Virus record (IMG/VR): IMGVR_UViG_3300005253_001115
Coordinates: 1-64,000 of that record
Reading direction: 5' to 3' (one strand)
Length of the DNA stretch: 64,000 nucleotides
Part shown: positions 1 through 64,000 of the stretch, piece after piece
Numbering within the stretch: position 1 is the stretch's first letter
How the letters are laid out: each line of letters starts with the position of its first letter
Notes under the pieces: generated by a model
Databases searched by the model: none
What the model saw: only the letters and a program-made list of their open reading frames with translations
What the model was told of the DNA's origin: nothing
Program-made: the position numbers and the translations under genes

Positions 1-45
1 GTTGCAACCCATCAGTCCTCGGTTTGATTCCGAGCAGCGCCTCCA
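1..45 (+). tRNA. tRNA-Cys(GCA), 5' part cut off by the window edge
   Basis: TT-GCA-AC anticodon loop, T arm ctcgg-TTTGATT-ccgag, ends in U73-CCA. Confidence 0.75.
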
Positions 46-54
46 AAGCTAGGT

Positions 55-71
55 GACCGCGACATGCGGTC
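55..71 (+). repeat. GACAG-family hairpin copy 1 (GACAT loop variant)
   Basis: gaccgc-GACAT-gcggtc. Confidence 0.75.
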
Positions 72-72
72 T

Positions 73-152
73 CGCTGGGTGGTGGAAATGGTATACGCAG
101 CCCTGAAAAAGCCGCCGAAAGGCATGCGGGTTCGAGTCCCGCCCCAGCAACC
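73..152 (+). tRNA. Atypical Leu-type (long variable arm) tRNA with GAA anticodon; possibly degenerate
   Basis: Leu-like D arm, ccgaaagg variable arm, perfect T arm; 6-bp acceptor plus C.A pair; anticodon stem has 2 mismatches around CT-GAA-AA. Confidence 0.5.
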
Positions 153-274
153 TTAGACCGAACCCTTCGCAGGCCGCGAGGAGGGACCTCGGAAGCCCCA
201 TCGCGGCTCCGAAAATGGGCAAGCTGGAAGCCCCAAAGTGTAGCCAGTACGGGCACCTTGACTAAAGACTCTCC

Positions 275-547
275 ATGGACGATACTCTGGTGGAAACCAA
301 GACGAGGTGGAAAGTAGTGGAGATCGTAATTGGTCCGACCAAGACAGCCAAGTGGGCAGAAGGTGATGACTGGGACTGGAAAAAGTCCTTCCTAGAGCTA
401 AAGAAATCTGTGGTACGTGCCGAAGATAAGTGGCACATCCTCCTGAGGGTTGACGAGGGGGAGAAGGACGCAATTTACGCCATGTGCGATGGCCGGTTCC
501 GGGTGGAGACGGTTTTAGAGCACGTAGAAGAGAAGAAGACGGAGTAA
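275..547 (+). CDS. hypothetical protein
   Basis: 90-aa ORF, abuts the next ORF. Confidence 0.6.
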   Translation: MDDTLVETKTRWKVVEIVIGPTKTAKWAEGDDWDWKKSFLELKKSVVRAEDKWHILLRVDEGEKDAIYAMCDGRFRVETVLEHVEEKKTE

Positions 548-931
548 TTGATGTGTGGTGGTGACATGACAGGTGTGCCCGAGCTGGGCAGTGAAGAGTG
601 GCAGAGTCAGTGCAATGAAGAGGCGAGCTTCTTGAGCACGTTCGCGGGGGCGCTGGCGCGGGCTACTGATAAGATAGCTGACAACGACCTGCACGCAGAT
701 GCACGTATGTTGCTTGCAGGTGTTATAGACTCGGTTGTTACCGGTCTTGGAGTACACGCCACGGACACTATCGTCCCAGCCGACGGCATGAGATTCTTGT
801 TTATGTACGAGACATGCTGTGACATGATTGACGTAGCCCCGCTGGTTATCAGCGTGGTGACTCCAGCAGGTCGCGAAAAAGAGGTTCTGGGGGCTAGCTA
901 CACTCTACGCCATAACCTGTTGGCCGAATAA
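548..931 (+). CDS. hypothetical protein
   Basis: 127-aa ORF in tandem arrangement. Confidence 0.6.
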   Translation: MMCGGDMTGVPELGSEEWQSQCNEEASFLSTFAGALARATDKIADNDLHADARMLLAGVIDSVVTGLGVHATDTIVPADGMRFLFMYETCCDMIDVAPLVISVVTPAGREKEVLGASYTLRHNLLAE

Positions 932-943
932 CTAACGATTTCC

Positions 944-1014
944 ATTCTGTATGGTGACGATCTAACACGCTGCGTTTTGACCGCAGAGACCCGGGCCAAA
1001 TCCCGGTTCAGAGT
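944..1014 (+). pseudogene. degenerate tRNA-Gln(TTG)-like sequence
   Basis: Perfect ctgcg-TT-TTG-AC-cgcag arm, but non-consensus T loop (ccaaat) and no CCA. Confidence 0.45.
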
Positions 1015-1018
1015 AGAT

Positions 1019-1088
1019 TAGCTGTGGCTCAGGATGAGCACTCCGGTCTTTAATCTGGAGAGGCAGGGTTCAATCCCCTGACAGTTGA
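1019..1088 (+). tRNA. tRNA-Pyl-like fold with 8-nt anticodon loop (TCTTTAAT)
   Basis: 7-bp acceptor, 1-nt linker, gctc-AGGAT-gagc D arm, 6-bp anticodon stem ctccgg/ctggag, 3-nt variable loop, caggg-TTCAATC-ccctg. Confidence 0.55.
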
Positions 1089-1090
1089 AC

Positions 1091-1105
1091 ACCGCGACAG
1101 GCGGT
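1091..1105 (+). repeat. GACAG hairpin copy 2
   Basis: accgc-GACAG-gcggt. Confidence 0.85.
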
Positions 1106-1185
1106 AACCCAGGATGACCCCGGGGAAATGAGCATAGCCTATTCGGCCCAATCTCAGGACCCCGGGAGACTCCTTTCTAGTTTAT

Positions 1186-1269
1186 GCCCGTGTGGTGGAA
1201 TGGCAGACACGGAGGGTTTAAGCCCCTCTGCCGCAAGGCGTGCCGGTTCAAATCCGGCCATGGGTACCA
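1186..1269 (+). tRNA. tRNA-Leu(TAA)
   Basis: gaggg-TT-TAA-GC-ccctc, long variable arm, CCA. Confidence 0.93.
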
Positions 1270-1283
1270 ATTTAGGAGCATAG

Positions 1284-2060
1284 ATGGTACGGGTAGCAAT
1301 TATGCGAGAGCCCTCTCGCAGCTACGCACTCTACTGCAAGCCGGAAACAGGCATCAGCTATTCCAAGGCGCTTCGACAGCACCAGAGGCTCCGTGGCGTC
1401 TATCGCAGACACGGCTACAAAATTGAGCTTCTTCCGAGAAGCTGGAAATACGTAGCAAGCACTTTCACCCAGGACACGGCCTTTGTGTCTGGCGATGAGG
1501 CGTTGCTCACTAATTGCATGTCTTCCTGGCGCACGAAAGAGCCTCGGCACCGGAGTCACCTTCAACGCACATTGGAAAAGTACGTTCGCGTGGTGGGTCA
1601 GATGGGGCTCCCTGCTGAGCTAGACGTGGGCGAGGTCGTCAAGACCGACGACGAATACATAGTGGGTTGCGCCACAAGGGCGGCATACGCAGGTATCCGG
1701 CAAATCCGGCAGAAGCTCAATCTGGACCTCCCAATCAGGACAGCCAAGCGCCAAGATGATGGCATGCCACACCTGGGCTCTGGTCTCAGCTACCTTGGTG
1801 ATGGGTGGTTGCTGGCTTCAGAGCTTTTGGAGGGCTATCCCTTTCTTGCTGCTTACAATGTACTCTGGGTTCCCCAGGGAGATGAAAACGGAGCCAACGT
1901 GGTCCGGTTGGCTGACGGCTGCCTGATCGCTTCCTCCGATTCTCCGTGGACCGTAGGTGCCCTTCGCGACATGGGTTTTGACGTGGAAACCGTCGATCTA
2001 TCCGAGTACAACAAAGCGTGCGGGCACGTTTCTTGCCTTTCCATTAACATCGTCCTATGA
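1284..2060 (+). CDS. amidinotransferase/DDAH-like (pentein superfamily) protein
   Basis: FTQD, PHLGSG and C-terminal EYNKACGHVSCLS motifs match DDAH/arginine deiminase catalytic positions. Confidence 0.75.
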   Translation: MVRVAIMREPSRSYALYCKPETGISYSKALRQHQRLRGVYRRHGYKIELLPRSWKYVASTFTQDTAFVSGDEALLTNCMSSWRTKEPRHRSHLQRTLEKYVRVVGQMGLPAELDVGEVVKTDDEYIVGCATRAAYAGIRQIRQKLNLDLPIRTAKRQDDGMPHLGSGLSYLGDGWLLASELLEGYPFLAAYNVLWVPQGDENGANVVRLADGCLIASSDSPWTVGALRDMGFDVETVDLSEYNKACGHVSCLSINIVL

Positions 2061-2458
2061 TGGAAGCCCAGCCGATCACATTGCCCAGATCGGCTGTGGC
2101 CTTAGAAACCCGGCACGGGGCTCTGGACCCCTTCGTCACTAACAAGAGTCAAGATCTGCTTGGCCCCAGCATCGGCTATGCTCATTACAAAGGTTGCAGA
2201 ACCGTCGATAGTTTGACCCTGGAAGACCTGTACGTTGAAAGCTCCGCTTTTGTTTCCGCTTGCGGGTGCTCACCCGTCGCCCAGGCCGGGTGTACAGACT
2301 CTAGGTACCGTGTATTGCTCACTGTAGAGGGCTGGCTTGACCCAGGCCGCGTTTATTACGTCAGCGGGTGGCTGGGTGAGGGTCTGTGCGGGCTCGCGCC
2401 AGAGGCGGTGCTTACACGCCGAGAGGCAATCCGGCTCAAGAAGCGGGGTTATCTCTAA
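2057..2458 (+). CDS. hypothetical protein
   Basis: ATGA overlap with upstream gene. Confidence 0.55.
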   Translation: MMEAQPITLPRSAVALETRHGALDPFVTNKSQDLLGPSIGYAHYKGCRTVDSLTLEDLYVESSAFVSACGCSPVAQAGCTDSRYRVLLTVEGWLDPGRVYYVSGWLGEGLCGLAPEAVLTRREAIRLKKRGYL

Positions 2459-2474
2459 GCATGAGGAGTTGAGC

Positions 2475-3167
2475 ATGCTACGTAAATCGAACCGTCCCTA
2501 CACAGACCGAACACCCCGCCAACGGTGGAAGGGGGCACTCTCTCGTTTCAATGCTAATCGCGAGCTTATGGCCCATCTCCCCGAGGGGGTAGAGTTGCCC
2601 GAGCCGTTCGAGGCTACGGCCGAAACCGAGGACAGCTTCTTTACAGATCTCGGAGAGTCCGCCAAGGCGAACTCGGCGTTCCGTCGGGTCGAGTACACCG
2701 GCAACAATATGCAGCTTGTACTAATGACACTCAAGCCCGGGGAAGAGATTGGAGAAGAGGTCCACGAGGCTGTGTCCCAGTTCCTACGTATTGAGCAGGG
2801 CTCGGGGGAGCTGACCCTGGGCGAACAAACCCACGAAATGAAACAGGAATCTGCTGTTGTAGTGCCTGAAGGTACGATTCACAATCTCGTAAACACGGGA
2901 TCAGTTGACATGCACCTTTACTCGATCTATAGTCCTCCGCAACATCCCGCCGGAACAGTCCACGAGACCAAAGAAGAGGCGGACGCCGCAGAGGACCACG
3001 AGGTCGAGGCGGGGATCTATGAGGGCGTAGAGGACATCACAATCAGCGATATTCTTGAGGCGCACGACAAGTGGCAGGCAGAGTCTCCCGGAGACTCTGG
3101 TGCGATTCACAGGTTCGTGGACGACTCCTGGGCAGCCAAGAGAGCAAAAAAAGTGGACGTAGGGTAG
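2475..3167 (+). CDS. cupin-domain protein with N- and C-terminal extensions
   Basis: QLVLMTLKPGEEIGEEVH ... VPEGTIHNLVNTG cupin motifs; GAGGAG RBS before ATG 2475. Confidence 0.8.
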   Translation: MLRKSNRPYTDRTPRQRWKGALSRFNANRELMAHLPEGVELPEPFEATAETEDSFFTDLGESAKANSAFRRVEYTGNNMQLVLMTLKPGEEIGEEVHEAVSQFLRIEQGSGELTLGEQTHEMKQESAVVVPEGTIHNLVNTGSVDMHLYSIYSPPQHPAGTVHETKEEADAAEDHEVEAGIYEGVEDITISDILEAHDKWQAESPGDSGAIHRFVDDSWAAKRAKKVDVG

Positions 3168-3274
3168 AACACTAAAGACCTTTCGTAGCGGCCGAACCCA
3201 TACCCGCGCTACCGGGTGGGTTAGGTGCCGGGGCAGGACCCGCAGTGCCCATGGAATACCTGCGGGGTTTTCTC

Positions 3275-3301
3275 TAAAGATCTTGAAGAAAGAACCGAAG
3301 G
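3275..3301 (+). promoter_or_regulatory. sigma28-like promoter
   Basis: TAAA-N15-ACCGAAGG. Confidence 0.45.
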
Positions 3302-3481
3302 ATGAGAATAGCGCGTGATGTTGATCTGGGCAGGCCAAATTTCTGCTTGGGGAGTCGGGTGGAGCGAACCGGGACGAAGTTCAAGCTATCGGCGTGGGCG
3401 ATGCACCCACGGATCGACCTGGGGAGCGGCAGTTGGGACCGGGATGTCTAAACCGGGCGTGCTCTATGCTGAGGAGGTATC

Positions 3482-3700
3482 ATGGCGAAACCAAAGATGC
3501 AACGACTGGCTTTTGACTTCCCTGCACAGGCCGTCGAAGAACTTGATAGGCTCAGGGCAGAGTTCACGCACCAGGAGACGCGGGCAGATCTCCTGCGAGA
3601 CGCGCTGAAGCTTTACAAGTTCCTGGCCGAGCACCGGGCAGATGGCTACGAGGTGTTGGTGCGCAAGATAGAGGGCGAGAAGATAATAATCGACTTCTAG
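3482..3700 (+). CDS. ribbon-helix-helix (CopG-like) DNA-binding protein
   Basis: Alternating strand RLAFDF followed by two helices (VEELDRL, TRADLLRDAL); GAGGAGG RBS. Confidence 0.7.
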   Translation: MAKPKMQRLAFDFPAQAVEELDRLRAEFTHQETRADLLRDALKLYKFLAEHRADGYEVLVRKIEGEKIIIDF

Positions 3701-3707
3701 GCGACAC

Positions 3708-3734
3708 TAAAGAACTTGCATAGCGGGCCGGTAG
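3708..3734 (+). promoter_or_regulatory. sigma28-like promoter
   Basis: TAAA-N15-GCCGGTAG. Confidence 0.5.
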
Positions 3735-3763
3735 AGGCCGCTCAAATCCTGAAAGGAGATAGC

Positions 3764-3967
3764 ATGAATCAGACCGAGATCACAATGTTTTTCGAAGAGC
3801 ATATCCGTTCAATGGCCCGAGCCACCTCAGTGGCTCGTGTAATGGTTGCGCTGCACAATGTGTGCGTTCACGGCAAAATCTTCGATGAGACTGGTGAGGA
3901 TGTGTCGGAAGAACAACTTGGTGAGCTGTTTGACCATTTCGAGGGCATCCTGGGTATCTTGAAATAG
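3764..3967 (+). CDS. hypothetical protein
   Basis: AGGAG RBS before ATG 3764. Confidence 0.6.
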   Translation: MNQTEITMFFEEHIRSMARATSVARVMVALHNVCVHGKIFDETGEDVSEEQLGELFDHFEGILGILK

Positions 3968-4157
3968 GTGTATCGAATCCCGAGGCACAGGAGAAACATG
4001 AGAGACATAATCGTGGGGCTTGGTGCGATTTTAGCGGCGGTTCTTTCCTACACCACGAACCACCACGTAATCTGGGCCATCTGCCACGGTATTCTCAGTT
4101 GGTTCTATGTGGCTTATCGTACTTTGGGGTACGGGGTATCTTGAAATAGGTGTATCG
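3952..4157 (+). repeat. 24-bp direct repeat (3952-3975 / 4134-4157)
   Basis: gggtatcttgaaataggtgtatcg occurs twice. Confidence 0.9.
3998..4144 (+). CDS. small membrane protein (48 aa, not in ORF track)
   Basis: AGGAG RBS; MRDIIVGLGAILAAVLSYTTNHHVIWAICHGILSWFYVAYRTLGYGVS. Confidence 0.7.
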   Translation: MRDIIVGLGAILAAVLSYTTNHHVIWAICHGILSWFYVAYRTLGYGVS

Positions 4158-4458
4158 TTTGTGGTTTTGTCGAAGAAAAACTAGAGCCGCAGCACGCAGA
4201 ATCGAAGAGGTTCTAGCGCGCACGGGAGGTAAATATCTGGATGCTTCAGCGTGGGCGAAGATCCGTGATCTTTCAGAGACTGAAGCACAACAACAGCTCA
4301 ACGAAGGCGTAGCTAAAGGGCTTTTCGAGAGATGTCTTCTGTACACGGGTTCTGAATTCTCTCCTTTCGTGGTTCCGCTGGGCTGGGACGTAAATCCTTC
4401 AGAATTTCGGGAAGTGTTCATCGCTTCAACAAAACGAAAAAGTTCCAGAAAAGACTAA
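4150..4458 (+). CDS. hypothetical protein
   Basis: 102-aa ORF. Confidence 0.5.
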   Translation: MYRLWFCRRKTRAAARRIEEVLARTGGKYLDASAWAKIRDLSETEAQQQLNEGVAKGLFERCLLYTGSEFSPFVVPLGWDVNPSEFREVFIASTKRKSSRKD

Positions 4459-4482
4459 AGAACTGCTGCGAACGGCCGAAGA
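4456..4482 (+). promoter_or_regulatory. sigma28-like promoter
   Basis: TAAA-N15-GCCGAAGA. Confidence 0.55.
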
Positions 4483-4680
4483 GTAGTATTCGTGCCGGGA
4501 GCTGTCAAAGGTGGCCCGGAAGAGCATGTGGTGGGGTGAAACCTCATCCTGTCGAGTACGCTGCCAAGTAGCCATGTGGGGTCCGTTTCGAGTCCCCGGA
4601 TACATGAAAACGACCACATAAGGGGAGTAGAGACCCCGTTGCTCGATTTTACTGCTGCAAGAGAAAATAGACTAAAGACC

Positions 4681-4709
4681 TTGCAGCGAACGAACAAAGG
4701 TGTTATATA
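4681..4709 (+). promoter_or_regulatory. sigma70-type promoter for a leaderless leader ORF
   Basis: TTGCAG-N17-TATATA with extended-10 TG; ATG follows at 4716. Confidence 0.6.
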
Positions 4710-4715
4710 TACAGC

Positions 4716-4859
4716 ATGGACAACAGAGAACTCAGAACCACCTCAGAAAGCGGTAGCCAGGGCGAGAGCACCGAGACCCTTATTACGGGCGACGGGACCA
4801 CTGTAGCCCCGGCCATAGTGGGACGAGAATGGGCGATGCGCGGTGGTGAGAGCGTGTAG
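4716..4859 (+). CDS. putative attenuator leader peptide (47 aa)
   Basis: No RBS; TAG directly precedes alternative hairpins. Confidence 0.55.
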   Translation: MDNRELRTTSESGSQGESTETLITGDGTTVAPAIVGREWAMRGGESV

Positions 4860-4862
4860 TCT

Positions 4863-4915
4863 GGGTACCAAAGAGTTTTTCAAACCCTTGGTACCCGCAG
4901 GTACCGGGGTTTTTT
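4863..4915 (+). terminator. intrinsic terminator with competing antiterminator
   Basis: cccttggtacc-cgca-ggtaccgggg-TTTTTT competes with gggtaccaa/ttggtaccc. Confidence 0.75.
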
Positions 4916-5070
4916 CGTTTAGGAGCATGATGAAGAATCTCACGAGAACTTACGATGCTGGTTGTTGCATAAACCAAGGAGCTATCCCTGTAGGCTGGCG
5001 GCTCGTGGTTTTTGGTTGGGAGATACGTTTAGCTCCGGTGGCTAGAAGGCCGGATTGCGGAGAACATTGA

Positions 5071-5145
5071 TGCGGCGTAGTTCAATGGCAGAACAGGGTC
5101 CTCATAAGGCTCATGTCGGTGGTTCGATTCCACCCGTCGCAACCA
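5071..5145 (+). tRNA. tRNA-Met(CAT), elongator Met or Ile2
   Basis: gggtc-CT-CAT-AA-ggctc, paired 1-72, CCA. Confidence 0.88.
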
Positions 5146-5158
5146 TTTAGAGGCTTAA

Positions 5159-5551
5159 ATGCACGTAAATGAAATTGGGGCTTTGGCCGAGATCAAAGTA
5201 GCTGCTAGGCTCATGGAGCAGGGGTACATAGTATCTAAGCCTGTTTTTGGTGATGCTCGCTACGACTTGCTGGCAGACAACGGAAGCATACATCGAGTAC
5301 AGTGTAAAAACGGACGTTTACGTAATGGCGTGGTAAAATTCAAGACTAGAAGCCACTGCGCGTTCACAGGCGCGGACAGTCCGTACACTTCGGACGAGAT
5401 CGAATTTTTTGGGGTCTACTGCCCTGAACTGGAAACTGTTTACCTCGTGCCTGTAGGCGACGTTCCTCAGGATAAAGGACATCTTAGAGTGGAGCCCACC
5501 AAAAATGGGCAGGTAAAAGGAATAACGCTAGCAGCTTCGTATCTGCTATAG
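5159..5551 (+). CDS. PD-(D/E)XK homing endonuclease (I-Ssp6803I-like), free-standing
   Basis: GALAE...P..D.RYDLL...RVQCK and FFGVYCP motifs. Confidence 0.8.
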   Translation: MHVNEIGALAEIKVAARLMEQGYIVSKPVFGDARYDLLADNGSIHRVQCKNGRLRNGVVKFKTRSHCAFTGADSPYTSDEIEFFGVYCPELETVYLVPVGDVPQDKGHLRVEPTKNGQVKGITLAASYLL

Positions 5552-5564
5552 GAAAAGGATATTT

Positions 5565-5640
5565 GGGGGCGTAGCTCATTTGGGAGAGCACCTGTTTTGC
5601 AATCAGGAGGTAGTCGGTTCGATCCCGACCGTTTCCACCA
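5565..5640 (+). tRNA. tRNA-Ala(TGC)
   Basis: Cloverleaf, G3.U70, CCA. Confidence 0.92.
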
Positions 5641-5646
5641 CATAAT

Positions 5647-5722
5647 GCACCATTAGCTCATTTGGAAGAGCGTCAGATTTCCAATCTGAAGGCGGTCGGA
5701 TCGTAGCCGACATGGTGCTCCA
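5647..5722 (+). tRNA. tRNA-Gly(TCC)
   Basis: tcaga-TT-TCC-AA-tctga; atypical T loop ATCGTAG; CCA. Confidence 0.88.
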
Positions 5723-5727
5723 TATAA

Positions 5728-5803
<76 letters not shown>

Positions 5804-5807
5804 CTTT

Positions 5808-5883
5808 GGTCCCATAGTTTATCGGTTAGAACACCGGGTTCTCAACCCGGAAAGGGAGGGTTCGATTCCCCCTGGGACTACCA
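5808..5883 (+). tRNA. tRNA-Glu(CTC)
   Basis: ccggg-TT-CTC-AA-cccgg, CCA. Confidence 0.92.
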
Positions 5884-5905
5884 TTTAGGAATGAAAGGAA
5901 CATAT

Positions 5906-5982
5906 TGGGGTGTGGCTTACCGGTAAAAGCGCCGAGCTGATATCTCGGAGACAGGCGGGTTCGACTCCCCCGACCCCAACCA
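5906..5982 (+). tRNA. tRNA-Ile(GAT)
   Basis: ccgag-CT-GAT-AT-ctcgg; a few stem mismatches; CCA. Confidence 0.8.
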
Positions 5983-5986
5983 ATTT

Positions 5987-6061
5987 GCCTCTATAGTTCA
6001 ATGGCTAGAATTGCTGTTTTGTACTCAGCGGATCTCAGTTCGATTCTGAGTAGGGGCTCCA
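5987..6061 (+). tRNA. tRNA-Thr(TGT)
   Basis: TT-TGT-AC loop, CCA. Confidence 0.85.
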
Positions 6062-6066
6062 CATAT

Positions 6067-6143
6067 ACGGCTGTAGCATAACCGGAGAATGCCCCGCCCT
6101 GCGAAGGCGGAGATTGTAGGTTCGAATCCTATCAGCCGTGCCA
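6067..6143 (+). tRNA. tRNA-Arg(GCG)
   Basis: ccgcc-CT-GCG-AA-ggcgg, CCA. Confidence 0.9.
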
Positions 6144-6144
6144 C

Positions 6145-6247
6145 GTCGAACTGGAGATGCGGGTTGGATTCCCGCCAGTTGCGCGATTGCGGACTGTAGC
6201 ATAAATGACAAGAACCGCGACAGGCGGTTCGTGAGTGCGCCGTTCAC
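6145..6247 (+). ncRNA. Y RNA (YrlA-like) circularly permuted tRNA mimic with GACAG hairpin (copy 3, 6212-6230) in the D loop
   Basis: 5' GT(C)GAAC pairs with 3' GTTCAC leaving a bulged C; order is T arm, loop-closed acceptor-like stem, D arm. Confidence 0.75.
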
Positions 6248-6254
6248 TTTACAT

Positions 6255-6321
6255 AGGGCGGGATCTGGGATCAGCAGAGCCTCCAAAACTCAGCAGCGGG
6301 GTTCGATTCCTCGTCGCCCTG
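6255..6321 (+). tRNA. tRNA-Trp(CCA), atypical with minimal D arm
   Basis: CT-CCA-AA loop, gatc-tgg-gatc D arm, canonical T arm, G73. Confidence 0.7.
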
Positions 6322-6354
6322 CGACTTTACTAAAGGAAAGAATGGAGAAGAGAC

Positions 6355-6912
6355 ATGAGTGGCAGCATCCTAGACAAGCGGTGGTTGACCCTGCACAAGG
6401 TTGAGGTAGAGGACATTTGCGTCTCTATTGCCGATCTGAACGCTGGGGAAAATCGCCCGGTCCACATCGGAACCGATGCGCAGAAGCACGGCAAGTTCTT
6501 GGATTTCGTCACGGCTGTGGTTGTGCTCGACCCCGGAAAGGGCGGACGTGTGTTCTACTGCAAGACGCGCGAGAAGCACATCAACAGCTTGCAGCACAAG
6601 CTCTTCACGGAGGTTGGCTTGAGCCTGGAGATTGCTCAGGCGCTTTGTGAGCATATCGACGCAGACCAGATTCAGGTTCACGTCGATGCGAACACCAACC
6701 TCAAGTGGGACTCCGGTAAGTATCACCAGCAGCTAGCGGGCATGGTTGTAGGTAGTGGCTTCAAGGCTGTCCTCAAGCCAGACGCCTGGGCAGCCTCGCA
6801 CGTTGCTGACCATGCTGTAAACGGCAAGAACGAGTCCTCGTCAACACGCCGCAGGAATAAGAAGGCCAGCAAGAGGGCAGGAAAGGCCGGTAAGAAGAGG
6901 TCGAAGAAGTAA
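6355..6912 (+). CDS. RNase H-like YkuK/DUF458 family protein with Lys/Arg-rich tail
   Basis: HIGTDAQ, FVTAVVV, KGGRVFY, VHVD and AASHVADH motifs. Confidence 0.85.
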   Translation: MSGSILDKRWLTLHKVEVEDICVSIADLNAGENRPVHIGTDAQKHGKFLDFVTAVVVLDPGKGGRVFYCKTREKHINSLQHKLFTEVGLSLEIAQALCEHIDADQIQVHVDANTNLKWDSGKYHQQLAGMVVGSGFKAVLKPDAWAASHVADHAVNGKNESSSTRRRNKKASKRAGKAGKKRSKK

Positions 6913-6921
6913 ATGAGTTTT

Positions 6922-6998
6922 GCCGCCGTAGCTCAATTGGATAGAGCATTCGGTTTCGACCCGAAAGGCTGGGGGTTCAAGTCCCTTCGGCGGTGCCA
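6922..6998 (+). tRNA. tRNA-Arg(TCG)
   Basis: ttcgg-TT-TCG-AC-ccgaa, CCA. Confidence 0.92.
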
Positions 6999-7441
6999 TG
7001 AAATATCCTGAGAAAGGAGACAAGTTTTGGTTCGTCCATGCCGGTTACCCGATAATTATCAGGGTGACCGTTATGGACAGCCATCATGGGGAAGTGGACA
7101 TTGACGAACCTGTCGGATTTGACTTAGAGTACACCGACCTGTACACTACGCTTGAAGAGGCAGCAGATGTTTTCTATAGAGACATGGAAGAGGCCAAGCT
7201 GCTCTGGGACGAGGACTTTCCAGGCCAGGGTCAGGTAGAGTTCGAGGAAGACTACACACTAGAGAAATATCGCGAAGACGTTGGTTACACCCTTCGAGTC
7301 TACGATGAGGAAGACGGGAAACAGCATACCCCACAGGGCTGGCCGGACAAGAGCGAGGACGAATGGTTCTCGTTGCGGGAAGTTCGAGAAATCCGAGGGA
7401 CGGACAGATCAGCGTTTGAGGAACTATACGGGGGCAGTTAG
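6998..7441 (+). CDS. hypothetical acidic protein
   Basis: 147-aa ORF filling the space between two tRNAs; ATG overlaps the tRNA CCA. Confidence 0.65.
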   Translation: MKYPEKGDKFWFVHAGYPIIIRVTVMDSHHGEVDIDEPVGFDLEYTDLYTTLEEAADVFYRDMEEAKLLWDEDFPGQGQVEFEEDYTLEKYREDVGYTLRVYDEEDGKQHTPQGWPDKSEDEWFSLREVREIRGTDRSAFEELYGGS

Positions 7442-7509
7442 CTCAGTCAGGCCAGAGCGCCGCCTTGACATGGCGGAGGTCACAGGTTCAAGTCCTGTAC
7501 TGCCCACCA
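7432..7509 (+). tRNA. tRNA-Val(GAC)
   Basis: ccgcc-TT-GAC-AT-ggcgg, CCA. Confidence 0.93.
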
Positions 7510-7524
7510 AATTTGGAGATTGCT

Positions 7525-7821
7525 GTGAACTTGCTGGATTGGATGCGCAAACGAAAGAGCACGCTCGGAGAGGCTAGCGGGGAACGAGTAAATGAGTCTA
7601 TCGGCAACCACGACAGGTTGTTGGCAGGGTTACCGCCGCAGAGGAAGGCGTGGCTGATTGACACGGATGGTCAGAAACACTACCACGATATAGACATTCG
7701 AGACAACACACCGAGCCAAGAGGTCCGAGTAAGGCTACACAAGATAGACGCAGACATCGAGGAGAAGGTTTACGAGTACGACAAAGAAGTAGACGGCTGG
7801 CTGATTTACTATCAGGTTTGA
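7525..7821 (+). CDS. hypothetical protein
   Basis: GGAG RBS with GTG 7525. Confidence 0.6.
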   Translation: MNLLDWMRKRKSTLGEASGERVNESIGNHDRLLAGLPPQRKAWLIDTDGQKHYHDIDIRDNTPSQEVRVRLHKIDADIEEKVYEYDKEVDGWLIYYQV

Positions 7822-7898
7822 GGCCCCTTAGCTCAACTGGACAGAGCAACGGTTTTCTACACCGTAGGTTGAGGGTTCGAATCCTTCAGGGGCTACCA
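7822..7898 (+). tRNA. tRNA-Arg(TCT)
   Basis: acggt-TT-TCT-AC-accgt, CCA. Confidence 0.93.
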
Positions 7899-7906
7899 AT
7901 TTGGAG

Positions 7907-8101
7907 ATGTTGATGTTAGACATACAAGCAGTACGACAGATTAACGGGGACTTGAGAATAGACGATGGGGACGAGGGGCCTCTTCTGACAATTCAATTTT
8001 TCGCGGAGTTTGCGAGCGGGTTTTCGAACGAGGATAAGGATCAAGTTTTGGAGGTGGTGGTCGATAAGCTCGTGGAGCTTCTAGCAGATCGCGATGAGTG
8101 A
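7907..8101 (+). CDS. hypothetical protein
   Basis: Short ORF overlapping the next start. Confidence 0.55.
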   Translation: MLMLDIQAVRQINGDLRIDDGDEGPLLTIQFFAEFASGFSNEDKDQVLEVVVDKLVELLADRDE

Positions 8102-8609
8102 ATACGGTCGGTACATGGAAGCTAACCTTCTCATCGAGAAGAATGACGGTTCTGACTGGACAGACGCGGAAGTAGAAGATCTGGTAGAAAAGCTGGTTTA
8201 CGACAATATGGAACACGGACTTATGGTTGGCGGTGGCATACAGCCCATGAGGACCAGAAAAGACGAATGTGACTATTGCGAGGACCCGGGACATAAAGAC
8301 ATCAGCGAAGAAGAACGTTGTGAAACGTGCGGTGGATCAGGCCGCAAACACGAGGAAGAACCAACTTCTGACCCTGAGGCAGAGCAAGAGTGGAAAGACA
8401 TATACGCTCCTATAGCTCAACGGACAGAGCAGTCCCCCCCTAAGGGAAAGGCTGAAGGTTCGAATCCTTCTAGGAGCGCCAATGTTCGGAACAGATGTGA
8501 TCGAGAAAGCGATGGAGAACCTGGGGACCAAGGTGGCCAAGGCGACAATAGCGGGGTTCGAGATTGGTGCGAAGATCCTGGGCGAGACCATAGCGGCGAA
8601 AATGGATGA
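8094..8609 (+). CDS. hypothetical protein with DnaJ-like CxxCxGxG pair; frame runs through tRNA-Arg(CCT)
   Basis: CDYCEDPG / CETCGGSG. Confidence 0.55.
   Translation: MSEYGRYMEANLLIEKNDGSDWTDAEVEDLVEKLVYDNMEHGLMVGGGIQPMRTRKDECDYCEDPGHKDISEEERCETCGGSGRKHEEEPTSDPEAEQEWKDIYAPIAQRTEQSPPKGKAEGSNPSRSANVRNRCDRESDGEPGDQGGQGDNSGVRDWCEDPGRDHSGENG
8406..8481 (+). tRNA. tRNA-Arg(CCT)
   Basis: CC-CCT-AA loop, CCA. Confidence 0.88.
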
Positions 8610-8736
8610 GCTGCACGAGAGAGAACAGCTCGCTCATCGTCAGGAAGAGGAACGGGAAGCGCACAGGCACAGTCCTTAGGAAGAAATGTACCCTTAAAGC
8701 AGCAGAAAGGCGCTTAAAGGGCGATTAAAGCACCAG

Positions 8737-8811
8737 GGTCCCATAGTTTACTGGCTAGAATTCCGGGTTTTCACCCCGGGGAAGGGGGATCGAAACCCCC
8801 TGGGATCACCA
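8737..8811 (+). tRNA. tRNA-Glu(TTC)
   Basis: ccggg-TT-TTC-AC-cccgg, CCA. Confidence 0.9.
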
Positions 8812-8824
8812 TTTATGCGAATAT

Positions 8825-8904
8825 AGGGTCGTATCCCCTCCGTCTTATAAGCGGTAGAAAGGGTAACTGGTTACATGTGGGTTCAAGTCCCACCGGCCCC
8901 ACCA
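8825..8904 (+). tRNA. D-armless tRNA-like RNA with TAT (Ile) anticodon
   Basis: Acceptor, T arm and ACCA intact; ccgt-CT-TAT-AA-gcgg; no D arm; extra gtaac/gttac hairpin. Confidence 0.6.
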
Positions 8905-8931
8905 TTATCCCTTCCTTAGGGGAAGTTTTAC

Positions 8932-9007
8932 ACCGGTGTAACTCAGTGGCCAGAGTGCCTCTTTTACACGGAGGAAGTCGTCGGTTCAACTCCGGCCACC
9001 GGTACCA
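8932..9007 (+). tRNA. tRNA-Val(TAC)
   Basis: cctct-TT-TAC-AC-ggagg, CCA. Confidence 0.92.
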
Positions 9008-9012
9008 TATAC

Positions 9013-9087
9013 GCGGGTATAGCTCAGTGGTAGAGCATCTTGTTGCCAACGAGAAGGCCGGGGGTTCGAGCCCCCCTACCCGCTCCA
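9013..9087 (+). tRNA. tRNA-Gly(GCC)
   Basis: TT-GCC-AA loop, U73, CCA. Confidence 0.93.
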
Positions 9088-9092
9088 AACAC

Positions 9093-9168
9093 GCCCGTTT
9101 GGTGATAACGGTTAGCATTAGCCCCTGGTATGGGCTAGGAAAGGGTTCGACTCCCTTAACGGGCTCCA
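9093..9168 (+). tRNA. tRNA-Thr(GGT)
   Basis: agccc-CT-GGT-AT-gggct, CCA. Confidence 0.88.
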
Positions 9169-9272
9169 TTTTGTTTTGACCGTTACCAGAAGAAGCGGCG
9201 AACGGGAAGGTAAAACAGAAAGGAGGATACATGTTTATCACAATCTAGCCCGTAATGGGCCAGGAGGATAGC

Positions 9273-9554
9273 ATGTATCGACGAGAGAGAGATCTGGCGC
9301 ACACGTTGTGGGCGCAAAGACGCTTTGCTACAGTGCGGTCTTGGGGGTGGTGGGGAGACGTTTTTCCCGATCTTGGAGAGTGGGCGTCCCAGAGTGGCCG
9401 CTTTCGTAAAGAAACTAGGCTTGGGTGCCCGAACGGTCGTAGTAAGTGCGGAGTGTGCAGCGGAGGGGTTCGAGAACCTACTCGCCAGGAAGTCCGCTCA
9501 AATATTGACTTTGAAGAATACCGAAAGGAGGTAGACATGTCAGCGTTTCAATAG
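9273..9554 (+). CDS. hypothetical basic Cys-containing protein
   Basis: AGGAGG RBS. Confidence 0.6.
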   Translation: MYRRERDLAHTLWAQRRFATVRSWGWWGDVFPDLGEWASQSGRFRKETRLGCPNGRSKCGVCSGGVREPTRQEVRSNIDFEEYRKEVDMSAFQ

Positions 9555-9569
9555 TAAGGAGAAACTGAC

Positions 9570-10163
9570 ATGTATGTTATCGAACCCGCTCTCTGTCGAG
9601 AGCAGGAAATCTATCTGTATTGCTGTGGGAGACTTTCCCGCACTTTCTACGGCCTTCATCACTTGTGTGAGGAATTGTCCGTTGACTTTATCGAGAAGTG
9701 GGTAGGCGAACATTACGGCGAACAGATTAAGATCGTCACCAAGAGGGCTCACGGGCTCCATTGGCCCAAAGACAGGGCAAAGTGGGAGTACCAATTCCCC
9801 GAAGAGTTCTACATCGAACCTGCGATGTACATTGTTCGAACGGATGAAGGAGAGAAACTCACTTCCGATTTCTTGAAGAAGGCGTGCAGCCTATTCTATT
9901 ACAATCGTCGTTACGCTCGCCGGGACTATTACAAGCCCCGGATGGGCCGGAAGACTCAGTGGTGCTACGGAAATTACCGAGCACCCAAGATCACTAACGA
10001 GAAGCGTCAGGCTTTCTGCATCAAGGAAGATGGCGAACCTCCGATTCGCGCTCGTCGAAACATTACCAATTTGACGGACGCCTGGGACGACACTAGCAGA
10101 CACAACGATGCGTGCTGGAAGACCCAGTACAAGAAGAGGAAGAGACAGTATCGACCTAAGTAG
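9570..10163 (+). CDS. hypothetical protein with basic C-terminus
   Basis: AAGGAG RBS, 197 aa. Confidence 0.7.
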   Translation: MYVIEPALCREQEIYLYCCGRLSRTFYGLHHLCEELSVDFIEKWVGEHYGEQIKIVTKRAHGLHWPKDRAKWEYQFPEEFYIEPAMYIVRTDEGEKLTSDFLKKACSLFYYNRRYARRDYYKPRMGRKTQWCYGNYRAPKITNEKRQAFCIKEDGEPPIRARRNITNLTDAWDDTSRHNDACWKTQYKKRKRQYRPK

Positions 10164-10252
10164 TACGCAGGTCCAGTATGGTACGTTCCCGGGGATTCCG
10201 GTTCGAGTCCGGTAATGGTTCAGGGCACTCTAGAATGTCCACTGCGTCAAAT

Positions 10253-10327
10253 GCTGCCATAGCTTAACAGGTAAAGTACGCCACTCGTAATGGCGCGTTC
10301 GGGGTTCGAGTCCTCGTGGCAGCTCCA
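10253..10327 (+). tRNA. tRNA-Thr(CGT)
   Basis: cgcca-CT-CGT-AA-tggcg, CCA. Confidence 0.92.
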
Positions 10328-10344
10328 TACACTAAAGGAAGTGC

Positions 10345-10626
10345 ATGATTCATTTCCTTCGAGACAAGAACAACCACACTATCGTTGACGTAGAGGCACT
10401 CCCCAGCGACATCAAGTGTGTTATCGTTATAGAGCGCTTCGCTGAGAAGCTGCTGAGCCTTTCAGACGCCCTGCGTCCGCTTTTCATTGCCGACATGCAA
10501 CTGATTCAGGAGATTCGCGGGTACCTCTTCGAGAAGAATACGTGGAAGGAGACCCCGGACGAGATAGCACGAAACTGGCTCATTCCTGTTGCACAGCGGT
10601 GGGATCTAGTGTACGTTACGGACTGA
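10345..10626 (+). CDS. hypothetical protein
   Basis: 93-aa ORF with RBS. Confidence 0.6.
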   Translation: MIHFLRDKNNHTIVDVEALPSDIKCVIVIERFAEKLLSLSDALRPLFIADMQLIQEIRGYLFEKNTWKETPDEIARNWLIPVAQRWDLVYVTD

Positions 10627-10640
10627 TTGAGGAGCGATAT

Positions 10641-10907
10641 ATGGGTTTATCTATGGGCGACTTACTGCTAGATTCGGAAAGAAAGGTACTAAGTGCTTTT
10701 GAAGCGATTCTCGCGGAAGATTATGAAGAAACACGTAAAGCAAACAGGAAGTTTTTTATTGACGTGTTAAAAGCTTGTAAGGCTTCTGAAGAGAGGCTCC
10801 TGGCGAGATTTAGCGAGCAACTGGATGGACTTGAGCGCAGACTTGAGCTGTTGGAAAATCCAGACAAATTGTGTAGCCTTGAAGACATGAGGGAGATATC
10901 ATCCTGA
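10641..10907 (+). CDS. hypothetical coiled-coil protein
   Basis: GAGGAG RBS before ATG 10641. Confidence 0.6.
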   Translation: MGLSMGDLLLDSERKVLSAFEAILAEDYEETRKANRKFFIDVLKACKASEERLLARFSEQLDGLERRLELLENPDKLCSLEDMREISS

Positions 10908-11347
10908 TCCTTCTCCAGAAGGACATCACAACAGTACAGGCCCCCGCCCTCATCGCGCACGGAGTGAACTGCTCCGACGTGATGGGGAGTGGGGTGGCCC
11001 GAGCCATCTACATGAGGTGGCCGACCGTGAAGGCCATGTACCACAAGGAAGGTTCGATGCGGCTGGGAGATGCCCAGTTCGTAGAGGTAGAAGATGGGCT
11101 GGTGGTGGCTAACTGCTTCACCCAGTCTGAGTACGGTAGAAGCGGAGAGCGTTACGCAGCTCCGGGTGCCATTAAGATGGCTCTATCAACGGCAGCCTGT
11201 GTGGCAATGGACCGAGGTCTGGACAAGGTACACATCCCCAGGATCGGCTCTGGTCTTGGGGGCTTGGATTGGTACGAGGACGTGGTTCCGGCTCTATTGG
11301 AGATCGAGAAGCACGCTCCCATTAACTTCGTAGTTTGTGATGTCTGA
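10904..11347 (+). CDS. macrodomain protein (Poa1p/TARG1/DarG-like ADP-ribose hydrolase)
   Basis: KDIT...IAHGVNC..MGSGVA and PRIGSGLGGLDW; domain begins upstream of the GTG at 10964, implying a CTG start at 10904. Confidence 0.8.
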   Translation: MILLQKDITTVQAPALIAHGVNCSDVMGSGVARAIYMRWPTVKAMYHKEGSMRLGDAQFVEVEDGLVVANCFTQSEYGRSGERYAAPGAIKMALSTAACVAMDRGLDKVHIPRIGSGLGGLDWYEDVVPALLEIEKHAPINFVVCDV

Positions 11348-11606
11348 AGAATTTGACATTATGTGGTACGGCTCTGGCGGCACACCGGGCTCGAAGGGCC
11401 TCATGACGAAAGAAGCTGCGGAAGTGTACGCCCGGACGCTGGAAGCCACAGACCGCGTTATTGGGTGGAAAGCTGGAACTTGCCAATCAGTATTTCAGTT
11501 CTGGGCGCTGGGGAATGGGGAGGCGATGGAGCTTCCGCACAACGAGGAACCCCCTACAGGGCGCAGAGCGGCAATTAAATGGCAGAAGGCGAGGAGACCG
11601 AAATGA
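11340..11606 (+). CDS. hypothetical protein with C-terminal RRxAIxxQKAR tag
   Basis: Ends TGRRAAIKWQKARRPK. Confidence 0.7.
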   Translation: MSEEFDIMWYGSGGTPGSKGLMTKEAAEVYARTLEATDRVIGWKAGTCQSVFQFWALGNGEAMELPHNEEPPTGRRAAIKWQKARRPK

Positions 11607-11701
11607 GAATGTTGTGGTTCAGGTTCAAGACTTTAGTGCTTATAGCTGCGGGCTGGGCGCTGGCCTTCGTCGTGTACAAAATTATGGGGTAAGGCACGCA
11701 A

Positions 11702-11995
11702 ATGTTCGAAAGACTAGATCTGCTATCCCAGCACCCTACCGACAAGGCGCTGGATATCCTGTACGAAGAATTCGACAAAGCTCTGCTGGCTGGGGAATTT
11801 GAGGCAGTTGACATTTACATGCGGCACGCTATAGTGAGTCGCTATCGGGTAGAGACCTTGGTGGGTTTTTTGACGATTTCCTTCCAATGGAAAGACCATC
11901 TAAAGGAACGGCCGGGTTTCTACGCTAGAGTAAAGGCTCGCGTAGAGAAGAGTTACCCAGATAGGGCAGAGAAGATCTTGATGGGGCTAGAGTAG
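11702..11995 (+). CDS. hypothetical protein
   Basis: 97-aa ORF. Confidence 0.6.
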   Translation: MFERLDLLSQHPTDKALDILYEEFDKALLAGEFEAVDIYMRHAIVSRYRVETLVGFLTISFQWKDHLKERPGFYARVKARVEKSYPDRAEKILMGLE

Positions 11996-12005
11996 AGGAG
12001 TTGGC

Positions 12006-12173
12006 GTGGGCGAAAAATGTGAAAAGTGCGATCATGGTGAGCATGCGCCCGGCAAGTGCGAAGTCCTCCACGTCTATGCGAGAGGCCCGAACGACCCGCC
12101 GGGGAATCGGCGCTGTTTGTGCGGATACGTTTTTGAAGACTTCACCACCCAGAGCAACGGAGATGCAGAATGA
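12006..12173 (+). CDS. small Cys/His-rich protein (55 aa, not in ORF track)
   Basis: GAGGAG RBS plus GTG; CEKCDHGEH...CLCG; ATGA overlap with the next gene. Confidence 0.55.
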   Translation: MGEKCEKCDHGEHAPGKCEVLHVYARGPNDPPGNRRCLCGYVFEDFTTQSNGDAE

Positions 12174-12754
12174 GTCTGGTACCGCACAAGTGCAGATGTG
12201 GGCAGTGTTTTCTGGAGATGCCGGAGACAGTACCACAGTCCAGAGGAGGACTGTTTGACCAACTCATGGTGCTAACTGCGGTGGCTGGGCACTTACAGCG
12301 GTCAGGAGAGCATCATTCAGCAGAGACGATTATAGAGGTGCAGGACAAGCTTTACACTGGGCTAGCGGCTGCACTACGAAAGGCAGAAAAGGGGGCGATA
12401 GCTCAGCAGGGAGAGCGCTTGAATATTCAAGAGGTCCGGGGTTCGAGCCCCCGTCGCTCCACCATTATTTCTGACTTCTTGGCGTCACTTCGTATGTACG
12501 AGTTCAACGCGATGGATTGCGGGTCCAGGCGGGTAATAAAGCTGTCCGTGGACGATATTGAGAAAGATTTCCTCGATGAGCTAAAGTTTGTGGACCAACT
12601 TCCCGAAGATGGTATCACAGGAAGAGCCCTGGAGCTTGCGGACCTTGTGTCCGATATGATCTGGGGCGGAGCTAGAGGCTGGGAACGCGCAGATCAGGAG
12701 CAGTTTGAGCACTTGAAGCGTGAAGCCGGGAAGAGAATGAAAGTAACCAACTGA
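12170..12754 (+). CDS. hypothetical protein containing an in-frame tRNA-like insert
   Basis: 194-aa ORF stays open across 12392-12464. Confidence 0.6.
   Translation: MSLVPHKCRCGQCFLEMPETVPQSRGGLFDQLMVLTAVAGHLQRSGEHHSAETIIEVQDKLYTGLAAALRKAEKGAIAQQGERLNIQEVRGSSPRRSTIISDFLASLRMYEFNAMDCGSRRVIKLSVDDIEKDFLDELKFVDQLPEDGITGRALELADLVSDMIWGGARGWERADQEQFEHLKREAGKRMKVTN
12392..12464 (+). tRNA. tRNA-Ala with the anticodon precisely deleted
   Basis: cttgaat-attcaag versus cttgaat-GGC-attcaag in tRNA-Ala(GGC); G3.U70, D/T arms and ACCA intact. Confidence 0.85.
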
Positions 12755-12773
12755 AACAGTTGAGGAAATCACG

Positions 12774-12965
12774 ATGGCCGGTACAAAGACTCAGAACAAG
12801 AACATGGGCAAGCGCGGAACGACGCAGCGCGACCGGTTCCTCACGGGCACGGACACGCCTGTGATTCGCATCATGCTAGGCGGCAAGCGGCGCTTTGTGT
12901 GGGGAGTCAAGAACACAGATGGCGGATACCGCCACGTCGATATTGCAGAAACCGAGCTTCGATAG
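12774..12965 (+). CDS. small basic hypothetical protein
   Basis: GAGGA RBS, 63 aa. Confidence 0.6.
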   Translation: MAGTKTQNKNMGKRGTTQRDRFLTGTDTPVIRIMLGGKRRFVWGVKNTDGGYRHVDIAETELR

Positions 12966-13018
12966 TCTCGGGTGGTTATCTAAAGACATGGACGAAAAGT
13001 GCATCTAACAGAATTTGA

Positions 13019-13095
13019 CGCGGGGTAGAGAAGTCTGGCATCTCGCAAGGCTCATAACCTTGAGATCGGAGGTTCGAATCCTTCTCCCGCTACCA
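13019..13095 (+). tRNA. tRNA-fMet(CAT)
   Basis: C1.U72 mismatch, CT-CAT-AA loop, CCA. Confidence 0.88.
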
Positions 13096-13100
13096 TTTTA

Positions 13101-13356
13101 CGGCTTATCCTTAGGCTGTAGAAGAAGCCGCGACAGGCGGCACAGACCGCCTCCAGAGGGGCTTCGAGGAAGGGAAATCCCGACAACAAAGTCCGCCCTG
13201 GTTGCGGAACCAATGTAGCTCGGTCAGTAGGCTTCCTTTTGTGCATGTAATGTGCATGTGGTCGCGACAGGCGACCGCGGTAATAACGATATTATGACCC
13301 AACAATACCCGCCAAGCCTCTCTACGATGCTCAAACCGGCGGGTTTTTGTTTTTTC
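13101..13356 (+). ncRNA. uncharacterised multi-hairpin RNA with GACAG hairpins copies 4 and 5 and a 3' terminator
   Basis: Hairpins at 13127-13141 and 13258-13278, several further helices, acccgcc/ggcgggt plus T-run. Confidence 0.6.
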
Positions 13357-13374
13357 CTGTGTTATTTCAACCAC

Positions 13375-13542
13375 ATGGACGATAAAGAGATCGAGATTGC
13401 CATTGACCAGTGGATTCGTGAGGTAGATTCTGCTAACCTAGAGCCTGAGGAGCTTGCTCTCTCTTTCCAGGCTCTCTGCACGGAGTTCGACATTCCTGAA
13501 GACCTTGGAAAGAAATTTGTTGCTTCAGCACTAGAAGACTAA
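13375..13542 (+). CDS. hypothetical acidic protein
   Basis: ATG after the terminator, 55 aa. Confidence 0.5.
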   Translation: MDDKEIEIAIDQWIREVDSANLEPEELALSFQALCTEFDIPEDLGKKFVASALED

Positions 13543-13566
13543 AGTTCCTCAGTGTGCGGCCGATAT
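13540..13566 (+). promoter_or_regulatory. sigma28-like promoter
   Basis: TAAAGTT-N12-GCCGATAT (15-nt spacer after TAAA), near-consensus. Confidence 0.7.
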
Positions 13567-13585
13567 ACTTCTGTGGAGAACCCGA

Positions 13586-14125
13586 ATGTCTGTTAAACGA
13601 GCGGTAGGTTATTGTGAGAAAGTGAACTGTGAGGACTACGCCAAGGGCGTATTCCTGCTCAACCACGGGGATACCTTCTACTGCCCCAGGTGCCGAGACA
13701 TAGGTGCTGTGGTAGCAGAGAGAGGCATCCATAGTGCAAAAGACGGTGTATCTTTCAAGGAAGTCAGGGTTGAATTCAACTACGACCCTATCAACAGACG
13801 TTTCAAAGAAATCGGTATCGTCCGAGACGAGTCGATCTGGGGCTCTGGCAGTACATACACGCTGCTCAGTCCTCTCATCAAGACCGAGAAGAGAGCCCTC
13901 AAGGTTGCAGAAGCGATCCTGGCCAATCTCCAGCGCTATGCAGACATTCTGGATGACGGCATTCCCAGAACCACCGAGACCATTGTATCTTTCGATGATG
14001 ATATCAGCGTCTTCACGGACAAGATGAGGCGTCTTGGTGCGGAGTGGGAGAACTCGAATCTCTCAATAAAAAGGCACGTCCGAGCGTGCAAGGATAAAGG
14101 GACTGCATGGCAAGAAATGGCATGA
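13586..14125 (+). CDS. hypothetical zinc-ribbon protein
   Basis: CEKVNC...CPRC; GGAG RBS. Confidence 0.7.
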   Translation: MSVKRAVGYCEKVNCEDYAKGVFLLNHGDTFYCPRCRDIGAVVAERGIHSAKDGVSFKEVRVEFNYDPINRRFKEIGIVRDESIWGSGSTYTLLSPLIKTEKRALKVAEAILANLQRYADILDDGIPRTTETIVSFDDDISVFTDKMRRLGAEWENSNLSIKRHVRACKDKGTAWQEMA

Positions 14126-14328
14126 TCGAAGTAGAGGGCTCCGTGGAGAAGATCCTCGGTGGCGGAATCTACGACGTTTCGGTGGACGGGTCTACTAGAC
14201 ATGTCATGGCCAAGCTGAGCGGTCGCCTACGCCAGTATCGAATCCGGGTCCTCCCCGGAGACAAGGTACGACTCGAAGTCTCGGAAGCCGACACTACAAA
14301 AGGCTTCATCGTTTACAGAATTGGCTAA
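14107..14328 (+). CDS. infA: translation initiation factor IF-1
   Basis: IEVEGSVEKIL...AKLSGRLRQYRIRVLPGDKV...KGFIVYR. Confidence 0.93.
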   Translation: MARNGMIEVEGSVEKILGGGIYDVSVDGSTRHVMAKLSGRLRQYRIRVLPGDKVRLEVSEADTTKGFIVYRIG

Positions 14329-14353
14329 AGTTCTGACCTGTCCCTGCCGATGA
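14326..14353 (+). promoter_or_regulatory. sigma28-like promoter
   Basis: TAAAGTT...GCCGATGA, 16-nt spacer. Confidence 0.6.
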
Positions 14354-14372
14354 GGAGGGGAAGGAGAGCATC

Positions 14373-14543
14373 ATGGTCAAAGTGTACATCATCGAGAGCG
14401 AGCGAGGCTGGGGCCAGAAGATTGACGAGGTGAAAGAGTTCGACACTCTGGAGCTTGCGGAAACCTTCGTGACTGAATTCAACTCTCACAACACCGAAGA
14501 GAAGGTCCCGGACTGGTACATGCGGGCGGAAGTGGTTCGATGA
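14373..14543 (+). CDS. small hypothetical protein (56 aa, not in ORF track)
   Basis: AAGGAG RBS; MVKVYIIESERGWGQKIDE...PDWYMRAEVVR. Confidence 0.7.
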   Translation: MVKVYIIESERGWGQKIDEVKEFDTLELAETFVTEFNSHNTEEKVPDWYMRAEVVR

Positions 14544-15028
14544 TCGAGCTATCCCCCTTCGTGGTTGCTATCCTGGGCATTTTCGCTATCATCGGGTTCA
14601 TCGATGTTGTGGGGCGGTTTTCGTCTCCCCGTCGAACCCGAATACGGGTGGATGGAACTGTAAACAGCAAGAGGCATCTACTGGCATGTGGCCTGATCTC
14701 CCAGGCACACCGCCAGGGAGACCCAGAGTTCTAGTGGCACAGCGTAAGTCGTGCGAAGGAAAAGACGGTAGGACCCTTAGAAAGGGTTCGCGTGTCGAGA
14801 TTCATGCACACACGACGGAGAGCGGCTGGCACATGAGTGGCTTTTTTGGTAAGGTACTGGAAGTATTGCACGATGAGAAGGGTCCATACCTTCGGATCAA
14901 GCTAAAAGGCACTCGTAAAGGTGCGGAGAGGCTTGCCCGAGCGTACAACATAACTAGACGTTAAAGGGGTCCGGGCAGATGAAAATAATCGCTTACAGGG
15001 GCGTACAGAGCAGCACCCTGGGGGAAAC

Positions 15029-15250
15029 ATGGGCTGGGCAAGAGGGTCTGAGCTTGTAGGGCGCGTAGCGCGAGTTTTGGTTGGCGTGGTAGAAACCCCC
15101 GAATGTCGGCGGGAAATCTACGAAGAGCTGGTTCAGGTGGCCCTGGACTTCGATTGTGACACGCTGGATGAGTGCCGAGGGATTGACACTGAACTGGACG
15201 CTGCGATTGACGAGCACTGGGGACCTTACGACAACGAGGAAGAAGACTAA
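15029..15250 (+). CDS. hypothetical protein
   Basis: 73-aa ORF with RBS. Confidence 0.6.
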   Translation: MGWARGSELVGRVARVLVGVVETPECRREIYEELVQVALDFDCDTLDECRGIDTELDAAIDEHWGPYDNEEED

Positions 15251-15444
15251 TGGGGCTTGTGCTTACAATCATTTATGTGGCTATTGGCGTCTCCCTAGCC
15301 AATCATATGGAGTACACGGACGGATTGAAGGGAATCCAGGCTCCTGCTAGATTTTTCGTGCTAGCAGCCGCTTGGCCGTTGCTGGTTTTTTATTGTTTGA
15401 AGTGTCTTGCCGACGGCACTGCCACGCTTCGGAGAAGGGGATGA
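15250..15444 (+). CDS. small membrane protein
   Basis: Two hydrophobic segments. Confidence 0.55.
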   Translation: MGLVLTIIYVAIGVSLANHMEYTDGLKGIQAPARFFVLAAAWPLLVFYCLKCLADGTATLRRRG

Positions 15445-15648
15445 TTTACTCAGGTCGAGTACATAAGATTGGTTTTTGCGCTATTCGTTGCTGGCTGTGG
15501 GTTGCCTTCTTGTGATGCAACACCCTATCACTGGCGCACGGTGGCTAGACTGTGGCTTGTTGCTCGTGGCTGCGGACTTCTTCGGACTACTTAACTTGAA
15601 TGGCTGGGGCGGCAAGCGCCGTAACTGGGCTGGGGAGTTGACACCATA

Positions 15649-16242
15649 ATGGGTTGGGACCAAGAGATATCGCGACAGGATGTACAGGGACTCCTTTTGG
15701 ACCTTCTCGGGGTAGATCCGAACGAGTTGCTCCGGCAGGTGATCGAGCAGAAGCTCGCTGGGCTGGGGCTATCCTACGAGGTCGAGGAAGATCCCGCACG
15801 GGAAGAAGGTGATGGTATGGTCCACAGCTTCCACCCTCGGAAGATCACGTTCTCAGACGGCCGGGTTTTCGTGGAAACCATCACGGAAAGCGTCCGCAGT
15901 GACGATTGGGGCAGCGACCACTACGGATTCGTGGAGGCCGGAAAGCCCTACAAGATCCTGCACGTTGACTATAACGATAACGGCGAGGGGGACGAACCGA
16001 AGGTCACTGAGGAAATAATTCCGGGGTCCGATGGTAATGTAACTTCCCTCGATGAGATTCGTGAGAAGGGGAACGCGCTGACTCCGGGCATGGGGGACGA
16101 GATCAGCGACTTCTTCGATTCCCAGGGAATCACCTCCTTCGAGTTTGCGCCTGCCGAGGAGTGTGGCGGCGGACTCTGTGCAGCCTGCGGCGATGCCGAC
16201 GGACCTTCCAAGGTCTGCGACTGTCCGAACTGTCATGTCTGA
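15649..16242 (+). CDS. hypothetical acidic protein with Cys-rich C-terminus
   Basis: 197 aa. Confidence 0.7.
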   Translation: MGWDQEISRQDVQGLLLDLLGVDPNELLRQVIEQKLAGLGLSYEVEEDPAREEGDGMVHSFHPRKITFSDGRVFVETITESVRSDDWGSDHYGFVEAGKPYKILHVDYNDNGEGDEPKVTEEIIPGSDGNVTSLDEIREKGNALTPGMGDEISDFFDSQGITSFEFAPAEECGGGLCAACGDADGPSKVCDCPNCHV

Positions 16243-16573
16243 GTCCGTAATCGACAGCGGGAAGCTGATCCCAGTTGACCTGACCAGGGAAGAGGCTCTC
16301 GCAGAATGCGAACGTCTCGGGCTGGAATGGATTTTGGAGACTTACGAAGACGCCAAGGAAGCCCTGTGTTGTGAGACTGAAGAGTACGCAGACATTGAGG
16401 GACTGGGGTTCTGCCGGGTCGAAGGCTTCAAGACTGAAGATCCTACTACTGATTGGTGTACCCTATCGAAGAATGAGGACGGGAGCTACGACTTCCGGGC
16501 TAGCTACTACAACGGCGGGGCACATTGGACGGAGCTTGTCGAAGGGGCCTGGAGGAAGCCGAGGAATGGATAA
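16235..16573 (+). CDS. hypothetical protein
   Basis: Overlapping start at 16235. Confidence 0.6.
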   Translation: MSESVIDSGKLIPVDLTREEALAECERLGLEWILETYEDAKEALCCETEEYADIEGLGFCRVEGFKTEDPTTDWCTLSKNEDGSYDFRASYYNGGAHWTELVEGAWRKPRNG

Positions 16574-16736
16574 AGAACATCGGCATCCCAACGTATGGCC
16601 CGCTAAGTTGGGAACCCAGCCAGCACGGCATACAGTGACCGATCTTCTTAACCCTAATTTGCTTACCTACTACCACCTTGCTTCGAGTGACAGTAGATAG
16701 GATAGGCCCCGGTCGGCACCTTTTTGTTAGCCTGTA

Positions 16737-17024
16737 ATGATTGTTGCGTACCACGGCACTAGCCGGGAGAATGTTGATTCCATTTTGAAAGAAGGATTTC
16801 GAGTAGGTACCTATTTTGCCTATGCTATCGAAAATGCTAGAAAATTTGGTGGAGAGTGTGTTTTTGCTGCACAGTTCAACGAAGACGGATTTCGTGGGGA
16901 TAATGACGGATGGCAGTTTCATCTTCGCGATCCTCTAGCGCCAAGCGAAATTCTGTGGTTTGGGTCGTCTACATCCTGCGGTGCTCCGACGGCACGCTGT
17001 ACACCGGGTACACGAACGACATAG
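16737..17024 (+). CDS. small protein with ADP-ribosyltransferase-fold-like YHGT motif
   Basis: [18 protein letters not shown]...GTYFA. Confidence 0.5.
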
Positions 17025-17221
17025 AGGCTAGGCTAAAGAAGCACAATGCCGGAAAAGGCGCGAAGTACACTAGAAGTAGGCTACCAACAGTAGTCTGCTA
17101 CACCTCCCGGTGGGGCAGTAAGTCGCTCGCTATGCGTTGTGAGGCTGACATTAAGAAGAAGACGCGAGCCCAGAAGCTAGCTCTCATTGAAGATCGAGAC
17201 GAATGGGGCTATGGTGACTAA
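16955..17221 (+). CDS. GIY-YIG nuclease, YhbQ/UPF0213-like
   Basis: [18 protein letters not shown]...[15 protein letters not shown]. Confidence 0.85.
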
Positions 17222-17232
17222 AAGGAAACCGA

Positions 17233-17658
17233 ATGGACATCAGTAAGACATCGAGTACGTATCGAAAATATGTAGCAGGAGCCAAGAGCTACGCAAGGTT
17301 TTTCGATAAGCACTTCTTCAGCAGCGACATGGAAAGTGTTGGCTTTTGCTCTATGATGCGGACCATTTACTTCTGGAGACCCCTCATCGCCACTACCCGC
17401 GTACTGATGATGGCTATGACGGTTGTGATAGTCTGCGCGGCTTTTTACCTCAAATCGACGGAGATCCTAGCGGGTATTGTGGTATTCCTTTTGCTTGCCC
17501 TGCTTGTCTGGGTGGCCAAGATAGCGGTTTTGGCTGGTGGGGATTACTTCGACTCAGCAGACGAGTCTCTATTATTTCAGTGGGCAAAAGCCTCACACGA
17601 CAAGGTTTGTCCGCTCGTTACCTTTACCCCCACGGAGGAAGAAAAATGCGACGAATAG
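17233..17658 (+). CDS. membrane protein
   Basis: Two TM segments. Confidence 0.6.
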   Translation: MDISKTSSTYRKYVAGAKSYARFFDKHFFSSDMESVGFCSMMRTIYFWRPLIATTRVLMMAMTVVIVCAAFYLKSTEILAGIVVFLLLALLVWVAKIAVLAGGDYFDSADESLLFQWAKASHDKVCPLVTFTPTEEEKCDE

Positions 17659-17789
17659 CTTTGATTATCAAAGAGTGGTATGTCGTCCCCGGTGGTATGG
17701 TGGTGTCGATTCCCTTTTTACTGGCCATCGTTCTACTGTGCGTAGGTGCCGTCGGCCAAGCTACCCTTAAATTGATTTTTTAGGAGAAT

Positions 17790-18398
17790 ATGATGTTTGA
17801 AGTTGGTCTTTTGGTCGCGGGCTTTTTGGCTCTTCCCTGGTACGTTCTGAGTATCTTGGTGATCGTCTTTCTATGTGACGTTGGGGCGGCATCGAAGGAT
17901 GAGTTCGCTTTCGCCACTGGAGCAATTATCGTAGGGCTGCTTCTTGTCTCTGGTCTAGGCTGGTGGACAGAGGGCTTCAATCCTCTTGGGTGGGCATGGA
18001 ACAATCCAGTGGATGTGATTACTGGCTTCGTGGCCTACTCGTTGATCGGGTGTCTCTGGAGTGTTGCCAAGTGGAAGCTGTTTCTCCGCAAGTCGTTCAA
18101 GCGTTCTGAGAAGAAATTCGAAGAGGCCCTGACCAACTTCCAACGCATGCTGGACGAGGTGGCAAACGGGACTAGGCACCACGCGCCCACTGACCCGCCG
18201 AAGAAGACACGACCGAGCGAGTCGTTCGCCAGCGAGAACGCCGGTCGCCTGACGGGCTGGATTTTTCACTGGCCTTTCTCGGTTCTGGGTGTTCTGGTCG
18301 GTGACGTTATCATCCGGTTCGCGGACACTTGCTACAAGGCGCTGCACGGACTGTTCGAGCGCATGGCTCGGGCGCAGTTTGCGGGGTATGAGGAATGA
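17790..18398 (+). CDS. membrane protein
   Basis: Several TM segments; AGGAG RBS. Confidence 0.7.
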   Translation: MMFEVGLLVAGFLALPWYVLSILVIVFLCDVGAASKDEFAFATGAIIVGLLLVSGLGWWTEGFNPLGWAWNNPVDVITGFVAYSLIGCLWSVAKWKLFLRKSFKRSEKKFEEALTNFQRMLDEVANGTRHHAPTDPPKKTRPSESFASENAGRLTGWIFHWPFSVLGVLVGDVIIRFADTCYKALHGLFERMARAQFAGYEE

Positions 18399-18607
18399 GA
18401 AACCCCAAAGAGGCTTTGACCAAAGCAGGGTATGAGGCGTACCGGGCACATTTGTGGAACCTGCGGGAAGCTTTGTTCTTCCTTACGGGACACGCTGAGG
18501 ACCTGGAGCTAGATGCTCTTGACGACGGAGAACTGTGCAGAGGGCTGTATACCCTTGAGGGGGCCTTGCACACGCATAGGTTGGTATTGTTGGGCGAGTC
18601 CCGATGA
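18395..18607 (+). CDS. hypothetical protein
   Basis: ATGA overlaps on both sides. Confidence 0.6.
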   Translation: MRNPKEALTKAGYEAYRAHLWNLREALFFLTGHAEDLELDALDDGELCRGLYTLEGALHTHRLVLLGESR

Positions 18608-18996
18608 GGAATGAACCTACCTGTGAATGTATCGTCGATGGCTGCAAAAACCGTATCTCTGCCTTGGACGACCAATTCTGGTGCGGTGAGCACGGTGGAG
18701 AGACAATGTACGAGATGACAGACCGTAAGGGTTTGGTCGCTGCACAGAAAGCCCTGCGTCAGGAGCAGCACGGCACAAAGGAGGTACAGGGCACGCCGAT
18801 CGACGAGAATAAACCCATGACTGTTTCTGAGATGATAAGCGTGGTCGCTTACGAGCAGGGTACGGATGTTCTGGGCGGCACCGAGGAGGTGGAGATTCCC
18901 GACCCAGCTCCTACCAATTTGACCACTATCTTGACCACTACGGCCAGCGTAACGATTACCAAGCCCCGCGAAGCGAACCGTTTGAAGGCGCGGTAA
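18604..18996 (+). CDS. hypothetical protein, N-terminal C3H cluster plus internal tag variant
   Basis: CIVDGC...FWCGEH; TDRKGLVAAQKALR. Confidence 0.65.
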   Translation: MRNEPTCECIVDGCKNRISALDDQFWCGEHGGETMYEMTDRKGLVAAQKALRQEQHGTKEVQGTPIDENKPMTVSEMISVVAYEQGTDVLGGTEEVEIPDPAPTNLTTILTTTASVTITKPREANRLKAR

Positions 18997-19277
18997 TGCT
19001 CTGTACGATATGCTGTAAATGCGGCAGGTGGTACGGCCCCTGGTACGAGGAGCCCAGAAACTGCCTTGGCCAGTGGTATTTTGACGAGGCCGGGAAGCAG
19101 CGCTACAATAGTTGCGATCATTTGCGCTGTGGGGGTTGCGGGAAGGGGGACTTTCCCCTACCCTGTGAAGGTGAGAAAAAGGTGCTGAAAGCTCCTGGGG
19201 GCGCTCCTAGGAAAAAGTTCAATCGAAAGAAGAAAAAAAACAAGAATCGGAACAGAAATCGCTCAAGAAATGGCTAG
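18996..19277 (+). CDS. Cys-rich protein with Lys/Arg/Asn tail
   Basis: CCKCG...CGGC; RKKKKNKNRNRNRSR. Confidence 0.6.
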   Translation: MLCTICCKCGRWYGPWYEEPRNCLGQWYFDEAGKQRYNSCDHLRCGGCGKGDFPLPCEGEKKVLKAPGGAPRKKFNRKKKKNKNRNRNRSRNG

Positions 19278-19346
19278 GCTGTCCGATACTACACTAAAGA
19301 GCTTGTGCATCGCGAAAACTTTTCGGGTGCTTATATATTGGATACA

Positions 19347-19424
19347 ATGATGGTCTCAGTAAAACAGTCCCAATCGAAGCCGAGTCAGCCCAGTAATCCT
19401 GGGCAGGAGACTGGTGTGCTGTAG
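19347..19424 (+). CDS. putative attenuator leader peptide (25 aa)
   Basis: Leaderless ATG after TATATT; followed by a terminator. Confidence 0.45.
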   Translation: MMVSVKQSQSKPSQPSNPGQETGVL

Positions 19425-19450
19425 CTCGAACTGAAACGAGCGACTTTTCG

Positions 19451-19484
19451 CGCCCCGGCCTCCAACGACCGGGGCGTTTTTTTT
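19451..19484 (+). terminator. intrinsic terminator upstream of second tRNA array
   Basis: cgccccgg...ccggggcg plus T8. Confidence 0.8.
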
Positions 19485-19496
19485 GGAGGTACCGTT

Positions 19497-19910
19497 TTGG
19501 CTGGAAGAAATAAATCACCCAATTGTAAAAATGGTCACCCGTTTACAAAAGAGAACACGCAAGTACGGCCTAACGGCGCTCGCAGATGCCGTACCTGCCA
19601 TAGAGCGGAAAACCGAAAATACGATAGAGCAAATGTACTGAAGAGGCGTGAAGGGCAACTCAAGATCAAGTACGATATTTCTGCTTACGACTACGAAGAA
19701 ATGCTGCGCAGGCAAGGTAATGTTTGCGCTATATGCAAAGAAGGTTCTGATAAAGTTTTTCATGTAGATCACGATCATTGTACTGGGGAAGTTCGTGGAT
19801 TGCTGTGCAAGCCATGTAACGTTGGTTTGGGTTGGTTCAGGGATAACCGGAAAGCGCTTTTGGAAGCTTCAGAATACTTGCTTCAAGACTCCAGAAGTGG
19901 CCAAAAATAA
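19497..19910 (+). CDS. endonuclease VII-family (HNH) homing endonuclease
   Basis: CAIC...VDHDH.TGEVRGLLC..CNVGLG. Confidence 0.88.
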   Translation: MAGRNKSPNCKNGHPFTKENTQVRPNGARRCRTCHRAENRKYDRANVLKRREGQLKIKYDISAYDYEEMLRRQGNVCAICKEGSDKVFHVDHDHCTGEVRGLLCKPCNVGLGWFRDNRKALLEASEYLLQDSRSGQK

Positions 19911-19980
19911 GAAGGCAAAAGGATTTTATTGCGACCGTTCCTGTATGGCGCGGGATTTCGGACGCGGAAGAAGTAAATGT

Positions 19981-20055
19981 TCCCCGTAATGCACAAGGCG
20001 TGCAGTCGTCCTGTTAAGGCGTATGAGCTAGGTTCGATTCCTAGACGGGGAGCCA
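19981..20055 (+). tRNA. tRNA-Asn(GTT)
   Basis: CT-GTT-AA loop, G73, CCA. Confidence 0.9.
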
Positions 20056-20067
20056 ATTTAAGGCAAA

Positions 20068-20159
20068 CAAAGGTCATATCCCGGTCGCCAGAGAGGCGGT
20101 ACGGGTATCGCGACAGGCGATAAGGTAGGCTAGCGTTTGTATAGCCGGGAAGTTCTTTG
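20068..20159 (+). ncRNA. uncharacterised multibranch RNA carrying GACAG hairpin copy 6 (20106-20122)
   Basis: Outer caaagg/tctttg and tcccgg/ccggga helices; inner cgcc-AGAGA-ggcg and tatcgc-GACAG-gcgata. Confidence 0.55.
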
Positions 20160-20164
20160 CTCCC

Positions 20165-20239
20165 GGCCCTTATAACTCAATTGGCAGAGTGCCGGGCCTG
20201 AAGCCCGGATGTTGCAGGTTCGAGTCCTGCTAAGGGCCA
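20165..20239 (+). tRNA. atypical tRNA: 8-bp acceptor (His-like G-1:C73), loop CC-TGA-AG
   Basis: Perfect stems, no U33, no CCA. Confidence 0.6.
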
Positions 20240-20247
20240 CAGAGAGT

Positions 20248-20262
20248 GCCGCGACAGGCGGC
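20248..20262 (+). repeat. GACAG hairpin copy 7
   Basis: gccgc-GACAG-gcggc. Confidence 0.85.
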
Positions 20263-20283
20263 GAGCGACCGGCAACAGTTTAA

Positions 20284-20360
20284 CAGGGTGTAGTTCAGTC
20301 TGGAAGAATCCTCCCCTCGGAAGGGAGAGGTCGTTGGTTCAAATCCAACCACCCTGACCA
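20284..20360 (+). tRNA. tRNA-Pro(CGG)
   Basis: ctccc-CT-CGG-AA-gggag, CCA. Confidence 0.92.
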
Positions 20361-20380
20361 TTTGATTACGAAAGGATAAA

Positions 20381-20652
20381 CAGACGGGCGGACAATCGCT
20401 CCAAGGAGAGGAAAGTCGGGACTGCACGGTACAGCCTAGAGGGTAACACCCTTCCACCGTGAGGTGCGTGACGGCAACAGAGACGAGCCTATTTGGTTAG
20501 GTTGAAACGGGCGACAGCGTGGGCGCAGCAACCGAAAGCAGGGGACATTGATCGTACCAGAGAGTCCCCGGGTATCGGGCAAAGATTCTAGTGGTAACAC
20601 TAGAGCAAGACGAATGATTGTCGATAACAGAATCCCGCTTATAGCCCATCTG
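20381..20652 (+). ncRNA. rnpB: RNase P RNA (compact, bacterial type)
   Basis: GAGGAAAGTCGGGAC and AACAGAATCCCGCTTA (P4), GCAACAGAGA, TGAAACGG, terminal P1 cagacgggc/gcccatctg. Confidence 0.93.
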
Positions 20653-20670
20653 CAATTTTAGGAGAAGAAC

Positions 20671-21108
20671 ATGTTGGCATTGGAAGATTTGGCAGGAGCT
20701 GACGAAACATTGGTTCGTGACCATATCGTGTGCGAGTTCGAGATCGAGGAGAAGGAGCTTGACGGATTCGAGGTCTTGATTGCTTACGAGAGTTGCGGTA
20801 GTTGGGGTTGCGATTCGAGCAACTGGTTCTTGCTCCGCAAGGACGGGCAGTTGTACGAGAACCACGGCTCGCACTGCTCGTGCAACGGGTTCGAGGAGCA
20901 GTGGGCTCCTGAGGAGACGAGCGTTGATTACTTGTTGTCGGAGAAGTTCTACTTTCCGTCGGGTGGGTACGACACCAACGGAAACGAAGAGGCCGTGAGT
21001 CGAGAGATTCGCCGTTTTTTTACAGTGACAGAAGCGACTGGCCGAAGGGCTGCAATCGCTGCACAGAAGGCACGGGCCGCAAACCCGTACATTGAAACGG
21101 AGGAATAG
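20671..21108 (+). CDS. hypothetical protein with C-terminal RRxAIxxQKAR tag
   Basis: GSHCSC motif; ends TGRRAAIAAQKARAANPYIETEE. Confidence 0.75.
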   Translation: MLALEDLAGADETLVRDHIVCEFEIEEKELDGFEVLIAYESCGSWGCDSSNWFLLRKDGQLYENHGSHCSCNGFEEQWAPEETSVDYLLSEKFYFPSGGYDTNGNEEAVSREIRRFFTVTEATGRRAAIAAQKARAANPYIETEE

Positions 21109-21114
21109 AAATAT

Positions 21115-21191
21115 TGGGAACTAGCTCAACTGGCTAGAGCGTCGGTCTCTGACACCGAAGGTTCTGGGTTCGAACCCCAGGTTCCCAACCA
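21115..21191 (+). tRNA. tRNA-Gln(CTG)
   Basis: tcggt-CT-CTG-AC-accga, CCA. Confidence 0.92.
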
Positions 21192-21199
21192 TACATTAT

Positions 21200-21275
21200 G
21201 GACCCCTAGCTCAACAGGTAGAGCGGCTGTCTCTTAAACAGCAGGTTCAGGGTTCGAGTCCCTGGGGGTTCACCA
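21200..21275 (+). tRNA. tRNA-Lys(CTT)
   Basis: gctgt-CT-CTT-AA-acagc, CCA. Confidence 0.93.
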
Positions 21276-21280
21276 TATAT

Positions 21281-21326
21281 CCGGGTGTAGCGCAGTCTGG
21301 TAGCGCGCCTGCTTTGGGAGCAGGAT
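21281..21326 (+). pseudogene. 5' half of tRNA-Pro(TGG), T arm and acceptor 3' strand lost
   Basis: D arm and cctgc-TT-TGG-GA-gcagg intact, then sequence switches. Confidence 0.8.
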
Positions 21327-21419
21327 TTGGGTGGCACTACTTGCCCAGAAAACTTACAGCCTTTGTGCCTTAATTGCCATAGAGACAAAACGGTACAGGA
21401 GTCGAAAAATAGAAAATGA
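21327..21419 (+). pseudogene. C-terminal remnant of an HNH endonuclease
   Basis: LGGTTCPENLQPLCLNCHRDKTVQESKNRK-stop, no start. Confidence 0.75.
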
Positions 21420-21421
21420 TT

Positions 21422-21496
21422 CGGGGTATGGCGCAGAGGCAGCGCGCCGCGTTTGGGACGCGGAGGTCGAGATTTCGAAATTCTCTACCCCGACCA
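21422..21496 (+). tRNA. tRNA-Pro(TGG)
   Basis: ccgcg-TT-TGG-GA-cgcgg, CCA. Confidence 0.88.
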
Positions 21497-21503
21497 TACA
21501 TAA

Positions 21504-21591
21504 GGACCGGTAGCAAAATTGGCTGAATGCAGCGGACTTTTAACCCGCAGGAGAAATCCCACTGTGAGTTCGAATCTCACCCGGTTCACCA
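21504..21591 (+). tRNA. tRNA-Lys(TTT) with long variable arm
   Basis: CT-TTT-AA loop; gga-GAAA-tcc extra arm; CCA. Confidence 0.8.
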
Positions 21592-21597
21592 TATTAA

Positions 21598-21685
21598 GGA
21601 AGAGTGGCAGATAGGAATCGCGCCCGGTTGCTAACCGGAGGCCGGGGGCAACCCCGAGTGGGATCGTTACCCACCTCTTCCGCCA
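21598..21685 (+). tRNA. tRNA-Ser(GCT)
   Basis: TT-GCT-AA, long variable arm, G73, CCA. Confidence 0.88.
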
Positions 21686-21692
21686 TACATAT

Positions 21693-21767
21693 TGGGGTGT
21701 CATCCAACGGCTAGGATACCGCTCTTTGAAAGCGAGGATAAAGGTTCGACTCCTTTCACCCCATCCA
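21693..21767 (+). tRNA. tRNA-Gln(TTG)
   Basis: cgct-CT-TTG-AA-agcg, CCA. Confidence 0.88.
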
Positions 21768-21770
21768 TTT

Positions 21771-21856
21771 AGAAGGTACCGTGCAGGGCACAAACTGGGC
21801 TTGAACCCCAGGGCATCGCGAGAGCGGTGGGAGATCGTTACTTCTACCTTCTGCCA
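21771..21856 (+). tRNA. tRNA-Ser(TGA)
   Basis: ctggg-CT-TGA-AC-cccag, long variable arm, G73, CCA. Confidence 0.8.
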
Positions 21857-21973
21857 TACAGCCAGGAAGAGTGACAGAGCGGCTATTGTGCCTGTTTCGA
21901 AAACAGTGGCCTGGGCGAGAGCCCAGCGGGGGTTCGAGTCCTCCCTCTTCCGGTACTTCTACCTTCTGCCATA
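21839..21973 (+). repeat. 20-bp direct repeat of the tRNA-Ser(TGA) 3' end (21839-21858 / 21954-21973)
   Basis: tacttctaccttctgccata occurs twice. Confidence 0.9.
21865..21952 (+). tRNA. tRNA-Ser(CGA), no encoded CCA
   Basis: TT-CGA-AA, long variable arm, G73. Confidence 0.88.
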
Positions 21974-22016
21974 TTGGGTGTCGTTCCTACGTATTATTTG
22001 TATGTAGGGGACTGAA

Positions 22017-22430
22017 ATGGCTCGTGTTTTTGACAATCAGCCGGATACAATATATCCAATTACAGCGCCCACGCGCCGTAAACTGGCTGTAGCTCTGGAA
22101 GATACGGAAGCAGCCAATGAGCTTGTTGACGCCATAGATTCTTCCAGATCTGTTGAGATTTCTCAGGTGTCCTTGCATCATACAGCCCTAGCCATAGATG
22201 ACGTTATTTTATGCGACGCGACCAACGGGCCAGTTGTCGTTACTCTTTTCCCTGCAACAGAAGCCAACTCCGGGAAAGTCCTAGAGATCAAGAAAATCGA
22301 CCCCACAGGAAACATTGTGACTGTGGACGGCAATGGCGCTAACATAGATGGTGGTCCGACTGCTGTGTTAACCATTCAGTTTGAAACAATCACAATTGTT
22401 ACTGCCGCTTCGGCATGGTGGATACTATGA
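22017..22430 (+). CDS. putative virion structural protein
   Basis: Beta-rich, DATNGPVVVTL...IKKID..GNIVTVDG tail-fibre-like segment. Confidence 0.6.
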   Translation: MARVFDNQPDTIYPITAPTRRKLAVALEDTEAANELVDAIDSSRSVEISQVSLHHTALAIDDVILCDATNGPVVVTLFPATEANSGKVLEIKKIDPTGNIVTVDGNGANIDGGPTAVLTIQFETITIVTAASAWWIL

Positions 22431-23626
22431 CATACAGACCCTTTGTTGAAGACAGCAAGGCTGCTTTTGGAGAACTTCAGATATCGGAGTTGTCCCCAGT
22501 CTTTCAGAATACTTTTGAATACACGGTGGATAATACTGAGTTGCTTACCAACACCGTTGTTGCTGGTGGCACGGTAACTCAAGCAAACGGAATGGGGACG
22601 GTAGGTACCTCAACAACGACAGCAAGTACCGCATTGATGGAATCTAGGCAACATGCAAGATATCATGCTGGACAAGGCGGTCTATCAAGATTCACTGCCC
22701 TTTGGTCTGCTCCGGTAGAGGGCACTGAGATGTATGTTGGACTAGCGGACGAGATTGGCTCTATTGCTGCTTTTGAGAATGGTTTTATGGTAGGGTACGA
22801 TGGAGTTACGTTCGGCTTCCATAGGTTTCAGAACGACACCAAGATTACTATAGCATTATCCGAGTGGGATGATCCGCTAGACGGATCAGGCCCTAGTGGC
22901 ATGACTATAAACACAGCCATGTTGAACGTTTTTCAGATTCAATTCCAATATTTAGGAGCGGGACCAATTAAGATCTTCATAGAGGATGATACTAACGGCA
23001 AATTTATCTTGGCCCACACAGTGAGTTATGTCAATCAGAATACTGAACCGTCCGTCCATAATCCTAATTTCCACCACATCATGTGGGTAAACAACGGCGG
23101 CACAACAAGCGATATGATTATCAGGTCAGGCTCTTTCGGTTTCTACATCGAGGGAAGAACAGATTTGATACAACTTCATCAGCCTCAATTTGCTTCCGGC
23201 ACTCAGCAAAAAACCAGTGTCACAGATGAGGTTGCCATTTTAACGATCAGAAACAAGACTACATACGCCTCGAAGACGAATTTCATAGATATTTTGATTC
23301 AAGGATTATTGGGTGCCATTGATGCAAATCAAGCGTCTAATATTGGGGTAGTTCGAATTGTCAAAAATGCAACACTTGGGGGTGCTCCTGATTATTCGGA
23401 CATAAACTCTAGTGATTCAGTGGTAGAGATGGATACCGATGGAACCGACGTGACAGGTGGACAGGAGTTGATAGGTACTCCGCTTTCTGGACAAAATGAT
23501 AAAGACGATAGAGACGTTACCGATTTGAAAATCATTCTGAATCCAGGGGATACCTTGACTGTTGCAGGCTCCAGTGGCAATAGTGCTACAATGGCTGGAG
23601 GCATTCTTTGGCGGGAGCTGTTCTAG
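22427..23626 (+). CDS. putative virion structural beta-sandwich protein
   Basis: About 400 aa, T/G/N-rich, more AT-rich codon usage than flanks. Confidence 0.6.
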   Translation: MTYRPFVEDSKAAFGELQISELSPVFQNTFEYTVDNTELLTNTVVAGGTVTQANGMGTVGTSTTTASTALMESRQHARYHAGQGGLSRFTALWSAPVEGTEMYVGLADEIGSIAAFENGFMVGYDGVTFGFHRFQNDTKITIALSEWDDPLDGSGPSGMTINTAMLNVFQIQFQYLGAGPIKIFIEDDTNGKFILAHTVSYVNQNTEPSVHNPNFHHIMWVNNGGTTSDMIIRSGSFGFYIEGRTDLIQLHQPQFASGTQQKTSVTDEVAILTIRNKTTYASKTNFIDILIQGLLGAIDANQASNIGVVRIVKNATLGGAPDYSDINSSDSVVEMDTDGTDVTGGQELIGTPLSGQNDKDDRDVTDLKIILNPGDTLTVAGSSGNSATMAGGILWRELF

Positions 23627-23647
23627 CACCTACACTAAAGGGTAACC

Positions 23648-23929
23648 ATGCAAGAGGTGCCCGATATCAATCTAATCCCCCACGAGGGCGACATTATCTG
23701 CGACGAGTGCAGACAGGAGGCAAGTTTTCTGATCGGTCCCGAGCCGATAAATGACGGCAAGAACAGGTGCAAAGCATGCTTTGGGCAGCATTATCCACAG
23801 TACAAGGACGCCGTGACAGACTTTTCTGACCTCCTAGACTTGATGCTGGAGATGCAGTCGCGTATGATGACGACGGACATGATGCACGAATTATACGGGA
23901 ACCAAGAGGAACCCGAAGAAAAGGATTAA
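23648..23929 (+). CDS. hypothetical zinc-finger protein
   Basis: CDEC...CKAC. Confidence 0.6.
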   Translation: MQEVPDINLIPHEGDIICDECRQEASFLIGPEPINDGKNRCKACFGQHYPQYKDAVTDFSDLLDLMLEMQSRMMTTDMMHELYGNQEEPEEKD

Positions 23930-24017
23930 GGAGAGTTGCCAGAGAGGCCAAATGGGCTTGCTTGGAAAGCAATGCGCGGTAAAACGCACGGGGGTTCGAC
24001 TCCCCCACTCTCCGCCA
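23930..24017 (+). tRNA. tRNA-Ser(GGA)
   Basis: TT-GGA-AA, long variable arm, CCA. Confidence 0.92.
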
Positions 24018-24018
24018 C

Positions 24019-24116
24019 AATGAAGTCAGAAATCCGAGTTCGAGTCCCGGCGGGGATCTTACCGCGACAGGCGGTTGATGTTCCCTGTAGGTTAATTGGT
24101 AAACCACTGGCGCATT
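24019..24116 (+). ncRNA. second circularly permuted tRNA mimic (YrlA-like topology) with GACAG hairpin copy 8 (24061-24075) capping the acceptor-like stem
   Basis: gtcag..T arm (TTCGAGT)..cgggga/tccctg..ggtt-AATTGGTA-aacc D arm..ctggc. Confidence 0.75.
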
Positions 24117-24122
24117 TACAGA

Positions 24123-24155
24123 TGGGAGATTGGCTACCCGAGGAGCCAATCTCCC
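24123..24155. terminator. strong hairpin at the end of the tRNA array
   Basis: tgggagattggct/agccaatctccca 13-bp stem, no clear U-run. Confidence 0.5.
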
Positions 24156-24164
24156 ACAATAGAC

Positions 24165-24191
24165 TAAAGATCTCCTGACAGGTGCCGATGA
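24165..24191 (+). promoter_or_regulatory. sigma28-like promoter
   Basis: TAAA-N15-GCCGATGA. Confidence 0.65.
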
Positions 24192-24227
24192 GTATTGTAT
24201 ACTGTCACCAAATCACGGGAGACTCTA

Positions 24228-24590
24228 ATGAGCAAAAGACCGAAGATCAACCACCTGGCCCGGCTGGGCCTGGAACCCCACCCCCACAGCACGCATACCC
24301 TCGACAATGCGCGCAGGCGGGACGTTGAGATTCTAGGCCGTCGCTCTCGTAAGGAGTGGCCCTGTGCCGACCCCAAGTGCAGCGTAGGCTTCGACATTGA
24401 TCTTGACGAGGTGTACATCGAGCATTTCGTGGGAACCTCGCGGTACGGAGGTGAGCACTTCCAGTACCACGTTGCATGCGCAATCAATAAGCAGGTCGTT
24501 CGACCTGTAGAGGGTGCCATCGACAAGGGTAACAATCGCCGACAAGCAATTCAGGCGCAACGCGCACGAAAGGCAGCCAATGCTGGTTAG
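24228..24590 (+). CDS. hypothetical zinc-binding protein with C-terminal RRxAIxxQRAR tag
   Basis: CADPKC...YHVAC; ends NNRRQAIQAQRARKAANAG; GGAG RBS before ATG 24228. Confidence 0.7.
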   Translation: MSKRPKINHLARLGLEPHPHSTHTLDNARRRDVEILGRRSRKEWPCADPKCSVGFDIDLDEVYIEHFVGTSRYGGEHFQYHVACAINKQVVRPVEGAIDKGNNRRQAIQAQRARKAANAG

Positions 24591-25136
24591 ACTCGTCCTT
24601 GAGGAGAACACACAGTGAGCAAGGTTCTTCAAAAGATCGGAACTATACGCACGACTGCCGAGCGTTTCGGCGTACCCACCGAAGGCATCCCAACGGAGCG
24701 GCATAATACCCTTGTATTCGTCAACCACAGGTTGCGCTCGACCCTAGGTAGCGCAAACTGGGTCGGAAAGTTTTGCTGGATCGAGATACACAAGTTAGTT
24801 TTCGCGAACCCCGAGCAAATGCGCGAGACGCTGGCACACGAGATTGCGCATGCCATGCAGGGTCCCGGCCACGGTCACAGCCAGCGATGGGAAGCAACCG
24901 CAAAGTCTCTCGGAAGTAAGGGCAAAAGACACGCTTCGCGCGAAGCTTGCGAAGCTATTGGAATCAGGGATACCTACCGCGTGGTAGCGCATTGCGAGAG
25001 ATGCGGCAGTGAATTCAAACGGGCCCGTGCCCCCGATAAACGCAAACAGTACACGCATATTAGGTGCGGCGGTGATATTGTCCTCGACTCGGAATACATC
25101 GAGGACAATAGAAAGGCAGCCAATGCTGGTTAGACT
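24568..25136 (+). repeat. 26-bp direct repeat (24568-24593 / 25111-25136) flanking the SprT-like gene
   Basis: gaaaggcagccaatgctggttagact occurs twice. Confidence 0.92.
24615..25133 (+). CDS. SprT-like zinc metalloprotease
   Basis: TLAHEIAH (HExxH), GHGHSQRW, C-terminal CERC..HIRC ribbon. Confidence 0.85.
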   Translation: MSKVLQKIGTIRTTAERFGVPTEGIPTERHNTLVFVNHRLRSTLGSANWVGKFCWIEIHKLVFANPEQMRETLAHEIAHAMQGPGHGHSQRWEATAKSLGSKGKRHASREACEAIGIRDTYRVVAHCERCGSEFKRARAPDKRKQYTHIRCGGDIVLDSEYIEDNRKAANAG

Positions 25137-25905
25137 GGTTTCAGATTTGCACCTTGAGTTCGGAAAGGACTGGGAGCCTGTGGTTCCTGAACTACCCGAG
25201 GACAGCGAGTCTGTTCTTGTGGTAGCCGGGGACATCGACACGGGTCTGGACGCTTGCGACTTTCTCCAGCAGGTTGCCCATCGGTTCTTGCACACGATTT
25301 ACGTTCTTGGCAACCACGATTTCTACAGAGGCAATGATCTCCACCTTCTGCCCGGATATGTTCGAGAGGAGTTGAGCGACTTCCCCAATATCACCCTTCT
25401 GGAGAACGAGACTCTGGTTGTGGGCAATGTCCGGTTCTTGGGGACTACCCTCTGGACCAATATGGCGAACGAGAATCCGACTGTCATGCTCATTATCGAG
25501 CAGGGCATGGCGGACTACGGGCAAATCAAGAAGAACGGCGGGGAGAGGATATTCGCCCCTGACACGATTGCTATACACAAGTTGGCAGTGAAATTTCTCG
25601 AAGAGGAGTTGCCGAAGGAGCACGATGGTCCGACCATAGTCGTCACACATCACCTTCCTAGCTTCCAAAGCGTACACCCCATGTACCATCGACCGGGGGT
25701 GAATGCTATCAATCCCGGGTTCTACTCCAGCTTGGATGGGTTGCTGGTTGACCACGACATTGCTTACTGGCTTCACGGCCACACGCACGCGACCGTAGAA
25801 TACGAGATCGAAGGCACTAGAGTACGAATGAACCCGCTTGGGTACGCGCCGGTAGAGCGTAAAGAGAATCCGCAATTTTCACCAACATGGAGAATCGAAG
25901 TATGA
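25123..25905 (+). CDS. calcineurin-like metallophosphoesterase
   Basis: SDLH, AGD, GNHD, THH and HGHTH motifs. Confidence 0.9.
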   Translation: MLVRLVSDLHLEFGKDWEPVVPELPEDSESVLVVAGDIDTGLDACDFLQQVAHRFLHTIYVLGNHDFYRGNDLHLLPGYVREELSDFPNITLLENETLVVGNVRFLGTTLWTNMANENPTVMLIIEQGMADYGQIKKNGGERIFAPDTIAIHKLAVKFLEEELPKEHDGPTIVVTHHLPSFQSVHPMYHRPGVNAINPGFYSSLDGLLVDHDIAYWLHGHTHATVEYEIEGTRVRMNPLGYAPVERKENPQFSPTWRIEV

Positions 25906-26267
25906 GTGGAGAAACCAAGGAAGACAAGTTTGACCGACTATTCCGACATGCCGACGCGATGTTCGATCGGGCGGAAAAGATGTTCGCGAATTTTCCGTGG
26001 AGCAAGCCGCCCAGCAACGACGGCTTCTTCACTAGAACCGTAACATACGTGCCCCTTGAGGATGAAGAGGAAGTCGAGCCCTGCAACGACCCCAGCGAGT
26101 ACAAGTTGGTCAAGACACCAACAGCCTTCGAGAGCAAGGAAGCCATCGAAGAGTGGCTGAACGGTTTCGGTGCAGAGGGCTGGGACCTGAACTGTTTCGA
26201 GTTCGGGTATGCGATCTTTTCACGGTACGTGGAGGACGAGGACGAGGATGAAGCGGAGGTGGAATGA
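25902..26267 (+). CDS. hypothetical protein
   Basis: ATGA overlap; EEWLNGFGAEGWDL segment. Confidence 0.65.
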   Translation: MSGETKEDKFDRLFRHADAMFDRAEKMFANFPWSKPPSNDGFFTRTVTYVPLEDEEEVEPCNDPSEYKLVKTPTAFESKEAIEEWLNGFGAEGWDLNCFEFGYAIFSRYVEDEDEDEAEVE

Positions 26268-26581
26268 CCACTGTAATTCATATTCGAGACACCCCGCCGG
26301 GATACAAGGACAACCCGGACTACGTGTACATCGGACGCCCCAGCAAGTGGGGTAATCCTTACCCGGTGAGCATGGGTCGGACCGCCTGTATTGATCTGTT
26401 TCGAGAGCATGTGACTTCCGATCCACGGTTGCTGGAGGCTCTCTCCGAACTACGGGGAAAGACCCTGGTCTGCTATTGTAAGCCCCAGGCTTGTCACGGG
26501 GATGTGCTAGCTGAACTGGCTGATGCCAAGCAGAAGGAGGACGAAGATGAAGCGGAAGAATCAGAGTCCGAGGGAGTATAG
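26264..26581 (+). CDS. DUF4326-like protein
   Basis: VYIGRPSKWGNPY...LRGKTLVCYCKPQACHGDVL. Confidence 0.85.
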   Translation: MTTVIHIRDTPPGYKDNPDYVYIGRPSKWGNPYPVSMGRTACIDLFREHVTSDPRLLEALSELRGKTLVCYCKPQACHGDVLAELADAKQKEDEDEAEESESEGV

Positions 26582-26855
26582 TCTACAGCATTGCAAGGAT
26601 CGTGCGCGCGAGCGTTACGCTTTCGAGCTTCTGGACAACGACTACGACGTTCTATGTAACTCTGTTAGGGAAGAGTTGGTGGGCGACTGCTTTATAGGCG
26701 GGATCTCTAGGTTGAAAAAGGTCAACCAAGAGGGTTCGCAATACACCTTTATCGTGGTCCTAAGGGGCAGAGAACTGGTTGTGGTATTTGACGCTGGGCG
26801 CTCATTAGTTACCACTCTTTTGCCGCCGGAGCAGTTTTCTGAGCATTTGAGCTAA
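26547..26855 (+). CDS. hypothetical protein
   Basis: HCKDRARERY...LVTTL, weakly RelE-like. Confidence 0.6.
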   Translation: MKRKNQSPREYSLQHCKDRARERYAFELLDNDYDVLCNSVREELVGDCFIGGISRLKKVNQEGSQYTFIVVLRGRELVVVFDAGRSLVTTLLPPEQFSEHLS

Positions 26856-26879
26856 AGACTTCGGCCGAGAGACCGATAG
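26853..26879 (+). promoter_or_regulatory. sigma28-like promoter, leaderless to ATG 26887
   Basis: TAAA-N15-ACCGATAG. Confidence 0.55.
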
Positions 26880-26886
26880 ATAAGGT

Positions 26887-27339
26887 ATGAGTAGTGGAGC
26901 AGAACACAATAGAGGAGCCCTAGTTGCCGGTGGGTTAGTCATGCTTGCCTGTGTAGTAACAGGAGTTGCGTTTGATCCTAGATTAGGTACTATTGCCGCA
27001 GTATCGTTTCTGTTTGGCGTTTTCATGTTGAGCCCGGATCTGGATCTACGGAACAGTTCCCCAACTAAGCGCTGGGGTCCTCTTCGACTCTTATGGCGAT
27101 TCTACTCTAAAACACATGCACACAGAGGCATTAGCCATAGTATGCTCTTTGGCACTTTGGAGCGTGTCCTGTACATGTCTTCCGTTCTTCTGCTGATTGG
27201 CTATTGCTGGCACGGGTTCAACGTAGAATTTTTCAGCGATGTGCAAGTAATGGCGCAAGCATATCCATTAGAAATGCTTACCTCGTTCACAGGCATGTGG
27301 GTAGCAAATACAGTACACATCGTACAAGACGGGATGTAA
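26887..27339 (+). CDS. DUF2227-like metal-binding membrane protein
   Basis: LSPDLD, RWGPLRLLW and HRGISH motifs. Confidence 0.8.
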   Translation: MSSGAEHNRGALVAGGLVMLACVVTGVAFDPRLGTIAAVSFLFGVFMLSPDLDLRNSSPTKRWGPLRLLWRFYSKTHAHRGISHSMLFGTLERVLYMSSVLLLIGYCWHGFNVEFFSDVQVMAQAYPLEMLTSFTGMWVANTVHIVQDGM

Positions 27340-27470
27340 ATGATGGACAACATTGAAACACTCAAAGTAGATCTCCGTTGGCAGCTTTCCTTCGAAGAAA
27401 TTGACTGGGACTATTTCATGGAAACCGTAGAAAGGGCTAGGGCTGCTCAACAGGCGCTACTGGATCAGCA

Positions 27471-27695
27471 ATGAGCAAAGGATATCGGAAAATATCCGTC
27501 GGTGGTGTGAATTACGAGTATAAGGTAGGGCGCGCTCACGTAGACATCAGACCCCCTGGGGGGGCACGCATGACGCCGGACTTACGCCAGGTGACGGGGC
27601 TTACCTGGGACGAAATCGAGCGCGGGACGTGGAAGCGGTATTTCAGCGTCACGCCGCAACAAATTAGAGAGTACATTGAAGGAAGACAGACATGA
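27471..27695 (+). CDS. hypothetical protein
   Basis: 74 aa, overlapping starts/stops. Confidence 0.6.
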   Translation: MSKGYRKISVGGVNYEYKVGRAHVDIRPPGGARMTPDLRQVTGLTWDEIERGTWKRYFSVTPQQIREYIEGRQT

Positions 27696-28042
27696 GCAAA
27701 CCCAGTAGCAAACCTCTGGTTCGATGCACAGGGAAAGAGTGCTCCATTCACTGCCCACACAGCCTACCACATGAAAAGTGGGGCGAACTGAAGACATGTA
27801 CTCTCTGGGGAGAATGTTCAGAGAGTGAGAAAAAGATTCGTTGCGTGAAAGTGAAAGAAGGAGAACACGATGAATGACCGAAACTGTGCGGTCCGAGAGA
27901 GAATCGGAGACGGCGTTTCAGTTGGGCGCTGCTGGATTTACACAGACGAGGCTGAGGGTACTCTGACGTGCCCCAGACACGGAGATGTAACAAGTATTCA
28001 GAAGCGCTTCAGCGAGACTGGGGAGCTTGGAGAAGACCCGAG

Positions 28043-29272
28043 ATGAGTGACTACGACGTATTTCAGGGTGGCGTGCCGATCAAGGCATGGACGAAGGGCG
28101 TGCCGATTGAGTCGGCGGCTCTCGATCAGTTGAAGAATGTGGCGGCTCTGCCGTTCATTCACAAGTGGGTAGCAGTGATGCCGGACGTTCACTTCGGGCG
28201 TGGTGCTACCGTTGGCTCGGTCATTCCGACCAAGGGGGCTATCATTCCGGCGGCTGTCGGTGTGGACATTGGTTGCGGCATGGTCGCCGTGCGAACGGGA
28301 CTCGTGTCTCACGACCTTCCGACCAACTTGAAGAAGTGGCGTCTAGCTATCGAAGAGGCTGTGCCGCACGGCGCAGTCAAGGGTGCTTCCCACGATCGTG
28401 GCGGATTCTCTCCGGGCGCTCTTCCGAAGACGAACTCTCGTCTGTGGCAGAACAAGTTGGCGAATCGTTACGCTACCATTATGGGAAAGCACAAGTCGGT
28501 TGCTCACAAGGCTGGTCCACACCAGCTTGGTACGCTTGGGGGCGGTAACCACTTCATCGAGATTTGCCTGGATGAGGCGGATCGCGTGTGGCTGATGCTG
28601 CACTCGGGTAGCCGTGGCCTTGGCAACAAGATCGGAATGTACTTCACCGATCTGGCAAAGAAGGAGATGAAGATTCACTTCGTGAACTTGCCGGACAAGG
28701 ATCTTGCATATCTGCCGGAGGGTACGCAGCACTTCGATGACTACATCGAGGCGATGACGTGGGCGCAGGACTTTGCTCAGTTCAACCGCGACCTTATGGT
28801 TCTTCAGGTGTTCGATGCCTTGAAGCGCGAGGGCGGAGTTCCGCAGAAGAAGCTCTTGACTCACGATGTGGCAGTCAATTGCCATCACAATTACAGCGCT
28901 CGCGAGAACCACTACGGACAGAACGTGTGGCTCACTCGTAAGGGAGCAGTGTGCGCGCGCAAGGGCGTCATGGGAATCATCCCGGGTTCGATGGGTACCA
29001 AGTCCTTCATTGTAGAGGGCAAGGGTAACCCGGAGAGCTTTGACTCGTGCTCGCACGGGGCTGGTCGCATCATGAGCCGCTCGAAGGCAAAGAAGACGTT
29101 CACGCTGGACGACCACATCAAGGCAACGGAGGGGGTCGAGTGTCGCAAGGACGAAGGAGTCATTGATGAGACGCCGGGAGCTTATAAGGATATCGACGCT
29201 GTTATGGCAGCGCAGGCATCTTTGGTGGACATCAAGCATACGCTTCGTCAGGTGCTCTGTGTCAAGGGCTAA
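28043..29272 (+). CDS. rtcB: RtcB RNA 3'-phosphate/5'-OH ligase
   Basis: MPDVH, VGVDIGCG, GTLGGGNHF, HSGSRG, HHNY, SHGAGR and DETPGAYK motifs. Confidence 0.97.
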   Translation: MSDYDVFQGGVPIKAWTKGVPIESAALDQLKNVAALPFIHKWVAVMPDVHFGRGATVGSVIPTKGAIIPAAVGVDIGCGMVAVRTGLVSHDLPTNLKKWRLAIEEAVPHGAVKGASHDRGGFSPGALPKTNSRLWQNKLANRYATIMGKHKSVAHKAGPHQLGTLGGGNHFIEICLDEADRVWLMLHSGSRGLGNKIGMYFTDLAKKEMKIHFVNLPDKDLAYLPEGTQHFDDYIEAMTWAQDFAQFNRDLMVLQVFDALKREGGVPQKKLLTHDVAVNCHHNYSARENHYGQNVWLTRKGAVCARKGVMGIIPGSMGTKSFIVEGKGNPESFDSCSHGAGRIMSRSKAKKTFTLDDHIKATEGVECRKDEGVIDETPGAYKDIDAVMAAQASLVDIKHTLRQVLCVKG

Positions 29273-29410
29273 TCTGGTTGCCGTAAAGAGGCAAGATAAG
29301 AATGGAAAGATGGTAACCAAGTGGGTTCGACCTGAAGGTGTAAATCCGCCTTCTTAGTCCAACACACATGGCGGCTACAAAGTTGCTTCTGGGGTAGGAA
29401 AGGGAACACA

Positions 29411-29674
29411 ATGTCGCAGCAGGAACATGACGCTAGAGTCAGAGATCGCCTTTCTTGGCGCTTTATCCAACACAAGGAAGACGCCTGCCCCAAATGTCAC
29501 GGAGCAGGGGTTCGTATGTATCCCAATACTGCAACATGGGACAATAGACCTGGAATGGTATCTGGCCAAGCATTCACAGGAGATGTTTGTGACAAGTGTT
29601 GGGGAAGTGGGGATAAATATCGCCCTTGGCCCTCGCATCGAGAATTCAGAGAATTGAAAGAAGCAAATGGCTAG
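29411..29674 (+). CDS. DnaJ-like zinc-finger protein
   Basis: CPKCHGAG / CDKCWGSG. Confidence 0.65.
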   Translation: MSQQEHDARVRDRLSWRFIQHKEDACPKCHGAGVRMYPNTATWDNRPGMVSGQAFTGDVCDKCWGSGDKYRPWPSHREFRELKEANG

Positions 29675-29761
29675 TCCCGCAACGTGGAAAGATTACGCGC
29701 TGGGGTTTGGCCTCATCATGCTTATGCTAGGATTTACGGCAGGCTTCATAGTAGGTGTGAC

Positions 29762-29998
29762 ATGGCACTAGGAGATGAACTTCACTACGAGATCTGCCCG
29801 ATGCTGTTCGATTATCGCATCATCAAGACCGACGGATACATTGTCACAGACAATTGGTTATACGACGATCTTGATGATGCGGTCACGGCCTTAGTGCAGA
29901 TGGAAGAAGGCAAGGAACCAGAGGGCTGGTTCCGCCATATCGAGACTGGGCGGCGTCGCCCCGGTGGGAATGCGTCCAAGGAGTACATAAACCCGTGA
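29762..29998 (+). CDS. hypothetical protein
   Basis: AGGTG RBS; EPEGWFRH. Confidence 0.6.
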   Translation: MALGDELHYEICPMLFDYRIIKTDGYIVTDNWLYDDLDDAVTALVQMEEGKEPEGWFRHIETGRRRPGGNASKEYINP

Positions 29999-30375
29999 GC
30001 CATTCAGGCATGAGCCATTACATTGTATGCGCACATTGCGGCAAGACCTACAATACCCATGATTCGTGGCAGGCTGGCGACCACGAGAACGAAGCATGTA
30101 CCGCTGTCCAGCACGGTTTTTGCGATACCTGCGGAGGTAATGGAGCACTACACATAGCCGAAACCGGAGAGGCAGTCCACACAGATCAGACAGAGTGCAT
30201 CAGGTTTCTAACGGAGCAGGTTAAATACATGGAGCAGTACCGCCTTGAGCACGACACGAGGTATTGCGAACTGGAGAAAGCTGTGGAGGGTTTGGTCAAT
30301 GGCCGCAAGGCTGCCTTGGCGGAATCCCGGACACTAAAGGCAATACGAAACTCCGATGCCGCTGTATCACGTTAA
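29995..30375 (+). CDS. hypothetical Cys/His-rich protein
   Basis: CAHC, CDTC; weak tag variant NGRKAALAESR. Confidence 0.6.
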   Translation: MSHSGMSHYIVCAHCGKTYNTHDSWQAGDHENEACTAVQHGFCDTCGGNGALHIAETGEAVHTDQTECIRFLTEQVKYMEQYRLEHDTRYCELEKAVEGLVNGRKAALAESRTLKAIRNSDAAVSR

Positions 30376-30643
30376 TGTTTCCGTCGTTGTAGGCGACCAG
30401 CATCTCACCTTTTCGAAGGTAGTAGAAGCAAAAGGTTCAGTTGCTGGTCCCATTAAGCTAACGGTGGCTAGGCTCCCGGGCGTGTATCAGCGTGAAGAAG
30501 CCCCTTCCGACATTGGGAGTTCCAGCAGGTGCTATGCAGGGCACGCAAGTGACCTTACTCTAATTCACGGAGAGGTACCAGAGCCGGAACCCATCACCGA
30601 TCGTCGAGGGGCGATTAGAGACCAGAAAGCACGCAATGGATAA
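30356..30643 (+). CDS. hypothetical protein with C-terminal RRxAIxxQKAR tag
   Basis: Ends TDRRGAIRDQKARNG. Confidence 0.7.
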   Translation: MPLYHVNVSVVVGDQHLTFSKVVEAKGSVAGPIKLTVARLPGVYQREEAPSDIGSSSRCYAGHASDLTLIHGEVPEPEPITDRRGAIRDQKARNG

Positions 30644-30938
30644 AGTGATGGAATTGAAAGCCCAGCTCTCCACCGCCGAAGCTGAGCGGGATGCTGCGCG
30701 GGAGGAGGCGGGGATGAGTGATGCAGCATTTGTAACGCTTCTGGCTGCCAGCACAAAACAAGATGATGAACTCACCAGGCTGCGCGTCCTGGTTGAGGAG
30801 CGGAAAGCAGGAACACCTCACCACCACGATCGAGACTATCCGGGTTGCAAGGTAGCTGTAGACGCTCTCTACAGGAAGCGTGACGAACTCCAAGCCACCG
30901 TCGCCGCCCATGTAAAGGCTGCGGCAGAGCTAGCCTAG
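30636..30938 (+). CDS. hypothetical coiled-coil protein
   Basis: 100 aa, overlapping start. Confidence 0.6.
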   Translation: MDKVMELKAQLSTAEAERDAAREEAGMSDAAFVTLLAASTKQDDELTRLRVLVEERKAGTPHHHDRDYPGCKVAVDALYRKRDELQATVAAHVKAAAELA

Positions 30939-30947
30939 AGAGATTCA

Positions 30948-31361
30948 ATGGGTGACGTAAAGGTAGTATTCACGAACGGCTGTTTCGACCTACTGCACGT
31001 TGGTCATATTCGGTATCTGGCTGCGGCTAAGCTACATGGGGACTGGCTCATCGTAGGGCTGAACTCGGACGAAAGTTTCCGCCGACACAAGGGCAGGAAT
31101 CCCATCAACTGTGAGCAGTGGCGCTACGAGATGCTGATGGCTTTGGGGTGTGTGGACGAGGTGCGAATCTTCGATGAAGACACGCCGGAGAGGCTTCTCT
31201 CAGAGATCGAGCCAAATATCCTAGTAAAGGGCGCAGATTACAAGCCCGAAGACGTACTCGGGCGTGAGCACGCAAAGAAGGTGCTGTGCCTGGAGGTTGG
31301 TGCGCAGGTCCATACGAGCGATCTTTTCGAGAAGATCAGAATACACTTTCAAGGAGTTTGA
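30948..31361 (+). CDS. RfaE domain II/HldC-like nucleotidyltransferase (heptose-1-phosphate adenylyltransferase family)
   Basis: FTNGCFDLLHVGH, LIVGLNSD, LVKGADY. Confidence 0.85.
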   Translation: MGDVKVVFTNGCFDLLHVGHIRYLAAAKLHGDWLIVGLNSDESFRRHKGRNPINCEQWRYEMLMALGCVDEVRIFDEDTPERLLSEIEPNILVKGADYKPEDVLGREHAKKVLCLEVGAQVHTSDLFEKIRIHFQGV

Positions 31362-31465
31362 TATGATGATAAATTGCAAACGCTGCGGAATCCTTACCAA
31401 AGATTTTCTGTACCACTGGCTCTGGTGTCGTAATTGTCGCTTGAAGCACCAAAATGGTAGATAAA

Positions 31466-32071
31466 CTAAGAGACCTCTGCCATGCACTGGTGGGTTCGCT
31501 TCATCCATCCGTGGAGAAACACGATCATTTCAGGCTTGTTCTTGACGAGGCGGCAGAGAAAACCTACCCGCTCCATTACGACAGCCTGGGCGACGGCGTT
31601 CTCGCCATCTTTCTCCACGGCTGAGGCAACCTTCTTCAGCGTGTTCGGCCCGATAGCACCATCGACTCCGGCTCCGACTACCTTCTGGAGTGTCTTGGCG
31701 GAGCGGCTGGTGCCAGAATTCACTGCGTAGTCCATCACGGCTAGAGCAATGGCGGGAGCTAGGTCGTCCCCGTGGATTTTGTTCCAATACTTCTCCCGGT
31801 AGATGTCCTTCGCCCCCTCTTCCGTGAGGTTCTTGATGTCTACGTCGGGGTGCGACCGCTTGGCGATGCCGAAATTCGTCTCACCTCCGGGATCGGACTC
31901 GTGATTTGTGTAGCCACCTTCCCACCGCAGAGTAAACTTCATAGCTCTTTCAAATTTGTCCATTTCAGGCTCCTCGGGTATAACCGGACGCACAGCTTGG
32001 GAAGGAACCGGCTGGGGCTTAGTGTTCCCCCGCTTGTCCAAAAAGCTCATGATCCAGTCAAAAAATCCCAT
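31466..32071 (-). CDS. endolysin, glycosyl hydrolase family 108 with peptidoglycan-binding domain
   Basis: WEGGY...DPGGETNFGI, VDGAIGPNTL, FLHGWMKR. Confidence 0.9.
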   Translation of the reverse strand: MGFFDWIMSFLDKRGNTKPQPVPSQAVRPVIPEEPEMDKFERAMKFTLRWEGGYTNHESDPGGETNFGIAKRSHPDVDIKNLTEEGAKDIYREKYWNKIHGDDLAPAIALAVMDYAVNSGTSRSAKTLQKVVGAGVDGAIGPNTLKKVASAVEKDGENAVAQAVVMERVGFLCRLVKNKPEMIVFLHGWMKRTHQCMAEVS

Positions 32072-32091
32072 ACTGGAGAGATAATGGTGAG

Positions 32092-35000
32092 TTAGGGTCG
32101 AGGCTCCTGCTCGTACTCGATCGGCATACCAGCGGACTGGATGAGCTGCTGAACGCGGGCGAACAGGTCGTCGGCACCGTCGTGCTCGGAGGACTTGTCC
32201 AGAGCCTCCAGACGGGGCGTGATACCAAGTAGCCACTCGGGAGGACCGTCAATCACGATTCCGCCGTGACGCTCGAACCTGTGGCTCCTGAGGGCCATAA
32301 TTGCCGGACTTACTTCCTCGAAAAGGGGGCTCATGATTACGATACGCTCCCCCACGGGACCCTTAGGATCGACCGCAATAGCCATTTTCTGGTTTGGCAT
32401 TAGCGGTTGAACCTGCTTCTGTTCGACATTTGCGTCATCGTCAGCTTGGATGGGGTCGATCGGAACTTCTCGCTCGTTTCTGTGATTCACGGATGGTCCT
32501 ATTCCCGGGCGTTCCTCTTCCAGAGGAGTGCTGTATTCCTTCGGGAAGATGGCGTCGATGTCCATCAGGTCTTCCATAGTTCGCGCCGCTTCCGTGGCTG
32601 CGGGGTAAATGTTCTCTTCGGGCTCCTCGATACTCATGAAGCCAGACTTCTTGCCTGTAAAGTCCATGTCCCAGTACGGACGGATCTTGGTGCCGCCACC
32701 ACGACCGCCTCGTCCCCGCTCTCCGTGATTCATGTCATCACCGCCCGGATTTTGTCCGCCGGGTCCATGCATGTTCGTGGGGTCGAGAGTTGAAGTAGCT
32801 TTGTCTGCATCGTCGTGGTCGTCGTAGAAATCAGGGTGCTCCACAAGATGATCCTTAGTCACCTCCTTAGCTATGCCTCTATCTACACCGTGTTCCCACA
32901 CTTCAATATCTGTGCCTGTCTTTAGCGCCTCGGGGTCGAAGGCAGAATCCGGCATGCCATCAGCCCTACCGCCAGGAAGCAGCTCTTCTTGAGCGCAAGC
33001 CTTGAACATGTTGCGCTCTGGGTCCGGGTAGTTCTGTACGGGCAGGAATCCTGTCTCTTGGTCTGCACCACGAGGCTTAATCATCGGGGCACGGTCGAGA
33101 CCGCCGCCACCTGGCTTACGAACTATCTGTCCGGGGAAGCTGGAGGGAGGGGACTCTTCGGCACTTCTAGTGGGGGACGGGTGCGGAGTGGAAGTCTCGG
33201 GCATCTGTGGCAACGGAAGCTCTACAGGCAAGAAGCCCCGGTCCTTGTTGTTGGGTGTCTCGTATGCTTCAGCAGGGTCGCCTTCCCAGTCCGGGAAGAC
33301 ACCGGTTTCTGGTGTCATGCCGTTCGGGCTGGGCTCAAGCTCCTCCATTTGGTGCGGCGTAGACCCGCCGAACCCGTCACGGCCAAGAGGCCCTTCTAGG
33401 GGATGGTTCGAGAATCTAGATCCTCGATCGAAGTCCTTGACGCCGGGATACTCTTCGGCGCGCTTGTGTAGGCGCTGGGGCTCCGCCGTGGCTAGGCCCG
33501 GATGCTGGGATTCACCCTTCTTGTCAGCGGGCCACTCGTAAAGATTCCACAAGAGGAAATCATCTTGCGTCTTGTCTGGGTCTGTTCGGAATGAGCTAGG
33601 GCCTACACCTGTGCCGAATACTCCGCTCTTGGTGTTACCCTTCTTGCGCTCTTCTCTATAGTTCCCGTCGAAGCATTCTTCACCTTCGCGGATATGCGAG
33701 TCCCCACATTCATTCATGTTCTTCTCCTGAGAACCGCCCTCCTCCGAGCGGTCCTTCAAAAAACGAGTAGCCAATTCGATCAGCTTGTCCGGGTCTGTTA
33801 TTGCTGTCTCGTCCTCAATCGAACGAGTCAGAGCCAGGAACTTGCCCATATCGGGTCCGGGCTTGAAGCCCTTCGCGATTAGGTGCTTACCCGAAACAGA
33901 GTCTACCAGCTTCCCGCCTGGGGCAGCTACAGAAGTGACATGCTGGTGGTAGTCCTCAAGGAACTTGTCCTGGGAACTTACGTCCCTGCGCAGGGCTTCC
34001 TCGGTTGTTCTGCCCAACACATCAGCCTTCGACAAGGCCGCAAGCAGCTCGGGGCTAACATCGGCATCACCCAATGTGCGACCCAGCTTCCTGTAGCCTT
34101 TGCGGCCACTGGTTCCGGGAAGGATCGCCGGGCGCAAGTGGGTATCAACTAGAGTCTCAACCTGCTTAATTAGAGCCAGTGGTGCTTTCATCCTGCCCAA
34201 GAACGCGCGAGTAGGCTCGATGCCAGCCTCTTCGTGTCCACGGGAGGTAATGTACCCGTCGATCTCCTCAGTAGAGACCGGCTTTCCAAAGTCGTGTGCC
34301 AGAGCCCCAAGCATTAGGGGGAGATCGAACGCAGGATCGCCAGTGCGCTGTTTTGCAGCCTCATCGAGAACCAGCAGGGTGTGGACGTAAACGTCCCCCT
34401 CGGGGTGCCACTTAGGTTCCTGCGGAACACCCAGTAGCGCCTCGATCTCCGGGAAGTAGCGGAGCAGGTTTGCCTGATGCAGCACCTCAATTCCCTTACT
34501 CGGTTTTTGGCCCTTTAGGAGCATCTTGGAGAACTCCGGCAGGATACGCTCACCCGGGAGCTGCTCAAGCGGCTGTGCGGCCACGAGTTGAAGTGTCTGG
34601 GGGTCTACATCAAAGTCAAAACGCGCAGCGAACTGGGCCACTCTGAGGGCTCGTAACGGGTCGTCAGAGAACGTGTTGACATCTGCGGCACGCAGGATTC
34701 CTGCCTTGAGGTCAGCGACACCGTTTAAGGGGTCAATGATCTCGTCTGTTAAAGGGTCTTTCGAAAGGGCGTTGATCGTGAGATCGCGCCTGCGGGCAGC
34801 GTCTTCCACGCTCATGGTAGGATCAGGAATTACATCAAAGCCTTTGTGCCCCTCTCCGGTCTTCTTCTCGCGGCGAGGGAGTGCAACGTCCCAGTCAAGC
34901 TCTTGGATGTTCAGCACGCCGAACTGCTGTCCGACCTCTTTTACATTACCAAACCGGGAAAGGATCTCGTTGACCTTCTCCATGGGGAGACCGAAGACCT

Positions 35001-35202
35001 CGAAGTCCACGTCTTTGCTTGGGAGGCCGAGTAGCTCATCTCGCACGATGCCCCCGACGAGCAAGGCTACCCCTCCCGCGCCTTCAACAGCGCGTGCGAA
35101 TGCCTCGACCAGAGCTTTTTCATTCGGATTCACGAGAATATTCCTGTATTTCTTCCTCATCCGCATAGCGGCTATGTGTGCGAATCCTGTGGCAATTTGC
35201 AC
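32092..35202 (-). CDS. cca: CCA tRNA nucleotidyltransferase (class II + HD domain) fused to ~550-aa acidic/Pro-rich extension
   Basis: VGGIVRD, DVDFE, RRDLTINA, DDPLRALR, HPEGDV, HDFGK. Confidence 0.9.
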   Translation of the reverse strand: MQIATGFAHIAAMRMRKKYRNILVNPNEKALVEAFARAVEGAGGVALLVGGIVRDELLGLPSKDVDFEVFGLPMEKVNEILSRFGNVKEVGQQFGVLNIQELDWDVALPRREKKTGEGHKGFDVIPDPTMSVEDAARRRDLTINALSKDPLTDEIIDPLNGVADLKAGILRAADVNTFSDDPLRALRVAQFAARFDFDVDPQTLQLVAAQPLEQLPGERILPEFSKMLLKGQKPSKGIEVLHQANLLRYFPEIEALLGVPQEPKWHPEGDVYVHTLLVLDEAAKQRTGDPAFDLPLMLGALAHDFGKPVSTEEIDGYITSRGHEEAGIEPTRAFLGRMKAPLALIKQVETLVDTHLRPAILPGTSGRKGYRKLGRTLGDADVSPELLAALSKADVLGRTTEEALRRDVSSQDKFLEDYHQHVTSVAAPGGKLVDSVSGKHLIAKGFKPGPDMGKFLALTRSIEDETAITDPDKLIELATRFLKDRSEEGGSQEKNMNECGDSHIREGEECFDGNYREERKKGNTKSGVFGTGVGPSSFRTDPDKTQDDFLLWNLYEWPADKKGESQHPGLATAEPQRLHKRAEEYPGVKDFDRGSRFSNHPLEGPLGRDGFGGSTPHQMEELEPSPNGMTPETGVFPDWEGDPAEAYETPNNKDRGFLPVELPLPQMPETSTPHPSPTRSAEESPPSSFPGQIVRKPGGGGLDRAPMIKPRGADQETGFLPVQNYPDPERNMFKACAQEELLPGGRADGMPDSAFDPEALKTGTDIEVWEHGVDRGIAKEVTKDHLVEHPDFYDDHDDADKATSTLDPTNMHGPGGQNPGGDDMNHGERGRGGRGGGTKIRPYWDMDFTGKKSGFMSIEEPEENIYPAATEAARTMEDLMDIDAIFPKEYSTPLEEERPGIGPSVNHRNEREVPIDPIQADDDANVEQKQVQPLMPNQKMAIAVDPKGPVGERIVIMSPLFEEVSPAIMALRSHRFERHGGIVIDGPPEWLLGITPRLEALDKSSEHDGADDLFARVQQLIQSAGMPIEYEQEPRP

Positions 35203-35725
35203 ATACTAATTGACATCTCTCTAACTCTTTTTGGATTACATCGTTTGTTGCACCCATGTGTATTAGCTTACTTACGCTGGTATGTCCGGGAGAATCACTG
35301 ATATTGTCAAAATCAAAAACGAAAGAAGGGAAGGTATTATTGCAATCATAGCATTTACCTCCATGCTGGAGGACTAATTTATTCTTTCGGCGCTTTGTGC
35401 GTACCCTTTCCCAGTGAGCATGGCAATAGCCTTTGGCTATATGCTTAGCAGTACAATTTGTAATGCGGCAGCCCTGCTTGCCGTCTTTTTCCTGTGTTTC
35501 TTGGTCTAATGGGGTTTCTTGTCTTAGGCGCTGATAGTGAAAAAGGCAATATCCCCGAGACCCGTGCTTTCTTTCGCACCCTTCAACAGTACATCCTTGT
35601 TTTCCGTCTGTTTTTCTTATTTCCTGGTGAAGCGGTGTTCCGCGCTCCATACGATCATAATGTAACTCACAATATCCGTGTCCGTAGTGTTTCCTCTCAC
35701 AATCACTTATTTTGCATATTCTCAT
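35120..35725 (-). CDS. HNH-like endonuclease with three Cys/His repeats
   Basis: 3x Cx4C..KH...GYCxxH; C-terminal CYDC...CQLVCANCHRIRT. Confidence 0.75.
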   Translation of the reverse strand: MRICKISDCERKHYGHGYCELHYDRMERGTPLHQEIRKTDGKQGCTVEGCERKHGSRGYCLFHYQRLRQETPLDQETQEKDGKQGCRITNCTAKHIAKGYCHAHWERVRTKRRKNKLVLQHGGKCYDCNNTFPSFVFDFDNISDSPGHTSVSKLIHMGATNDVIQKELERCQLVCANCHRIRTHSRYADEEEIQEYSRESE

Positions 35726-37479
35726 CTGCGGGGTCTCTTCAAGAATGTTGCTCTGACGAACTCAGAGTCGAGGCTACCAGAGACATTCGAATCCGCCCCT
35801 AGCTGCACGCTTGTTGCTGTAATACCTGTCATATCGGGAACCGTGGCTGCCAAGTCCTCTATCAGAGTAACGCCATCTACGGAAATTCGCAACAGCGAAC
35901 TACTCCATTCGGCGACTACCTCAGTAATTTTACCACTAACCCACGAGGTTGGCGTAGGTGTAGTAATGGTTCCGGTTGTAGCGGCATCCTGAACCAGTAA
36001 CGTAAGTGTTCCGTCTACATTTACCTTTAATGCAACACCGTTAACCAGCGTGATGGGGTCCCTGGTGTCGAAGACCCACTTAGGTTCGGTAGGTGTGGCC
36101 TCGAATCCGATCGCTAGACTGAACACGGCTGCGCCTTCCACCATATCGAAGGGCACATCTGGAGCAAACGACAGGTTGTCTGTAGCCCGAATCTCGTCAG
36201 TAAGGACCTGCGATGTGGCAAAAGGCGTGTGGGAAATGCTGGGCACGGCCAGTCGCACGGTAACATAGTCACCCTGGTTGACGCTACCGATCTCCAGACG
36301 CCAAGAGAATTTCTCGGTAGTAGCCGGGTACTCGGAAGGCTGAGCCTGGATACTGAACGGCTTCAAAGGGCGGGCATTGAATAGGTCTGCGGGATTGAGG
36401 CTGACCGACTTAGCGGGCAAAGCACGGTCAGCGAAATCGAAGAAGTTAAGGATGAGCTTGACCTCGGTGATGTCGCTGTCCGGGGCCACTTTTTCCATAC
36501 CTGCTAGCAAGGACAGGGCGATAGGCTTCGTGATGTCGAACAGGATAGGCTCTGCTAGGCCGAAGCTGGCAGTGCTGAACGGAGAGATGCTTACAGGGCT
36601 GGCACCGTTTACCTGAATGCTCCAAACATTTGCGTCAAACCCGTCTCCTTGTAGCTTCTGTACACCGCTCTTGATGATAGAGATGCCTGGAGAGTCCATG
36701 GTGTAGCTATCTGGGAAGAATCCAGTCCCACAAGGGATCGTAGAGGAGCCGGTGAACAGGTTATTTGGAAGAAGCTGAATGGAGCCTTGTTCTGTGAACG
36801 TTGATGTACCCAGCTCCCACGGAGGAGTGTCGATTGTCTGGAACGATAGAGACCCTGGTTTCGGTAACAAGCGTTCGCCACCACCAAGGTACACTAGTTG
36901 ACCAGCAAGTTGGGCATCGGACTTGATCTCTGCAAGCTTCTCGAAGTTGATGTCCGCCCACACGGAGTTCACGATAGTAGGCTCCGGGATGACTGTCTGG
37001 TTAACGCCAAGCTCGATAGGTGTGTGGGGAGAAACATCAGCATAGGGCTCATCTCGCTCCTTCTCCTTATCAAGGTGCCAGGAGCGGTTGGGTGTAGAAC
37101 CGACCACCGAAGTGCTGGGTTGGTCGGAGAATGTTCCTTGTTCCTTCATCACAGCAGTCACGCTTGTAGTTAGGCTCTGACCATCTAGATCCAGAGAGAC
37201 TCTAGCTTCAAGGTTGGTAGAAACTGCTGGGTTGATGAAGAATACTGCGAAATAACCGTCTTGGTTGGCGGCGGACTTGGTAAAGGTTACCTTCTCTAGA
37301 GCTACCTCGACCAGTCCGGTCTGCGCCGTATTGTAGACATTGAAAAGCTGCACCTCTCCCGAGATGACATCAGCAGGATGAAAGAAGTCGTCACACGGAC
37401 TGACTACGTAGACCTGTACTGTGACTACGTTGCTGTCAACGTTATGATACGCAGCGATTTTTGCTTCGAGAGTAGCCAT
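35722..37479 (-). CDS. putative virion structural protein with lectin/LamG-like C-terminus
   Basis: 585 aa, beta-rich, S/T-rich. Confidence 0.6.
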   Translation of the reverse strand: MATLEAKIAAYHNVDSNVVTVQVYVVSPCDDFFHPADVISGEVQLFNVYNTAQTGLVEVALEKVTFTKSAANQDGYFAVFFINPAVSTNLEARVSLDLDGQSLTTSVTAVMKEQGTFSDQPSTSVVGSTPNRSWHLDKEKERDEPYADVSPHTPIELGVNQTVIPEPTIVNSVWADINFEKLAEIKSDAQLAGQLVYLGGGERLLPKPGSLSFQTIDTPPWELGTSTFTEQGSIQLLPNNLFTGSSTIPCGTGFFPDSYTMDSPGISIIKSGVQKLQGDGFDANVWSIQVNGASPVSISPFSTASFGLAEPILFDITKPIALSLLAGMEKVAPDSDITEVKLILNFFDFADRALPAKSVSLNPADLFNARPLKPFSIQAQPSEYPATTEKFSWRLEIGSVNQGDYVTVRLAVPSISHTPFATSQVLTDEIRATDNLSFAPDVPFDMVEGAAVFSLAIGFEATPTEPKWVFDTRDPITLVNGVALKVNVDGTLTLLVQDAATTGTITTPTPTSWVSGKITEVVAEWSSSLLRISVDGVTLIEDLAATVPDMTGITATSVQLGADSNVSGSLDSEFVRATFLKRPRR

Positions 37480-37552
37480 AGTGTTGTACCAAAAAGAGCC
37501 AGCCTGGGTGGGAACCCGGGCTGGCCCCGTGGGTAGTCCAAAATTGGACTAT

Positions 37553-37756
37553 TTACTTCGTAACGCCGTCTTGCTTCGGAAGCAACTTCACGCCACCGAG
37601 TGTGAGCACCTTGGCAACCATGTCCAGAACCTTGACGATGATGGTATCGTCCTTGGTGCCGGGAATCAGTCGCTTGGCAAGCTCAGCCAGGGCCACAATA
37701 GCGCCCCAAGACAGTGCAATAGTTTCGGCATTTGCCGTTACCCAGTCCAACATATC
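37553..37756 (-). CDS. holin-like small membrane protein
   Basis: TM helix then IPGTKDD; GAAGGGAG RBS. Confidence 0.5.
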   Translation of the reverse strand, partial: DMLDWVTANAETIALSWGAIVALAELAKRLIPGTKDDTIIVKVLDMVAKVLTLGGVKLLPKQDGVTK

Positions 37757-37811
37757 TATTCTCCCTTCGAAGGTGAAGAAGCCCAAACCCTGGGCTCTCT
37801 GTAGAGATAAC

Positions 37812-38723
37812 CTATAGAATCTCGGTGGGCCATTTGCGGGAAAGCTCTGGTGTTTTGATAGCGTGGAGCGCTTTGAGCATTTTGACGGCTCTGGAGCCTA
37901 CTAGGGTAAAATCGTGAGTGGTGTTCCTGTTCACGTTCACATTAGCATGGTGCTCAGGCACCAGTTTGGTGGCTATGTCGCGTACCCACTCACAGGTCAT
38001 TCTGGTCCCTGATACTTTCCAAACGGATAAACCCTTCGTATTGTGTGTAAGGCAACCGTCTGCGTCGTACAGACCCTTCAGGTACGCTAAATTCAGGGGG
38101 TGCTCTAGGTCCGGTGGGGACAACGTGTGGCTCTTGTTGGGAACTACGTTGAACTGCTGTAGATTTTTGACCCACTGGGATGAGCTTATCGCCACAGAGT
38201 ACATCTGACCTCCTCGTGGCGCTTTGTACTCTCGTACCTTGCCTGCGAACTTTGTTACCGCCTTGAATCCGTCAATAAGCTCTCTATCCTTCAACGATAG
38301 TCGTATTACACCATTGATGACGTTTCCGTCGCCTGCGAGGAGACCTGCCCAGTAGGAATTGATGACGTTTGGGTCCTTGAAGAACTCGTCGTTTACTTTG
38401 TAGCGCCGTCCTTGATTGTTCTCGCGATTAGGGTTCTTGGCAACTAGGTCTTTGATCCACCCGTAGACAGTTGGTTTGCTTACGTCGAGCTGTACAGAAA
38501 CCTTATCTAACGAGCTTCCGTTCGAGTACAAAGCCCTGGCGGCTTCGCGTTGCGTCTCCTGCTTGGGCGTCCGTCGCGTGAGTTTAACCCGTGTCTCTGG
38601 TTCCGGCAGGTCTCTTGTCCATCTCCAAATGGTTTGCCTCAGGGTACCTGTGCGCTTGATGATCTCTTTGACTGGGATGCCTTCTGCCCACAGTTCTCTA
38701 ACTTCTGTCTTTCGCTTATCCAT
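37812..38723 (-). CDS. LAGLIDADG homing endonuclease with N-terminal HTH repeats
   Basis: YWAGLLAGDG and YLKGLYDADG. Confidence 0.88.
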   Translation of the reverse strand: MDKRKTEVRELWAEGIPVKEIIKRTGTLRQTIWRWTRDLPEPETRVKLTRRTPKQETQREAARALYSNGSSLDKVSVQLDVSKPTVYGWIKDLVAKNPNRENNQGRRYKVNDEFFKDPNVINSYWAGLLAGDGNVINGVIRLSLKDRELIDGFKAVTKFAGKVREYKAPRGGQMYSVAISSSQWVKNLQQFNVVPNKSHTLSPPDLEHPLNLAYLKGLYDADGCLTHNTKGLSVWKVSGTRMTCEWVRDIATKLVPEHHANVNVNRNTTHDFTLVGSRAVKMLKALHAIKTPELSRKWPTEIL

Positions 38724-38824
38724 GAATATCCTCCTTGTAGACTCTTTAGTCTATTGGAGATATAATCCTTGAAGTGCGAAATAATTCTAATATGAAGATA
38801 ATCTTCTAAGTAGTTGATTTTACT

Positions 38825-40051
38825 CTATAATATGCCAATATTGGACAAAGTTTGCATTATGTCACCGCTGGAAAACGTGCCCATCGGGAAAGTGAACCGA
38901 TTCAGCGCACGGAACCCCATAGGCTTTCCAGCGAAGTTACCCACGGAACTTGTTGCACGGATGAATCCCAGCTTCGCGGGGCTAACCGAATCACTCAAGT
39001 AATCCCGGAACCTGTTGATGGCTTCAGCCAGCATCGGAGCATGGTCGTAATCTAGTGTTACCGTCTGGCCAGAGAAGGAAAACGCTAGATCCACTTCCAT
39101 GAGATACTGTGCGTTTAATCCGTACCACGCGGCAGCCAGGAGAATGAATGAGTTGAACTGAGATCCCCCAATAAACGACATTTGCCAAGCGGTGATCGGG
39201 TAGGTTACATTGACGATTTCCAGACCCCTGTCGAGATACTCAACAAGGTCGGAGTCCTCGTAAGCCTGTACACGTCCACGTTGCTTTTGGAACTTGTCGA
39301 TTAACTGGCGTAGCTGTACGGTCATATTGAGGATAGGTCCGTCAACTGACCGAATTAGTTGGAATTGCGTCTCTTCAGCAGCGGCAATGTTCTGCCGGAC
39401 GCTCCACAAAGAGACGTATGCGCAGTTGGGCGTAGACAGCACACCCGCAGGAATAGTGTAGTAGTACAGGTAGCTGTCGCCGAACTCTACCTCTTGGATC
39501 TGACCGTTGTCTAGCGTAACAATGGTAGACGTTCCTTGAGGTCCAATGGCCACGCTCTTTCCAGACGTACTGCCAAGTATCAGCTCCAAGGCCAAAGTAC
39601 CGCCGTTCGCGATGTCGATCCTCTCTGTACGCTGGATCTGTACTCGAAGCTCTCGGCTGACCAGGCTTAGGATACACTGGCTCCGGTCCTCGGAAGCCGT
39701 TACAACGATATCCTGAACATCGAATTCGTGAGTGATCTCAGCCTGCTCGTTGGTGTTCGTTACGATGAACGCCTTGAACTGATATCGGTTGTTGGGGTTA
39801 GACAACATAGCGTCATTGGCGACCGTCCACGTTGTAGCGTACTCACCTACTCCCCCGTCTGCTTGTAGAACACCAGTTTGTACAGCCACTCCGTTGGGAT
39901 CTAGAATCTCGTAGGAAGGGTACCTAAGAGGGTCCTTGGGGATGAGAGGGGTAGTTTTGGAACCGTCGGTGAAGAACCCTATACGGAATACCTGGGAAGT
40001 GCCCCGCGTTAGTAGTCGGGGGATGTCATCGGATTCACTAAGGAATGCCAT
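38825..40051 (-). CDS. putative virion structural (neck/adaptor-like) protein
   Basis: 408 aa in structural operon; function inferred from context. Confidence 0.5.
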   Translation of the reverse strand: MAFLSESDDIPRLLTRGTSQVFRIGFFTDGSKTTPLIPKDPLRYPSYEILDPNGVAVQTGVLQADGGVGEYATTWTVANDAMLSNPNNRYQFKAFIVTNTNEQAEITHEFDVQDIVVTASEDRSQCILSLVSRELRVQIQRTERIDIANGGTLALELILGSTSGKSVAIGPQGTSTIVTLDNGQIQEVEFGDSYLYYYTIPAGVLSTPNCAYVSLWSVRQNIAAAEETQFQLIRSVDGPILNMTVQLRQLIDKFQKQRGRVQAYEDSDLVEYLDRGLEIVNVTYPITAWQMSFIGGSQFNSFILLAAAWYGLNAQYLMEVDLAFSFSGQTVTLDYDHAPMLAEAINRFRDYLSDSVSPAKLGFIRATSSVGNFAGKPMGFRALNRFTFPMGTFSSGDIMQTLSNIGIL

Positions 40052-40725
40052 TATAACTCCTTCGGAACTTTGCGGGATGCTAGGTACGTAGTCTCGGGCA
40101 CGAATACAATCCCGATATCATTCTCTAGCGAGTATACTCTGTGTCGCAATGTATCGTGCGTTCCCATAGCCATAGTCACGTCGTTCTTCAACCCTTCTAG
40201 AAACCTTTCAGAGAAGCCGCGAAAAACTCCCCCTGCAAAGTCCACGTCGTATGGGAAGTCTTCTGCCTGTATGTTTACCGTGACCGTATCTCCCCAGCCT
40301 TCTGCTCTGCCGTACTTTCCCTGGAGGTATGCAAGGTTGGTCTTTACAGCTATCCCGTCAATATCGAAGTACGGAAGCATGCTGTACGCCATGAAGTTCT
40401 TGATGACCGCAGCGGCGTAGTTGATGGAGGGGAGAGGGTAGACCCCGAGTTCACAGGCAGGTATCTTTTGATGCGTTACAGTGAACCCCAGGTCTTGATC
40501 CCCCGCTTCGTTCAGCTTGTAGACTACTGCGACCCACAAGTCTACAGGCATGTTCAGTAAGTTCTGCAAATCCGTCATGTGGATATAGAAGGCCGAACAC
40601 AGGGTGTAGTCTATGTCTACACCCTGGTCCGACTCATAAGAGACGCCAATGGGCCTTCTAGCCTCTGACAGCAAGGTATGCGCCAGAGTCACGCCAATGC
40701 GTTGTGCGAGCTTTGCAGCTTCCAT
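40051..40725 (-). CDS. hypothetical protein
   Basis: 224 aa, TAATG overlap. Confidence 0.7.
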   Translation of the reverse strand: MEAAKLAQRIGVTLAHTLLSEARRPIGVSYESDQGVDIDYTLCSAFYIHMTDLQNLLNMPVDLWVAVVYKLNEAGDQDLGFTVTHQKIPACELGVYPLPSINYAAAVIKNFMAYSMLPYFDIDGIAVKTNLAYLQGKYGRAEGWGDTVTVNIQAEDFPYDVDFAGGVFRGFSERFLEGLKNDVTMAMGTHDTLRHRVYSLENDIGIVFVPETTYLASRKVPKEL

Positions 40726-40750
40726 AAACCGAGACTCTCCTGTCTACGGT

Positions 40751-41842
40751 TTACGCAATTCCCACTACCAGATCCGAGAGGAGATCAGGGTGCAGGATGT
40801 ACGCTACCGGTGAAGCGTCATTGATCGAGGTGAATACTCGAAGAACGCCGAACTGGAAAGTACCGTATCGGATGTTGGTCCGAGTGTCCACGGCAGAGGC
40901 ATCCAGCGCAATGACCGTATCGCCCGTAGCTAGGGAAGAAGCGCCGACCGTAGCACCAACTGCCGTAGCCTGCGTGAAATCTAGTTCCGTGTTGGCTTCC
41001 GTCACGTCAACTTCGCCAGCAGCACCGAGCCCGTCAGAGACAAGAGCAATCTGCGCTCCGATACTTACAGCTTCACCAGAGCTTAGCTGGCTGTTGGTTT
41101 CCGCAATCACCTCGGCCTTCGTCAAGGTAGCCGAAGAGTACACAACCGCATCCACGCCCCCGTTGTCCATGTCAACACTGAGAGTGGTGTCGTTCGACAT
41201 GTCGAAGGTCTCACCCGTGGCACCGACAGCAATTGCCTGCGAGTCCGTGATTAGTAGATCTGCGATACCTTGGTCAACGCCATGGATCTCACCAGTAGCA
41301 CCACCGCCACCAACACGATCACCGAACTTCGCTCGAACATCGTAGCTTTGGTCAGAAGCAGCAATCTTCTCTGTGAAGTTACGAATAACGACGTTGGAAC
41401 CCCGGGCCTTCAGCTTGGCTGCTCGGGTAGCGAGAGCGTCACCAGAGCCCTTGAGCTGGTCAGAGTTGTCTACACCGGACACGAAGTCGATGAGGTCGAA
41501 CGGGTTCTTTACCACACCATGCACGTCGGCGTCGATGAAGTTCTCACTCGGGGGTTCGCCTGTATAAGCAGCCTTGAGGGCGACGTAGTTGGCAGCGCTG
41601 ATGAGCGCTGCTACCGGGTCAGCAACGGTCACACCGATGCCACTCACGTTGGTGGAGTTACCACCACCTGTGCGGCGTCGCAGGATGTCGATTCCAGTGG
41701 TAGATTCGGCCAGAACAGACATGGGACCTGTGCCTGCCTCAATGTCCTTGAGGATCTTGGGGAGGCGGGACTTTCCGTTTGAATGTCCCTCGTAGATCTC
41801 CTCATACGTGAGATCCGTCTTTGCGTTGATCGTAATGGTCAT
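40751..41842 (-). CDS. putative virion structural protein
   Basis: A/G/T/D-rich, strong AAGGAG RBS. Confidence 0.6.
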   Translation of the reverse strand: MTITINAKTDLTYEEIYEGHSNGKSRLPKILKDIEAGTGPMSVLAESTTGIDILRRRTGGGNSTNVSGIGVTVADPVAALISAANYVALKAAYTGEPPSENFIDADVHGVVKNPFDLIDFVSGVDNSDQLKGSGDALATRAAKLKARGSNVVIRNFTEKIAASDQSYDVRAKFGDRVGGGGATGEIHGVDQGIADLLITDSQAIAVGATGETFDMSNDTTLSVDMDNGGVDAVVYSSATLTKAEVIAETNSQLSSGEAVSIGAQIALVSDGLGAAGEVDVTEANTELDFTQATAVGATVGASSLATGDTVIALDASAVDTRTNIRYGTFQFGVLRVFTSINDASPVAYILHPDLLSDLVVGIA

Positions 41843-41941
41843 TTTGTTGCTCCTTAGAACGCATCTGGACTGTCGCCAGCAACGTCATTCTAAAGGCTCT
41901 CAGCAAACGGGGCGTTTTGGCCTTCTACTTCAATAGATAAG

Positions 41942-42940
41942 CTATGTCTGCCCGACAGGTACGTTCACATAGGGTTCGAACGTCTGGACCAATCTGAGGG
42001 TCGTGTCGTGGCTCGTGAGGATGTTCAGGGGCCTGTTCGGGCTGGAATCGACCACTTTCCACAGCTCTTGGTCCCGACAGCGGAAAACGAAGTCCTCCAC
42101 GCCCACTTTGGGGACACTGCTGTCAAAAAAGGCCGTGATAGTTTGCCAGGAGTCGTAGATTCCGAACTCCGCCAGGGTGATACTCTCCCTATCTCGGGGG
42201 AGGTCAATCCGAATGCGAAGATCGTCCATCAGCTTGGACCGCAGGAAGAAATGAGACATGATGGGGTTCGCGTCACTTAGGGTTGCCCGAGAGAACTCAA
42301 ACCGGAATGTGAGCTTCTGGTCGCCGATTCTGGCGTTTAGGCTAGCGTAAGTGACCGGAACAAAATCGGTTTCGTCGGCTGACTTGACGAAAGCTTCGAT
42401 GCTGTTGTTCTGGGTTATCGTAGTCGATCTCACGACCATCTTGAAGACATCGGCAATCCCAAGGGATTGGCGGATCGCTACGTCGGCCTCAATATACCCT
42501 TCCAGGGCGGTATCGTCCAGTCCCAGGAGCACTGGGCGGGCCTGTAGCTCGAAAAGGGGTCTTACATTAACACATCGGAGGCTGGGGTGGGTCACGTCGA
42601 TGGTCAGATCGGTCGTGCCGAACTTCGAGTAACCACCAACGATTCCGGTTCCGTAGCAGATCTGGCACTGTCCGTCCGGGGAAGATTCCACGATGAAGCA
42701 GGAGCAGCGACGGCCTGTCAGTTTACGCTGGAAAAACAGCGTGTCCACCCGGTCTACAGAGAGAGCATCGCGGGTACGAGACTGGATTCTAGGAATCAGA
42801 TCTAGAAGTGCAACTTGGTGCGGATAATCCTCTTTTGCTTGGGTTTTGTCGAAGACGTGATTGTCTCGATTGACCTGATGAGCATCGGTCGTGCGGACGT
42901 TATCGGCTTTTCTGAGCATACGCGCCTCCCCTGAAGACAT
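41942..42940 (-). CDS. putative head-completion/neck protein
   Basis: GRRCSC...CQICYGTGIVGGY motif; function inferred from context. Confidence 0.5.
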   Translation of the reverse strand: MSSGEARMLRKADNVRTTDAHQVNRDNHVFDKTQAKEDYPHQVALLDLIPRIQSRTRDALSVDRVDTLFFQRKLTGRRCSCFIVESSPDGQCQICYGTGIVGGYSKFGTTDLTIDVTHPSLRCVNVRPLFELQARPVLLGLDDTALEGYIEADVAIRQSLGIADVFKMVVRSTTITQNNSIEAFVKSADETDFVPVTYASLNARIGDQKLTFRFEFSRATLSDANPIMSHFFLRSKLMDDLRIRIDLPRDRESITLAEFGIYDSWQTITAFFDSSVPKVGVEDFVFRCRDQELWKVVDSSPNRPLNILTSHDTTLRLVQTFEPYVNVPVGQT

Positions 42941-42969
42941 AAGTTATCTCTAGGGTGGAGGAGTGTGTC

Positions 42970-43356
42970 GTGTCCCAACCCAAGTTCTTCAGAGCCGACG
43001 ATGACGAGGAGGAGGGAGAGCGCCCTAAGCCCGCTCCCGGCGACTGGTTCGGCACTTCAGACCAGAAATTCCGTGCAAAGACCCCTACGTTCTCGTTCAC
43101 GAACGGGCTTGACCCTCACGGAACAGACGGCTGGCGCGATTTCTTCAAAGGGAGTCAGCCACGAGACCCGCTGTGGAACCCTCTGCTGTCGCCAGACAAG
43201 AAAGCAGAGACGATCCGGTTTCGAGACAAGAACTCAGACCGAGAGGAGATGATCTGGGTTCTTGAACACGCTGCCGAGATATTTGAAGCGGGAGGTCACA
43301 CTGACCTAGCTGCTGAGTGCGAAACGCTTTGCGAGCTGGCATATTTGGAGGACTAG
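42970..43356 (+). CDS. hypothetical protein
   Basis: GGAGGAG RBS. Confidence 0.6.
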   Translation: MSQPKFFRADDDEEEGERPKPAPGDWFGTSDQKFRAKTPTFSFTNGLDPHGTDGWRDFFKGSQPRDPLWNPLLSPDKKAETIRFRDKNSDREEMIWVLEHAAEIFEAGGHTDLAAECETLCELAYLED

Positions 43357-43358
43357 AA

Positions 43359-43721
43359 ATGAAGGCTAGATATTTGATTCCCGCCATGCTGGCGGTTCTT
43401 TTCATGAGTAGCGGTTGTATTACACATTACGATCCGATCTCTATCGAGCAGCTTTCCCAGAAGAACCAGCAGGTGACTTCGATTACCGAGTCGGTGTGCG
43501 AGGACTTCTACGCCGGGGCGCATGCCTTTGGCGAGGGCCCCGAGCGCGCGTACCCCTGGCTTGGCCGGGCTCGCGAGGTAGATGACGCGAATGTGGTCAT
43601 GCGCAAACAGGGTGTAGTATGCTACTCGTCTACTACTAGAGATCTTTCATCTGACGGCGAGAATCGACTCTTGAACGCTTTCAAGCGTACTTGGCGCAGC
43701 GCTGAGGAGGTCATCAAGTAA
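43359..43721 (+). CDS. lipoprotein
   Basis: Signal peptide with lipobox MSSG-C. Confidence 0.65.
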   Translation: MKARYLIPAMLAVLFMSSGCITHYDPISIEQLSQKNQQVTSITESVCEDFYAGAHAFGEGPERAYPWLGRAREVDDANVVMRKQGVVCYSSTTRDLSSDGENRLLNAFKRTWRSAEEVIK

Positions 43722-44215
43722 TGAAGTGGTTAATCGAAGCTATCAAGACTCTTATCGCTTACCTGTCTGTAGAGTCTAAGAAATCCAACAATCCTGTGAC
43801 GGATATTACGAACTTCCTGGGCGACAAGGCTGTGAAGCTAGGGGGCGTTACTGGCGTTCTGGCGAGCTTTGGGGCTGAAATTGGCGGGGCTGCTATCAAC
43901 GAAGCGATTGCTTTCGTGAAGACCCACAAGACAACGCTCTTCCAGATGACGAAGAAGGAGATGAAGTACCTGTGGGGCAACATCTTCAAGAACAAGGGTG
44001 AGTTCGATGAGAAGGCGTACAAAGCATTCGTCGCCGGGCTCGATGAAGAACTATTGATCGCCGAGGCCGAGGCTAATGCTGACGCCATGGGAAAGATCGC
44101 AGATCGCGTTGCCAAAAAGAAAGAGCTGGCTGTGGACCTGAAGCACAAGCTTAGCGTGCTGGCCCGGTTCGCTTTGGCCAAGGCAATCAGCATCGCGTCT
44201 CACGGGATACTCTAA
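43721..44215 (+). CDS. hypothetical helical protein
   Basis: TAATG overlap. Confidence 0.65.
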   Translation: MKWLIEAIKTLIAYLSVESKKSNNPVTDITNFLGDKAVKLGGVTGVLASFGAEIGGAAINEAIAFVKTHKTTLFQMTKKEMKYLWGNIFKNKGEFDEKAYKAFVAGLDEELLIAEAEANADAMGKIADRVAKKKELAVDLKHKLSVLARFALAKAISIASHGIL

Positions 44216-44216
44216 G

Positions 44217-44768
44217 CTATTTGGACGACTTCTTTCGGACCCGAGCTTTCTTGGGCTCTCGACCAACGAAGGGGTAGCGCTTCAATCGCTTCACACGCTT
44301 GAGAAGCTTCCCCTTTTCGTTTAGCTTTCCTTCCATCGTATACACAGCAATGGCGAGCGCGTCGGCCTCGTGTACACTGAGGTGGTTGAAATGCGATTTC
44401 ATGGTCTCGACCCTACCGTAGCGGCTGTTCAGGTAGTTCTTCCACGAAGCGGAAGTAATTAGCTCTGTGGGGATTCCTCTGCTAGAGTTTACCGTGCAGA
44501 GAATACCCAGCATGATGTTGATGTACTCGCCCACCACTCCGCCGTTGCTTCCGGGTCTGGCCATGAATCTCTCCGCCACGACCAGATCAGGCTTGTGCTT
44601 CTCCAACAGAGTAAAATAGCGGTTCCTGAAGCCCTTCGATTCCTTCTCGAAAGCATCCCGCTTCAAGTCCTTGATGCACAGGATGTAACCCGCTTCCAGA
44701 ACCTTCGTGTCCTCCATTACGGCGAACGCGAAATTTATCTTGCCTGGGTCTAGTGCTAGGATCTTCAT
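44217..44768 (-). CDS. ruvC: RuvC-like Holliday junction resolvase
   Basis: ILALDPG, VVAER, SASWK, HEADALAIA. Confidence 0.8.
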   Translation of the reverse strand: MKILALDPGKINFAFAVMEDTKVLEAGYILCIKDLKRDAFEKESKGFRNRYFTLLEKHKPDLVVAERFMARPGSNGGVVGEYINIMLGILCTVNSSRGIPTELITSASWKNYLNSRYGRVETMKSHFNHLSVHEADALAIAVYTMEGKLNEKGKLLKRVKRLKRYPFVGREPKKARVRKKSSK

Positions 44769-44853
44769 GTGATGGTTATCCAGCCCGGTTTGACACTCAT
44801 ACTAAAGATAACCGTAGGGGTGGGGTACTTTTGATTACACTCTTGGAGAAAGA

Positions 44854-45453
44854 ATGTCAGGAAAATCAGTAGCTTCAGAGCTGGGGCAAATTCTTCGCAG
44901 CCTGCCCCAGATGAACGCTGAGGAACGAGAGATCGCAGTAGAGCGGCTGGCAATTTTCGGGGTAGAACCCCCAGAGGGTCCTGTGCGTCGTCCGGGCGTG
45001 GAGTGCCCTTTTACGCAAATGCAGGTCGTAAGTCCCTGTAATTTAACGAAATGCAAGTATCACATTGAAAACGAGTGGTCTAGGAACTGCCTACTGGAGT
45101 ACCTTGAGGTGCAAGGTAGCGAGTCTCTGGCTGTGGAGGAGATTGCGTTCCTGTATAGCACCCCAACCGAGAAAGTCGAAGGCGTAATTAAGCAAGCGAT
45201 GCTGCAACTACGCGAAAACTCTAAGGAAACTATGGGTATCGTGGGGGGCTTTGAGAAGTCCGAGACACCCGATATTCAGGTGAATTTGGAAGAGGATGAC
45301 GATTTCGTCATTACTGCCGCGACCTTAGCGCCCCAGTTCCTAGAAAAGGTGAATGTTGCTCTGGAATCGGCCGCGCCTGCGGCTGACGTTTTCAACCACC
45401 CCGCCATTAGACTTTTGGGCATACTTGACACTATTATTGGCGAACTAGACTAA
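44854..45453 (+). CDS. protein with Cys cluster and sigma region-4-like HTH
   Basis: SLAVEEIAFLYSTPTEKVEGVIKQAMLQLR. Confidence 0.55.
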   Translation: MSGKSVASELGQILRSLPQMNAEEREIAVERLAIFGVEPPEGPVRRPGVECPFTQMQVVSPCNLTKCKYHIENEWSRNCLLEYLEVQGSESLAVEEIAFLYSTPTEKVEGVIKQAMLQLRENSKETMGIVGGFEKSETPDIQVNLEEDDDFVITAATLAPQFLEKVNVALESAAPAADVFNHPAIRLLGILDTIIGELD

Positions 45454-45510
45454 GAAGAGACCTTATTATCTACATGTAGGAGTCTAACGCACTTGCGGGG
45501 AGAGAACTGT

Positions 45511-46311
45511 ATGTCTAATTCCGACAACTCGATTGATCGAGAGCAGCGAATGCTAGCTCGCCTTCGAGGTAAGATGGCCAGCAAGGTAGGACACCGGGCT
45601 GATCTGTACCTCGGTGATTACCGAACCATCAACCAGACCACGGCCCAGATCCTCATTGGTTACGGAGACCGTTTTGGCATTCCCACGGGAAATGACCTCA
45701 CGGATTTCATGGTCAAGAGTTTCGCTGGACAGATTGTCCCGCAAATGGCAACCGCCAAGGTCCACGGTGATATCGAAGCAATTTCGGTTGTAGCTGAGAT
45801 CTACCGCCCCACTCGTCGTCTCGAAGAGGCGAACTCGATGACGGCCATCGCCAGCACCCAGTATGTCGATTCCGATATGGGAGAGACCTGGGAAGTGATG
45901 GGAGACGAGGAAACCAAGTACCTCGCTCGTGTCATGAAGGACGACATTGGGGCGATTCTTCAGGAGCGCCGCAACCGGATGACATCGCAGTTCACCGGCA
46001 AGGTCTGTCTAGCTAACGCGCTATCGGCTGGTATCAATCAGGTCGAGCAGGGCGCTCTGGTCCGCTTCTACTGGAACAGCTCAGTCCTACAGGGCGAGGT
46101 TACCCAGGTTCAGGAGAATGGCATCAAGATCAACGCCGAGGATGGCGGCACCTTCACGGTGCCCCGCGAGGCGGTGACTGAGGTTCTTCGCTGGAGCAGC
46201 AAGACCGAGAACAACCTGAAGGAAACCCTTGGCGATTATTTCGAAAAAGCCTACGGTTTCGAGGATTACGGTCAGCAGCTAGCGAGAGACCTTAACGGCA
46301 GGTACAGATAG
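45511..46311 (+). CDS. putative virion protein
   Basis: 266 aa, head module context. Confidence 0.6.
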   Translation: MSNSDNSIDREQRMLARLRGKMASKVGHRADLYLGDYRTINQTTAQILIGYGDRFGIPTGNDLTDFMVKSFAGQIVPQMATAKVHGDIEAISVVAEIYRPTRRLEEANSMTAIASTQYVDSDMGETWEVMGDEETKYLARVMKDDIGAILQERRNRMTSQFTGKVCLANALSAGINQVEQGALVRFYWNSSVLQGEVTQVQENGIKINAEDGGTFTVPREAVTEVLRWSSKTENNLKETLGDYFEKAYGFEDYGQQLARDLNGRYR

Positions 46312-46334
46312 ACTTCTTAGGGACAGGGAACACC

Positions 46335-46871
46335 ATGTCCGATGAGCGAGCTTTATCTAAGCCCCCTATTCTGCCTAAGGTTCCGACGGTTGATGAGCCT
46401 CCGCAACTCTCTCCCATTCCCCCGGTGGAGTTGCTTGATCGTCCTGACCTCTCAGACCAGAAGCTAGAGAACCGCCCAGAAATGGACGACTCTTTGCGCG
46501 GTAAGCGTGGGGGTGAGTTCAAGTCACCCTATATGCACAACCTACGCCGGGACCCGTCTCGCCAAAAGCGTGAAGATACGGAGCAGAGAGATCAGCTCCA
46601 CGATCTAAGGAAGCAGCGCAAAGAGATCGACAAGCAGATCAACGATATCCGAAATCAGGATACTAGGATCAACCCCTACAACGTCAATACACATGTAGCG
46701 ATTACGACCGATGCTATCATTGCCGACTTGCGTAACATGGAGCAATCACCGTGGAGCGGCGAGCTTAGCACGCAGCGTGGCTACTCTCCGCTGCATACGT
46801 TGTTCAACGACCAGTTCAGCGTGTCAGAAGAAGATGAGGAGTGGGAAAATGAACTACTTCTTGACTGCTGA
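46335..46871 (+). CDS. hypothetical protein
   Basis: 178 aa. Confidence 0.65.
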   Translation: MSDERALSKPPILPKVPTVDEPPQLSPIPPVELLDRPDLSDQKLENRPEMDDSLRGKRGGEFKSPYMHNLRRDPSRQKREDTEQRDQLHDLRKQRKEIDKQINDIRNQDTRINPYNVNTHVAITTDAIIADLRNMEQSPWSGELSTQRGYSPLHTLFNDQFSVSEEDEEWENELLLDC

Positions 46872-47196
46872 TGACATTAAGACTGGGCGGAAGTGCCTTC
46901 TTAACGGAAGGATCGTAACACCTATTGGCATGCGCGGACGCAAAGTAAAGCTTGCTGAGGACGGACAGTGGCATCTCCACACTTTACTACAACCTCTTAC
47001 GCAGGACCAGATACGAGAAGAACTAATCTCCACAATGGCTGATTTGGTAGAGGGCAAGAGCATCTCCACCATGAAGGCTAAAGGGAGGGGAGTGGAGTTT
47101 GTTCTTAATGACAATACACGGGTAGGGCTTACTATCACTGCGGGAGAAAATCTGGAGCTTAGCGTGCTCGATTCCGACGGCAAAAGGATACTGTAG
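46849..47196 (+). CDS. hypothetical protein
   Basis: RBS plus ATG 46849. Confidence 0.6.
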   Translation: MNYFLTADDIKTGRKCLLNGRIVTPIGMRGRKVKLAEDGQWHLHTLLQPLTQDQIREELISTMADLVEGKSISTMKAKGRGVEFVLNDNTRVGLTITAGENLELSVLDSDGKRIL

Positions 47197-47826
47197 ATGC
47201 CCAGACCCAAAAGGACGCCGAAGGACAAAGACGCAGCCTCGGAGGCTCTACTGGACAACCTCACGAAAAAGGGTCAGGTCAAGGAAGAGCGTGACGAAGC
47301 TAACGATGACCCGTTTCTAGACCAAGACGGTGACATGCGTGTAGTCCCAACAAATGCGGATCTGTCGGGTCTGGTTTCGGACGAAGCCTCTATTAACTCT
47401 CTCCCGTTCAAAGAAATTCTCCGAAGAAATCTACAGGTTACACTGCGCGCCACCGAAATGGCCGAACTTGCTTACCACGCCAATCCTCGGCAGGGTACTG
47501 CTACAGCCCTAACCTCGATGCAGAATTTGGCAACGGATCTCATCAAGGCCATCGAGGAGCGTCAAGATCCTATGGACTTGGCTTCTGAGGTTGAGGAAGC
47601 TGTTATCCAGCCCATGATTGCAGAGTTCATCAAGATTCTAACGTCCGAGGCTGAGCGCAAGCGTTCCGCTTTGATGGCTATTACACCCGCCGAGAATGCT
47701 GGTGTCGTTTCACACGAGATGCGGGATCTTCTGGCAGGCATCAGAGGTGGTATGGACGAAGCATACGATGATGGTCGCCGAAAGCTAGAAGACCTCCTGT
47801 GCTCCAAGATCAAGAAGACTAAGTAA
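47197..47826 (+). CDS. putative terminase small subunit
   Basis: Helical 209 aa directly upstream of TerL; positional inference. Confidence 0.4.
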   Translation: MPRPKRTPKDKDAASEALLDNLTKKGQVKEERDEANDDPFLDQDGDMRVVPTNADLSGLVSDEASINSLPFKEILRRNLQVTLRATEMAELAYHANPRQGTATALTSMQNLATDLIKAIEERQDPMDLASEVEEAVIQPMIAEFIKILTSEAERKRSALMAITPAENAGVVSHEMRDLLAGIRGGMDEAYDDGRRKLEDLLCSKIKKTK

Positions 47827-49820
47827 TGGCGAAGGCTGCGGCAGAACAATGGTCACCGTCAAGTATGGTGGATGCGGCCCTGGCTTCTGACCTTGACCCT
47901 GGAATTTTCTCTACCATTGATGAGGGAGATGTACCCAAGTCTGGGAACTTTCTTGACTTCTGCATTAACAAGAAGTTCCTTAACGTACTGCCCTACCCCA
48001 GACAGGTCGAAGTGGGACTAATGTTCTTCGAGGAATATTGTCCCGACTGCTCGAACCCTGCTTGGCTTTTTGGTGACGAACGGGATCTAGATCTGTTCGA
48101 CCAACCAATGGGAGAGATCCTAGAAAACATCAAATTGCTTGAGTTTGGCGTGTGCCCTAAATGCGGGCAGAATCGTAATGACTTCGTAAAGAAGGGATAC
48201 TTCCATAACCCATACGAACTGGCTGGATGCGCTGGACAGCGTTCCGGCAAGTCCGCAGTTATCGCCATGATTGCTGCCTATGTCCTTCATAGGTATTTGT
48301 GCATTCCTGATCCTATTCGCACCTTAGGTCTGCTGTCGTCCTCTCAGCTATACATGAGTATGACCGCCATTTCCGCCGGTCAGGCCGAAGCGTCCTTGTG
48401 GACTCCCTTCAAGGAATACGTCGATCAGGCTCCTTGGTTTGTGGAGTACCACAAGCTTCTAGCTGATACAGGAGAGCGTCTAGGGACGGAACTACTACAT
48501 CGACCTAGAACATTCCTCGTGTACCAACACAAGCGCATCGCTTGTATGTACGAAGCACCTAATAAGCGTCGTCTTCGTGGTAAGACTCGTTTCTTCACTG
48601 CAATTGATGAGATCGGATGGATGGAGGCGGATGCCGCCAAGCAGTCTGTAACTATGTCTGCTGACGAAATTTCCGCTTCTCTAGACAACTCTTTGCGAAC
48701 CGTCCGATCTATGGTCGAGACCCTGCGCGAAAAGCGTAATCTCTTCAACCTACCAGACGGCTACGCCTGCAACATCTCCAGCCCCTCCGACAAGAACGAC
48801 CGTATCATGCGGTCTGTGCGTTCCGCTCGCACCAATCGGAAGATCTACGCTTACCATTACCCGACCTGGGAAGCAAACCCATTCATTTCCCGTGCCAGCC
48901 TACAGCCCGAGTACGACAAGAGCAAGATGGTGGCCGAACGAGATTTCGGTGCCGTACCCCCGTTGGCAAATGATCCGTTCATTGACAACCCGAATTGCGT
49001 CGATCTTATGATCGTGCCGGATCACAAGCACAATCTGATTCAAGTCAAGATGGCATATAACACGGACGACTTTGGCAACAAGACGAAGTACGCCTCCGTG
49101 AAGGTCCCACACATCGACAAGCGAAAGCCTAGAATGCTTCTCGTGGATGCTGGAGAGAAGCGTAATCACTTTGCCGTTATGCTTATGACCTGGGACACGA
49201 AGATGAACCGTGCCCGAGTCGATTACGTTTTCGATGTTCCGCCGGAGGAGGGTATTCCGATCAATTTCGCTTTGATGTGGGAGCACTGCTTCCTACCGCT
49301 GGTACAGGGCTTGCTCATCAAGCACATGTTCTCGGATACATGGAACAGCACGGACTTGGTACAGAAGCTCCGACAGCACAAGGTAATGTCAGAGCAATAC
49401 ACTTTGAAATTCATGGACTTAATAGAGATAGCTGCACGTCTAAGCTCCGGCGAGCTGATGCTACCGAAGCCCGAGCTTCCCGTAGAGGATCTGAGGCTGA
49501 CCTACGAGAATCCGACCGAGTTCGTAGACGGGAAGCCCATTCTTGGTCTGATTTTACAGATGTTGACGGTTAGGCAGGTAGGACGACGGGTCGTAAAGCC
49601 AGTAAATGGCGAAGATGATATGTTCCGAGCCTTGGCTTTGGGCATGTATCACATCATCCGACCGGAGATCAAGAGGATCTACGCTGTGGATGCCGCAGGC
49701 GGGGCTGGTGGCAATCTGGGGGTTATCTCTAGTAGGAGTGCGGGGTCTGCCGGAATTGACCCAAGAAAACGCACATCAGGCGCTATTTTAGCGACAAAGC
49801 GCGGTTATCGCAACCGATAG
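47826..49820 (+). CDS. terL: terminase large subunit
   Basis: PYPRQ Q-motif, GQRSGKS Walker A, AIDE Walker B, ISSP, nuclease LVDAG..DD. Confidence 0.9.
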   Translation: MAKAAAEQWSPSSMVDAALASDLDPGIFSTIDEGDVPKSGNFLDFCINKKFLNVLPYPRQVEVGLMFFEEYCPDCSNPAWLFGDERDLDLFDQPMGEILENIKLLEFGVCPKCGQNRNDFVKKGYFHNPYELAGCAGQRSGKSAVIAMIAAYVLHRYLCIPDPIRTLGLLSSSQLYMSMTAISAGQAEASLWTPFKEYVDQAPWFVEYHKLLADTGERLGTELLHRPRTFLVYQHKRIACMYEAPNKRRLRGKTRFFTAIDEIGWMEADAAKQSVTMSADEISASLDNSLRTVRSMVETLREKRNLFNLPDGYACNISSPSDKNDRIMRSVRSARTNRKIYAYHYPTWEANPFISRASLQPEYDKSKMVAERDFGAVPPLANDPFIDNPNCVDLMIVPDHKHNLIQVKMAYNTDDFGNKTKYASVKVPHIDKRKPRMLLVDAGEKRNHFAVMLMTWDTKMNRARVDYVFDVPPEEGIPINFALMWEHCFLPLVQGLLIKHMFSDTWNSTDLVQKLRQHKVMSEQYTLKFMDLIEIAARLSSGELMLPKPELPVEDLRLTYENPTEFVDGKPILGLILQMLTVRQVGRRVVKPVNGEDDMFRALALGMYHIIRPEIKRIYAVDAAGGAGGNLGVISSRSAGSAGIDPRKRTSGAILATKRGYRNR

Positions 49821-49830
49821 GAGGGCTCTC

Positions 49831-50142
49831 GTGGACGATTTCGTATCCAAGGTAGCGCAAAGACTAAAGCTTTCTAAGGACCAGACACGTAAACTTCGCA
49901 CCACTGCGCAGGTTGCGGGTGTTGACTCCGAGAAGAAAGTGGAGGCTGTTCTAGCAGGTATTCAGCGGGGCGAGGCTAATGTTGCTGCGGCGAATCAGGC
50001 CCTTGTTCAGCCGGTGGAGTATCCGTCTCGCGTAGACGAATGTCCGATCTGCTATGCACGGATGACACCTGTAACCATTGCTGGCGCGAGACCTGCGTTC
50101 TTTTGCCCCGTCCACAACGTCTGCATGCCGACGACCGAGTAA
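49831..50142 (+). CDS. small zinc-ribbon protein
   Basis: CPIC...FFCPVH. Confidence 0.65.
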   Translation: MDDFVSKVAQRLKLSKDQTRKLRTTAQVAGVDSEKKVEAVLAGIQRGEANVAAANQALVQPVEYPSRVDECPICYARMTPVTIAGARPAFFCPVHNVCMPTTE

Positions 50143-50145
50143 TCA

Positions 50146-52170
50146 ATGAAGTTTCATTTTGGACAAGGACGCGCCCGGACACCCCACGGAAGCCCCGGGG
50201 GGCGTATTGGCAAGACCAGGACTGCAACTGCTGGTGTTAGTAGTGGTAGTGGCATTGGTCCCGGCAGCGGTGGTGGTGGCGGAGGTTCAGGCTTCGGCGG
50301 AGGCGGAAACTATGATGTTTCTCGCTTCAATCCTGTCCACGACAATCTAGAAATTGGATCGGTAATTGAAGATTGGATGCCCCGAGACCAAACTGGTCTC
50401 AACCAGATGTGGCGTCTGATTTATTTGCGCGACGCAATTGTTGGTCCGGCAGTCGATCTCTACTCCAACCTGCCGTACTCTGAGTGCAGGTTGACGGGTA
50501 TTGACGATCCGGCTATCATGCGCGTCTATCAGGATACCATGGAGCGCCTGGACATCGTAACGATGATGCCAGAGCTGGTCCGTGAATTCCTCATGATTGG
50601 GCGATTCTGCTCATCCCTCATCTTCGACCGGCGTCAGGGCGTGTTCACGGACTGGACCACCCACGACCCGGACTTCCTGCGCATCGAGCCCATCCCTGTT
50701 CGTGGCTTCGACCCCAAGATTGACCTTGTAGCGTCTCCGGCGCTAAAGAACTTTCTCCATTCTATGGACCCACGGGACATGGCGGTAAGAGACAACCTCC
50801 CGCTTGAGTTCTTCGATGAGTTCGAGAAGACGGGGACCTACAAGCTGAATCCTCTGAACACCTTGTTTGTGCCACGGCGCGCGAACCCCTACGATTACGT
50901 CGGTACGTCGTTCTTGACCCGTATCGTTAGTTTTTGGGCATTGGAGAAGTCTCTCATCGAGAGCACAGTAACCAATGCCCGACGCCGCACACGTTCTATC
51001 CTTCACGTCACAGCGGGCCTTGACAACATGTGGGAGCCCACAGAAGACGAGTTGGAGGCTATATCCGGTCTATTTATCCAGGCTGACGAGGACCCGGTAG
51101 GCGCTGTTGTAACCACCCGCACAGGTGTCGAGACTAACGAGGTCAAGGCGGGTATGGACTTCTGGAAACTCTCCGATGAGTGGGCCTTTCTTACAGAGGG
51201 CAAGATGCGCGCCCTCGGTATCTCGGACGCCTTTCTTAGTGGTGACGCGACCTACAATAACATGGAGACCGCCCTGTCGGTGTTTATGGAGTCTCTACGG
51301 ACCCTGCGAGCCTACATGGACCGTCGCGTCTTCTACGAGAAGGTCTTTGCCACTATCGCCCGTGTTCACGGATTCATCAAGCCCGATGCCAGAAGTCGCC
51401 ATCTCCGAGGCCCACGTATTGGTCAGACGCTAGAGTACAAGAACGCTATCAAGATCCCCCGCGAAGACCTTCTCATGCCAAAGATCGTCTGGGACAAGAA
51501 GCTCCAGCCCGAAGGCGATATGAACTTCCTTGAGATGCTTCAGTCAGCCGATGACGCTGGCGTTCCGGTCACGTTGAAGCAGTGGGCCTCTGGTGCCGGT
51601 CTCAACCTAGAAGAGATGATGGAAGAGTTGGAAGAGGACTCTCGCTACCGCAAGATGACAGCGGAGTGGCGCAAGCAGTTCACGGGAGACCAAGCCCTAG
51701 AGCAGGAAGTGATGTCCAGCCTTGGACTCCGCTCGATCCCTGTGTGGGACGATCAGCACAACTTTCTGATATTGTCCTCTGACGAGGCCCTAGACGTTAT
51801 TGAGCACTTCACAAAGAGCCGACGTAATCTAGCCAAGCTCCGCAGTCCCGACGAAACCATGCGCACAATTAGTAGCCTGTTGGACGGAAATTCTATGAAG
51901 ACTGAGCTTATGGGTTATCTTCTAAGGCGGCTAGGAATCGGTAAAGCCCTCCCTATGGAGGACAATACCTACGAGGCTATTTCCGAGCACCTGTTCAAGA
52001 TTGGTACACAAACGGAGAGCGGCAAAAAGAAGAAGGCGGTACACGCTGAGTTCGAGACATTGGCGAAGATGATGACACCTCAGTTTTCCGACGGAGAGAA
52101 GAGCAAGCTTCTCGCCACGGCGACTAGGGATGTCTCACCGTTCTCTGCAAGTTCCGTGACGGGGAGTTAA
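50146..52170 (+). CDS. portal protein
   Basis: Follows TerL; size and KMRALGISDAFLSGDATYNN portal-like segment. Confidence 0.8.
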   Translation: MKFHFGQGRARTPHGSPGGRIGKTRTATAGVSSGSGIGPGSGGGGGGSGFGGGGNYDVSRFNPVHDNLEIGSVIEDWMPRDQTGLNQMWRLIYLRDAIVGPAVDLYSNLPYSECRLTGIDDPAIMRVYQDTMERLDIVTMMPELVREFLMIGRFCSSLIFDRRQGVFTDWTTHDPDFLRIEPIPVRGFDPKIDLVASPALKNFLHSMDPRDMAVRDNLPLEFFDEFEKTGTYKLNPLNTLFVPRRANPYDYVGTSFLTRIVSFWALEKSLIESTVTNARRRTRSILHVTAGLDNMWEPTEDELEAISGLFIQADEDPVGAVVTTRTGVETNEVKAGMDFWKLSDEWAFLTEGKMRALGISDAFLSGDATYNNMETALSVFMESLRTLRAYMDRRVFYEKVFATIARVHGFIKPDARSRHLRGPRIGQTLEYKNAIKIPREDLLMPKIVWDKKLQPEGDMNFLEMLQSADDAGVPVTLKQWASGAGLNLEEMMEELEEDSRYRKMTAEWRKQFTGDQALEQEVMSSLGLRSIPVWDDQHNFLILSSDEALDVIEHFTKSRRNLAKLRSPDETMRTISSLLDGNSMKTELMGYLLRRLGIGKALPMEDNTYEAISEHLFKIGTQTESGKKKKAVHAEFETLAKMMTPQFSDGEKSKLLATATRDVSPFSASSVTGS

Positions 52171-52171
52171 C

Positions 52172-52310
52172 ATGCGAATTTGTAGTATAGACGGATGTGA
52201 GCGCAAGCATTATTTACAAAGAATTGAAGAGGTGCGAAATGGTATGTTCTAACTGCCATCGAATGAGAACGTATTCTAGATATGAGCAGCTTGAGCTTGG
52301 GGGGCTCTAA
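52172..52310 (+). pseudogene. internally deleted HNH paralog of 35120-35725
   Basis: MRICSIDGCERKHY joined out of frame to KELKRCEMVCSNCHRMRTYSRY. Confidence 0.8.
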
Positions 52311-53290
52311 TGCAACCGAAACACTACAAATTTGAAAATTTGGAATCTTCCCTCAGCACCAAGATGTTCGAGGATCACTGGAAGCTCTATGAGCGAGCAG
52401 TGGAGAGCCTGAATGAGACCATGACAAAGCTATCCAACCCGTATGACCCGGAGCGCCTCCGCTCTGCCTCTACGGCTTCTGGTGAATGGCGCGACATCGA
52501 GAACGACAAGACAAGCCTGTCGAACTCTGCAATGCTTCACGAGCTATTCTTCGAGAACGTACTCATGCCCCCGCAGAGCGCCCCGATGCCTGCCGGACCT
52601 ATGTTCACCTCGTTGGTACAGTCTGAGTTCCCTCACGTCAAGGCTACTGATTTCTGGTCGCATGTCATCAAGCCCACAGCTAAGGCTGCTCGCGGCTGGT
52701 GCATTGTTGGCTGGGATACGGTGAACTCCAAGATGGACGTTACCATGATGGACGGGGACTTCGGTCCGTGTCTCGTGGGCCTGTACCCCATTTTGGTGAT
52801 AGACACCTCCGAGCACGCTTATGCACCGCAGTATGGCATTGACAAGGGCACGTACCTTGAGCATATCGCCAAAAGCATCAACTGGAGCATCATTGAGCAC
52901 CGTGTCGGTGTCATCCACAGCGCCTCTGAGCTGATGCGAACAGCTATCCCCGAGCAGGCCGAAGACTACGTTCGAGACATGCTGGAAGAGCAGAAGGACG
53001 ATTTCGGGTTCCCGGACAAAGAGTCCTACAACGAACAGGGCCTACCGCCCGCAGTCGGGCTGGATTCGCGAAACGAGAAGTCTATTTCACCCAATCCCCG
53101 AGTTCAGAGTTCTGTAGCAGACGGCCAGGGTGGCGTAACGTTGGCTGACCTAGAAGCAGCTAGGGACAGGATTAAGGCACTTGCCAAAGTAACCTTCAGA
53201 TCCGAAGACTCCATGTATGACGAGGAAGTACGCGGGAAAAGCGCGGACTTTCGGGAGGCTCTATGGGACAGGCTTCGAGAGGAAGAGTAA
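52310..53290 (+). CDS. Fe/Mn superoxide dismutase-like protein with C-terminal extension
   Basis: EDHWKLY, LHELFFEN, RGW, IDTSEHAYAPQY (four metal ligands present). Confidence 0.8.
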   Translation: MQPKHYKFENLESSLSTKMFEDHWKLYERAVESLNETMTKLSNPYDPERLRSASTASGEWRDIENDKTSLSNSAMLHELFFENVLMPPQSAPMPAGPMFTSLVQSEFPHVKATDFWSHVIKPTAKAARGWCIVGWDTVNSKMDVTMMDGDFGPCLVGLYPILVIDTSEHAYAPQYGIDKGTYLEHIAKSINWSIIEHRVGVIHSASELMRTAIPEQAEDYVRDMLEEQKDDFGFPDKESYNEQGLPPAVGLDSRNEKSISPNPRVQSSVADGQGGVTLADLEAARDRIKALAKVTFRSEDSMYDEEVRGKSADFREALWDRLREEE

Positions 53291-54238
53291 ATGAGCAATC
53301 AATCAGACATCAGGAAAATTACGGAATTGGCTGGCGCAGCTATCGTTCTCGGGTTTGCAGAAGATATTGTAACCCTGAATGAGGTTCTGGCTTTTGATAT
53401 GCGGTTCAATCTCCGACACCCCAAGCTGGCAGCTATCTACATGCTTGAAATCCCCATCAATGGGTGCAACTTCGAGGTCGTAAAGCGAGATGGTCAGCGT
53501 TACCACGTAGGCGGTGACATCGCTGGCAAGATTCTTGGCGAAGAGAAGGCATACATGGGCACGCTGGAGAATGTAGCGACGCAGGCCAAGGAGCAGTCCG
53601 GCCTCATAAAGCAGTTCTGCCGCAAGTGTGACCTGTTTAACCAGCTCTATCCCCAGGAAGCGCTGGAGCAGGCACAGAAGGATCGGGCTAAGGCTATGGA
53701 GGAGCAGTATCTTCAGCAGGCAGGAGGAGTCCTGTCCCGTCTAGCGAAGGCCGATAAGAAGCTCCCAGAAATGCCCGTCAACCCGGCCAAGCCGTCTCCG
53801 GTTTCGGCTGCTGTGGCGGACCGTCTTCGCTCGAAGCTCCGAACGAACTGTGAGATCCAGTACACTGTAGCACAGACTCACCTGGGAAAGTGGCTAGATT
53901 TTCTTCGTAGCAAGCGTGGCCAGGTTCTCAGCAAGACCGAGAATTTCCGGGATTCTGATCCCACGGGTACCCTGAAGTTCGAGGCCGTAGGTGGCAAGCT
54001 GGTGCTGTCCCGAGAAGGAGAAAAACTGGGAGAGTGGGATGATTACGCCGAGGCGTACAAATTCATGCGATTGGGAGCCAATACGCTCCCGAATATCATG
54101 CTCCCTCTGACGGATGAGTCCTACGAGAGGACGATCTCCAGTATCCCTGTAGAGGAAGACATGCTGCGGCAGGCCATTGGAACCCAGGTTACCGAGAAAA
54201 TCTGCACAGCTTCTCTGTGGGAAAGGCTGAATTCGTAG
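53291..54238 (+). CDS. hypothetical protein
   Basis: 315 aa in head module. Confidence 0.7.
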   Translation: MSNQSDIRKITELAGAAIVLGFAEDIVTLNEVLAFDMRFNLRHPKLAAIYMLEIPINGCNFEVVKRDGQRYHVGGDIAGKILGEEKAYMGTLENVATQAKEQSGLIKQFCRKCDLFNQLYPQEALEQAQKDRAKAMEEQYLQQAGGVLSRLAKADKKLPEMPVNPAKPSPVSAAVADRLRSKLRTNCEIQYTVAQTHLGKWLDFLRSKRGQVLSKTENFRDSDPTGTLKFEAVGGKLVLSREGEKLGEWDDYAEAYKFMRLGANTLPNIMLPLTDESYERTISSIPVEEDMLRQAIGTQVTEKICTASLWERLNS

Positions 54239-54273
54239 CTTATATTCTAAGTACCAGCCGCTAGGGGGGGAAA

Positions 54274-55014
54274 ATGGCAGATAACGAGCCCACTATCGTA
54301 CACGGTTCGGTCGTTACGGCCGAATCTAGTATCGAAGCCCACAAGAAGTCATACCAGTATGACAAGGGACGTGGCGTTACGGCTAGTGTTCTTCAAGGTA
54401 AGGAAATCTCCAGTAACTTCAAGCGAGACATTGACGTGTCTTGGCTTCAGGCTGCGGCGGACACCTACCGGATCAGTGGTGACATCAATGATTACGTCAT
54501 TGTAGACATTCCGTCGGTAACGATTGACATCCCGAATCGAAATCTCCAGGCGTTCCCATACGAAGAGGTTTCATTTTTCGACAACATGCAGGGTTCGCTA
54601 GTGTATCAGACGTTCACTGGACGCCCGACGCACGTTGACCATCAGAATTCTGACCCCCTTGAGGCTAAGGGCGTCCATTTTGACTCTACCCTCCAGTTCG
54701 TTCCTGCATACAACGTATGGAAGATTAGGACTCTTGCTGGTTTCGACCGCACAAAGGACCAGAAGCTTGTATCCGACATCTTGACTGGTCGCCGAAATGG
54801 CTACTCGATGGGTGCGCTGGTACAGAACTTCGTGTGCTCCAACTGTGGCGAGGTCGAGGTCATCAAGAAGCCTTGCCGGTGCATGGCTATGGGCAAAGGC
54901 TCTATCGTGGATGGTCGCCTTGTATATCAGCTTTGCGCCGGAGTACAGTTCTTTGAGCAGTCCTCAGTAGAGGACCCGGCAGACCCTACGGCCGTGACAG
55001 ACTCGGTTAGGTAA
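54274..55014 (+). CDS. putative prohead protease
   Basis: VDHQN, GYSMG, CSNC, FFEQSSVEDPAD; lies between portal and scaffold. Confidence 0.65.
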   Translation: MADNEPTIVHGSVVTAESSIEAHKKSYQYDKGRGVTASVLQGKEISSNFKRDIDVSWLQAAADTYRISGDINDYVIVDIPSVTIDIPNRNLQAFPYEEVSFFDNMQGSLVYQTFTGRPTHVDHQNSDPLEAKGVHFDSTLQFVPAYNVWKIRTLAGFDRTKDQKLVSDILTGRRNGYSMGALVQNFVCSNCGEVEVIKKPCRCMAMGKGSIVDGRLVYQLCAGVQFFEQSSVEDPADPTAVTDSVR

Positions 55015-55018
55015 CGAT

Positions 55019-55786
55019 ATGCCGTGGCAAAGTAAAAAGCAGCAGCGGTGGGGACATAGCCCCGCAGGCAAGAAAGAACTGTCCAAGAAGGAAATCAAGG
55101 AATTTGATGACGCTACGGATTTCGATTCCCTGAAGGATGAGGCTACTGGGGGTAAGGGACCTACACGACGACAAGGAAGCGGACAGAAGACGCCGGAGTC
55201 TGTAAAGAATCTGCGGCGATCTAGTCGCGAGATCCACAAGGACGTAAACCAGAACAGTGCTGGCCCCCAGACCTCCAAGAAGGGCGACAGGGGTTATAAC
55301 CGCAAGCAGAAGCACAAGAATAGTGACGACGAGACGATTAGCGAGGAGCTTACAATGGTGGATGAGACATATCGTGGCGTAGGTTTCCCGATGGCTGAGA
55401 CACTGAGCTGGAAGACCTCTGCGCGCAGGGGCAGCGGAACTTCTTCGGCTGGCGACGACGACGAAACCCCGGTAGTTGACACACCCGGTTTCCCGCCTAC
55501 CAAGGAAGGTGGCGGCGATGTTCCCGACGATGGGGCGGCGTGGGGCTCTTCAATAGCAGCAGACCTTACATGGTCCACACACAAGTCTGAGACATTCAAC
55601 GACGACGGTGAAAAGGGCGGTGTGTCATCCTGGGGCCTGAAATCCATTATCGACCGTGGCGTCAAGACCCACGAGAAGCCCTCTGGGGCAAAGCGTATTG
55701 AAGACGCCGAGAACCAGACTACGAAGCGCGAAATTCCGGGAAAGCAGTTCAAGTCCTACTCGATGGTTGGAGCGTTTTACTGGTAA
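55019..55786 (+). CDS. hydrophilic low-complexity protein
   Basis: MPWQSKKQQRW N-terminus. Confidence 0.65.
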   Translation: MPWQSKKQQRWGHSPAGKKELSKKEIKEFDDATDFDSLKDEATGGKGPTRRQGSGQKTPESVKNLRRSSREIHKDVNQNSAGPQTSKKGDRGYNRKQKHKNSDDETISEELTMVDETYRGVGFPMAETLSWKTSARRGSGTSSAGDDDETPVVDTPGFPPTKEGGGDVPDDGAAWGSSIAADLTWSTHKSETFNDDGEKGGVSSWGLKSIIDRGVKTHEKPSGAKRIEDAENQTTKREIPGKQFKSYSMVGAFYW

Positions 55787-56496
55787 TGAGTGAAGAGAAG
55801 CCTTACGGGATTGTTTACGTGCTGACTTCGCCTAGCGGGAAGCAGTACGTGGGCCAGACAGTCAAAACTTTGAAGCACCGTCTCCGAAAACATAGATCCC
55901 TAGCAGAAGGTAGGTTTCAAAATTCAGCTATTGCTGGGGCTGTTAGGAAGTACGGTATAGACGCTTTTGAAAGTTGTGTAATAGCAATAGCATCTTCGCA
56001 AAGGGAGTTAGACGCTCTAGAGATTCGCCATATTGCAGAACAGGGTACTATTGCTCCCAATGGTTATAATCTTCTCGCTGGCGGCTCTGGTGGTCGTGTG
56101 CATCATAAAGACACGAGAGAAAAGCTTAGAAAGGCTGCCACAGGTAGAAAGGCTTCTGACGAAACTAGACGTAAAATGTCTGAGTCCAACAAGGGCGATA
56201 AGAACGGGTTTTACGGAAGGAAACATTCCGAAGAAACAAAATTGAAGATGCGCGTCCACAAAAGAACACCAGAGCACGCAGCTAAACTGGGTTCCGCCAA
56301 AGCAGGTACAGTTCTAACACAGGAACATAAAACCAAAATAGGTGAAGGAATTAGGAAATTTTGGGACGAGAAAGGTAGAAGCCCCCTAAATCACAGCACA
56401 TACGCAGGGTACCGAAAGGGCTGCAAATGCCGTCCCTGCCTAGACGCTAATTCTTCTTACCACAAAGCACGGAGAGAGCGAAAGCTCGCTGAGTAA
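55786..56496 (+). CDS. GIY-YIG homing endonuclease with NUMOD3 repeats
   Basis: GIVYV...YVGQT, GYNL, HSEETKLKM repeats. Confidence 0.9.
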   Translation: MSEEKPYGIVYVLTSPSGKQYVGQTVKTLKHRLRKHRSLAEGRFQNSAIAGAVRKYGIDAFESCVIAIASSQRELDALEIRHIAEQGTIAPNGYNLLAGGSGGRVHHKDTREKLRKAATGRKASDETRRKMSESNKGDKNGFYGRKHSEETKLKMRVHKRTPEHAAKLGSAKAGTVLTQEHKTKIGEGIRKFWDEKGRSPLNHSTYAGYRKGCKCRPCLDANSSYHKARRERKLAE

Positions 56497-56497
56497 T

Positions 56498-57388
56498 ATG
56501 GACAACAAAACGCTAGCACACAGATTGAACTGGAAGGTTCTTGGTTACGGACATGGCGGGTATCATTATAACCCACATGTGTGTATAGCACAAGGGTCTT
56601 TAGTGTACACACCAGAAGGAACAATTTCTATCGAAGAATGCGTTCCCGGAATGCTTGTTTTTCAGTGTGATGAAGAGCGAATGTGTCTCAGCACCACGAC
56701 AGTTAGAACAGTGTACAGTCACGGCATTCAGTCAGTATTTCGTGTCATTTCTGAGACGGGAGACGAGATTACAGCTACAGTAGACCACAAGTTTTTGTTT
56801 GAAAATGGCTGGTTGTCCTTGAAAGAAGCCGTGGGCCTAACGGACGATGAGTTTCCTCACGCCACTAAATACCCGAAATTCCAGATGTTGTCGGCGAGGG
56901 GGGACATTGTTGTCACGAAGATGATTAGCGTGGAATTTGTAGGAAACGTCCCTGTTTATGATATTGAGGTGGAGTCAGAGTACCATAATTTCATCTGTGA
57001 AGGTTATGTGACTCACAATTCAAAGCCCGTAGCCCTCGAACCCATTGGTGAGGAAGGCGGATATTCATATTTCGGTCCGCCCCCAGATGGCGGCTTCAGT
57101 TACGGATTATTTTCCGACGGCGAAAACACCATAGCTTCACAGATGGCCCTAGAGGTATTCAGCCCTCATAATGGGAAGCTCATGAAGTACCGGGGACCCG
57201 TCCCTTTTGAGGAAGTGCAGAAGGCAATGAGCGGCTCTAAGTTCGCGAATTTGCTGCATTCTTGCGGAACCTGCTCATCCTCCTACGTAACATCTTCCGA
57301 TCACGCCCAGAACTGCCACTGCCCATCCTGCGGGACATTGAGTGACTATGGCAGTGCCTTGATGCGCGGTCGTAAAAACAGACGATAA
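56498..57388 (+). CDS. intein-containing hypothetical protein
   Basis: Hint domain between short exteins; C-terminal CGTC...CPSC. Confidence 0.8.
   Translation: MDNKTLAHRLNWKVLGYGHGGYHYNPHVCIAQGSLVYTPEGTISIEECVPGMLVFQCDEERMCLSTTTVRTVYSHGIQSVFRVISETGDEITATVDHKFLFENGWLSLKEAVGLTDDEFPHATKYPKFQMLSARGDIVVTKMISVEFVGNVPVYDIEVESEYHNFICEGYVTHNSKPVALEPIGEEGGYSYFGPPPDGGFSYGLFSDGENTIASQMALEVFSPHNGKLMKYRGPVPFEEVQKAMSGSKFANLLHSCGTCSSSYVTSSDHAQNCHCPSCGTLSDYGSALMRGRKNRR
56582..57019 (+). mobile_element. mini-intein (146 aa)
   Basis: C1 (CIAQGSLV), block B TVDHKF, block F VYDIEV, terminal HN followed by Ser+1. Confidence 0.9.
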
Positions 57389-57537
57389 TTTACCCTTTTT
57401 GGGTGCTTATCTATAATAGAGCAGCAAAGCCCGCCTGCTATGACAAAGGCTCGGGTGTGGGTCCATTGATTCCTCATCTGAAAACGCAAAGCGATCCCGA
57501 GCCCAGAGAACTAAGTTCTAAAAAGAGGAAAAACACA

Positions 57538-59985
57538 ATGGCTTCAGAAAGAATGAATTTGAACAAGATTCGAAAGGCCCTCGGCAAGCAGGTAGTTGCT
57601 GGTGATCCGGGCGCGCTAGACCCCGCAGTCGGTCCCGGCGGCGGCACACACAACACTGATATCGAGATTGCAGATGACGTGGTAAAGCTGGTTGACACCA
57701 ACTCTCCTAGCACGCCTGATCTCGAAACTCGCGCCTACGAAGGTGGCACAGAGGATGACGGCTCTGCCGACACCCCGCCCTACGACGGCGACGCCTCTGT
57801 AGACGGCAACCCCGTGATTCCCGACACGATGGCAGCAACCGGCGGACGTGGCAACACGAAGCTTGGTGGCCCCATTGGCGGTGAGCCTCAGGGTGTAAAT
57901 GAAGATGCAAACGCCATCGAAGCTCAGGAAGATGCTGACGCAGGCGACGCACAAAAGAATAGTGGCGGCGGCGGACCGAGCGTTCAGCTTCCCGATACTC
58001 TGGAGGACGACCTTTCCGTGGCTCCCAACGACCCTCACGCTTCTGTACAGGCTCTCACGACCGACGACATCGCTGACCTCCGCAAGATCGTGGCGGAAGA
58101 TGCCGAGTCCAACGTCGCGAAGGCAGTCAAGGCCCTCCAGTGGCTTGACCGCAACCCTAACCACGCACAGCGACAGCAGGTTCGCGCTGGCATCGACGCC
58201 TGGAAGCCCCGCCCCGAGATCGCTCGCGAAGCTCAGGCCCGATATGGCTTTGCATTCCTGCACACCGAAGCTGCTGCTGCTCCAGAGAGCGCAGATTACA
58301 CCCGCAAGGTTCTATCCTGGCTCAAGAAGTTTGTGACTGCTCGCAAGATCACGATCGCTTCTGAGTTCCTCAAGAGCAAGGACGCCCAGGCCGAACCCAA
58401 GCTTGCTTCTCAGATTCAGTCTTGGTTGGTTAAAGCTGTGGATCAGGTTCGTGAGAACAGAGAAGATGTTGGCATTGATGACATCACCCTTTACGGTCCC
58501 CAGAACGACTCCCCATCCCACAAGCCTGCCGCTTCTGACGATGGTTTCGATGAGCCCAAGGTTGTGAGCCTAGACGACGTTCCGTTCCTCGACCCCGAGC
58601 GCCATCCTGCACAGGCTGGTTCTGAGGTTGACGAGCAGTCCGGCACTCCGGCACAAGACGGAAACGCTGTAGATGGCGACTCTTTCGACGCCAAGGGCCA
58701 CGATCGCGCCAAGGAGAGCAATCTCCCGACCGCCGGTCACAAGGCTACGGCAATGCCCCCGACGGACCCGATGGCTCAGCCCCCGGCTCCGGTAGAGGCT
58801 CCCCCGGTTCCCGGAATGCCTGACCCGATGGCTGACCCGCTTGGAATGCCCCCGGCTCCCGGAATGAACCCGATGGCTGACCCGATGGCTATGGACCCGA
58901 TGGCTATGGACCCGATGGCTATGGACCCGATGGCTATGGAGGCACCGCCCGAGATGCCCATGGGTGACGAGATGATTCCTGGGATTCCCCCGGTTCTGCC
59001 CGAAGGCGAGCCTGAGCTTCCGATGGAAGGAATGGGCGGTGAGATGGGTGGCGGCGGAATGCCGATGGCCCCAGCCGCTGGCCCTGACGCCGGTATGGAA
59101 CAATCCCTTGAAGAGTGGCTACAGCAAGAGCTTATGGCCCCGGAGGTAGGTATGGACCCCGCCCAGTCCGCTCATGTTGAAATGCTCTCGAACTTCGAGG
59201 ACATCGGAATCGTCGCCGCAGAGGACGTAGTAATGTCCCTCTACAACGCCGATCAGGAAAACCCGCACTGGAACATCGACATTAACGGTCGCCCCGTTGC
59301 CCGCGTCGAGCTTGCTGCTCAGCCGAAGCCTGAGGAGGTCCGTTCGACGTTCCTCTCCGGTCCCTACGCTGAGAACATTGCTCAGGCGATGGCCAAGGTC
59401 GGCGTTGTTGACGTTCTGAGTGCAATCAACGCAAAGCCTTACGCTGCGAAGATTGAGGTTGGTAAGTTGGCCAAGAAGATCCGAGCCAAGGTTGAGGAAG
59501 AGATGGAAGAGAAGCTGGCTGAAGCAGTCGGTACCCTCCGAGATCGTTTCCTTACCGCCGCACGAATCGCCCTCGCCGGTTACAACAACAACTTCTTCCG
59601 TGGCGAAGATCATCAGCTCAAGGCTGCGATCTGGAGCGAGCTTGGACGCATTGGTGTCCGGGACGCTGCTGGCCTCATTGAGGCTAGTTTCGATGAGGGG
59701 TCCGTACCCTTCTTCGAGTCGGTCATGGCGAAGGCTGAAGAACTCATGGACCTGCCCGACGAAGCGCGTGACGCAATCGCCAAGGCAATCCCTGAGAGCA
59801 ACTCCCTTGTGGAGGCAGGTGCCTCGACTGGGAACAACCTGCCCATGCACGAAGACATGGCATCACAGCTCGAAGCGGGAAATATGCCGTTCACGAACCC
59901 GGCAGCGCCGGTCGTGGCATCCCGAGGCGACGTGACTGCCGGTCTCCGAAAGCGGGTACGATTGTCAACATTCCGGTCCAGCTAA
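57538..59985 (+). CDS. putative capsid scaffolding/core protein
   Basis: Acidic, Pro/Met-rich, upstream of capsid genes. Confidence 0.6.
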   Translation: MASERMNLNKIRKALGKQVVAGDPGALDPAVGPGGGTHNTDIEIADDVVKLVDTNSPSTPDLETRAYEGGTEDDGSADTPPYDGDASVDGNPVIPDTMAATGGRGNTKLGGPIGGEPQGVNEDANAIEAQEDADAGDAQKNSGGGGPSVQLPDTLEDDLSVAPNDPHASVQALTTDDIADLRKIVAEDAESNVAKAVKALQWLDRNPNHAQRQQVRAGIDAWKPRPEIAREAQARYGFAFLHTEAAAAPESADYTRKVLSWLKKFVTARKITIASEFLKSKDAQAEPKLASQIQSWLVKAVDQVRENREDVGIDDITLYGPQNDSPSHKPAASDDGFDEPKVVSLDDVPFLDPERHPAQAGSEVDEQSGTPAQDGNAVDGDSFDAKGHDRAKESNLPTAGHKATAMPPTDPMAQPPAPVEAPPVPGMPDPMADPLGMPPAPGMNPMADPMAMDPMAMDPMAMDPMAMEAPPEMPMGDEMIPGIPPVLPEGEPELPMEGMGGEMGGGGMPMAPAAGPDAGMEQSLEEWLQQELMAPEVGMDPAQSAHVEMLSNFEDIGIVAAEDVVMSLYNADQENPHWNIDINGRPVARVELAAQPKPEEVRSTFLSGPYAENIAQAMAKVGVVDVLSAINAKPYAAKIEVGKLAKKIRAKVEEEMEEKLAEAVGTLRDRFLTAARIALAGYNNNFFRGEDHQLKAAIWSELGRIGVRDAAGLIEASFDEGSVPFFESVMAKAEELMDLPDEARDAIAKAIPESNSLVEAGASTGNNLPMHEDMASQLEAGNMPFTNPAAPVVASRGDVTAGLRKRVRLSTFRSS
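58869..58940 (+). repeat. 15-bp tandem repeat encoding (MDPMA)n
   Basis: atggacccgatggct repeated. Confidence 0.85.
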
Positions 59986-60017
59986 GCTAGACCACAAGGA
60001 TAAAAGGAAATTAAATC

Positions 60018-60770
60018 ATGGGATACGATCTAAAACGATCTCACTTCAGCCTAGTGCTGGAGAAAGTAGTTCAGGCTGGTCAGGTTATCACGGAAGAGGG
60101 TGTACTGCTCTATGCCGCTCTTGACGCTGCCACGGGTACGGAAGTTGTTCTTCCGTCCGACGAGAGCGCAGGGGTTATCGCAGGCTTTGCCATTCGCGAC
60201 AACGCTGACCACGCCACCACGTCCGAAGTAGAGAGCATCACGGTTCCGGCCAGCGCTCCCTATCAGGTTCAGCTTCGCAACAACAACCTTGTTGCATCCA
60301 CCCCGGCTGACGGTTCGACGGCGCAGCTATCGGCTATTCTGGACGATGGTACTACCCAGATGACCAACGCAAATGATAGCTCTGGTGGAGCTAACTCCGT
60401 TGGTGTCGATGACGTGACTGGTCTTCTGGACTTCGACGTGGCTCGTGCTGGTGAAACTATCGTGGTGACCTATCGGTACAACCTCACGGTTGCTGAGAGC
60501 CGCCTCAAGTTCTTCCAGCGCAACATCAATAACGAGGCTTCCACCCTGTTCGGTCAGGTTGGTGTCGGTATGGGACACGGTGAGATCTTCACCGACCAGT
60601 TCGACGCTACCGTCGAATGGAGCACTAGCCCGACCATTGCGTCCGGTGCAGGTGGTACTCTTACCGTAGGCGGTTCCGGTGCTGTTCTTGACGCTCGCGT
60701 CATCAGCGTGCCGAACGTGAACAACCCGCTTCTCGGAGTCAGCTTCGACATCGGCGGCTCTGTCGCGTAA
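60018..60770 (+). CDS. putative head decoration/minor capsid protein
   Basis: Between scaffold and MCP; beta-rich. Confidence 0.55.
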   Translation: MGYDLKRSHFSLVLEKVVQAGQVITEEGVLLYAALDAATGTEVVLPSDESAGVIAGFAIRDNADHATTSEVESITVPASAPYQVQLRNNNLVASTPADGSTAQLSAILDDGTTQMTNANDSSGGANSVGVDDVTGLLDFDVARAGETIVVTYRYNLTVAESRLKFFQRNINNEASTLFGQVGVGMGHGEIFTDQFDATVEWSTSPTIASGAGGTLTVGGSGAVLDARVISVPNVNNPLLGVSFDIGGSVA

Positions 60771-60934
60771 GTCGTAGTGTAGCAATATAGCGGGACGGTC
60801 GGAAGGCCGTTCCGCTTGATACACCCTTACCTCCCCTGAGCGGGGGAGGCTGATTTATCTCGGATTATTTGAACGCTCACGGTGTAAAGAAATTTCAGAC
60901 TTACTAACTCTTGGACTACTATAGGAGAAAACAA

Positions 60935-62068
60935 ATGTCTAAGAACCCCTATCTAGCTCGCCCGGCATACGTCGGACGCAACGGGGATGCGCTCGTAGAT
61001 GGTGGCCATAAAGCTGGCCGCGTTTCGCGAGCAGGCACCGTGATTCAGTCAAATACTGAGTCTGCTGTTGCAGGTAATGGCGAGATCAACGCAGGAAGCA
61101 AGCGTGAGCTGATGCAGGCCATCAGTTCGCTACAGCGCGCGGTGTCAGTCGGTGAAGTCCGACAGGCTTCGCAGCAAGAGCAGTACGGCGATGTCGTACA
61201 GGCTCGACGTGAGCTGGTCGAGGCTGCCTACGCCGACAAGAACGGTGAAGGTTGGCAGGTACTCGGCGAGGTAATCGGTGAAGAGATCTGGGAGACCCTA
61301 GGTCGTGAAGGCTTCGCCCGCAAGACTCTTCTCATCAAGCCCCTGGGCAAGGGTGAGACTGGTCGATTGCGCGTCCGCCGCAAGGATGTGATTTCGTTCT
61401 TCGCCACAAGCGATCCGAACGTCATTGCTTCCAGCGTCCGACAGTTCTACATCTACCCGCCCGAGTTCTACTTGATCGCGCACATTACGATCGAGGACAA
61501 GGAGATTGAGCAAGCTTCTGGCGATCTTCTGGACGACAAGTACCAAGACGGTCTTGAGCAGATCATGGTCAACGAGGATAACGTTTGGCGTAACCTCATC
61601 AATGCTGCCGCTGGCGCATCGAATGACCTGTTCCTGTTCAACACCTTCACGCCCACGGTATTCTCCACCATGCGTACACAGATTGCGCGTTGGGGTATCC
61701 CGGTAACTGGTGCGGTCATCGCCTTCGACCTCTGGGACGACATCATTGCTGACACTGAGTTCAGCACTTGGTTCGACCCGGTATCGAAGCACGAGATCGT
61801 TCTTGAAGGTTCCCTCGGCAGCATCCTTGGTGTTAATCTCATCACGGACGCCTTCCGCCACGATACCTTGCAGGTGTTGCAGCCCGGTGAAGTTTACTTC
61901 GTCGGTGCCCCGCAGACCCTCGGTGGTATTACGCAGCGTAAGGAACTCGCCACTGAGAGCATCAACAAGTACAACCAGGGCAAGCCGGAGCGCGGCTGGT
62001 TCATGGAGACCATAGAGGGAATGTCAATTGTGAATTCCCGAGCAGTTACACGCGGTAACCGCGTATAG
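60935..62068 (+). CDS. major capsid protein
   Basis: 377 aa, biased codons, AGGAG RBS, followed by a strong terminator; position in head module. Confidence 0.8.
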   Translation: MSKNPYLARPAYVGRNGDALVDGGHKAGRVSRAGTVIQSNTESAVAGNGEINAGSKRELMQAISSLQRAVSVGEVRQASQQEQYGDVVQARRELVEAAYADKNGEGWQVLGEVIGEEIWETLGREGFARKTLLIKPLGKGETGRLRVRRKDVISFFATSDPNVIASSVRQFYIYPPEFYLIAHITIEDKEIEQASGDLLDDKYQDGLEQIMVNEDNVWRNLINAAAGASNDLFLFNTFTPTVFSTMRTQIARWGIPVTGAVIAFDLWDDIIADTEFSTWFDPVSKHEIVLEGSLGSILGVNLITDAFRHDTLQVLQPGEVYFVGAPQTLGGITQRKELATESINKYNQGKPERGWFMETIEGMSIVNSRAVTRGNRV

Positions 62069-62130
62069 TTGCTGGTCCGTGTAATAACAGTTACGACTGT
62101 AGTTGCACATTCCATTTGGTTCCAAAAGAG

Positions 62131-62162
62131 GAGGCCGGAGGCAGTGCCTCCGGCCTCTTTTT
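62131..62162 (+). terminator. intrinsic terminator after MCP
   Basis: gaggccggaggca/tgcctccggcctc plus T-run. Confidence 0.85.
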
Positions 62163-62186
62163 GTTGCAGTACACTAAAGTAACCTC

Positions 62187-62879
62187 ATGGATGAATTGAA
62201 GTTTTGTAGAGGTTGCTCCCAAGATTTACCAAAGGCCGAGTTTGCCAAGCGTGCAGATCGACCACTAGGTACGTCGAGCCGATGCAAGAAATGTCTCAGT
62301 GCGGACCTCAGGAAGAAGTACCAAGACCCCGAATTCGCAGAGAAGGACATAGCAAGAGCTTCCAAGTGGGCTAAGGACAACCCAGAGAAGCATGTAGCCA
62401 GAACTACAAACTGGAAGAAACAGAACCCGGAAAAAGTGTCCAAGCAGCAAAAGCGCTGGTACGACGACAACAAAGAAAGAGTCAGAGACAACCAGAGAAC
62501 CTACGAGAAAGAGAGATACAACACAGACCCGAACTACATGCTCCGAAAGCGTCTCAGAAGCCGAATGTACGACATTTTCAGGTCTGAGACAAGGAACGGA
62601 AAGAAAGCAGGATCGCACGTAAGAGACCTAGGGTGTTCTATAACACAGCTTATCTCTTACATGGAGGACAAGTTTACACCAGAAATGACCTGGGACAACC
62701 ACGGAGCACTCTGGGAGATAGACCACGTTGTACCGCTGGCCAATTTTGACTTGACGGACAGGAACCAGTTTCTAGAGGCGTGCCACTTTACCAATTTACA
62801 ACCCTTAGGAATTGATGAACACTTGGAAAAGACCACAAGAGAATTGGCGGACACATGCAACCTTTCAACTGGTCAATAA
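62187..62879 (+). CDS. HNH endonuclease-like protein
   Basis: CRGC..CKKC N-terminus; WEIDHVVP...HFTNLQPL. Confidence 0.8.
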   Translation: MDELKFCRGCSQDLPKAEFAKRADRPLGTSSRCKKCLSADLRKKYQDPEFAEKDIARASKWAKDNPEKHVARTTNWKKQNPEKVSKQQKRWYDDNKERVRDNQRTYEKERYNTDPNYMLRKRLRSRMYDIFRSETRNGKKAGSHVRDLGCSITQLISYMEDKFTPEMTWDNHGALWEIDHVVPLANFDLTDRNQFLEACHFTNLQPLGIDEHLEKTTRELADTCNLSTGQ

Positions 62880-63104
62880 AGGCATTCAACTTTGGTTCTA
62901 AAGATGGCTCGTACAAGCTGAGAATTGAGGAAGCAGAAGACAACATTTCTATGGGTGTAGAGATGTTGAAAAGGGTCAAGCAGTCGGGTGCGCCCGAGGC
63001 TACCTCTGAGCAGATTGAACAGATAGCAGGTGAACTTAGTTCTACCTTAGACAAACTTCGCCAACTACGTACCAACATGAAATCCATGATATAGGAGACC
63101 CAGA

Positions 63105-63422
63105 ATGACTCGGGCACAAAGACTTCTTACATTGGCCTACAAGGCCCACCAGCGCGGCGAGGAAACCATCGCAGCACGCATTACTGCGTTTGCTTTTGCC
63201 GAGCCGGATTCAGCACAGATTTTCGAGAAGATTACTTCTGATAAGACCTCGGGGACCTCCGAGGTTGATCGTGCTGAAGCTACAATCCGAGCTGCCGAAG
63301 CTACTACTAAGGGTGCTATCTTTAGTGGTAGAGGGAGCAATGCGCTCTTGGCAATCGCGGAGAAGGCCCACAGAGACGGTCTTCCCAAGATAGCCGCAGC
63401 AATCGCTAACGCAGCCAGATAA
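63105..63422 (+). CDS. hypothetical Ala-rich protein
   Basis: AGGAG RBS, internal KAH repeat. Confidence 0.6.
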   Translation: MTRAQRLLTLAYKAHQRGEETIAARITAFAFAEPDSAQIFEKITSDKTSGTSEVDRAEATIRAAEATTKGAIFSGRGSNALLAIAEKAHRDGLPKIAAAIANAAR

Positions 63423-63455
63423 TCGGTCTGCCACCCTCTCTAAAGGGAGACTACA

Positions 63456-64000
63456 ATGGCCGATCCGACAGGCAGCGTAGGCGGAACATTTGGCGCTGGA
63501 CCCGGCGAGACTCCGGGCGAGCGTATCTTCCAATCGGTTGATACGCTTGCTCGACTTGCCACTATTCAAACAGCCGTAGATCGCACACTCATTCTCGTTG
63601 AGGGCGAGCAGGGCGGTCTGCTTTATCGTATGGACAAGCAGGCAACTGTACCGGGCTCCAACGAAGTTGCAGCCCCGAACGGTGGTGTGTGGAAGCTAGT
63701 CAATCTGGGTGGTGTCCAGGGAAATACAGGCGAAACTGGCCCCGCAGGCGCTCCCACGGGCGTCACAGGAGAGACTGGCGCTTCCGGCCCCCAAGGTGTC
63801 GTAGGTTCGCAAGGTATCCAAGGTGACATAGGTACTACCGGACCCAACGGCGAGACGGGAGCCCAAGGCACCGCAGGCGTCAACGGACTCCTAGGTGAAG
63901 TTGGACCCACGGGTTCGGGCGGAACTGGCAACACTGGCAATACTGGCGTGGATGGTTTCGGTAACACAGGACACACAGGAAATACTGGACCGGCTGGCGT
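63456..64000 (+). CDS. collagen-like (Gly-X-Y) fibre protein, partial
   Basis: MADPTGS... then [23 protein letters not shown]; open to window end. Confidence 0.8.

Follow-up and report, generated by a model that had tools for sequence, protein, structure and literature searches.

Is the tRNA-shaped RNA encoded near the start of a phage tRNA array a natural suppressor, reading an ochre codon or a quadruplet, or does it serve another purpose? The question is raised by a cloverleaf at positions 1019–1088 of the window, by which we mean the whole stretch of 64,000 nt analysed here, the first 64 kb of a linear contig of 266,640 bp that is estimated to be 89% complete. An earlier note had described this cloverleaf as a tRNA-Pyl-like fold with an 8-nt loop, followed at once by a hairpin and a long stem, and had suggested an ochre or frameshift suppressor or a tRNA-like domain of a longer non-coding RNA. 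Terminase large subunit, portal and virion proteins of a tailed phage are encoded on the contig, and its source is an uncultured jumbo phage of marine sediment. The window sequence recurs in marine-sediment metagenomes from two studies, with only small shares of it in other studies; the sequencing runs that contain it are DNA runs from marine sediments. The features at the locus are the following:

945–1014, + strand: tRNA-like A (Rfam tRNA model 34.1 bits in a small search; called by ARAGORN in mitochondrial mode only)
1019–1088, + strand: tRNA-like B, the cloverleaf (minimum-free-energy and centroid fold; CCA not encoded)
1091–1105, + strand: GACAG hairpin, a repeated, orientation-specific stem-loop present in all 12 aligned loci
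1111–1174, + strand: long hairpin, one copy per genome (fold, alignment and RNAalifold)
1175–1185, + strand: leader of tRNA-Leu(UAA), a pyrimidine-rich spacer with UAU at its end (sequence; similar tail in relatives)
1186–1269, + strand: tRNA-Leu(UAA) with encoded CCA (ARAGORN; Rfam 50.9 bits)

The cloverleaf begins 4 nt past tRNA-like A, in register with the array. Its acceptor stem of 7 bp, including two G-U pairs (1019–1025/1081–1087), is connected by a linker of 1 nt (G1026) to the D arm (1027–1039), which forms 4 bp with the 5-nt loop AGGAU or, alternatively, 5 bp with a 3-nt loop. The third stem comprises 6 bp (1041–1046/1055–1060) and carries the 8-nt loop UCUUUAAU at 1047–1054. A variable loop of 3 nt (1061–1063) and a T arm with the canonical loop UUCAAUC (1064–1080) complete the structure, and the discriminator A1088 is followed by ACA, without an encoded CCA. 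The geometry on which the likeness to tRNA-Pyl had been based is therefore all there, namely the 1-nt linker, the 5-nt D loop, the 6-bp stem and the 3-nt variable loop, the 8-nt loop is present as well, and both the GACAG hairpin and the long GC stem (1118–1125/1160–1167) indeed follow directly after the cloverleaf.

The cloverleaf is the minimum-free-energy as well as the centroid structure of this segment (−26.9 kcal/mol, z = −2.07), and 7 of 200 shuffled sequences were equally stable. By itself, the folding energy exceeds chance modestly. The observation amounts to more than chance because of conservation, that is the identity to the homologous module L106, the retained stem pairing and the covariation of the long hairpin, all described below. 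Detection by standard tools was weak: the Rfam tRNA model (RF00005) scored 16.0 bits on 1019–1088, below its cut-off of 29, and the segment was not called by default ARAGORN. With the relaxed setting -ps90, ARAGORN called 1018–1090 as 'tRNA-?(Lys|Stop)(ttta)', and in mitochondrial mode as Lys(ttt). The elbow features of a tRNA are present, with the T-psi-C-type T loop UUCAAUC and the GG of the D loop (AGGAU). A canonical 7-nt anticodon loop, with U33, a purine at 37 and an anticodon that is constant among orthologues, was not found at 1019–1088.

Other classes of RNA were searched as well. Over 900–1300, Rfam matches with E <= 10 comprised the weak tRNA match and noise (CRISPR-DR32, Twister-P5, mascRNA), all far below threshold. 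A tmRNA was found neither by ARAGORN -m on the contig nor among the Rfam matches in 900–1300. A hammerhead-like core, judged by eye, was rejected, as its CUGANGA box is not kept in relatives. Likewise, a coding origin of 900–1300 was discarded: the only frames found there, of 25–80 aa, are spurious, and the relatives differ by indels whose lengths are not divisible by three. The same interval contains no sigma-70-like promoter and no intrinsic terminator.

Homologous loci were obtained by several routes. Comparison of the flanking proteins with IMG/VR delivered no close relatives. No match was found for the exact pattern of loop and T arm in IMG/VR, nor by megablast against GenBank phages, nor for a composite pattern in 185,579 prokaryote genomes, and the latter result thus gave no prophage or host clue. 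A search with the CCA enzyme led to a related phage contig of 184 kb (G001) with the same arrangement of the element. A pattern drawn from G001 and from the phage of this window (G000) detected six further loci in metagenome contigs, and the contigs of 36 relatives of the downstream 258-aa protein yielded six further syntenic loci. In total, 13 homologous loci from marine-sediment metagenomes are available, including L102, which is identical to the window. A MAFFT alignment of the modules placed the acceptor out of structural register; pair counts were therefore replaced by per-sequence folds and by the direct comparison of G000 with L106.

In the homologues, the third arm takes many forms. 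G000 and L103 carry an 8-nt loop, and the stem of L103 contains a C-U mismatch. One extra U and a closing U-G pair in L106 allow two readings of the arm: 6 bp with a loop of 9 nt, or 7 bp that carry a Lys-type loop of 7 nt, CUUUUAA. In L105/L111, L117 and G001 the cloverleaf has as its third arm a stem of 8–9 bp with a GUA triloop, and the third arms of L124 and L122 are longer still. L121 and L123 have no third arm and form only an 8-bp stem around a T-like hairpin (minihelix), and in L114 the module is decayed, with many small deletions. Because of the decay in L114 and the minihelices in L121 and L123, the module is dispensable in some lineages. Six of 11 homologues have the four-way cloverleaf as their minimum-free-energy fold, and in a seventh it is 1.6 kcal/mol less stable than that fold; no homologous module attains E <= 1 against the Rfam tRNA model. 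The closer variants (G000, L103, L106, L105, L117 and L124) share the acceptor stem, the D-arm sequence AGGAU and a T stem of 5–6 bp with a 7-nt T loop of the UUCRAUY type (UCCAAUC in L106), and G001 differs in both the T loop and the D arm. On contigs of other samples, the conserved part 1086–1171 is attached to different 5′ modules.

The pair G000 and L106 allows an estimate of selection. Their modules are 85.9% identical, compared with 88.2% for the bona fide tRNA-Leu, and the protein of the adjacent gene is 77.7% identical, with about 57–57.8% identity at third codon positions. Six of the ten differences between the modules are located in stems, and pairing is retained in 6/6; the changes are A-U to G-U, G-U to A-U, a full exchange of U-A to C-G, C-G to U-G and G-U to G-C. 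Since the module is far more similar than the third codon positions and pairing is kept, the cloverleaf is under purifying selection in this lineage.

Decoding requires a defined anticodon loop, yet the length of this loop varies between the closest homologues and the loop is absent elsewhere, so that the suppressor reading is unsupported. A third arm that is free to vary argues for a module that does not decode. The genome gives no indication of a need for suppression either. Translation with the standard code 11 fits, as 85% of the genome is covered by stop-to-stop frames of >=150 aa. TAA is the commonest stop and ends 98 of 234 long ORFs (42%), followed by A in 22 of the 98 cases, and in a coarse scan hypothetical readthrough of TAA gave the smallest gain in coverage of the three stops. 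No sites that would need suppressor or quadruplet decoding (in-frame stops, +1 sites, a recoded stop) were evident in a coarse scan of the genome. PylRS-like genes, which the earlier note had proposed to look for elsewhere in the genome, were not found at E <= 0.01 with TIGR02367 on the 266.6-kb contig; this search covers the 89%-complete contig, and a host enzyme lies outside its scope. Thus, with a third-arm loop that differs among homologues or is missing, no genomic need, no PylS and no encoded CCA, the claim of an ochre or frameshift suppressor found no support. The likeness to tRNA-Pyl stands for the four geometric features and fails for the anticodon, which is not CUA, and for the GG of the D loop and the canonical T loop, which are present. 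We conclude that the module, however much it invites a reading as a natural suppressor of the ochre or quadruplet type, most likely does not act as one.

Directly after the cloverleaf, the GACAG hairpin is constant at its core: CGC, GACAG and GCG are invariant in 12/12 aligned loci, and the outer stem pairs covary (C-G, U-A, A-U, and beyond). In the G000 genome, the 11-nt core occurs seven times on the + strand and twice on the − strand, with an expectation of 0.09 per strand. All copies are oriented with the local genes, and most are located in longer spacers adjoining tRNAs. Besides the hairpin at 1091–1105, the following copies were listed:

57–69, + strand: GACAG-type near-copy with loop GACAU, flanked by a truncated tRNA and by tRNA-Phe
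6215–6227, + strand: GACAG hairpin copy, 72 nt past tRNA-Arg
13128–13140, + strand: GACAG hairpin copy, 33 nt past tRNA-Met
13262–13274, + strand: GACAG hairpin copy with outer pair U-A, upstream of an abiF RNA motif
20108–20120, + strand: GACAG hairpin copy, between tRNA-Asn and tRNA-Ser
20249–20261, + strand: GACAG hairpin copy, between tRNA-Ser and tRNA-Pro
24062–24074, + strand: GACAG hairpin copy, 45 nt past tRNA-Ser

The motif is also present in the more distant relatives L115 and L119, which are without the long hairpin. A 15-mer of the hairpin matched 88 stretches in IMG/VR, nearly all of them lone matches on unrelated contigs and presumably due to chance. To judge from its sequence and orientation, the repeat points to a sequence-specific RNA signal, or to an oriented signal in single-stranded nucleic acid.

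The long hairpin consists of an outer stem, the 8-bp GC stem mentioned above, a 3x3 internal loop, a stem of 4 bp (1129–1132/1153–1156) flanked by the invariant sequences GAGCA and CAAUCUC, and a variable apex. In the alignment of 12 sequences and 16 pairs, a small number of independent sequences for tests of conservation, 97.9% of cells are paired and five pairs are doubly changed in a compensatory manner. The observed covariation score was attained by 0 of 500 shuffles, and pairing dropped to 22–52% in a control with the partners slid by 1–3 columns. Six of the 12 aligned loci were retrieved by a pattern which includes GAAAUGAGC and CAAUCUCAGGAC, part of the long hairpin, and the apparent invariance of these motifs is therefore partly by construction. 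GAGCA and CAAUCUC are also kept in L114, L117, L121, L123 and L124, the loci found by the protein search. A covariance model of the GACAG hairpin and the long hairpin (R1) detected a single full copy in each of the genomes G000 and G001. Judged by this comparative evidence, the two hairpins together are a predicted new conserved structured non-coding RNA motif, without a match in Rfam or in the 185,579 prokaryote genomes.

The earlier note had made structural conservation in relatives one touchstone of its proposal. Such conservation is evident for the long hairpin, which covaries, and for the scaffold of the module in the closer variants, not for the third arm. Its suggestion of a tRNA-like domain of a longer non-coding RNA is partly borne out, as the module is structurally selected and always precedes both conserved hairpins. 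A tRNA-like domain beside or within a longer non-coding RNA is thus a better reading than a suppressor.

A tRNA with UAA anticodon is located downstream of the element at every homologous locus, and its body is not the same throughout; L122 carries an HNH endonuclease gene between the element and this tRNA. On the other side, tRNA-like A, a weakly scoring tRNA of non-canonical build, ends 4 nt upstream of position 1019; its anticodon loop has 7 nt (UUG) and its T loop 6 nt, and CCA is not encoded. Its body is kept in G001, L105, L114, L117, L124 and L122, and its anticodon arm is swapped among the loci (UUG, UUU, UAG, UAU).

The whole arrangement is part of a dense, co-directional tRNA array at 1–24 kb. 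ARAGORN detected 33 tRNAs on the contig, all on the + strand and within the first 24 kb, often spaced by 4–10 nt, among them tRNA-Lys(UUU) and tRNA-Lys(CUU). CCA is encoded by most of the canonical tRNAs. On the same phage there is also an Ala-like tRNA with CCA, the anticodon loop of which is shortened to 4 nt. Two candidates for additional tRNA-like elements, at 6250–6330 and 24018–24061, were rejected because of unconvincing folding. The array region contains the abiF RNA motif (Rfam) and a further structured RNA:

20380–20657, + strand: reduced RNase P RNA of class A (RF00010 of Rfam; 149.4 bits, E = 4e-46)

The related phage G001 encodes an RNase P RNA as well (147.8 bits). Processing of the array and of the tRNA-like modules is probably the task of the phage RNase P RNA; a search of the contig found no RnpA gene. 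RtcB and a CCA-adding enzyme of 1036 aa, the latter at 32092–35202 on the − strand, are encoded further along the contig.

Taken together, we see about an even chance that 1019–1174 is a composite non-coding unit in a polycistronic tRNA operon, in which a tRNA mimic serves as processing handle. The unit would comprise the tRNA-shaped module (1019–1088), one copy of the GACAG hairpin (1091–1105) and the single-copy long hairpin (1111–1174). A minihelix of acceptor and T arm and the tRNA elbow are recognised by RNase P, RNase Z, CCA-adding enzymes and T-loop modifiers, and the module would retain this minihelix and the elbow of D-loop GG and T loop for such tRNA-processing enzymes. The operon would be transcribed as a single precursor. 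Cleavage by RNase P would create the 5′ end of the module as well as that of tRNA-Leu(UAA), and 3′-end enzymes would cut past the discriminator of the mimic. These cuts would release a small tRNA-like RNA and an RNA of ~97 nt (1089–1185), with the GACAG hairpin first and the long hairpin behind it, which may exist as a stable product. The mimic would hence serve as handle or punctuation for processing, and it may also be a ligand of tRNA-binding proteins. The GACAG hairpin may be a sequence-specific signal for protein recognition or end protection that is reused across the array. Punctuation of the tRNA type is the most economical mechanism, and by itself it does not account for the Lys-like loop kept in G000 and L106.

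A conserved scaffold with a hypervariable third arm would also fit a mimic which acts as decoy or ligand, either as substrate or inhibitor of host anticodon nucleases or as cofactor of the tRNA-repair enzymes of the phage, and whose third arm diversifies in an arms race. We consider this unlikely. The same pattern is found in tRNA-like A with its swapped anticodon arm (UUG/UUU/UAG/UAU), the Ala-like tRNA with CCA and a 4-nt anticodon loop belongs to the same phage, and RtcB and the CCA/repair enzyme suggest conflicts over tRNA cleavage (PMC7824862, which also gives an overview of the phage tRNA-repair kit). Phage tRNAs with altered anticodon loops have been described to escape or neutralise anticodon nucleases (PMC10264068, PMC11464382, PMC11555353). 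However, these published cases are functional tRNAs with 7-nt loops and not loop-less mimics, and some relatives have lost the module or carry a decayed one. The support is circumstantial throughout.

It is slightly more doubtful that the module of G000, L103 and L106 is a working non-canonical tRNA, i.e. a Lys(UUU) decoder, an ochre (UUA) suppressor or a quadruplet UUUA (UAAA) +1 suppressor, matured by the CCA-adding enzyme of the phage and charged by a host synthetase. The missing CCA is not fatal to this possibility because the phage encodes a CCA-adding enzyme. The relaxed ARAGORN call (ttta, '(Lys|Stop)'), the call of Lys(ttt) in mitochondrial mode and the alternative fold of the L106 arm, which on 7 bp presents CUUUUAA, the 7-nt loop of Lys(UUU), are in line with it. 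The same applies to the A73 discriminator, the D-loop GG, the canonical T loop and a purifying selection similar to that of the adjacent tRNA-Leu. Against it, the loop measures 8 nt and 9 nt in the two closest distinct homologues, the other homologues are without an anticodon loop, and the stem of L103 is interrupted by the C-U mismatch. A linker of 1 nt, a stem of 6–7 bp and a score of 16 bits are outside the range of normal elongator tRNAs, and tRNA-Lys(UUU) and tRNA-Lys(CUU) are already present in the array. Moreover, the standard code is sufficient, TAA ends 42% of the ORFs, and the contig encodes no PylS-type synthetase. We give little credence to an activity of the G000/L103/L106 mimic via its Lys-type loop, be it as a nuclease-resistant surrogate or decoy of tRNA-Lys or as a low-level decoder of UAA/UAAA.

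Finally, that 1019–1088 is a decaying tRNA pseudogene beside unrelated, PeSL-like intergenic hairpins at transcript boundaries or recombination joints is very improbable: default tRNA detectors are silent, L114 has many small deletions, the 5′ module is swapped between relatives exactly at the repeated hairpin and this hairpin flanks many array spacers, but an identity of 86% against about 57% at synonymous positions, the 6/6 pairing-preserving stem substitutions and the cloverleaf and elbow retained in divergent variants are not expected of a neutral pseudogene.

Phage tRNA arrays are now seen as means of counter-defence as well as of codon supply. This clade adds tRNA-shaped RNAs that appear to be selected for shape and not for the anticodon, a repeated hairpin which punctuates the array, a hairpin RNA absent from Rfam and an RNase P RNA encoded by the phage itself. 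The module, as a tRNA mimic within the tRNA operon of a phage, is of a known kind; the adjoining conserved RNA motif is new. If the function as handle or decoy is true, the clade would offer a concrete system in which to examine the maturation and protection of the translation RNAs that large phages encode. If activity of the Lys-type loop is true, the module, tRNA-like A and the Ala-like tRNA without anticodon would together make up a family of 'designer' tRNA mimics of the phage, serviced by its own RNase P RNA. For the scan from which the candidate came, the main value is negative, as an attractive candidate for natural ochre or quadruplet suppression is most likely no suppressor.

In comparison with known systems, the element fits none of the families considered. 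A 1-nt linker, a small D loop, a 6-bp stem and a 3-nt variable loop are features of tRNA-Pyl and likewise of the compact mammalian mitochondrial tRNA-Ser(UCN), and with its 5-nt D loop the module shares this geometry. tRNA-Pyl has a CUA anticodon in a 7-nt loop and lacks both the D-loop GG and a canonical T loop. In contrast, the loop of the module (UCUUUAAU) has 8 nt, is without CUA and varies among homologues, D-loop GG, canonical T loop and discriminator A are present, and the contig carries no PylS. The boxB-type hairpins of lambdoid phages bind protein with a GNRA-like pentaloop, and the GACAG loop is not GNRA-like. Frameshift suppressors of the sufD/sufJ type are canonical tRNAs derived from a known isoacceptor by an insertion of 1 nt, resulting in an 8-nt anticodon loop. 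Frameshift-suppressor tRNAs with 8-nt loops are reviewed in PMC5009743. The module resembles the sufD/sufJ type in an 8-nt loop that is readable as a 4-base anticodon (ttta by ARAGORN); unlike in this type, its body is non-canonical, its loop length varies and recoding sites are not evident.

Closer in composition, YrlA (RF02553; PMC4201824) combines a tRNA-like domain with a long protein-binding stem, is associated with RtcB-type repair and also occurs in phages. In YrlA, however, a long stem formed by the 5′ and 3′ ends encloses the tRNA-like domain, whereas the parts of the phage unit are arranged in series; there was no RF02553 match in 900–1300, and the Ro/TROVE protein (PF05731), on which YrlA depends, was not found on the contig. 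With the PeSL cassettes of T4-type phages (PMC2839356, PMC4122927), the GACAG hairpin shares the properties of an intergenic stem-loop that is repeated, co-oriented and located at the borders of variable modules. Unlike PeSL, it is adjoined by no promoter-like part and followed by no U tract. mascRNA (Rfam RF01684) is a tRNA-like processing handle at the 3′ end of MALAT1, and the tRNA cluster of T4 is co-transcribed with stable non-tRNA RNAs, species 1 and 2. The match to the mascRNA model at this locus is confined to the T arm (13 bits), and there is no agreement in sequence or model. A non-decoding cloverleaf within a longer predicted transcript and the setting in a phage tRNA operon are what the unit has in common with these RNAs, and in its probable mode of working it would be closest to handles of the mascRNA type and to the stable RNAs of the T4 cluster.

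The tRNA array of this marine-sediment phage contains several structural RNAs besides regular tRNAs, among them a gene for RNase P RNA. Their coordinates in the window, and in one case in a related phage contig (G001), are:

20380-20657, + strand: RNase P RNA, bacterial class A (149 bits)
L133, G001:162371-162647, - strand: RNase P RNA of the related phage (147.8 bits)
945-1014, + strand: tRNA-like A, with homologues at six related loci (L005, L105, L114, L117, L124 and L122)
12392-12464, + strand: Ala-like tRNA with encoded CCA (54 bits)
21504-21591, + strand: tRNA-Lys(UUU), 88 nt, with a long extra arm
21281-21349: tRNA-like element without CCA, beside tRNA-Lys(UUU) (29 bits)
13308-13344, + strand: abiF RNA motif, RF03085 (59 bits)

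The RNase P RNA gene lies within the array itself, and its product comprises 278 nt compared with the 367 positions of the model. No gene for the RnpA protein was detected on the contig, and a literature search combining 'RNase P RNA' with jumbo-phage terms found no paper with that phrase. The array probably extends past the start of the record, since the contig opens inside a tRNA (1-45, + strand): upstream of the first GACAG-type hairpin, a T arm can be made out, together with the 3' acceptor strand and CCA.

For tRNA-like A, the body is kept among relatives, with a T loop of 6 nt and no CCA, and the entire anticodon arm is swapped, with fully compensated stems and well-formed 7-nt loops. 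The anticodon is UUG in the phage studied here and in L105, L114 and L117, UUU in G001, UAG in L124 and UAU in L122. Either the identity of this tRNA has been switched or it is one more non-decoding scaffold. In the relative L122 (L122:1310-1930), an inserted HNH endonuclease gene separates the single-copy long hairpin from tRNA(UAA); there, the apex of the hairpin has grown by some 50 nt, and the ORF as called extends into the tRNA.

The Ala-like tRNA has a palindromic stem with an anticodon loop of just 4 nt and was labelled 'tRNA-??? (ta)' by ARAGORN. Aligned with tRNA-Ala(GGC) at 5728-5803, it appears to have lost the anticodon itself. For a Lys tRNA, the long extra arm of tRNA-Lys(UUU) is unusual; the neighbours of this gene include several Ser tRNAs. 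A copy of the GACAG hairpin lies ahead of the abiF motif, and a U-rich stretch resembling a terminator comes after it (region 13262-13344, + strand).

Three protein genes are relevant here:

32092-35202, - strand: CCA-adding enzyme with PolyA_pol head, RNA-binding and HD domains
27968-29272, + strand: RtcB RNA ligase, near the former
1284-2060, + strand: amidinotransferase/dimethylargininase-like protein, with weak DDAH and ADI Pfam matches (relatives P0001-P0036)

The CCA-adding enzyme and RtcB are a tRNA repair kit. All domains of the former lie in the first ~370 aa, and the ~650 further fused residues gave no Pfam match. The amidinotransferase-like gene is the next one 3' of tRNA-Leu, and both its product and a cupin protein are kept in all related phage contigs. 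As a phage auxiliary gene, it is unusual.

What the first reader, a model, noticed from the sequence alone, without database searches (positions are those of the whole stretch)
4681..4915. Leader-peptide attenuator gating the first tRNA array
Seen: a sigma70-type promoter, a leaderless 47-codon ORF, then, 4 nt after its TAG, a strand gggtaccaa that can pair with ttggtaccc in the 5' arm of the terminator. Known attenuation logic: a ribosome at the stop masks the antiterminator strand, so transcription terminates; a stalled ribosome allows read-through. The leader is not rich in one amino acid. Inference: it senses general translation failure, such as host tRNA cleavage, and switches on spare tRNAs and the Y RNA.
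Basis: partly seen in the sequence, partly recalled or inferred. Interest (0 to 1): 0.72.

Follow-up and report, generated by a model that had tools for sequence, protein, structure and literature searches.

The report
Codon-matched attenuators gating phage tRNA arrays
A giant phage puts a tiny translated leader gene and a switchable terminator in front of each block of its tRNA genes, and each leader is written mostly in the codons read by the tRNAs that follow, so the phage probably makes a block of tRNAs only when those very tRNAs run short.

Summary
At 4681-4915 there is a promoter with an extended -10, a 47-codon ORF starting 6 nt after it, a strand (4863-4871) that pairs with the 5' arm of an intrinsic terminator (4886-4915), and tRNA genes behind it. 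The unit is conserved in 11 related phage contigs. The frame and stop position are kept, and the two mutually exclusive helices both show compensatory changes.

The leader is not neutral in composition: 72-87% of its residues are M, A, G, E, I, T, R, V or W, the amino acids of the tRNAs in the array behind it.

I predicted and then found two more units of the same design. One is at window 19347-19484, rich in S, Q, K, P and N, before the Asn/Ser/Pro/Gln/Lys array. One is in relatives only, rich in L, D, F, H, Y and C, before the His/Leu/Asp/Tyr/Phe/Cys array. The three sets partition all 20 amino acids (3x3 chi-square p = 8e-9).

Best explanation: classical ribosome-mediated attenuation, as in the his and thr operons, but applied to tRNA genes, with each array switched on by shortage of its own tRNAs. 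No Y RNA is gated. Nothing has been tested experimentally. I found no precedent in the literature searched.

The parts
4669..4679 (+). TAGACTAAAGA element directly upstream of the -35 hexamer
   Evidence: The motif recurs before many genes across the genome. It is conserved in most homologs of this unit but absent in L018, whose leader promoter still works out as TTGACT-17 nt-TATATA. Its role is unknown.
4681..4709 (+). Promoter: -35 TTGCAG, 17-nt spacer, extended -10 TG-T-TATATA
   Evidence: TGTTATAT is invariant in the six homologs aligned in A2 and is also present in L013 and L022; L026 has a different start context. The -35 varies (TTGCAG, TTGACT, TTGCAA) but keeps the 17-nt spacing.
4716..4859 (+). 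Leader ORF 1: 47 codons plus TAG, with the start 6 nt after the -10 and no Shine-Dalgarno sequence
   Evidence: All indels among homologs are in frame. The N-terminus (MDN) and the C-terminus (GREWAMRGGE-like) are conserved, and pairwise dN/dS is mostly 0.45-0.85 with one pair at 1.5. 34 of 47 residues have a cognate tRNA in the array behind it.
4863..4896 (+). Antiterminator hairpin: strand A (4863-4871) pairs with strand B (4888-4896), with a small inner helix in the loop
   Evidence: Fold results are. On 12 aligned units 82.5% of cells are paired, 5 pairs carry changes on both sides, and the covariation score is 0.219 against 0.084 in shuffles (0 of 500 reach it).
4886..4915 (+). Intrinsic terminator: stem 4886-4909 (strand B with strand C) plus a T6 run
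   Evidence: Found by the scan. 96% of cells are paired, with 3 compensatory pairs among 7 homologs. On 12 units 85.8% are paired. It shares strand B with the antiterminator.
4927..5070 (+). Small ORF with a Shine-Dalgarno sequence (47 codons, Cys-rich) between the terminator and tRNA-Met. This is not a Y RNA.
   Evidence: It is conserved with synonymous changes in L013, L017 and L018 and is absent in G001.
5071..10327 (+). tRNA array 1 (Met Ala Gly Ala Glu Ile Thr Arg Arg Val Arg Arg Glu Val Gly Thr Thr), interrupted by ORFs
   Evidence: ARAGORN and Rfam.
19328..19337 (+). Extended -10-like promoter of leader 2 (TG-C-TTATAT), 10 nt before the ATG
   Evidence: It is identical in G001 and L022.
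19347..19424 (+). Leader ORF 2: 25 codons plus TAG, of which 15 are Ser, Gln, Lys, Pro or Asn
   Evidence: It is conserved in frame in G001, L022, L026 and L028. Its codons call on all 11 distinct anticodons of array 2.
19406..19463 (+). Antiterminator of leader 2: the last sense codons (19406-19419) pair with the 5' arm and loop of the terminator
   Evidence: Nascent-RNA folds give -24.8 kcal/mol in the window and -21 to -33 in four relatives.
19450..19484 (+). Intrinsic terminator of leader 2: GC-rich stem plus T8
19981..24017 (+). tRNA array 2 (Asn Ser Pro Gln Lys Pro Lys Ser Gln Ser Ser Ser), with an RNase P RNA inside it

Best explanation
The region is one of a set of ribosome-mediated transcription attenuators that control the phage's tRNA gene arrays.

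How it would work. A promoter with an extended -10 starts an mRNA at or next to the ATG of a short leader ORF. The 5' strand of an antiterminator hairpin lies right after the stop codon (leader 1) or in the last sense codons (leaders 0 and 2). Its partner is the 5' arm of an intrinsic terminator.

If the ribosome translates the leader smoothly and reaches the stop codon, it covers that strand. The terminator then forms and transcription ends before the tRNA genes. If the ribosome stalls earlier in the leader, the antiterminator forms first and the polymerase reads through into the array.

What is sensed. Each leader is written mainly in codons for the amino acids whose tRNAs are encoded behind it. 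The stall signal is therefore shortage of those tRNAs, or of their charged forms, and the product relieves the stall. This is a demand-driven feedback loop, separate for each of three arrays that together cover all 20 amino acids.

Shown here: the sequence elements, their conservation, the two alternative helices, the geometry relative to the stop codon, and the composition match. Inferred: translation of the leaders, coupling of ribosome and polymerase, the direction of the switch, and the physiological trigger.
For: (1) Anatomy and alternative folds of leader 1.

(2) Conservation in relatives found through a neighbouring RNA and a neighbouring protein. The ORF keeps its frame through indels of 3-21 nt, its start and its stop position. 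The middle of the peptide changes freely (pairwise dN/dS mostly 0.45-0.85, one pair 1.5), yet 74-87% of residues remain in the array-1 set (MAGEITRVW) in every homolog.

(3) The two helices share strand B and both covary. Terminator: 96% paired, covariation score 0.30 against 0.155 in shuffles, 0 of 500 reaching it. Antiterminator on 12 units: 5 pairs and 11 cells with changes on both sides, score 0.219 against 0.084, 0 of 500. Example of strand A with strand B: GGGTACC/GGTACCC in the window, GGGCAC/GTGCCC in L026, GGGTACA/TGTGCCC in L022.

(4) In G001, L026 and L031 the terminator ends 2-18 nt before tRNA-Met, so the tRNA can only be reached by read-through.

(5) Composition match. For one representative of each leader class, cognate residues are 13 of 23, 35 of 47 and 15 of 25. 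The 3x3 table gives chi-square 43.6, p = 8e-9. None of 200,000 random 6/9/5 partitions of the amino acids does as well. Each leader is in the top 0.1-0.3% of small ORFs of the genome for its own set.

(6) Leaders 2 and 0 were predicted from the idea before I read their sequences.

(7) Leader 2's 25 codons call on 11 of 11 distinct anticodons of array 2, which occurs in 5e-4 of coding windows.

(8) Thirteen units from the three classes were folded with a ribosome placed at the stop codon. In twelve the same two-state fold appears: the antiterminator 5' strand lies inside the ribosome's footprint, with nascent folds of -17 to -33 kcal/mol, and the terminator forms once that footprint is masked. 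The thirteenth (the second L1-type copy in L022) was cut short by my own T-run detection, so it says nothing either way.

(9) Relatives with mixed, unpartitioned arrays (L024, L029, L030) gave no such units in my scan.
Against: There is no transcript, ribosome or reporter data. The only RNA-labelled run found was uninformative.

The polymerase is not identified. Resemblance to sigma-70 promoters is the only basis for the promoter call.

The terminator is thermodynamically favoured in every homolog, so read-through must be kinetic. No pause hairpin or 1:2-type element that would synchronise ribosome and polymerase was found.

The antiterminator covariation was counted on an alignment fitted to that structure. 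On the plain MAFFT alignment of seven close homologs it was weak, with 37 of 500 shuffles reaching it.

The composition match is not perfect. The window's own leader 1 carries a 7-codon insert rich in Ser and Gln. Positions 2-3 (D, N) are non-cognate. Array 0 of L015 holds a tRNA-Lys and array 1 of L013 a tRNA-Gln.

The leader 1 enrichment alone is modest against real protein windows, at 1-3%.

Relatives carry a tubulin gene. If these phages enclosed their DNA in a phage nucleus, transcription and translation could not be coupled. No chimallin-like or Pfam-detectable phage RNA polymerase gene was found, but that is weak negative evidence.
Confidence: 0.65

Rival explanations
1. A general sensor of translation stress. 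Any slowing of ribosomes, from antibiotics, global tRNA loss or ribosome damage, frees the antiterminator. The amino-acid make-up of the leader plays no specific role.
For: The geometry is the same as in the best explanation. With 8-9 different amino acids in leader 1, many kinds of stress would stall the ribosome. RNA-repair genes nearby (RtcB; a protein with CCA-adding-type domains; an RNase P RNA) fit a setting of damage to the translation apparatus.
Against: It does not explain why three leaders have three different, complementary biases that match their own arrays (p = 8e-9). It does not explain why composition is kept while the sequence drifts. It does not explain why leader 2 samples every anticodon of its array.
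Confidence: 0.15
2. Ordinary small genes followed by ordinary, possibly leaky, terminators. The tRNAs are made by constitutive partial read-through, or later in infection by a phage antitermination factor or a terminator-insensitive polymerase. On this view the A:B pairing and the composition match have no regulatory role.
For: Terminators are stable and always favoured at equilibrium. The leader 1 C-terminus is conserved at the peptide level, as in a real small protein. The TAGACTAAAGA motif genome-wide hints at a phage-specific transcription programme.
Against: The antiterminator strand keeps its position relative to the stop codon and covaries with strand B. The same two-state layout recurs in three sequence-unrelated or very distantly related leader classes. 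The match between leader composition and array is very unlikely by chance. The leader peptides have no homologs outside this phage group.
Confidence: 0.12
3. Control by nascent-peptide arrest, as with TnaC or SecM. The conserved C-terminal peptide of leader 1 (with an invariant Trp 8-10 residues before the stop) would stall the ribosome at or near the stop codon in response to a small molecule or a factor, and this would set the termination frequency.
For: The conserved end of the peptide, with synonymous changes beneath it. The stop codon and its spacing to strand A are nearly fixed.
Against: Leaders 0 and 2 have different C-termini, and their conservation is explained by the antiterminator RNA strand they encode. 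Trp is itself cognate: a tRNA-Trp sits in array 1 of L013, L018, L022, L026 and L031. There is no evidence for a ligand.
Confidence: 0.05

Closest known systems
Leader-peptide attenuators of amino-acid biosynthetic operons (his, thr, ilvGMEDA, leu, pheA and trp of enterobacteria)
   Same: A short ORF enriched in regulatory codons; an intrinsic terminator before the regulated genes; an antiterminator that shares a strand with the terminator; ribosome position decides which hairpin forms. The thr and ilv leaders also sense several amino acids at once.
   Different: The regulated genes are tRNA genes, not biosynthetic enzymes. The codon sets are large (5-9 amino acids) and partition the whole code among three units. 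There is no obvious region-1 or pause hairpin, so the default without translation should be read-through rather than super-attenuation. The mRNA is leaderless or nearly so. The setting is a phage.
pheST (pheM leader) attenuator of E. coli
   Same: A leader peptide rich in cognate codons controls a component of the translation apparatus for that same amino acid, which amounts to feedback on decoding capacity.
   Different: It controls an aminoacyl-tRNA synthetase and one amino acid. Here the tRNAs themselves are controlled, for many amino acids at once.
T-box riboswitches
   Same: A transcription terminator/antiterminator switch that responds to the state of a specific tRNA.
   Different: A T-box binds uncharged tRNA directly through the RNA, without translation. 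No T-box was found here by Rfam, and this unit has a conserved translated ORF instead.
Antibiotic-responsive ribosome-mediated attenuators (bmrB-bmrCD, vmlR, lmo0919, mef/msr leaders)
   Same: A ribosome that completes a short leader ORF allows termination. A ribosome stalled within it frees an antiterminator.
   Different: Those respond to drug-stalled ribosomes regardless of codon identity and control resistance genes.

Membership tests
Ribosome-mediated (leader-peptide) transcription attenuator | A short ORF lies between the promoter and the regulated genes and is conserved as an ORF | tested here: met
   A 38-47-codon ORF is kept in frame, with the same start and stop position, in 11 homologous units. 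Leaders 2 and 0 are likewise kept in 5 and 4 units.
Ribosome-mediated (leader-peptide) transcription attenuator | An intrinsic terminator (GC-rich hairpin plus U run) lies between the leader and the regulated genes | tested here: met
   Covariation. In three relatives the terminator lies 2-18 nt before the first tRNA.
Ribosome-mediated (leader-peptide) transcription attenuator | An alternative antiterminator helix is mutually exclusive with the terminator | tested here: met
   Strand B is shared by both helices. Nascent-RNA folds give -11 to -33 kcal/mol. Compensatory changes appear in 5 pairs. On the unfitted alignment of close homologs the signal is weak.
Ribosome-mediated (leader-peptide) transcription attenuator | The antiterminator strand is placed so that a ribosome at the end of the ORF masks it | tested here: met
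   In leader 1 strand A starts 3-5 nt after the stop codon. In leaders 0 and 2 it lies in the last 5-6 sense codons. Masking positions -15 to +12 around the stop gives the terminator as the best fold in 12 of the 13 units tested; the thirteenth was cut short by my script and is uninformative.
Ribosome-mediated (leader-peptide) transcription attenuator | The leader is enriched in codons tied to the product of the regulated genes | tested here: met
   The 3x3 chi-square is p = 8e-9, and 0 of 200,000 random partitions do as well.
Ribosome-mediated (leader-peptide) transcription attenuator | A pause or 1:2-type structure synchronises ribosome and polymerase (present in trp and his) | tested here: inconclusive
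   No conserved upstream competitor of strand A was seen in leader 1 folds. A short hairpin partly overlaps the strand in leader 0.
Ribosome-mediated (leader-peptide) transcription attenuator | Read-through depends on translation of the leader and on supply of charged cognate tRNA | not testable with these tools
   This needs reporters, Term-seq or ribosome profiling. The one RNA-labelled public run gave nothing usable.
T-box riboswitch | Stem I with a specifier loop and a T-box antiterminator bulge that binds the tRNA acceptor end | tested here: not met
   No Rfam T-box match in the window at gathering score, nor at E up to 10 in 4200-5600.
   No Rfam Y RNA or YrlA match. No TROVE domain in the genome. 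The region downstream of the terminator is a conserved protein-coding ORF.

The most novel reading that the evidence does not exclude
This would be a regulatory principle not described before: tRNA genes autoregulated by leader peptides written in their own codons. The phage's whole tRNA complement is split into three regulons: His/Leu/Asp/Tyr/Phe/Cys, Met/Ala/Gly/Glu/Ile/Thr/Arg/Val/Trp, and Asn/Ser/Pro/Gln/Lys. Each would be switched on only when its own tRNAs become limiting. That gives the phage a built-in, codon-resolved gauge of the host's decoding capacity, and possibly an inducible answer to host anticodon nucleases.
Probability: 0.55. Interest if true: 0.9.

Novelty: new variant of a known kind. 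Interest (0 to 1): 0.85.

Why it matters
Why phages carry tRNA genes, and how they are expressed, has been debated for decades. The main ideas are codon compensation, replacement of degraded host tRNAs, and escape from tRNA-cleaving defences (for example PMC10264068, PMC11464382 and PMC11555353, listed).

If these attenuators work as proposed, the phage itself measures shortage of specific tRNA sets and responds by making them. That would be direct genomic evidence that phage tRNAs are supplied on demand.

It would also extend classical attenuation to RNA genes and give three orthogonal, naturally evolved, codon-set-specific sensors that can be tested in simple reporters.

It further offers a simple computational signature for finding regulated tRNA arrays elsewhere: a small ORF and a terminator before a tRNA array, with leader composition matching the array.

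Full-text searches found no description of leader-peptide attenuators before tRNA arrays.

Tried and rejected
- A blastn search of the region against deposited phages found only tRNA-Met similarity.
- An exact pattern of the three GGTACC strands in IMG/VR hit one unrelated low-GC contig, which I discarded.
- The 47-aa peptide has no homologs in 5.8 billion proteins and no Pfam match.
- The upstream 102-aa ORF has no relatives in IMG/VR and is absent from G001.
- Pattern scans for more leader copies in IMG/VR and GTDB genomes found nothing new.
- RNA evidence: one run labelled metatranscriptomic held only scraps, mostly other organisms' tRNAs.
- My first duplex test, which used a fixed -15 to +12 window, cut strand A of leader 1 short and was uninformative for that class. 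I replaced it with the shuffle test.
- A strict motif search for more extended -10 plus leaderless ATG units in the genome found only leader 1.
- Leader 0 is not in this record. The record starts inside a tRNA-Cys-like sequence and CheckV rates it 89% complete.
- More distant kin fragments (G002-G005) hold no tRNAs.
- A look at an unrelated N4-like phage tRNA cluster was not pursued.
- Y RNA and Ro60: no support.
- Phage-nucleus markers: none found in this record or G001.

Full report
**Setting**

The window is the first 64 kb of a 266,640-bp virus record with 53% G+C. CheckV rates the record 89% complete. All 33 tRNA genes of the record lie in the window. So do an RNase P RNA, an RtcB ligase, and a 1036-aa protein with poly(A) polymerase-head (CCA-adding family) and HD domains. 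The tRNA genes are all on the + strand and form blocks.

**The observation**

- -35 TTGCAG at 4681-4686.
- A 17-nt spacer, then an extended -10, TG-T-TATATA, at 4701-4709.
- ATG at 4716, six nt after the -10, with no Shine-Dalgarno sequence.
- 47 sense codons, then TAG at 4857-4859.
- Strand A, GGGTACCAA, at 4863-4871.
- Strand B, TTGGTACCC, at 4888-4896.
- A terminator stem at 4886-4909 (B with strand C) followed by T6. This is the best terminator hit of the scan.

Three GGTACC sites within 42 nt occur nowhere else in a genome that has 85 such sites. RNA folded without the 3' arm forms the A:B hairpin (-16.6 kcal/mol). With the first 13-16 nt from the stop codon masked, as by a terminating ribosome, the terminator is the best fold (-18.1).

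**Relatives**

Deposited phages gave nothing. An IMG/VR contig (G001) was found through a neighbouring RNaseH-like gene. Six metagenome contigs were found through a 21-mer of the conserved RNA just upstream. Further contigs were found through homologs of the RNaseH-like protein at 63-77% identity. Together these give 11 distinct copies of the leader 1 unit.
- Most copies keep TGTTATAT, exactly 6 nt, then ATGGACAAC. L018 and L013 have other -35 hexamers (TTGACT, TTGCAA) at the same 17-nt spacing.
- The ORF is 38-47 codons long. Its indels are all multiples of three. Its stop sits 3-5 nt before strand A.
- The middle of the peptide changes freely; pairwise dN/dS is mostly 0.45-0.85, with one pair at 1.5.

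**The two helices**

On seven close homologs the terminator is 96% paired, with three compensatory pairs. Its covariation score is 0.30 against 0.155 in shuffles, and 0 of 500 shuffles reach it. On the same alignment the antiterminator is 86% paired but hardly varies.

Adding the distant relatives, aligned with a covariance model, the antiterminator shows changes on both sides in 5 pairs and 11 cells. Its score is 0.219 against 0.084 in shuffles (0 of 500), and the slid controls reach at most 0.088. On the same alignment the terminator scores 0.226 against 0.129 (1 of 500). Examples of strand A with strand B are GGGTACC/GGTACCC in the window, GGGCAC/GTGCCC in L026, and GGGTGCAA/TTGTACCT in G001, where a base is lost from all three strands at once. 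That alignment was fitted to the structure, which favours it.

**Does the terminator gate the tRNAs?**

In the window a 47-codon ORF with a Shine-Dalgarno sequence (4927-5070) and then tRNA-Met (5071) follow the terminator. No promoter-like site was found between them. In G001, L026 and L031 the T run ends 2-18 nt before tRNA-Met. There the tRNA can be transcribed only by read-through.

**The leader is not neutral**

The array behind leader 1 encodes tRNAs for Met, Ala, Gly, Glu, Ile, Thr, Arg and Val, plus Trp in relatives. These amino acids make up 72% of the window's leader and 74-87% of its homologs, against 50% in the phage's long ORFs. That puts the window's leader in the top 0.3% of the genome's small ORFs.

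I therefore predicted that the second array (Asn Ser Pro Gln Lys ...) would have its own leader, rich in those residues. It does.
- An ORF of 25 codons at 19347-19424 sits behind a TG-C-TTATAT promoter. 15 of its codons are Ser, Gln, Lys, Pro or Asn.
- A GC-rich terminator with T8 follows at 19450-19484.
- Its codons call on all 11 distinct anticodons of the array, which happens in 5e-4 of coding windows.
- Its last codons (19406-19419) pair with the terminator's 5' arm and loop in nascent RNA, at -24.8 kcal/mol.
- It is conserved in frame in G001, L022, L026 and L028.

Relatives carry a third array (His Leu Asp Tyr Phe Cys) that this truncated record lacks. Directly before it is a 23-24-codon ORF with a run such as LDFHSLYFCLLLD. 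Its last codons mimic the terminator's 3' arm and pair with its 5' arm (-22 to -27 kcal/mol). The tRNA follows within about 10 nt.

The three sets partition the 20 amino acids.
- For one representative of each class, the 3x3 table of leader residues against sets gives chi-square 43.6, p = 8e-9.
- None of 200,000 random 6/9/5 partitions of the amino acids matches as well.
- Relatives whose arrays mix amino acids (L024, L029, L030) gave no such units in my scan.

**Mechanism**

Thirteen units of the three classes were folded with a ribosome placed at the stop codon. Twelve of them share one layout: the antiterminator's 5' strand lies within the footprint of that ribosome, and its partner is the terminator's 5' arm. 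The thirteenth, the second L1-type copy in L022, was cut short by my script's T-run detection, so its fold tells nothing.

A ribosome that finishes the leader therefore favours termination. A ribosome stalled earlier, at the cognate codons, leaves the antiterminator free and allows read-through into the tRNA genes that would relieve the stall. This is the logic of the his, thr and ilv attenuators, and of pheST, applied to tRNA genes.

Steps shown: the elements, their conservation, the alternative helices, the geometry, and the composition match. Steps inferred: translation of the leaders, coupling, direction of the switch, and the trigger. The trigger could be a mismatch with host tRNA pools, tRNA decay during infection, or host anticodon nucleases. 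The RNA-repair genes nearby fit the last option but do not prove it.

**Weak points**

- There are no expression data.
- The polymerase is unknown.
- The terminator is favoured at equilibrium everywhere, so the switch must be kinetic. No pause element was found.
- The match is imperfect. The window's leader 1 has a Ser/Gln-rich 7-codon insert. Positions 2-3 (D, N) are non-cognate. A tRNA-Lys sits in array 0 of L015 and a tRNA-Gln in array 1 of L013.
- Relatives carry a tubulin gene next to array 0, so compartmentalised transcription has to be excluded. I found no chimallin-like gene and no Pfam-detectable phage RNA polymerase, but these are weak negatives.

No Y RNA is gated. The stretch after the terminator is a conserved small protein gene. 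The conserved structured RNA at about 4494-4650 lies upstream with its own promoter. Rfam and a TROVE search found nothing.

**Novelty**

Leader-peptide attenuation is a textbook mechanism. I found no report of its use on tRNA gene arrays, with large codon sets that divide the genetic code among three units of a phage, in five full-text searches. I rate it a new variant of a known kind, of high interest, with the mechanism at about 0.65 confidence.

Noticed in passing
window 4494-4650: A conserved structured RNA of about 150 nt with its own promoter (TAGACTAAAGA element plus GCCGAAGAGTAGTAT). It is more conserved than the leader ORF, with 47 predicted pairs of which 3 are compensatory. It lies upstream of the attenuator.
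   Followed up: partly
window 4669-4679, 4452-4461, 3169-3178, 3704-3713, 19291-19300, 24161-24170, and about 40 more places genome-wide: The motif (T)AGACTAAAGA recurs just upstream of genes and promoters on both strands. At some sites it forms a palindrome, as at 38752. It may be a phage-specific promoter or operator element. Blocks of DNA present or absent between relatives are bounded by it.
   Followed up: partly
window 4927-5070: A 47-codon Cys-rich ORF with an AGGAG ribosome-binding site lies between the terminator and tRNA-Met. Its TGA abuts the tRNA. It is conserved with synonymous changes in L013, L017 and L018 and is absent in G001. Its function is unknown.
   Followed up: partly
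window 5159-5551 and 19497-19910: Endonuclease genes (PD-(D/E)XK family PF11645, and an HNH/endonuclease VII-like ORF) are inserted between an attenuator and its array. They are absent at the same places in G001 and look like mobile insertions that ride on the regulated transcripts.
   Followed up: partly
window 3179-4446: A 1.3-kb block with four small ORFs is absent from G001. There the cupin gene's end joins directly to the promoter of the conserved RNA.
   Followed up: partly
window 1-72 and record end 266,560-266,640: The record starts inside a tRNA-like 3' half, and G001 has a tRNA-Cys at this place. The record's right end does not complete it. In relatives the missing left part holds array 0, its leader and a tubulin gene.
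   Followed up: partly
window 1018-1090: A tRNA-like sequence that ARAGORN reports only at a lowered threshold, with an 8-nt anticodon loop (four-base 'ttta'). L031 has a similar odd call at the same relative place, before tRNA-Leu(taa).
   Followed up: partly
window 12392-12464: A tRNA with a shortened anticodon loop (ARAGORN reports anticodon 'ta'; Rfam tRNA score 54 bits). It sits where relatives have tRNA-Ile(tat).
   Followed up: no
window 13308-13344 and 13359-13385: An abiF RNA motif (Rfam, 59 bits) is followed at once by TGTTATTT, 7 nt, then ATGGAC, which resembles the leaderless-type start of leader 1.
   Followed up: no
window 20380-20657: A bacterial-type RNase P RNA (149 bits) is embedded in tRNA array 2, behind attenuator 2.
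   Followed up: no
L022 7793-7971: A second, diverged copy of the leader 1 unit, with a TTGACA promoter, a 37-codon ORF again rich in the array-1 amino acids, and the antiterminator/terminator pair. It lies 430 nt upstream of the main copy, next to an HNH gene remnant.
   Followed up: partly
L016 565-1090: After its leader 1 terminator this contig has TGTGTTATAT, 7 nt, then ATGGAC, which starts an HTH/HNH-type gene inserted before tRNA-Met. The same promoter-start module is reused.
   Followed up: no
L024, L029, L030: More distant relatives (63-67% RNaseH-like identity) have tRNA arrays that mix amino acids. They have no leader-plus-terminator units by my scan. L029 and L030 carry an RF-1-domain gene nearby.
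   Followed up: partly
L022 17130-17348; L026 17464-17682: Relatives encode a small protein with eIF-1a/IF1-type Pfam hits between arrays 1 and 2. This is of possible interest for leaderless initiation.
   Followed up: no

What the first reader, a model, noticed from the sequence alone, without database searches (positions are those of the whole stretch)
11556..30640. Shared Arg-rich peptide tag [TN][GDN]R[RK]xAIxxQ[KR]AR on unrelated small proteins
Seen: TGRRAAIKWQKAR (11556), TGRRAAIAAQKAR (21037), NNRRQAIQAQRAR (24531) and TDRRGAIRDQKAR (30596) sit at the C-termini of otherwise dissimilar proteins, often after a Pro/Glu linker. An internal variant is TDRKGLVAAQKAL (18718); weaker matches lie at 30298 and at the end of 2057-2458. 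Codons differ synonymously between copies, so conservation is at the peptide level. Known: lambda N binds boxB through an Arg-rich helix (..RRAEKQAQWKAANP), which resembles RRAAIAAQKARAANP, although this could be chance. Inference: a modular addressing tag for one common partner such as RNA, capsid, ribosome/RNAP or a protease.
Basis: partly seen in the sequence, partly recalled or inferred. Interest (0 to 1): 0.88.

Follow-up and report, generated by a model that had tools for sequence, protein, structure and literature searches.

The report
Shared arginine-rich tail on phage proteins
A group of uncultivated giant phages from marine sediment attaches the same short, positively charged helix to the end of many unrelated small proteins; it looks like an undescribed address label that brings them all to one common, still unknown partner.

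Summary
The four strong copies (11556, 21037, 24531, 30596) are real. A profile trained only on copies from other contigs scores them 15-21 bits, against a maximum of 9.8 in shuffles. The internal copy at 18718 and the two "weak" copies are within noise.

Conservation is at the peptide level. Among 32 distinct DNA copies, 60% of same-residue codon pairs use different codons.

The tail is modular:
- About 23 carriers fall into about 17 BLAST-unrelated bodies.
- 105 of the 120 best homologs of one body stop exactly where the tail begins.
- One ortholog pair shares about 30% of the body but 15 of 15 tail residues.
- Two short contigs each carry four consecutive tagged genes.

The consensus is [DE]xx[NT][DG]RR[AG]AIx[AD]Q[KR]AR[KN]. 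AlphaFold2 predicts a helix after a low-confidence linker.

No Pfam, NCBIfam, PHROG or PDB entry covers the tail, and searches of cultured phages and of 185,579 species genomes found no copy. The resemblance to lambda N is no better than shuffled peptides.

Best reading: a lineage-specific docking helix for one conserved cytoplasmic partner, most likely a nucleic acid. The partner is inferred, not shown.

Seen in passing: a phage-encoded RNase P RNA lies next to one carrier.

The parts
11337..11606 (+). Carrier P1, 89 aa. Acidic body (net charge -6), then the linker NEEPP, then the tag TGRRAAIKWQKAR at 11556-11594 and RPK-stop. Accessory gene, absent from relative L023.
   Evidence: 16.7 bits with the independent profile
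20671..21108 (+). Carrier P2, 145 aa. The body (PHROG 8792-type fold, net charge -19) is followed by the tag TGRRAAIAAQKAR at 21037-21075 and AANPYIETEE-stop. It lies between the RNase P RNA (20380-20657) and tRNA-Gln (21115).
   Evidence: 21.4 bits. 105 of the 120 best homologs lack the tail. Phage Rollin and D6 homologs end where the tag starts. AlphaFold2: body pLDDT 82-97 apart from one 72 block (residues 41-50), tail helix pLDDT 63-67.
24228..24590 (+). Carrier P3, 120 aa from ATG 24228 (the start used by all orthologs; the listed ORF starts at TTG 24195). Cys/His-rich body, then the tag NNRRQAIQAQRAR at 24531-24569 and KAANAG-stop.
   Evidence: 23 orthologs of 51-99% identity all keep the tail; RR, Q and AR are invariant; helix 116-129 after a linker with pLDDT below 50; 15.2 bits
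30356..30643 (+). Carrier P4, 95 aa. Body, then the linker GEVPEPEPI, then the tag TDRRGAIRDQKAR at 30596-30634 and NG-stop. The stop overlaps the ATG of the next gene (30636). Accessory gene, absent from L023.
   Evidence: 20.6 bits. Ortholog P0035 shares about 30% of the body and 15/15 of the tail.
18718..18756 (+). Internal TDRKGLVAAQKAL inside ORF 18604-18996. It may be a decayed copy: it resembles the degenerate tail TDRRGLVADQKRR of the gene that replaces 18398-18604 in relative L027. On its own it is not significant.
24568..24593 (+). First copy of an exact 26-nt direct repeat (GAAAGGCAGCCAATGCTGGTTAGACT). It covers the last codons of P3 and the first codons of the downstream phosphoesterase gene.
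25111..25136 (+). Second copy of the 26-nt repeat. The two copies flank the SprT-like gene 24615-25133, which relatives L023 and L032 lack. This explains SprT's RKAANAG ending as a junction duplication, not a tag.

Best explanation
The motif is a lineage-specific short linear module of about 15-18 residues: an N-capped, basic alpha-helix with consensus [DE]-x-x-[NT]-[DG]-R-R-[AG]-A-I-x-[AD]-Q-[KR]-A-R-[KN]. It is joined by a short Pro/acidic, poorly ordered linker to the C-terminus of many unrelated small accessory proteins. Rarely it occurs twice or internally. The carriers belong to a clade of uncultivated marine-sediment jumbo phages whose large terminase is 31-35% identical to those of PaBG, Erwinia and Dickeya jumbo phages.

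Shown:
- The tail is real, selected at the peptide level, appended to pre-existing folds, and better conserved than the bodies.
- It is predicted to be helical and not confidently packed on the body.
- About two thirds of the helix circumference is conserved (R1, R2, A4, I5, Q8, K/R9, A10, R11), while positions 3, 6 and 7 vary.

Inferred:
- The helix inserts into a groove of one conserved cytoplasmic partner, so it works as an address or docking tag that brings different effector bodies to the same place.
- The most likely partner is a nucleic acid bound in the manner of arginine-rich-motif peptides. Candidates are a structured RNA of the translation apparatus (tRNA, rRNA or the phage's own RNase P RNA) or the phage DNA.

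My estimates: about 0.75 that it is a docking tag for one common partner, and about 0.4 that the partner is a nucleic acid.
For: Real and significant.

Peptide-level selection.

Appended module:
- The P2 body family has 15 tagged members, all close relatives of 136-147 aa, and 105 untagged members of median 124 aa that end where the tag begins.
- Cultured-phage homologs end before the tag.

Tail under stronger constraint than the body:
- P4 against P0035: 15/15 tail residues, about 30% of the body.
- P3 orthologs: 0.76 identity in the tail against 0.62 in the body, with RR, Q and AR invariant.

Many unrelated carriers:
- 16 hits at E<=1e-3 among 1.84 billion proteins. Fifteen are small proteins carrying the tag, nearly all at the C-terminus.
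- About 17 BLAST-unrelated bodies.
- Four consecutive tagged genes on each of L111 and L120.
- At least 6 tagged genes in this phage.

Structure: a helix after a low-confidence linker. Consensus and conserved face.

Charge: tails carry +1 to +7, mostly on acidic bodies.

Cytoplasmic partner: one carrier, P0040, has an N-terminal hydrophobic anchor with the basic tail at the other end. This topology is inferred.

Context: the carriers sit among 33 tRNA genes, an RNase P RNA, RtcB, a CCA-adding enzyme and an IF1 homolog. On another contig a tagged gene lies next to a phage S21 gene.
Against: No partner was identified.

No repeated boxB-like hairpin was seen in the first 32 kb of the window.

The tag shows no sequence similarity beyond composition to known RNA-binding arginine-rich peptides or to anything in PDB or Pfam.

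The tRNA-rich neighbourhood may simply be the phage's hypervariable accessory region. Two further tagged genes lie elsewhere in the genome, next to a methyltransferase-like gene.

Strict conservation of Ala-Ile and Gln fits a protein cleft as well as an RNA groove.
Confidence: 0.5

Rival explanations
1. The tail is a protein-protein loading signal. It docks on a phage structural or assembly protein (scaffold, portal or inner capsid surface), so that a variable set of small effectors is packed into the head and injected with the DNA. This would be analogous to the T4 capsid targeting sequence or to encapsulin cargo-loading peptides.
For: A common terminal peptide on unrelated small proteins, joined by a flexible linker, is exactly the anatomy of cargo tags. 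Tagged genes cluster in variable accessory islands of the kind that hold anti-defence genes. The basic charge would also suit co-packing with DNA.
Against: There are no virion data. The tagged genes lie in the tRNA/early-looking arm, not in the structural module at 38-62 kb. The T4 signal is N-terminal and is removed by the prohead protease; no conserved cleavage motif is evident upstream of the tag.
Confidence: 0.2
2. The tail is a handle for a protease or unfoldase. It could act as a degron that makes these early proteins short-lived. Alternatively it could be a tether by which the bodies deliver bound host targets to the protease, in the way the C-terminal tail of SspB docks on ClpX.
For: The tag has a C-terminal position, a flexible linker and a basic RRxAI core that recalls the MuA-type ClpX signal RRKKAI (resemblance from general knowledge). 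A SprT-like metalloprotease gene lies next to P3 in this phage.
Against: The conserved core is 2-10 residues from the end in the window copies. It can be 18-42 residues from the end, or N-terminal, as in P0034, P0038 and P0032, so a free C-terminal carboxylate is not part of the signal. The SprT gene is a recent insertion that relatives with the tag lack.
Confidence: 0.1
3. The conservation is really at the nucleic-acid level. Under this view the 3' gene end is a junction element: a ribosome-binding site or translational-coupling signal for the next gene, or a recombination site for cassette exchange. The peptide would be a by-product.
For: Several tags end in ...KKNG-stop or ...ARNG-stop, where AATGG holds the ATG of the next gene and the Lys/Arg codons are purine-rich. 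Gene cassettes are swapped exactly at gene junctions.
Against: 60% of same-residue codon pairs use different codons, including CGN/AGR switches. P2's tag is followed by a tRNA gene and P1's by a 96-nt gap, so there is no common downstream arrangement. Copies also occur N-terminally and in tandem. The trailing NG is explained by start-codon overlap; the RRxAIxxQ core is not.
Confidence: 0.03
4. The motif is chance, or the carriers are diverged full-length paralogs.
For: The motif is short and rich in common residues (Ala, Arg, Lys, Gln).
Against: Scores lie far above shuffles with an independently trained profile. The bodies have no detectable similarity and different family matches. Untagged homologs of one body are abundant.
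Confidence: 0.01

Closest known systems
Arginine-rich motif (ARM) peptides of phage antiterminators (lambda N, P22 N, phi21 N) and of HIV Rev / BIV Tat
   Same: A short, basic peptide rich in Arg, Ala, Gln and Lys that forms a helix. In the known cases it binds a structured RNA groove and works as a portable module. Composition and length are similar.
   Different: There is no sequence similarity beyond composition and no PDB hit. The known phage ARMs are N-terminal, occur on one dedicated regulator, and have a cognate boxB hairpin. Here the peptide is C-terminal on at least 17 unrelated bodies, and no repeated hairpin was found.
T4 capsid targeting sequence and encapsulin cargo-loading peptides
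   Same: A short terminal peptide on a flexible linker, shared by unrelated proteins, that addresses them to one assembly (T4: PMC3012670; encapsulins: general knowledge).
   Different: The T4 signal is N-terminal and is cleaved off. Encapsulin peptides are hydrophobic/Gly-rich, not Arg-rich. Virion association of the tagged proteins is untested.
C-terminal basic tails of ribosome-rescue factors (ArfB, SmpB)
   Same: A basic helix-forming tail behind a flexible linker, which in those factors inserts into an RNA-lined channel of the ribosome (general knowledge). The genomic context here is rich in translation genes.
   Different: These proteins did not appear in the profile searches of PDB or of 1.84 billion proteins at E<=1e-3. 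The resemblance rests on memory of those sequences and was not tested directly.
ClpX recognition signal of MuA (C-motif 2) and the ClpX-binding tail of SspB
   Same: A basic C-terminal peptide on a flexible linker that docks a protein on an unfoldase (general knowledge).
   Different: Those signals work at the extreme C-terminus. The conserved core here lies 2-42 residues from the end and can be N-terminal.

Membership tests
lambda N-type arginine-rich motif | Sequence similarity to N-family ARM peptides beyond shared composition | tested here: not met
   Tag profile against lambda N (-2.5 bits), P22 N and BIV Tat. 81-100% of their own shuffles score at least as well. Best ungapped identities are not above shuffles. 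PDB profile and single-sequence searches do not retrieve them at E<=10.
lambda N-type arginine-rich motif | N-terminal position on a dedicated antitermination protein | tested here: not met
   The tag is C-terminal on 4 unrelated window proteins and on about 17 unrelated bodies overall.
lambda N-type arginine-rich motif | A cognate boxB-like RNA hairpin in the genome | tested here: inconclusive
   A scan of window 1-32000 (+ strand) for stems of at least 7 bp with 4-8 nt loops found no repeated hairpin family. Imperfect or distant targets would be missed.
lambda N-type arginine-rich motif | Direct binding to RNA | not testable with these tools
   Needs gel shift or CLIP with the peptide.
T4-type capsid targeting sequence / cargo-loading peptide | A terminal peptide shared by unrelated proteins on a flexible linker | tested here: met
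T4-type capsid targeting sequence / cargo-loading peptide | N-terminal position with a prohead-protease cleavage site | tested here: not met
   The tag is C-terminal. No conserved cleavage motif lies upstream beyond [DE]xx[NT][DG].
T4-type capsid targeting sequence / cargo-loading peptide | Tagged proteins are found inside virions | not testable with these tools
   Needs virion proteomics.
MuA-type ClpX degron (C-motif 2) | The basic motif lies at the extreme C-terminus | tested here: not met
   The core ends 2-10 residues before the stop in the window, and 18-42 residues before the end or near the N-terminus in P0038, P0034 and P0032.
Any curated protein family (Pfam, NCBIfam, PHROGs) or solved structure covering the tail | A significant profile match over the tail | tested here: not met
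   No match over the tail in Pfam at E<=1, PHROGs at E<=0.1, NCBIfam at E<=0.1, or PDB at E<=10.

The most novel reading that the evidence does not exclude
A clade of jumbo phages uses one genetically portable peptide as a proteome-wide address label. Any small gene that acquires the 15-residue helix is delivered to the same hub, which could be the ribosome or tRNA machinery that these phages rebuild with their own tRNAs, RNase P RNA, IF1, S21 and tmRNA, or the virion. Variable islands of tagged genes would then form an exchangeable arsenal acting at that hub. This would be the first phage-wide short linear motif system of its kind, and a ready-made orthogonal tagging tool.
Probability: 0.45. 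Interest if true: 0.82.

Novelty: new variant of a known kind. Interest (0 to 1): 0.7.

Why it matters
Short linear motifs that wire many proteins to one hub are central in eukaryotic and eukaryotic-virus biology, but they are hardly documented in phages.

Here there is a clean, statistically solid example with clear evolutionary signatures. The tail was appended to pre-existing folds, it is kept under stronger constraint than the bodies, and it occurs in runs of consecutive genes.

Finding the partner would assign a site of action to dozens of proteins of unknown function at once. It would show how these phages organise their accessory genes. It could also yield a compact, portable targeting peptide.

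The phage also encodes a reduced RNase P RNA next to the most conserved carrier. This adds a directly testable link to tRNA processing.

Tried and rejected
- **Region-restricted word search.** A search with P2's last 42 residues returned only orthologs, because it needs several shared words.
- **Atlas look-alikes.** The tail gave only low-score, uninformative hits.
- **Fold searches.** Foldseek of the P3 and P2 models against PDB gave nothing at E<=0.001. The weak top hits (PARP-type zinc finger for P3, HPF/YfiA for P2) are leads only.
- **Cultured phages.** tblastn of P3, P0028, P0034, an L111 carrier and a bare tail found nothing.
- **Cellular genomes.** A pattern scan of 185,579 species genomes for [TN]GRRAAIx[AW]Q gave 76 raw matches, none confirmed.
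- **IMG/VR relatives.** P1 and P4 have no relatives there beyond the source contig.
- **Degenerate DNA patterns in IMG/VR.** Apart from this contig, L134 (the already known tail on the L032 contig) and L136, the hits were out-of-frame noise.
- **Hairpin scan.** No repeated boxB-like element was found.
- **Literature.** Searches for a shared arginine-rich C-terminal phage motif, for capsid-targeting tails and for phage-encoded RNase P RNA found nothing relevant.
- **Rejected readings.** These were full-length paralogy, chance, a DNA/RNA-level junction element, lambda N homology, and SprT's RKAANAG ending as a tag.


Full report
**Source and setting.** The window is positions 1-64000 of IMG/VR contig IMGVR_UViG_3300005253_001115, which is 266,640 bp long. 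Its contents identify it as a jumbo phage:
- large terminase at 47826-49820, portal at 50146-52170 and major head protein at 60911-62068;
- 33 tRNA genes;
- a CCA-adding enzyme at 32092-35202 on the minus strand, and an ORF at 27968-29272 whose counterparts on related contigs carry the Pfam RtcB family;
- an IF1 homolog at 14107-14328 and a macro-domain protein at 10964-11347.

No cultured phage is close at the DNA level. The terminase is 31-35% identical to those of PaBG and of the Erwinia and Dickeya jumbo phages. At least one close relative comes from a marine sediment metagenome.

They are in frame on the + strand, 2-10 residues before the stop of four ORFs.
- A back-translated pattern hits three of them, against none in 100 shuffles.
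- In leave-one-out tests three held-out copies score 13.4-18.6 bits, against a shuffle maximum of 11.1. The fourth, the 24531 copy, scores only 4.9 bits in that test.
- To avoid circularity I built a profile only from copies found later on other contigs. It scores all four window copies at 15.2-21.4 bits, against a shuffle mean of 5.4 and maximum of 9.8.
- The internal copy at 18718 scores 5.8-8.8 bits. The end of 2057-2458 scores 3.7 bits, and 30298 does not surface. All three are indistinguishable from noise.

**At what level is it conserved?** The DNA alignment of the four copies is poor. Most identical residues use different codons. Among 32 distinct DNA copies collected from the window and relatives, 65% of codon pairs encode the same residue. 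Of those, 60% are synonymous-different, including CGN/AGR switches for arginine. Selection therefore acts on the peptide.

**Is it modular?** Four lines of evidence say yes.
- The four window bodies share no BLASTP similarity and have different or no family matches. P2 matches PHROG 8792 over residues 17-85 only.
Of the 120 best homologs among 5.8 billion proteins, 15 carry the tail; these are the closest relatives, 136-147 aa long. The other 105 have a median length of 124 aa and stop right where the tail begins. The homologs in Pseudomonas phages Rollin and D6 also end there.
- P3 has 23 orthologs of 51-99% identity, and all keep the tail. RR, Q and AR are invariant, and pairwise identity is 0.76 in the tag core against 0.62 in the body.
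- P4 and its ortholog P0035 share about 30% of the body but 15 of 15 tail residues.

**How widespread is it?** A profile of 17 tails was searched against 1.84 billion representative proteins and gave 16 hits at E<=1e-3. One is an obvious false positive, a 760-aa protein with EPEVTDRRGLI repeats. The other 15 are proteins of 60-154 aa with the motif at or near the C-terminus. They include one protein with a copy at each end (P0032) and one with two tandem copies (P0034).

Contigs encoding these proteins reveal more carriers:
- Four consecutive genes on L111, and four on L120, all end in the tag.
- A 184-kb relative (L032) has a further unrelated carrier.
- The window's own contig holds two more tagged genes outside the window.

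In all, about 23 carriers fall into about 17 BLAST-unrelated bodies.

No copy was found in cultured phages or in one genome from each of 185,579 prokaryotic species. No Pfam, NCBIfam, PHROG or PDB entry covers the tail.

**Anatomy.** The consensus of 22 distinct copies is [DE]-x-x-[NT]-[DG]-R-R-[AG]-A-I-x-[AD]-Q-[KR]-A-R-[KN].
- The N/T-D/G pair looks like a helix N-cap.
- R1, R2, A4, I5 and Q8 are invariant in this set. Positions 3, 6 and 7 vary, so roughly two thirds of the helix surface is constrained.
- AlphaFold2 predicts a helix in P3 (residues 116-129) after a linker with pLDDT below 50.
- In P2 it predicts a low-confidence extension (pLDDT 63-67) of the last helix of a confidently folded body (pLDDT 82-97 apart from one 72 block).
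- Tails carry net charges of +1 to +7, and most bodies are acidic.
- The frequent NG-stop ending arises because AATGG contains the ATG of the next, overlapping gene. This accounts for the last residues only.

**Mechanism.**
- Shown: a peptide-level, portable, helical, basic module under strong purifying selection on many unrelated small proteins.
- Inferred: it docks into a groove of one conserved partner and so addresses different bodies to the same place.
- I favour a nucleic-acid partner. The reasons are the Arg-rich helix with strictly conserved arginines and a broad conserved face, and the setting of the tagged genes. They lie among tRNA genes, an RNase P RNA, RtcB, the CCA-adding enzyme and IF1, and on another contig next to a phage S21 gene.
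- The support is circumstantial. No repeated hairpin target was found. The tRNA arm may simply be the variable accessory region. Two tagged genes lie elsewhere.
- A protein hub remains a serious rival, either for virion loading or as a protease or unfoldase.
- An RNA- or DNA-level junction element is essentially excluded by the codon data and by the varied downstream contexts. P2 is followed by a tRNA gene, P1 by a 96-nt gap, P3 by a 24-nt gap and P4 by an overlap.

**Comparison with known systems.** The lambda N analogy fails as homology. Using the lambda N, P22 N and BIV Tat peptide sequences printed in PMC6023938, none scores better against the tag profile than its own shuffles. It remains a functional analogy only. 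T4's capsid targeting sequence, encapsulin cargo peptides, the ArfB and SmpB tails and MuA/SspB-type ClpX signals share the logic of a short terminal peptide on a linker that addresses a protein to a machine. Each differs in position, chemistry or a defining feature, as listed in the membership table.

**Side observations.**
- A reduced bacterial class A RNase P RNA (278 nt, 149 bits, catalytic core motifs intact) lies at 20380-20657, directly upstream of P2. The same arrangement occurs in the 184-kb relative, while relative L023 lacks it.
- The SprT-like gene 24615-25133 is an insertion flanked by an exact 26-nt duplication of the P3/phosphoesterase junction. That explains its RKAANAG ending.
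- A near-identical relative (99.99% over 16 kb) carries a different gene cassette at 18398-18604, and that gene ends in a degenerate tag.

**Verdict.** The finding is real for four window copies and extends well beyond the window. It is a new, lineage-specific modular peptide whose logic is familiar but whose sequence, distribution and partner are undescribed. The partner is the open question.

Noticed in passing
window 20380-20657 (+): Phage-encoded bacterial class A RNase P RNA (Rfam RF00010, 149 bits, E 4e-46). It is reduced to 278 nt but keeps the conserved core motifs. It sits between tRNA-Pro and tag carrier P2. The same arrangement occurs in the 184-kb relative (L032 7149-7425), while relative L023 lacks it. 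Three literature searches found no report of a phage-encoded RNase P RNA.
   Followed up: partly
window 24568-24593 and 25111-25136; gene 24615-25133: The SprT-like metalloprotease gene is an insertion flanked by an exact 26-nt direct repeat. The repeat duplicates the end of P3 and the start of the phosphoesterase gene. It leaves a remnant MLVRLV... start after the first copy and gives SprT a false RKAANAG tail. Relatives L023 and L032 lack the gene.
   Followed up: yes
window 18398-18604, compared with L027 726-1003: A relative that is 99.99% identical over the next 16 kb carries a different gene at this spot. It is 96 aa and ends VTDRRGLVADQKRRSNEE, whereas the window ORF is 70 aa. The cassette exchange occurs exactly at gene boundaries.
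   Followed up: partly
window 13308-13344 (+); also L032 1046-1082, L023 2358-2394, L122 1621-1656: An abiF RNA motif (RF03085, 59 bits) is conserved at the same place in four related phages. It lies inside or just upstream of ORF 13252-13542.
   Followed up: no
window 1-24017: There are 33 tRNA genes. One odd call is at 12392-12464, where ARAGORN reports a two-base anticodon loop anomaly but Rfam scores it as a tRNA. Rfam also calls an extra tRNA at 21281-21349. An IF1 homolog lies at 14107-14328. Related contigs add a tmRNA (L122 189-544) and a ribosomal protein S21 gene (L109 1571-1774).
   Followed up: partly
window 6355-6912, 9570-10163, 18996-19277: Other small proteins in the same arm end in long, unpatterned Lys/Arg-rich tails, for example an RNase H-like protein ending ...RRRNKKASKRAGKAGKKRSKK. 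These are not the tag, but they suggest a general use of basic C-terminal tails in this phage.
   Followed up: no
window 24228-24590 (P3 body): The conserved Cys/His spacing, C-x4-C-x29-H-x2-C, recalls a PARP-type zinc finger. The top Foldseek hit is the PARP-1 DNA-binding domain, but it is not significant (E 0.57).
   Followed up: partly
window 1284-2060: A 258-aa protein has sub-threshold matches to the arginine deiminase / dimethylarginine dimethylaminohydrolase superfamily (E about 5e-4, below the Pfam cut-off). It may be a guanidino-modifying enzyme in a phage that uses an Arg-rich tag.
   Followed up: no
L141 10013-10388 (same contig, outside the window): Two more adjacent tagged genes, ending ...STGRRAAIEAQKARKNAQT and ...EPTGRRAAIAAQKARKNAGR, lie near a DNA methyltransferase-like gene. 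The tag is therefore not confined to the tRNA arm.
   Followed up: partly
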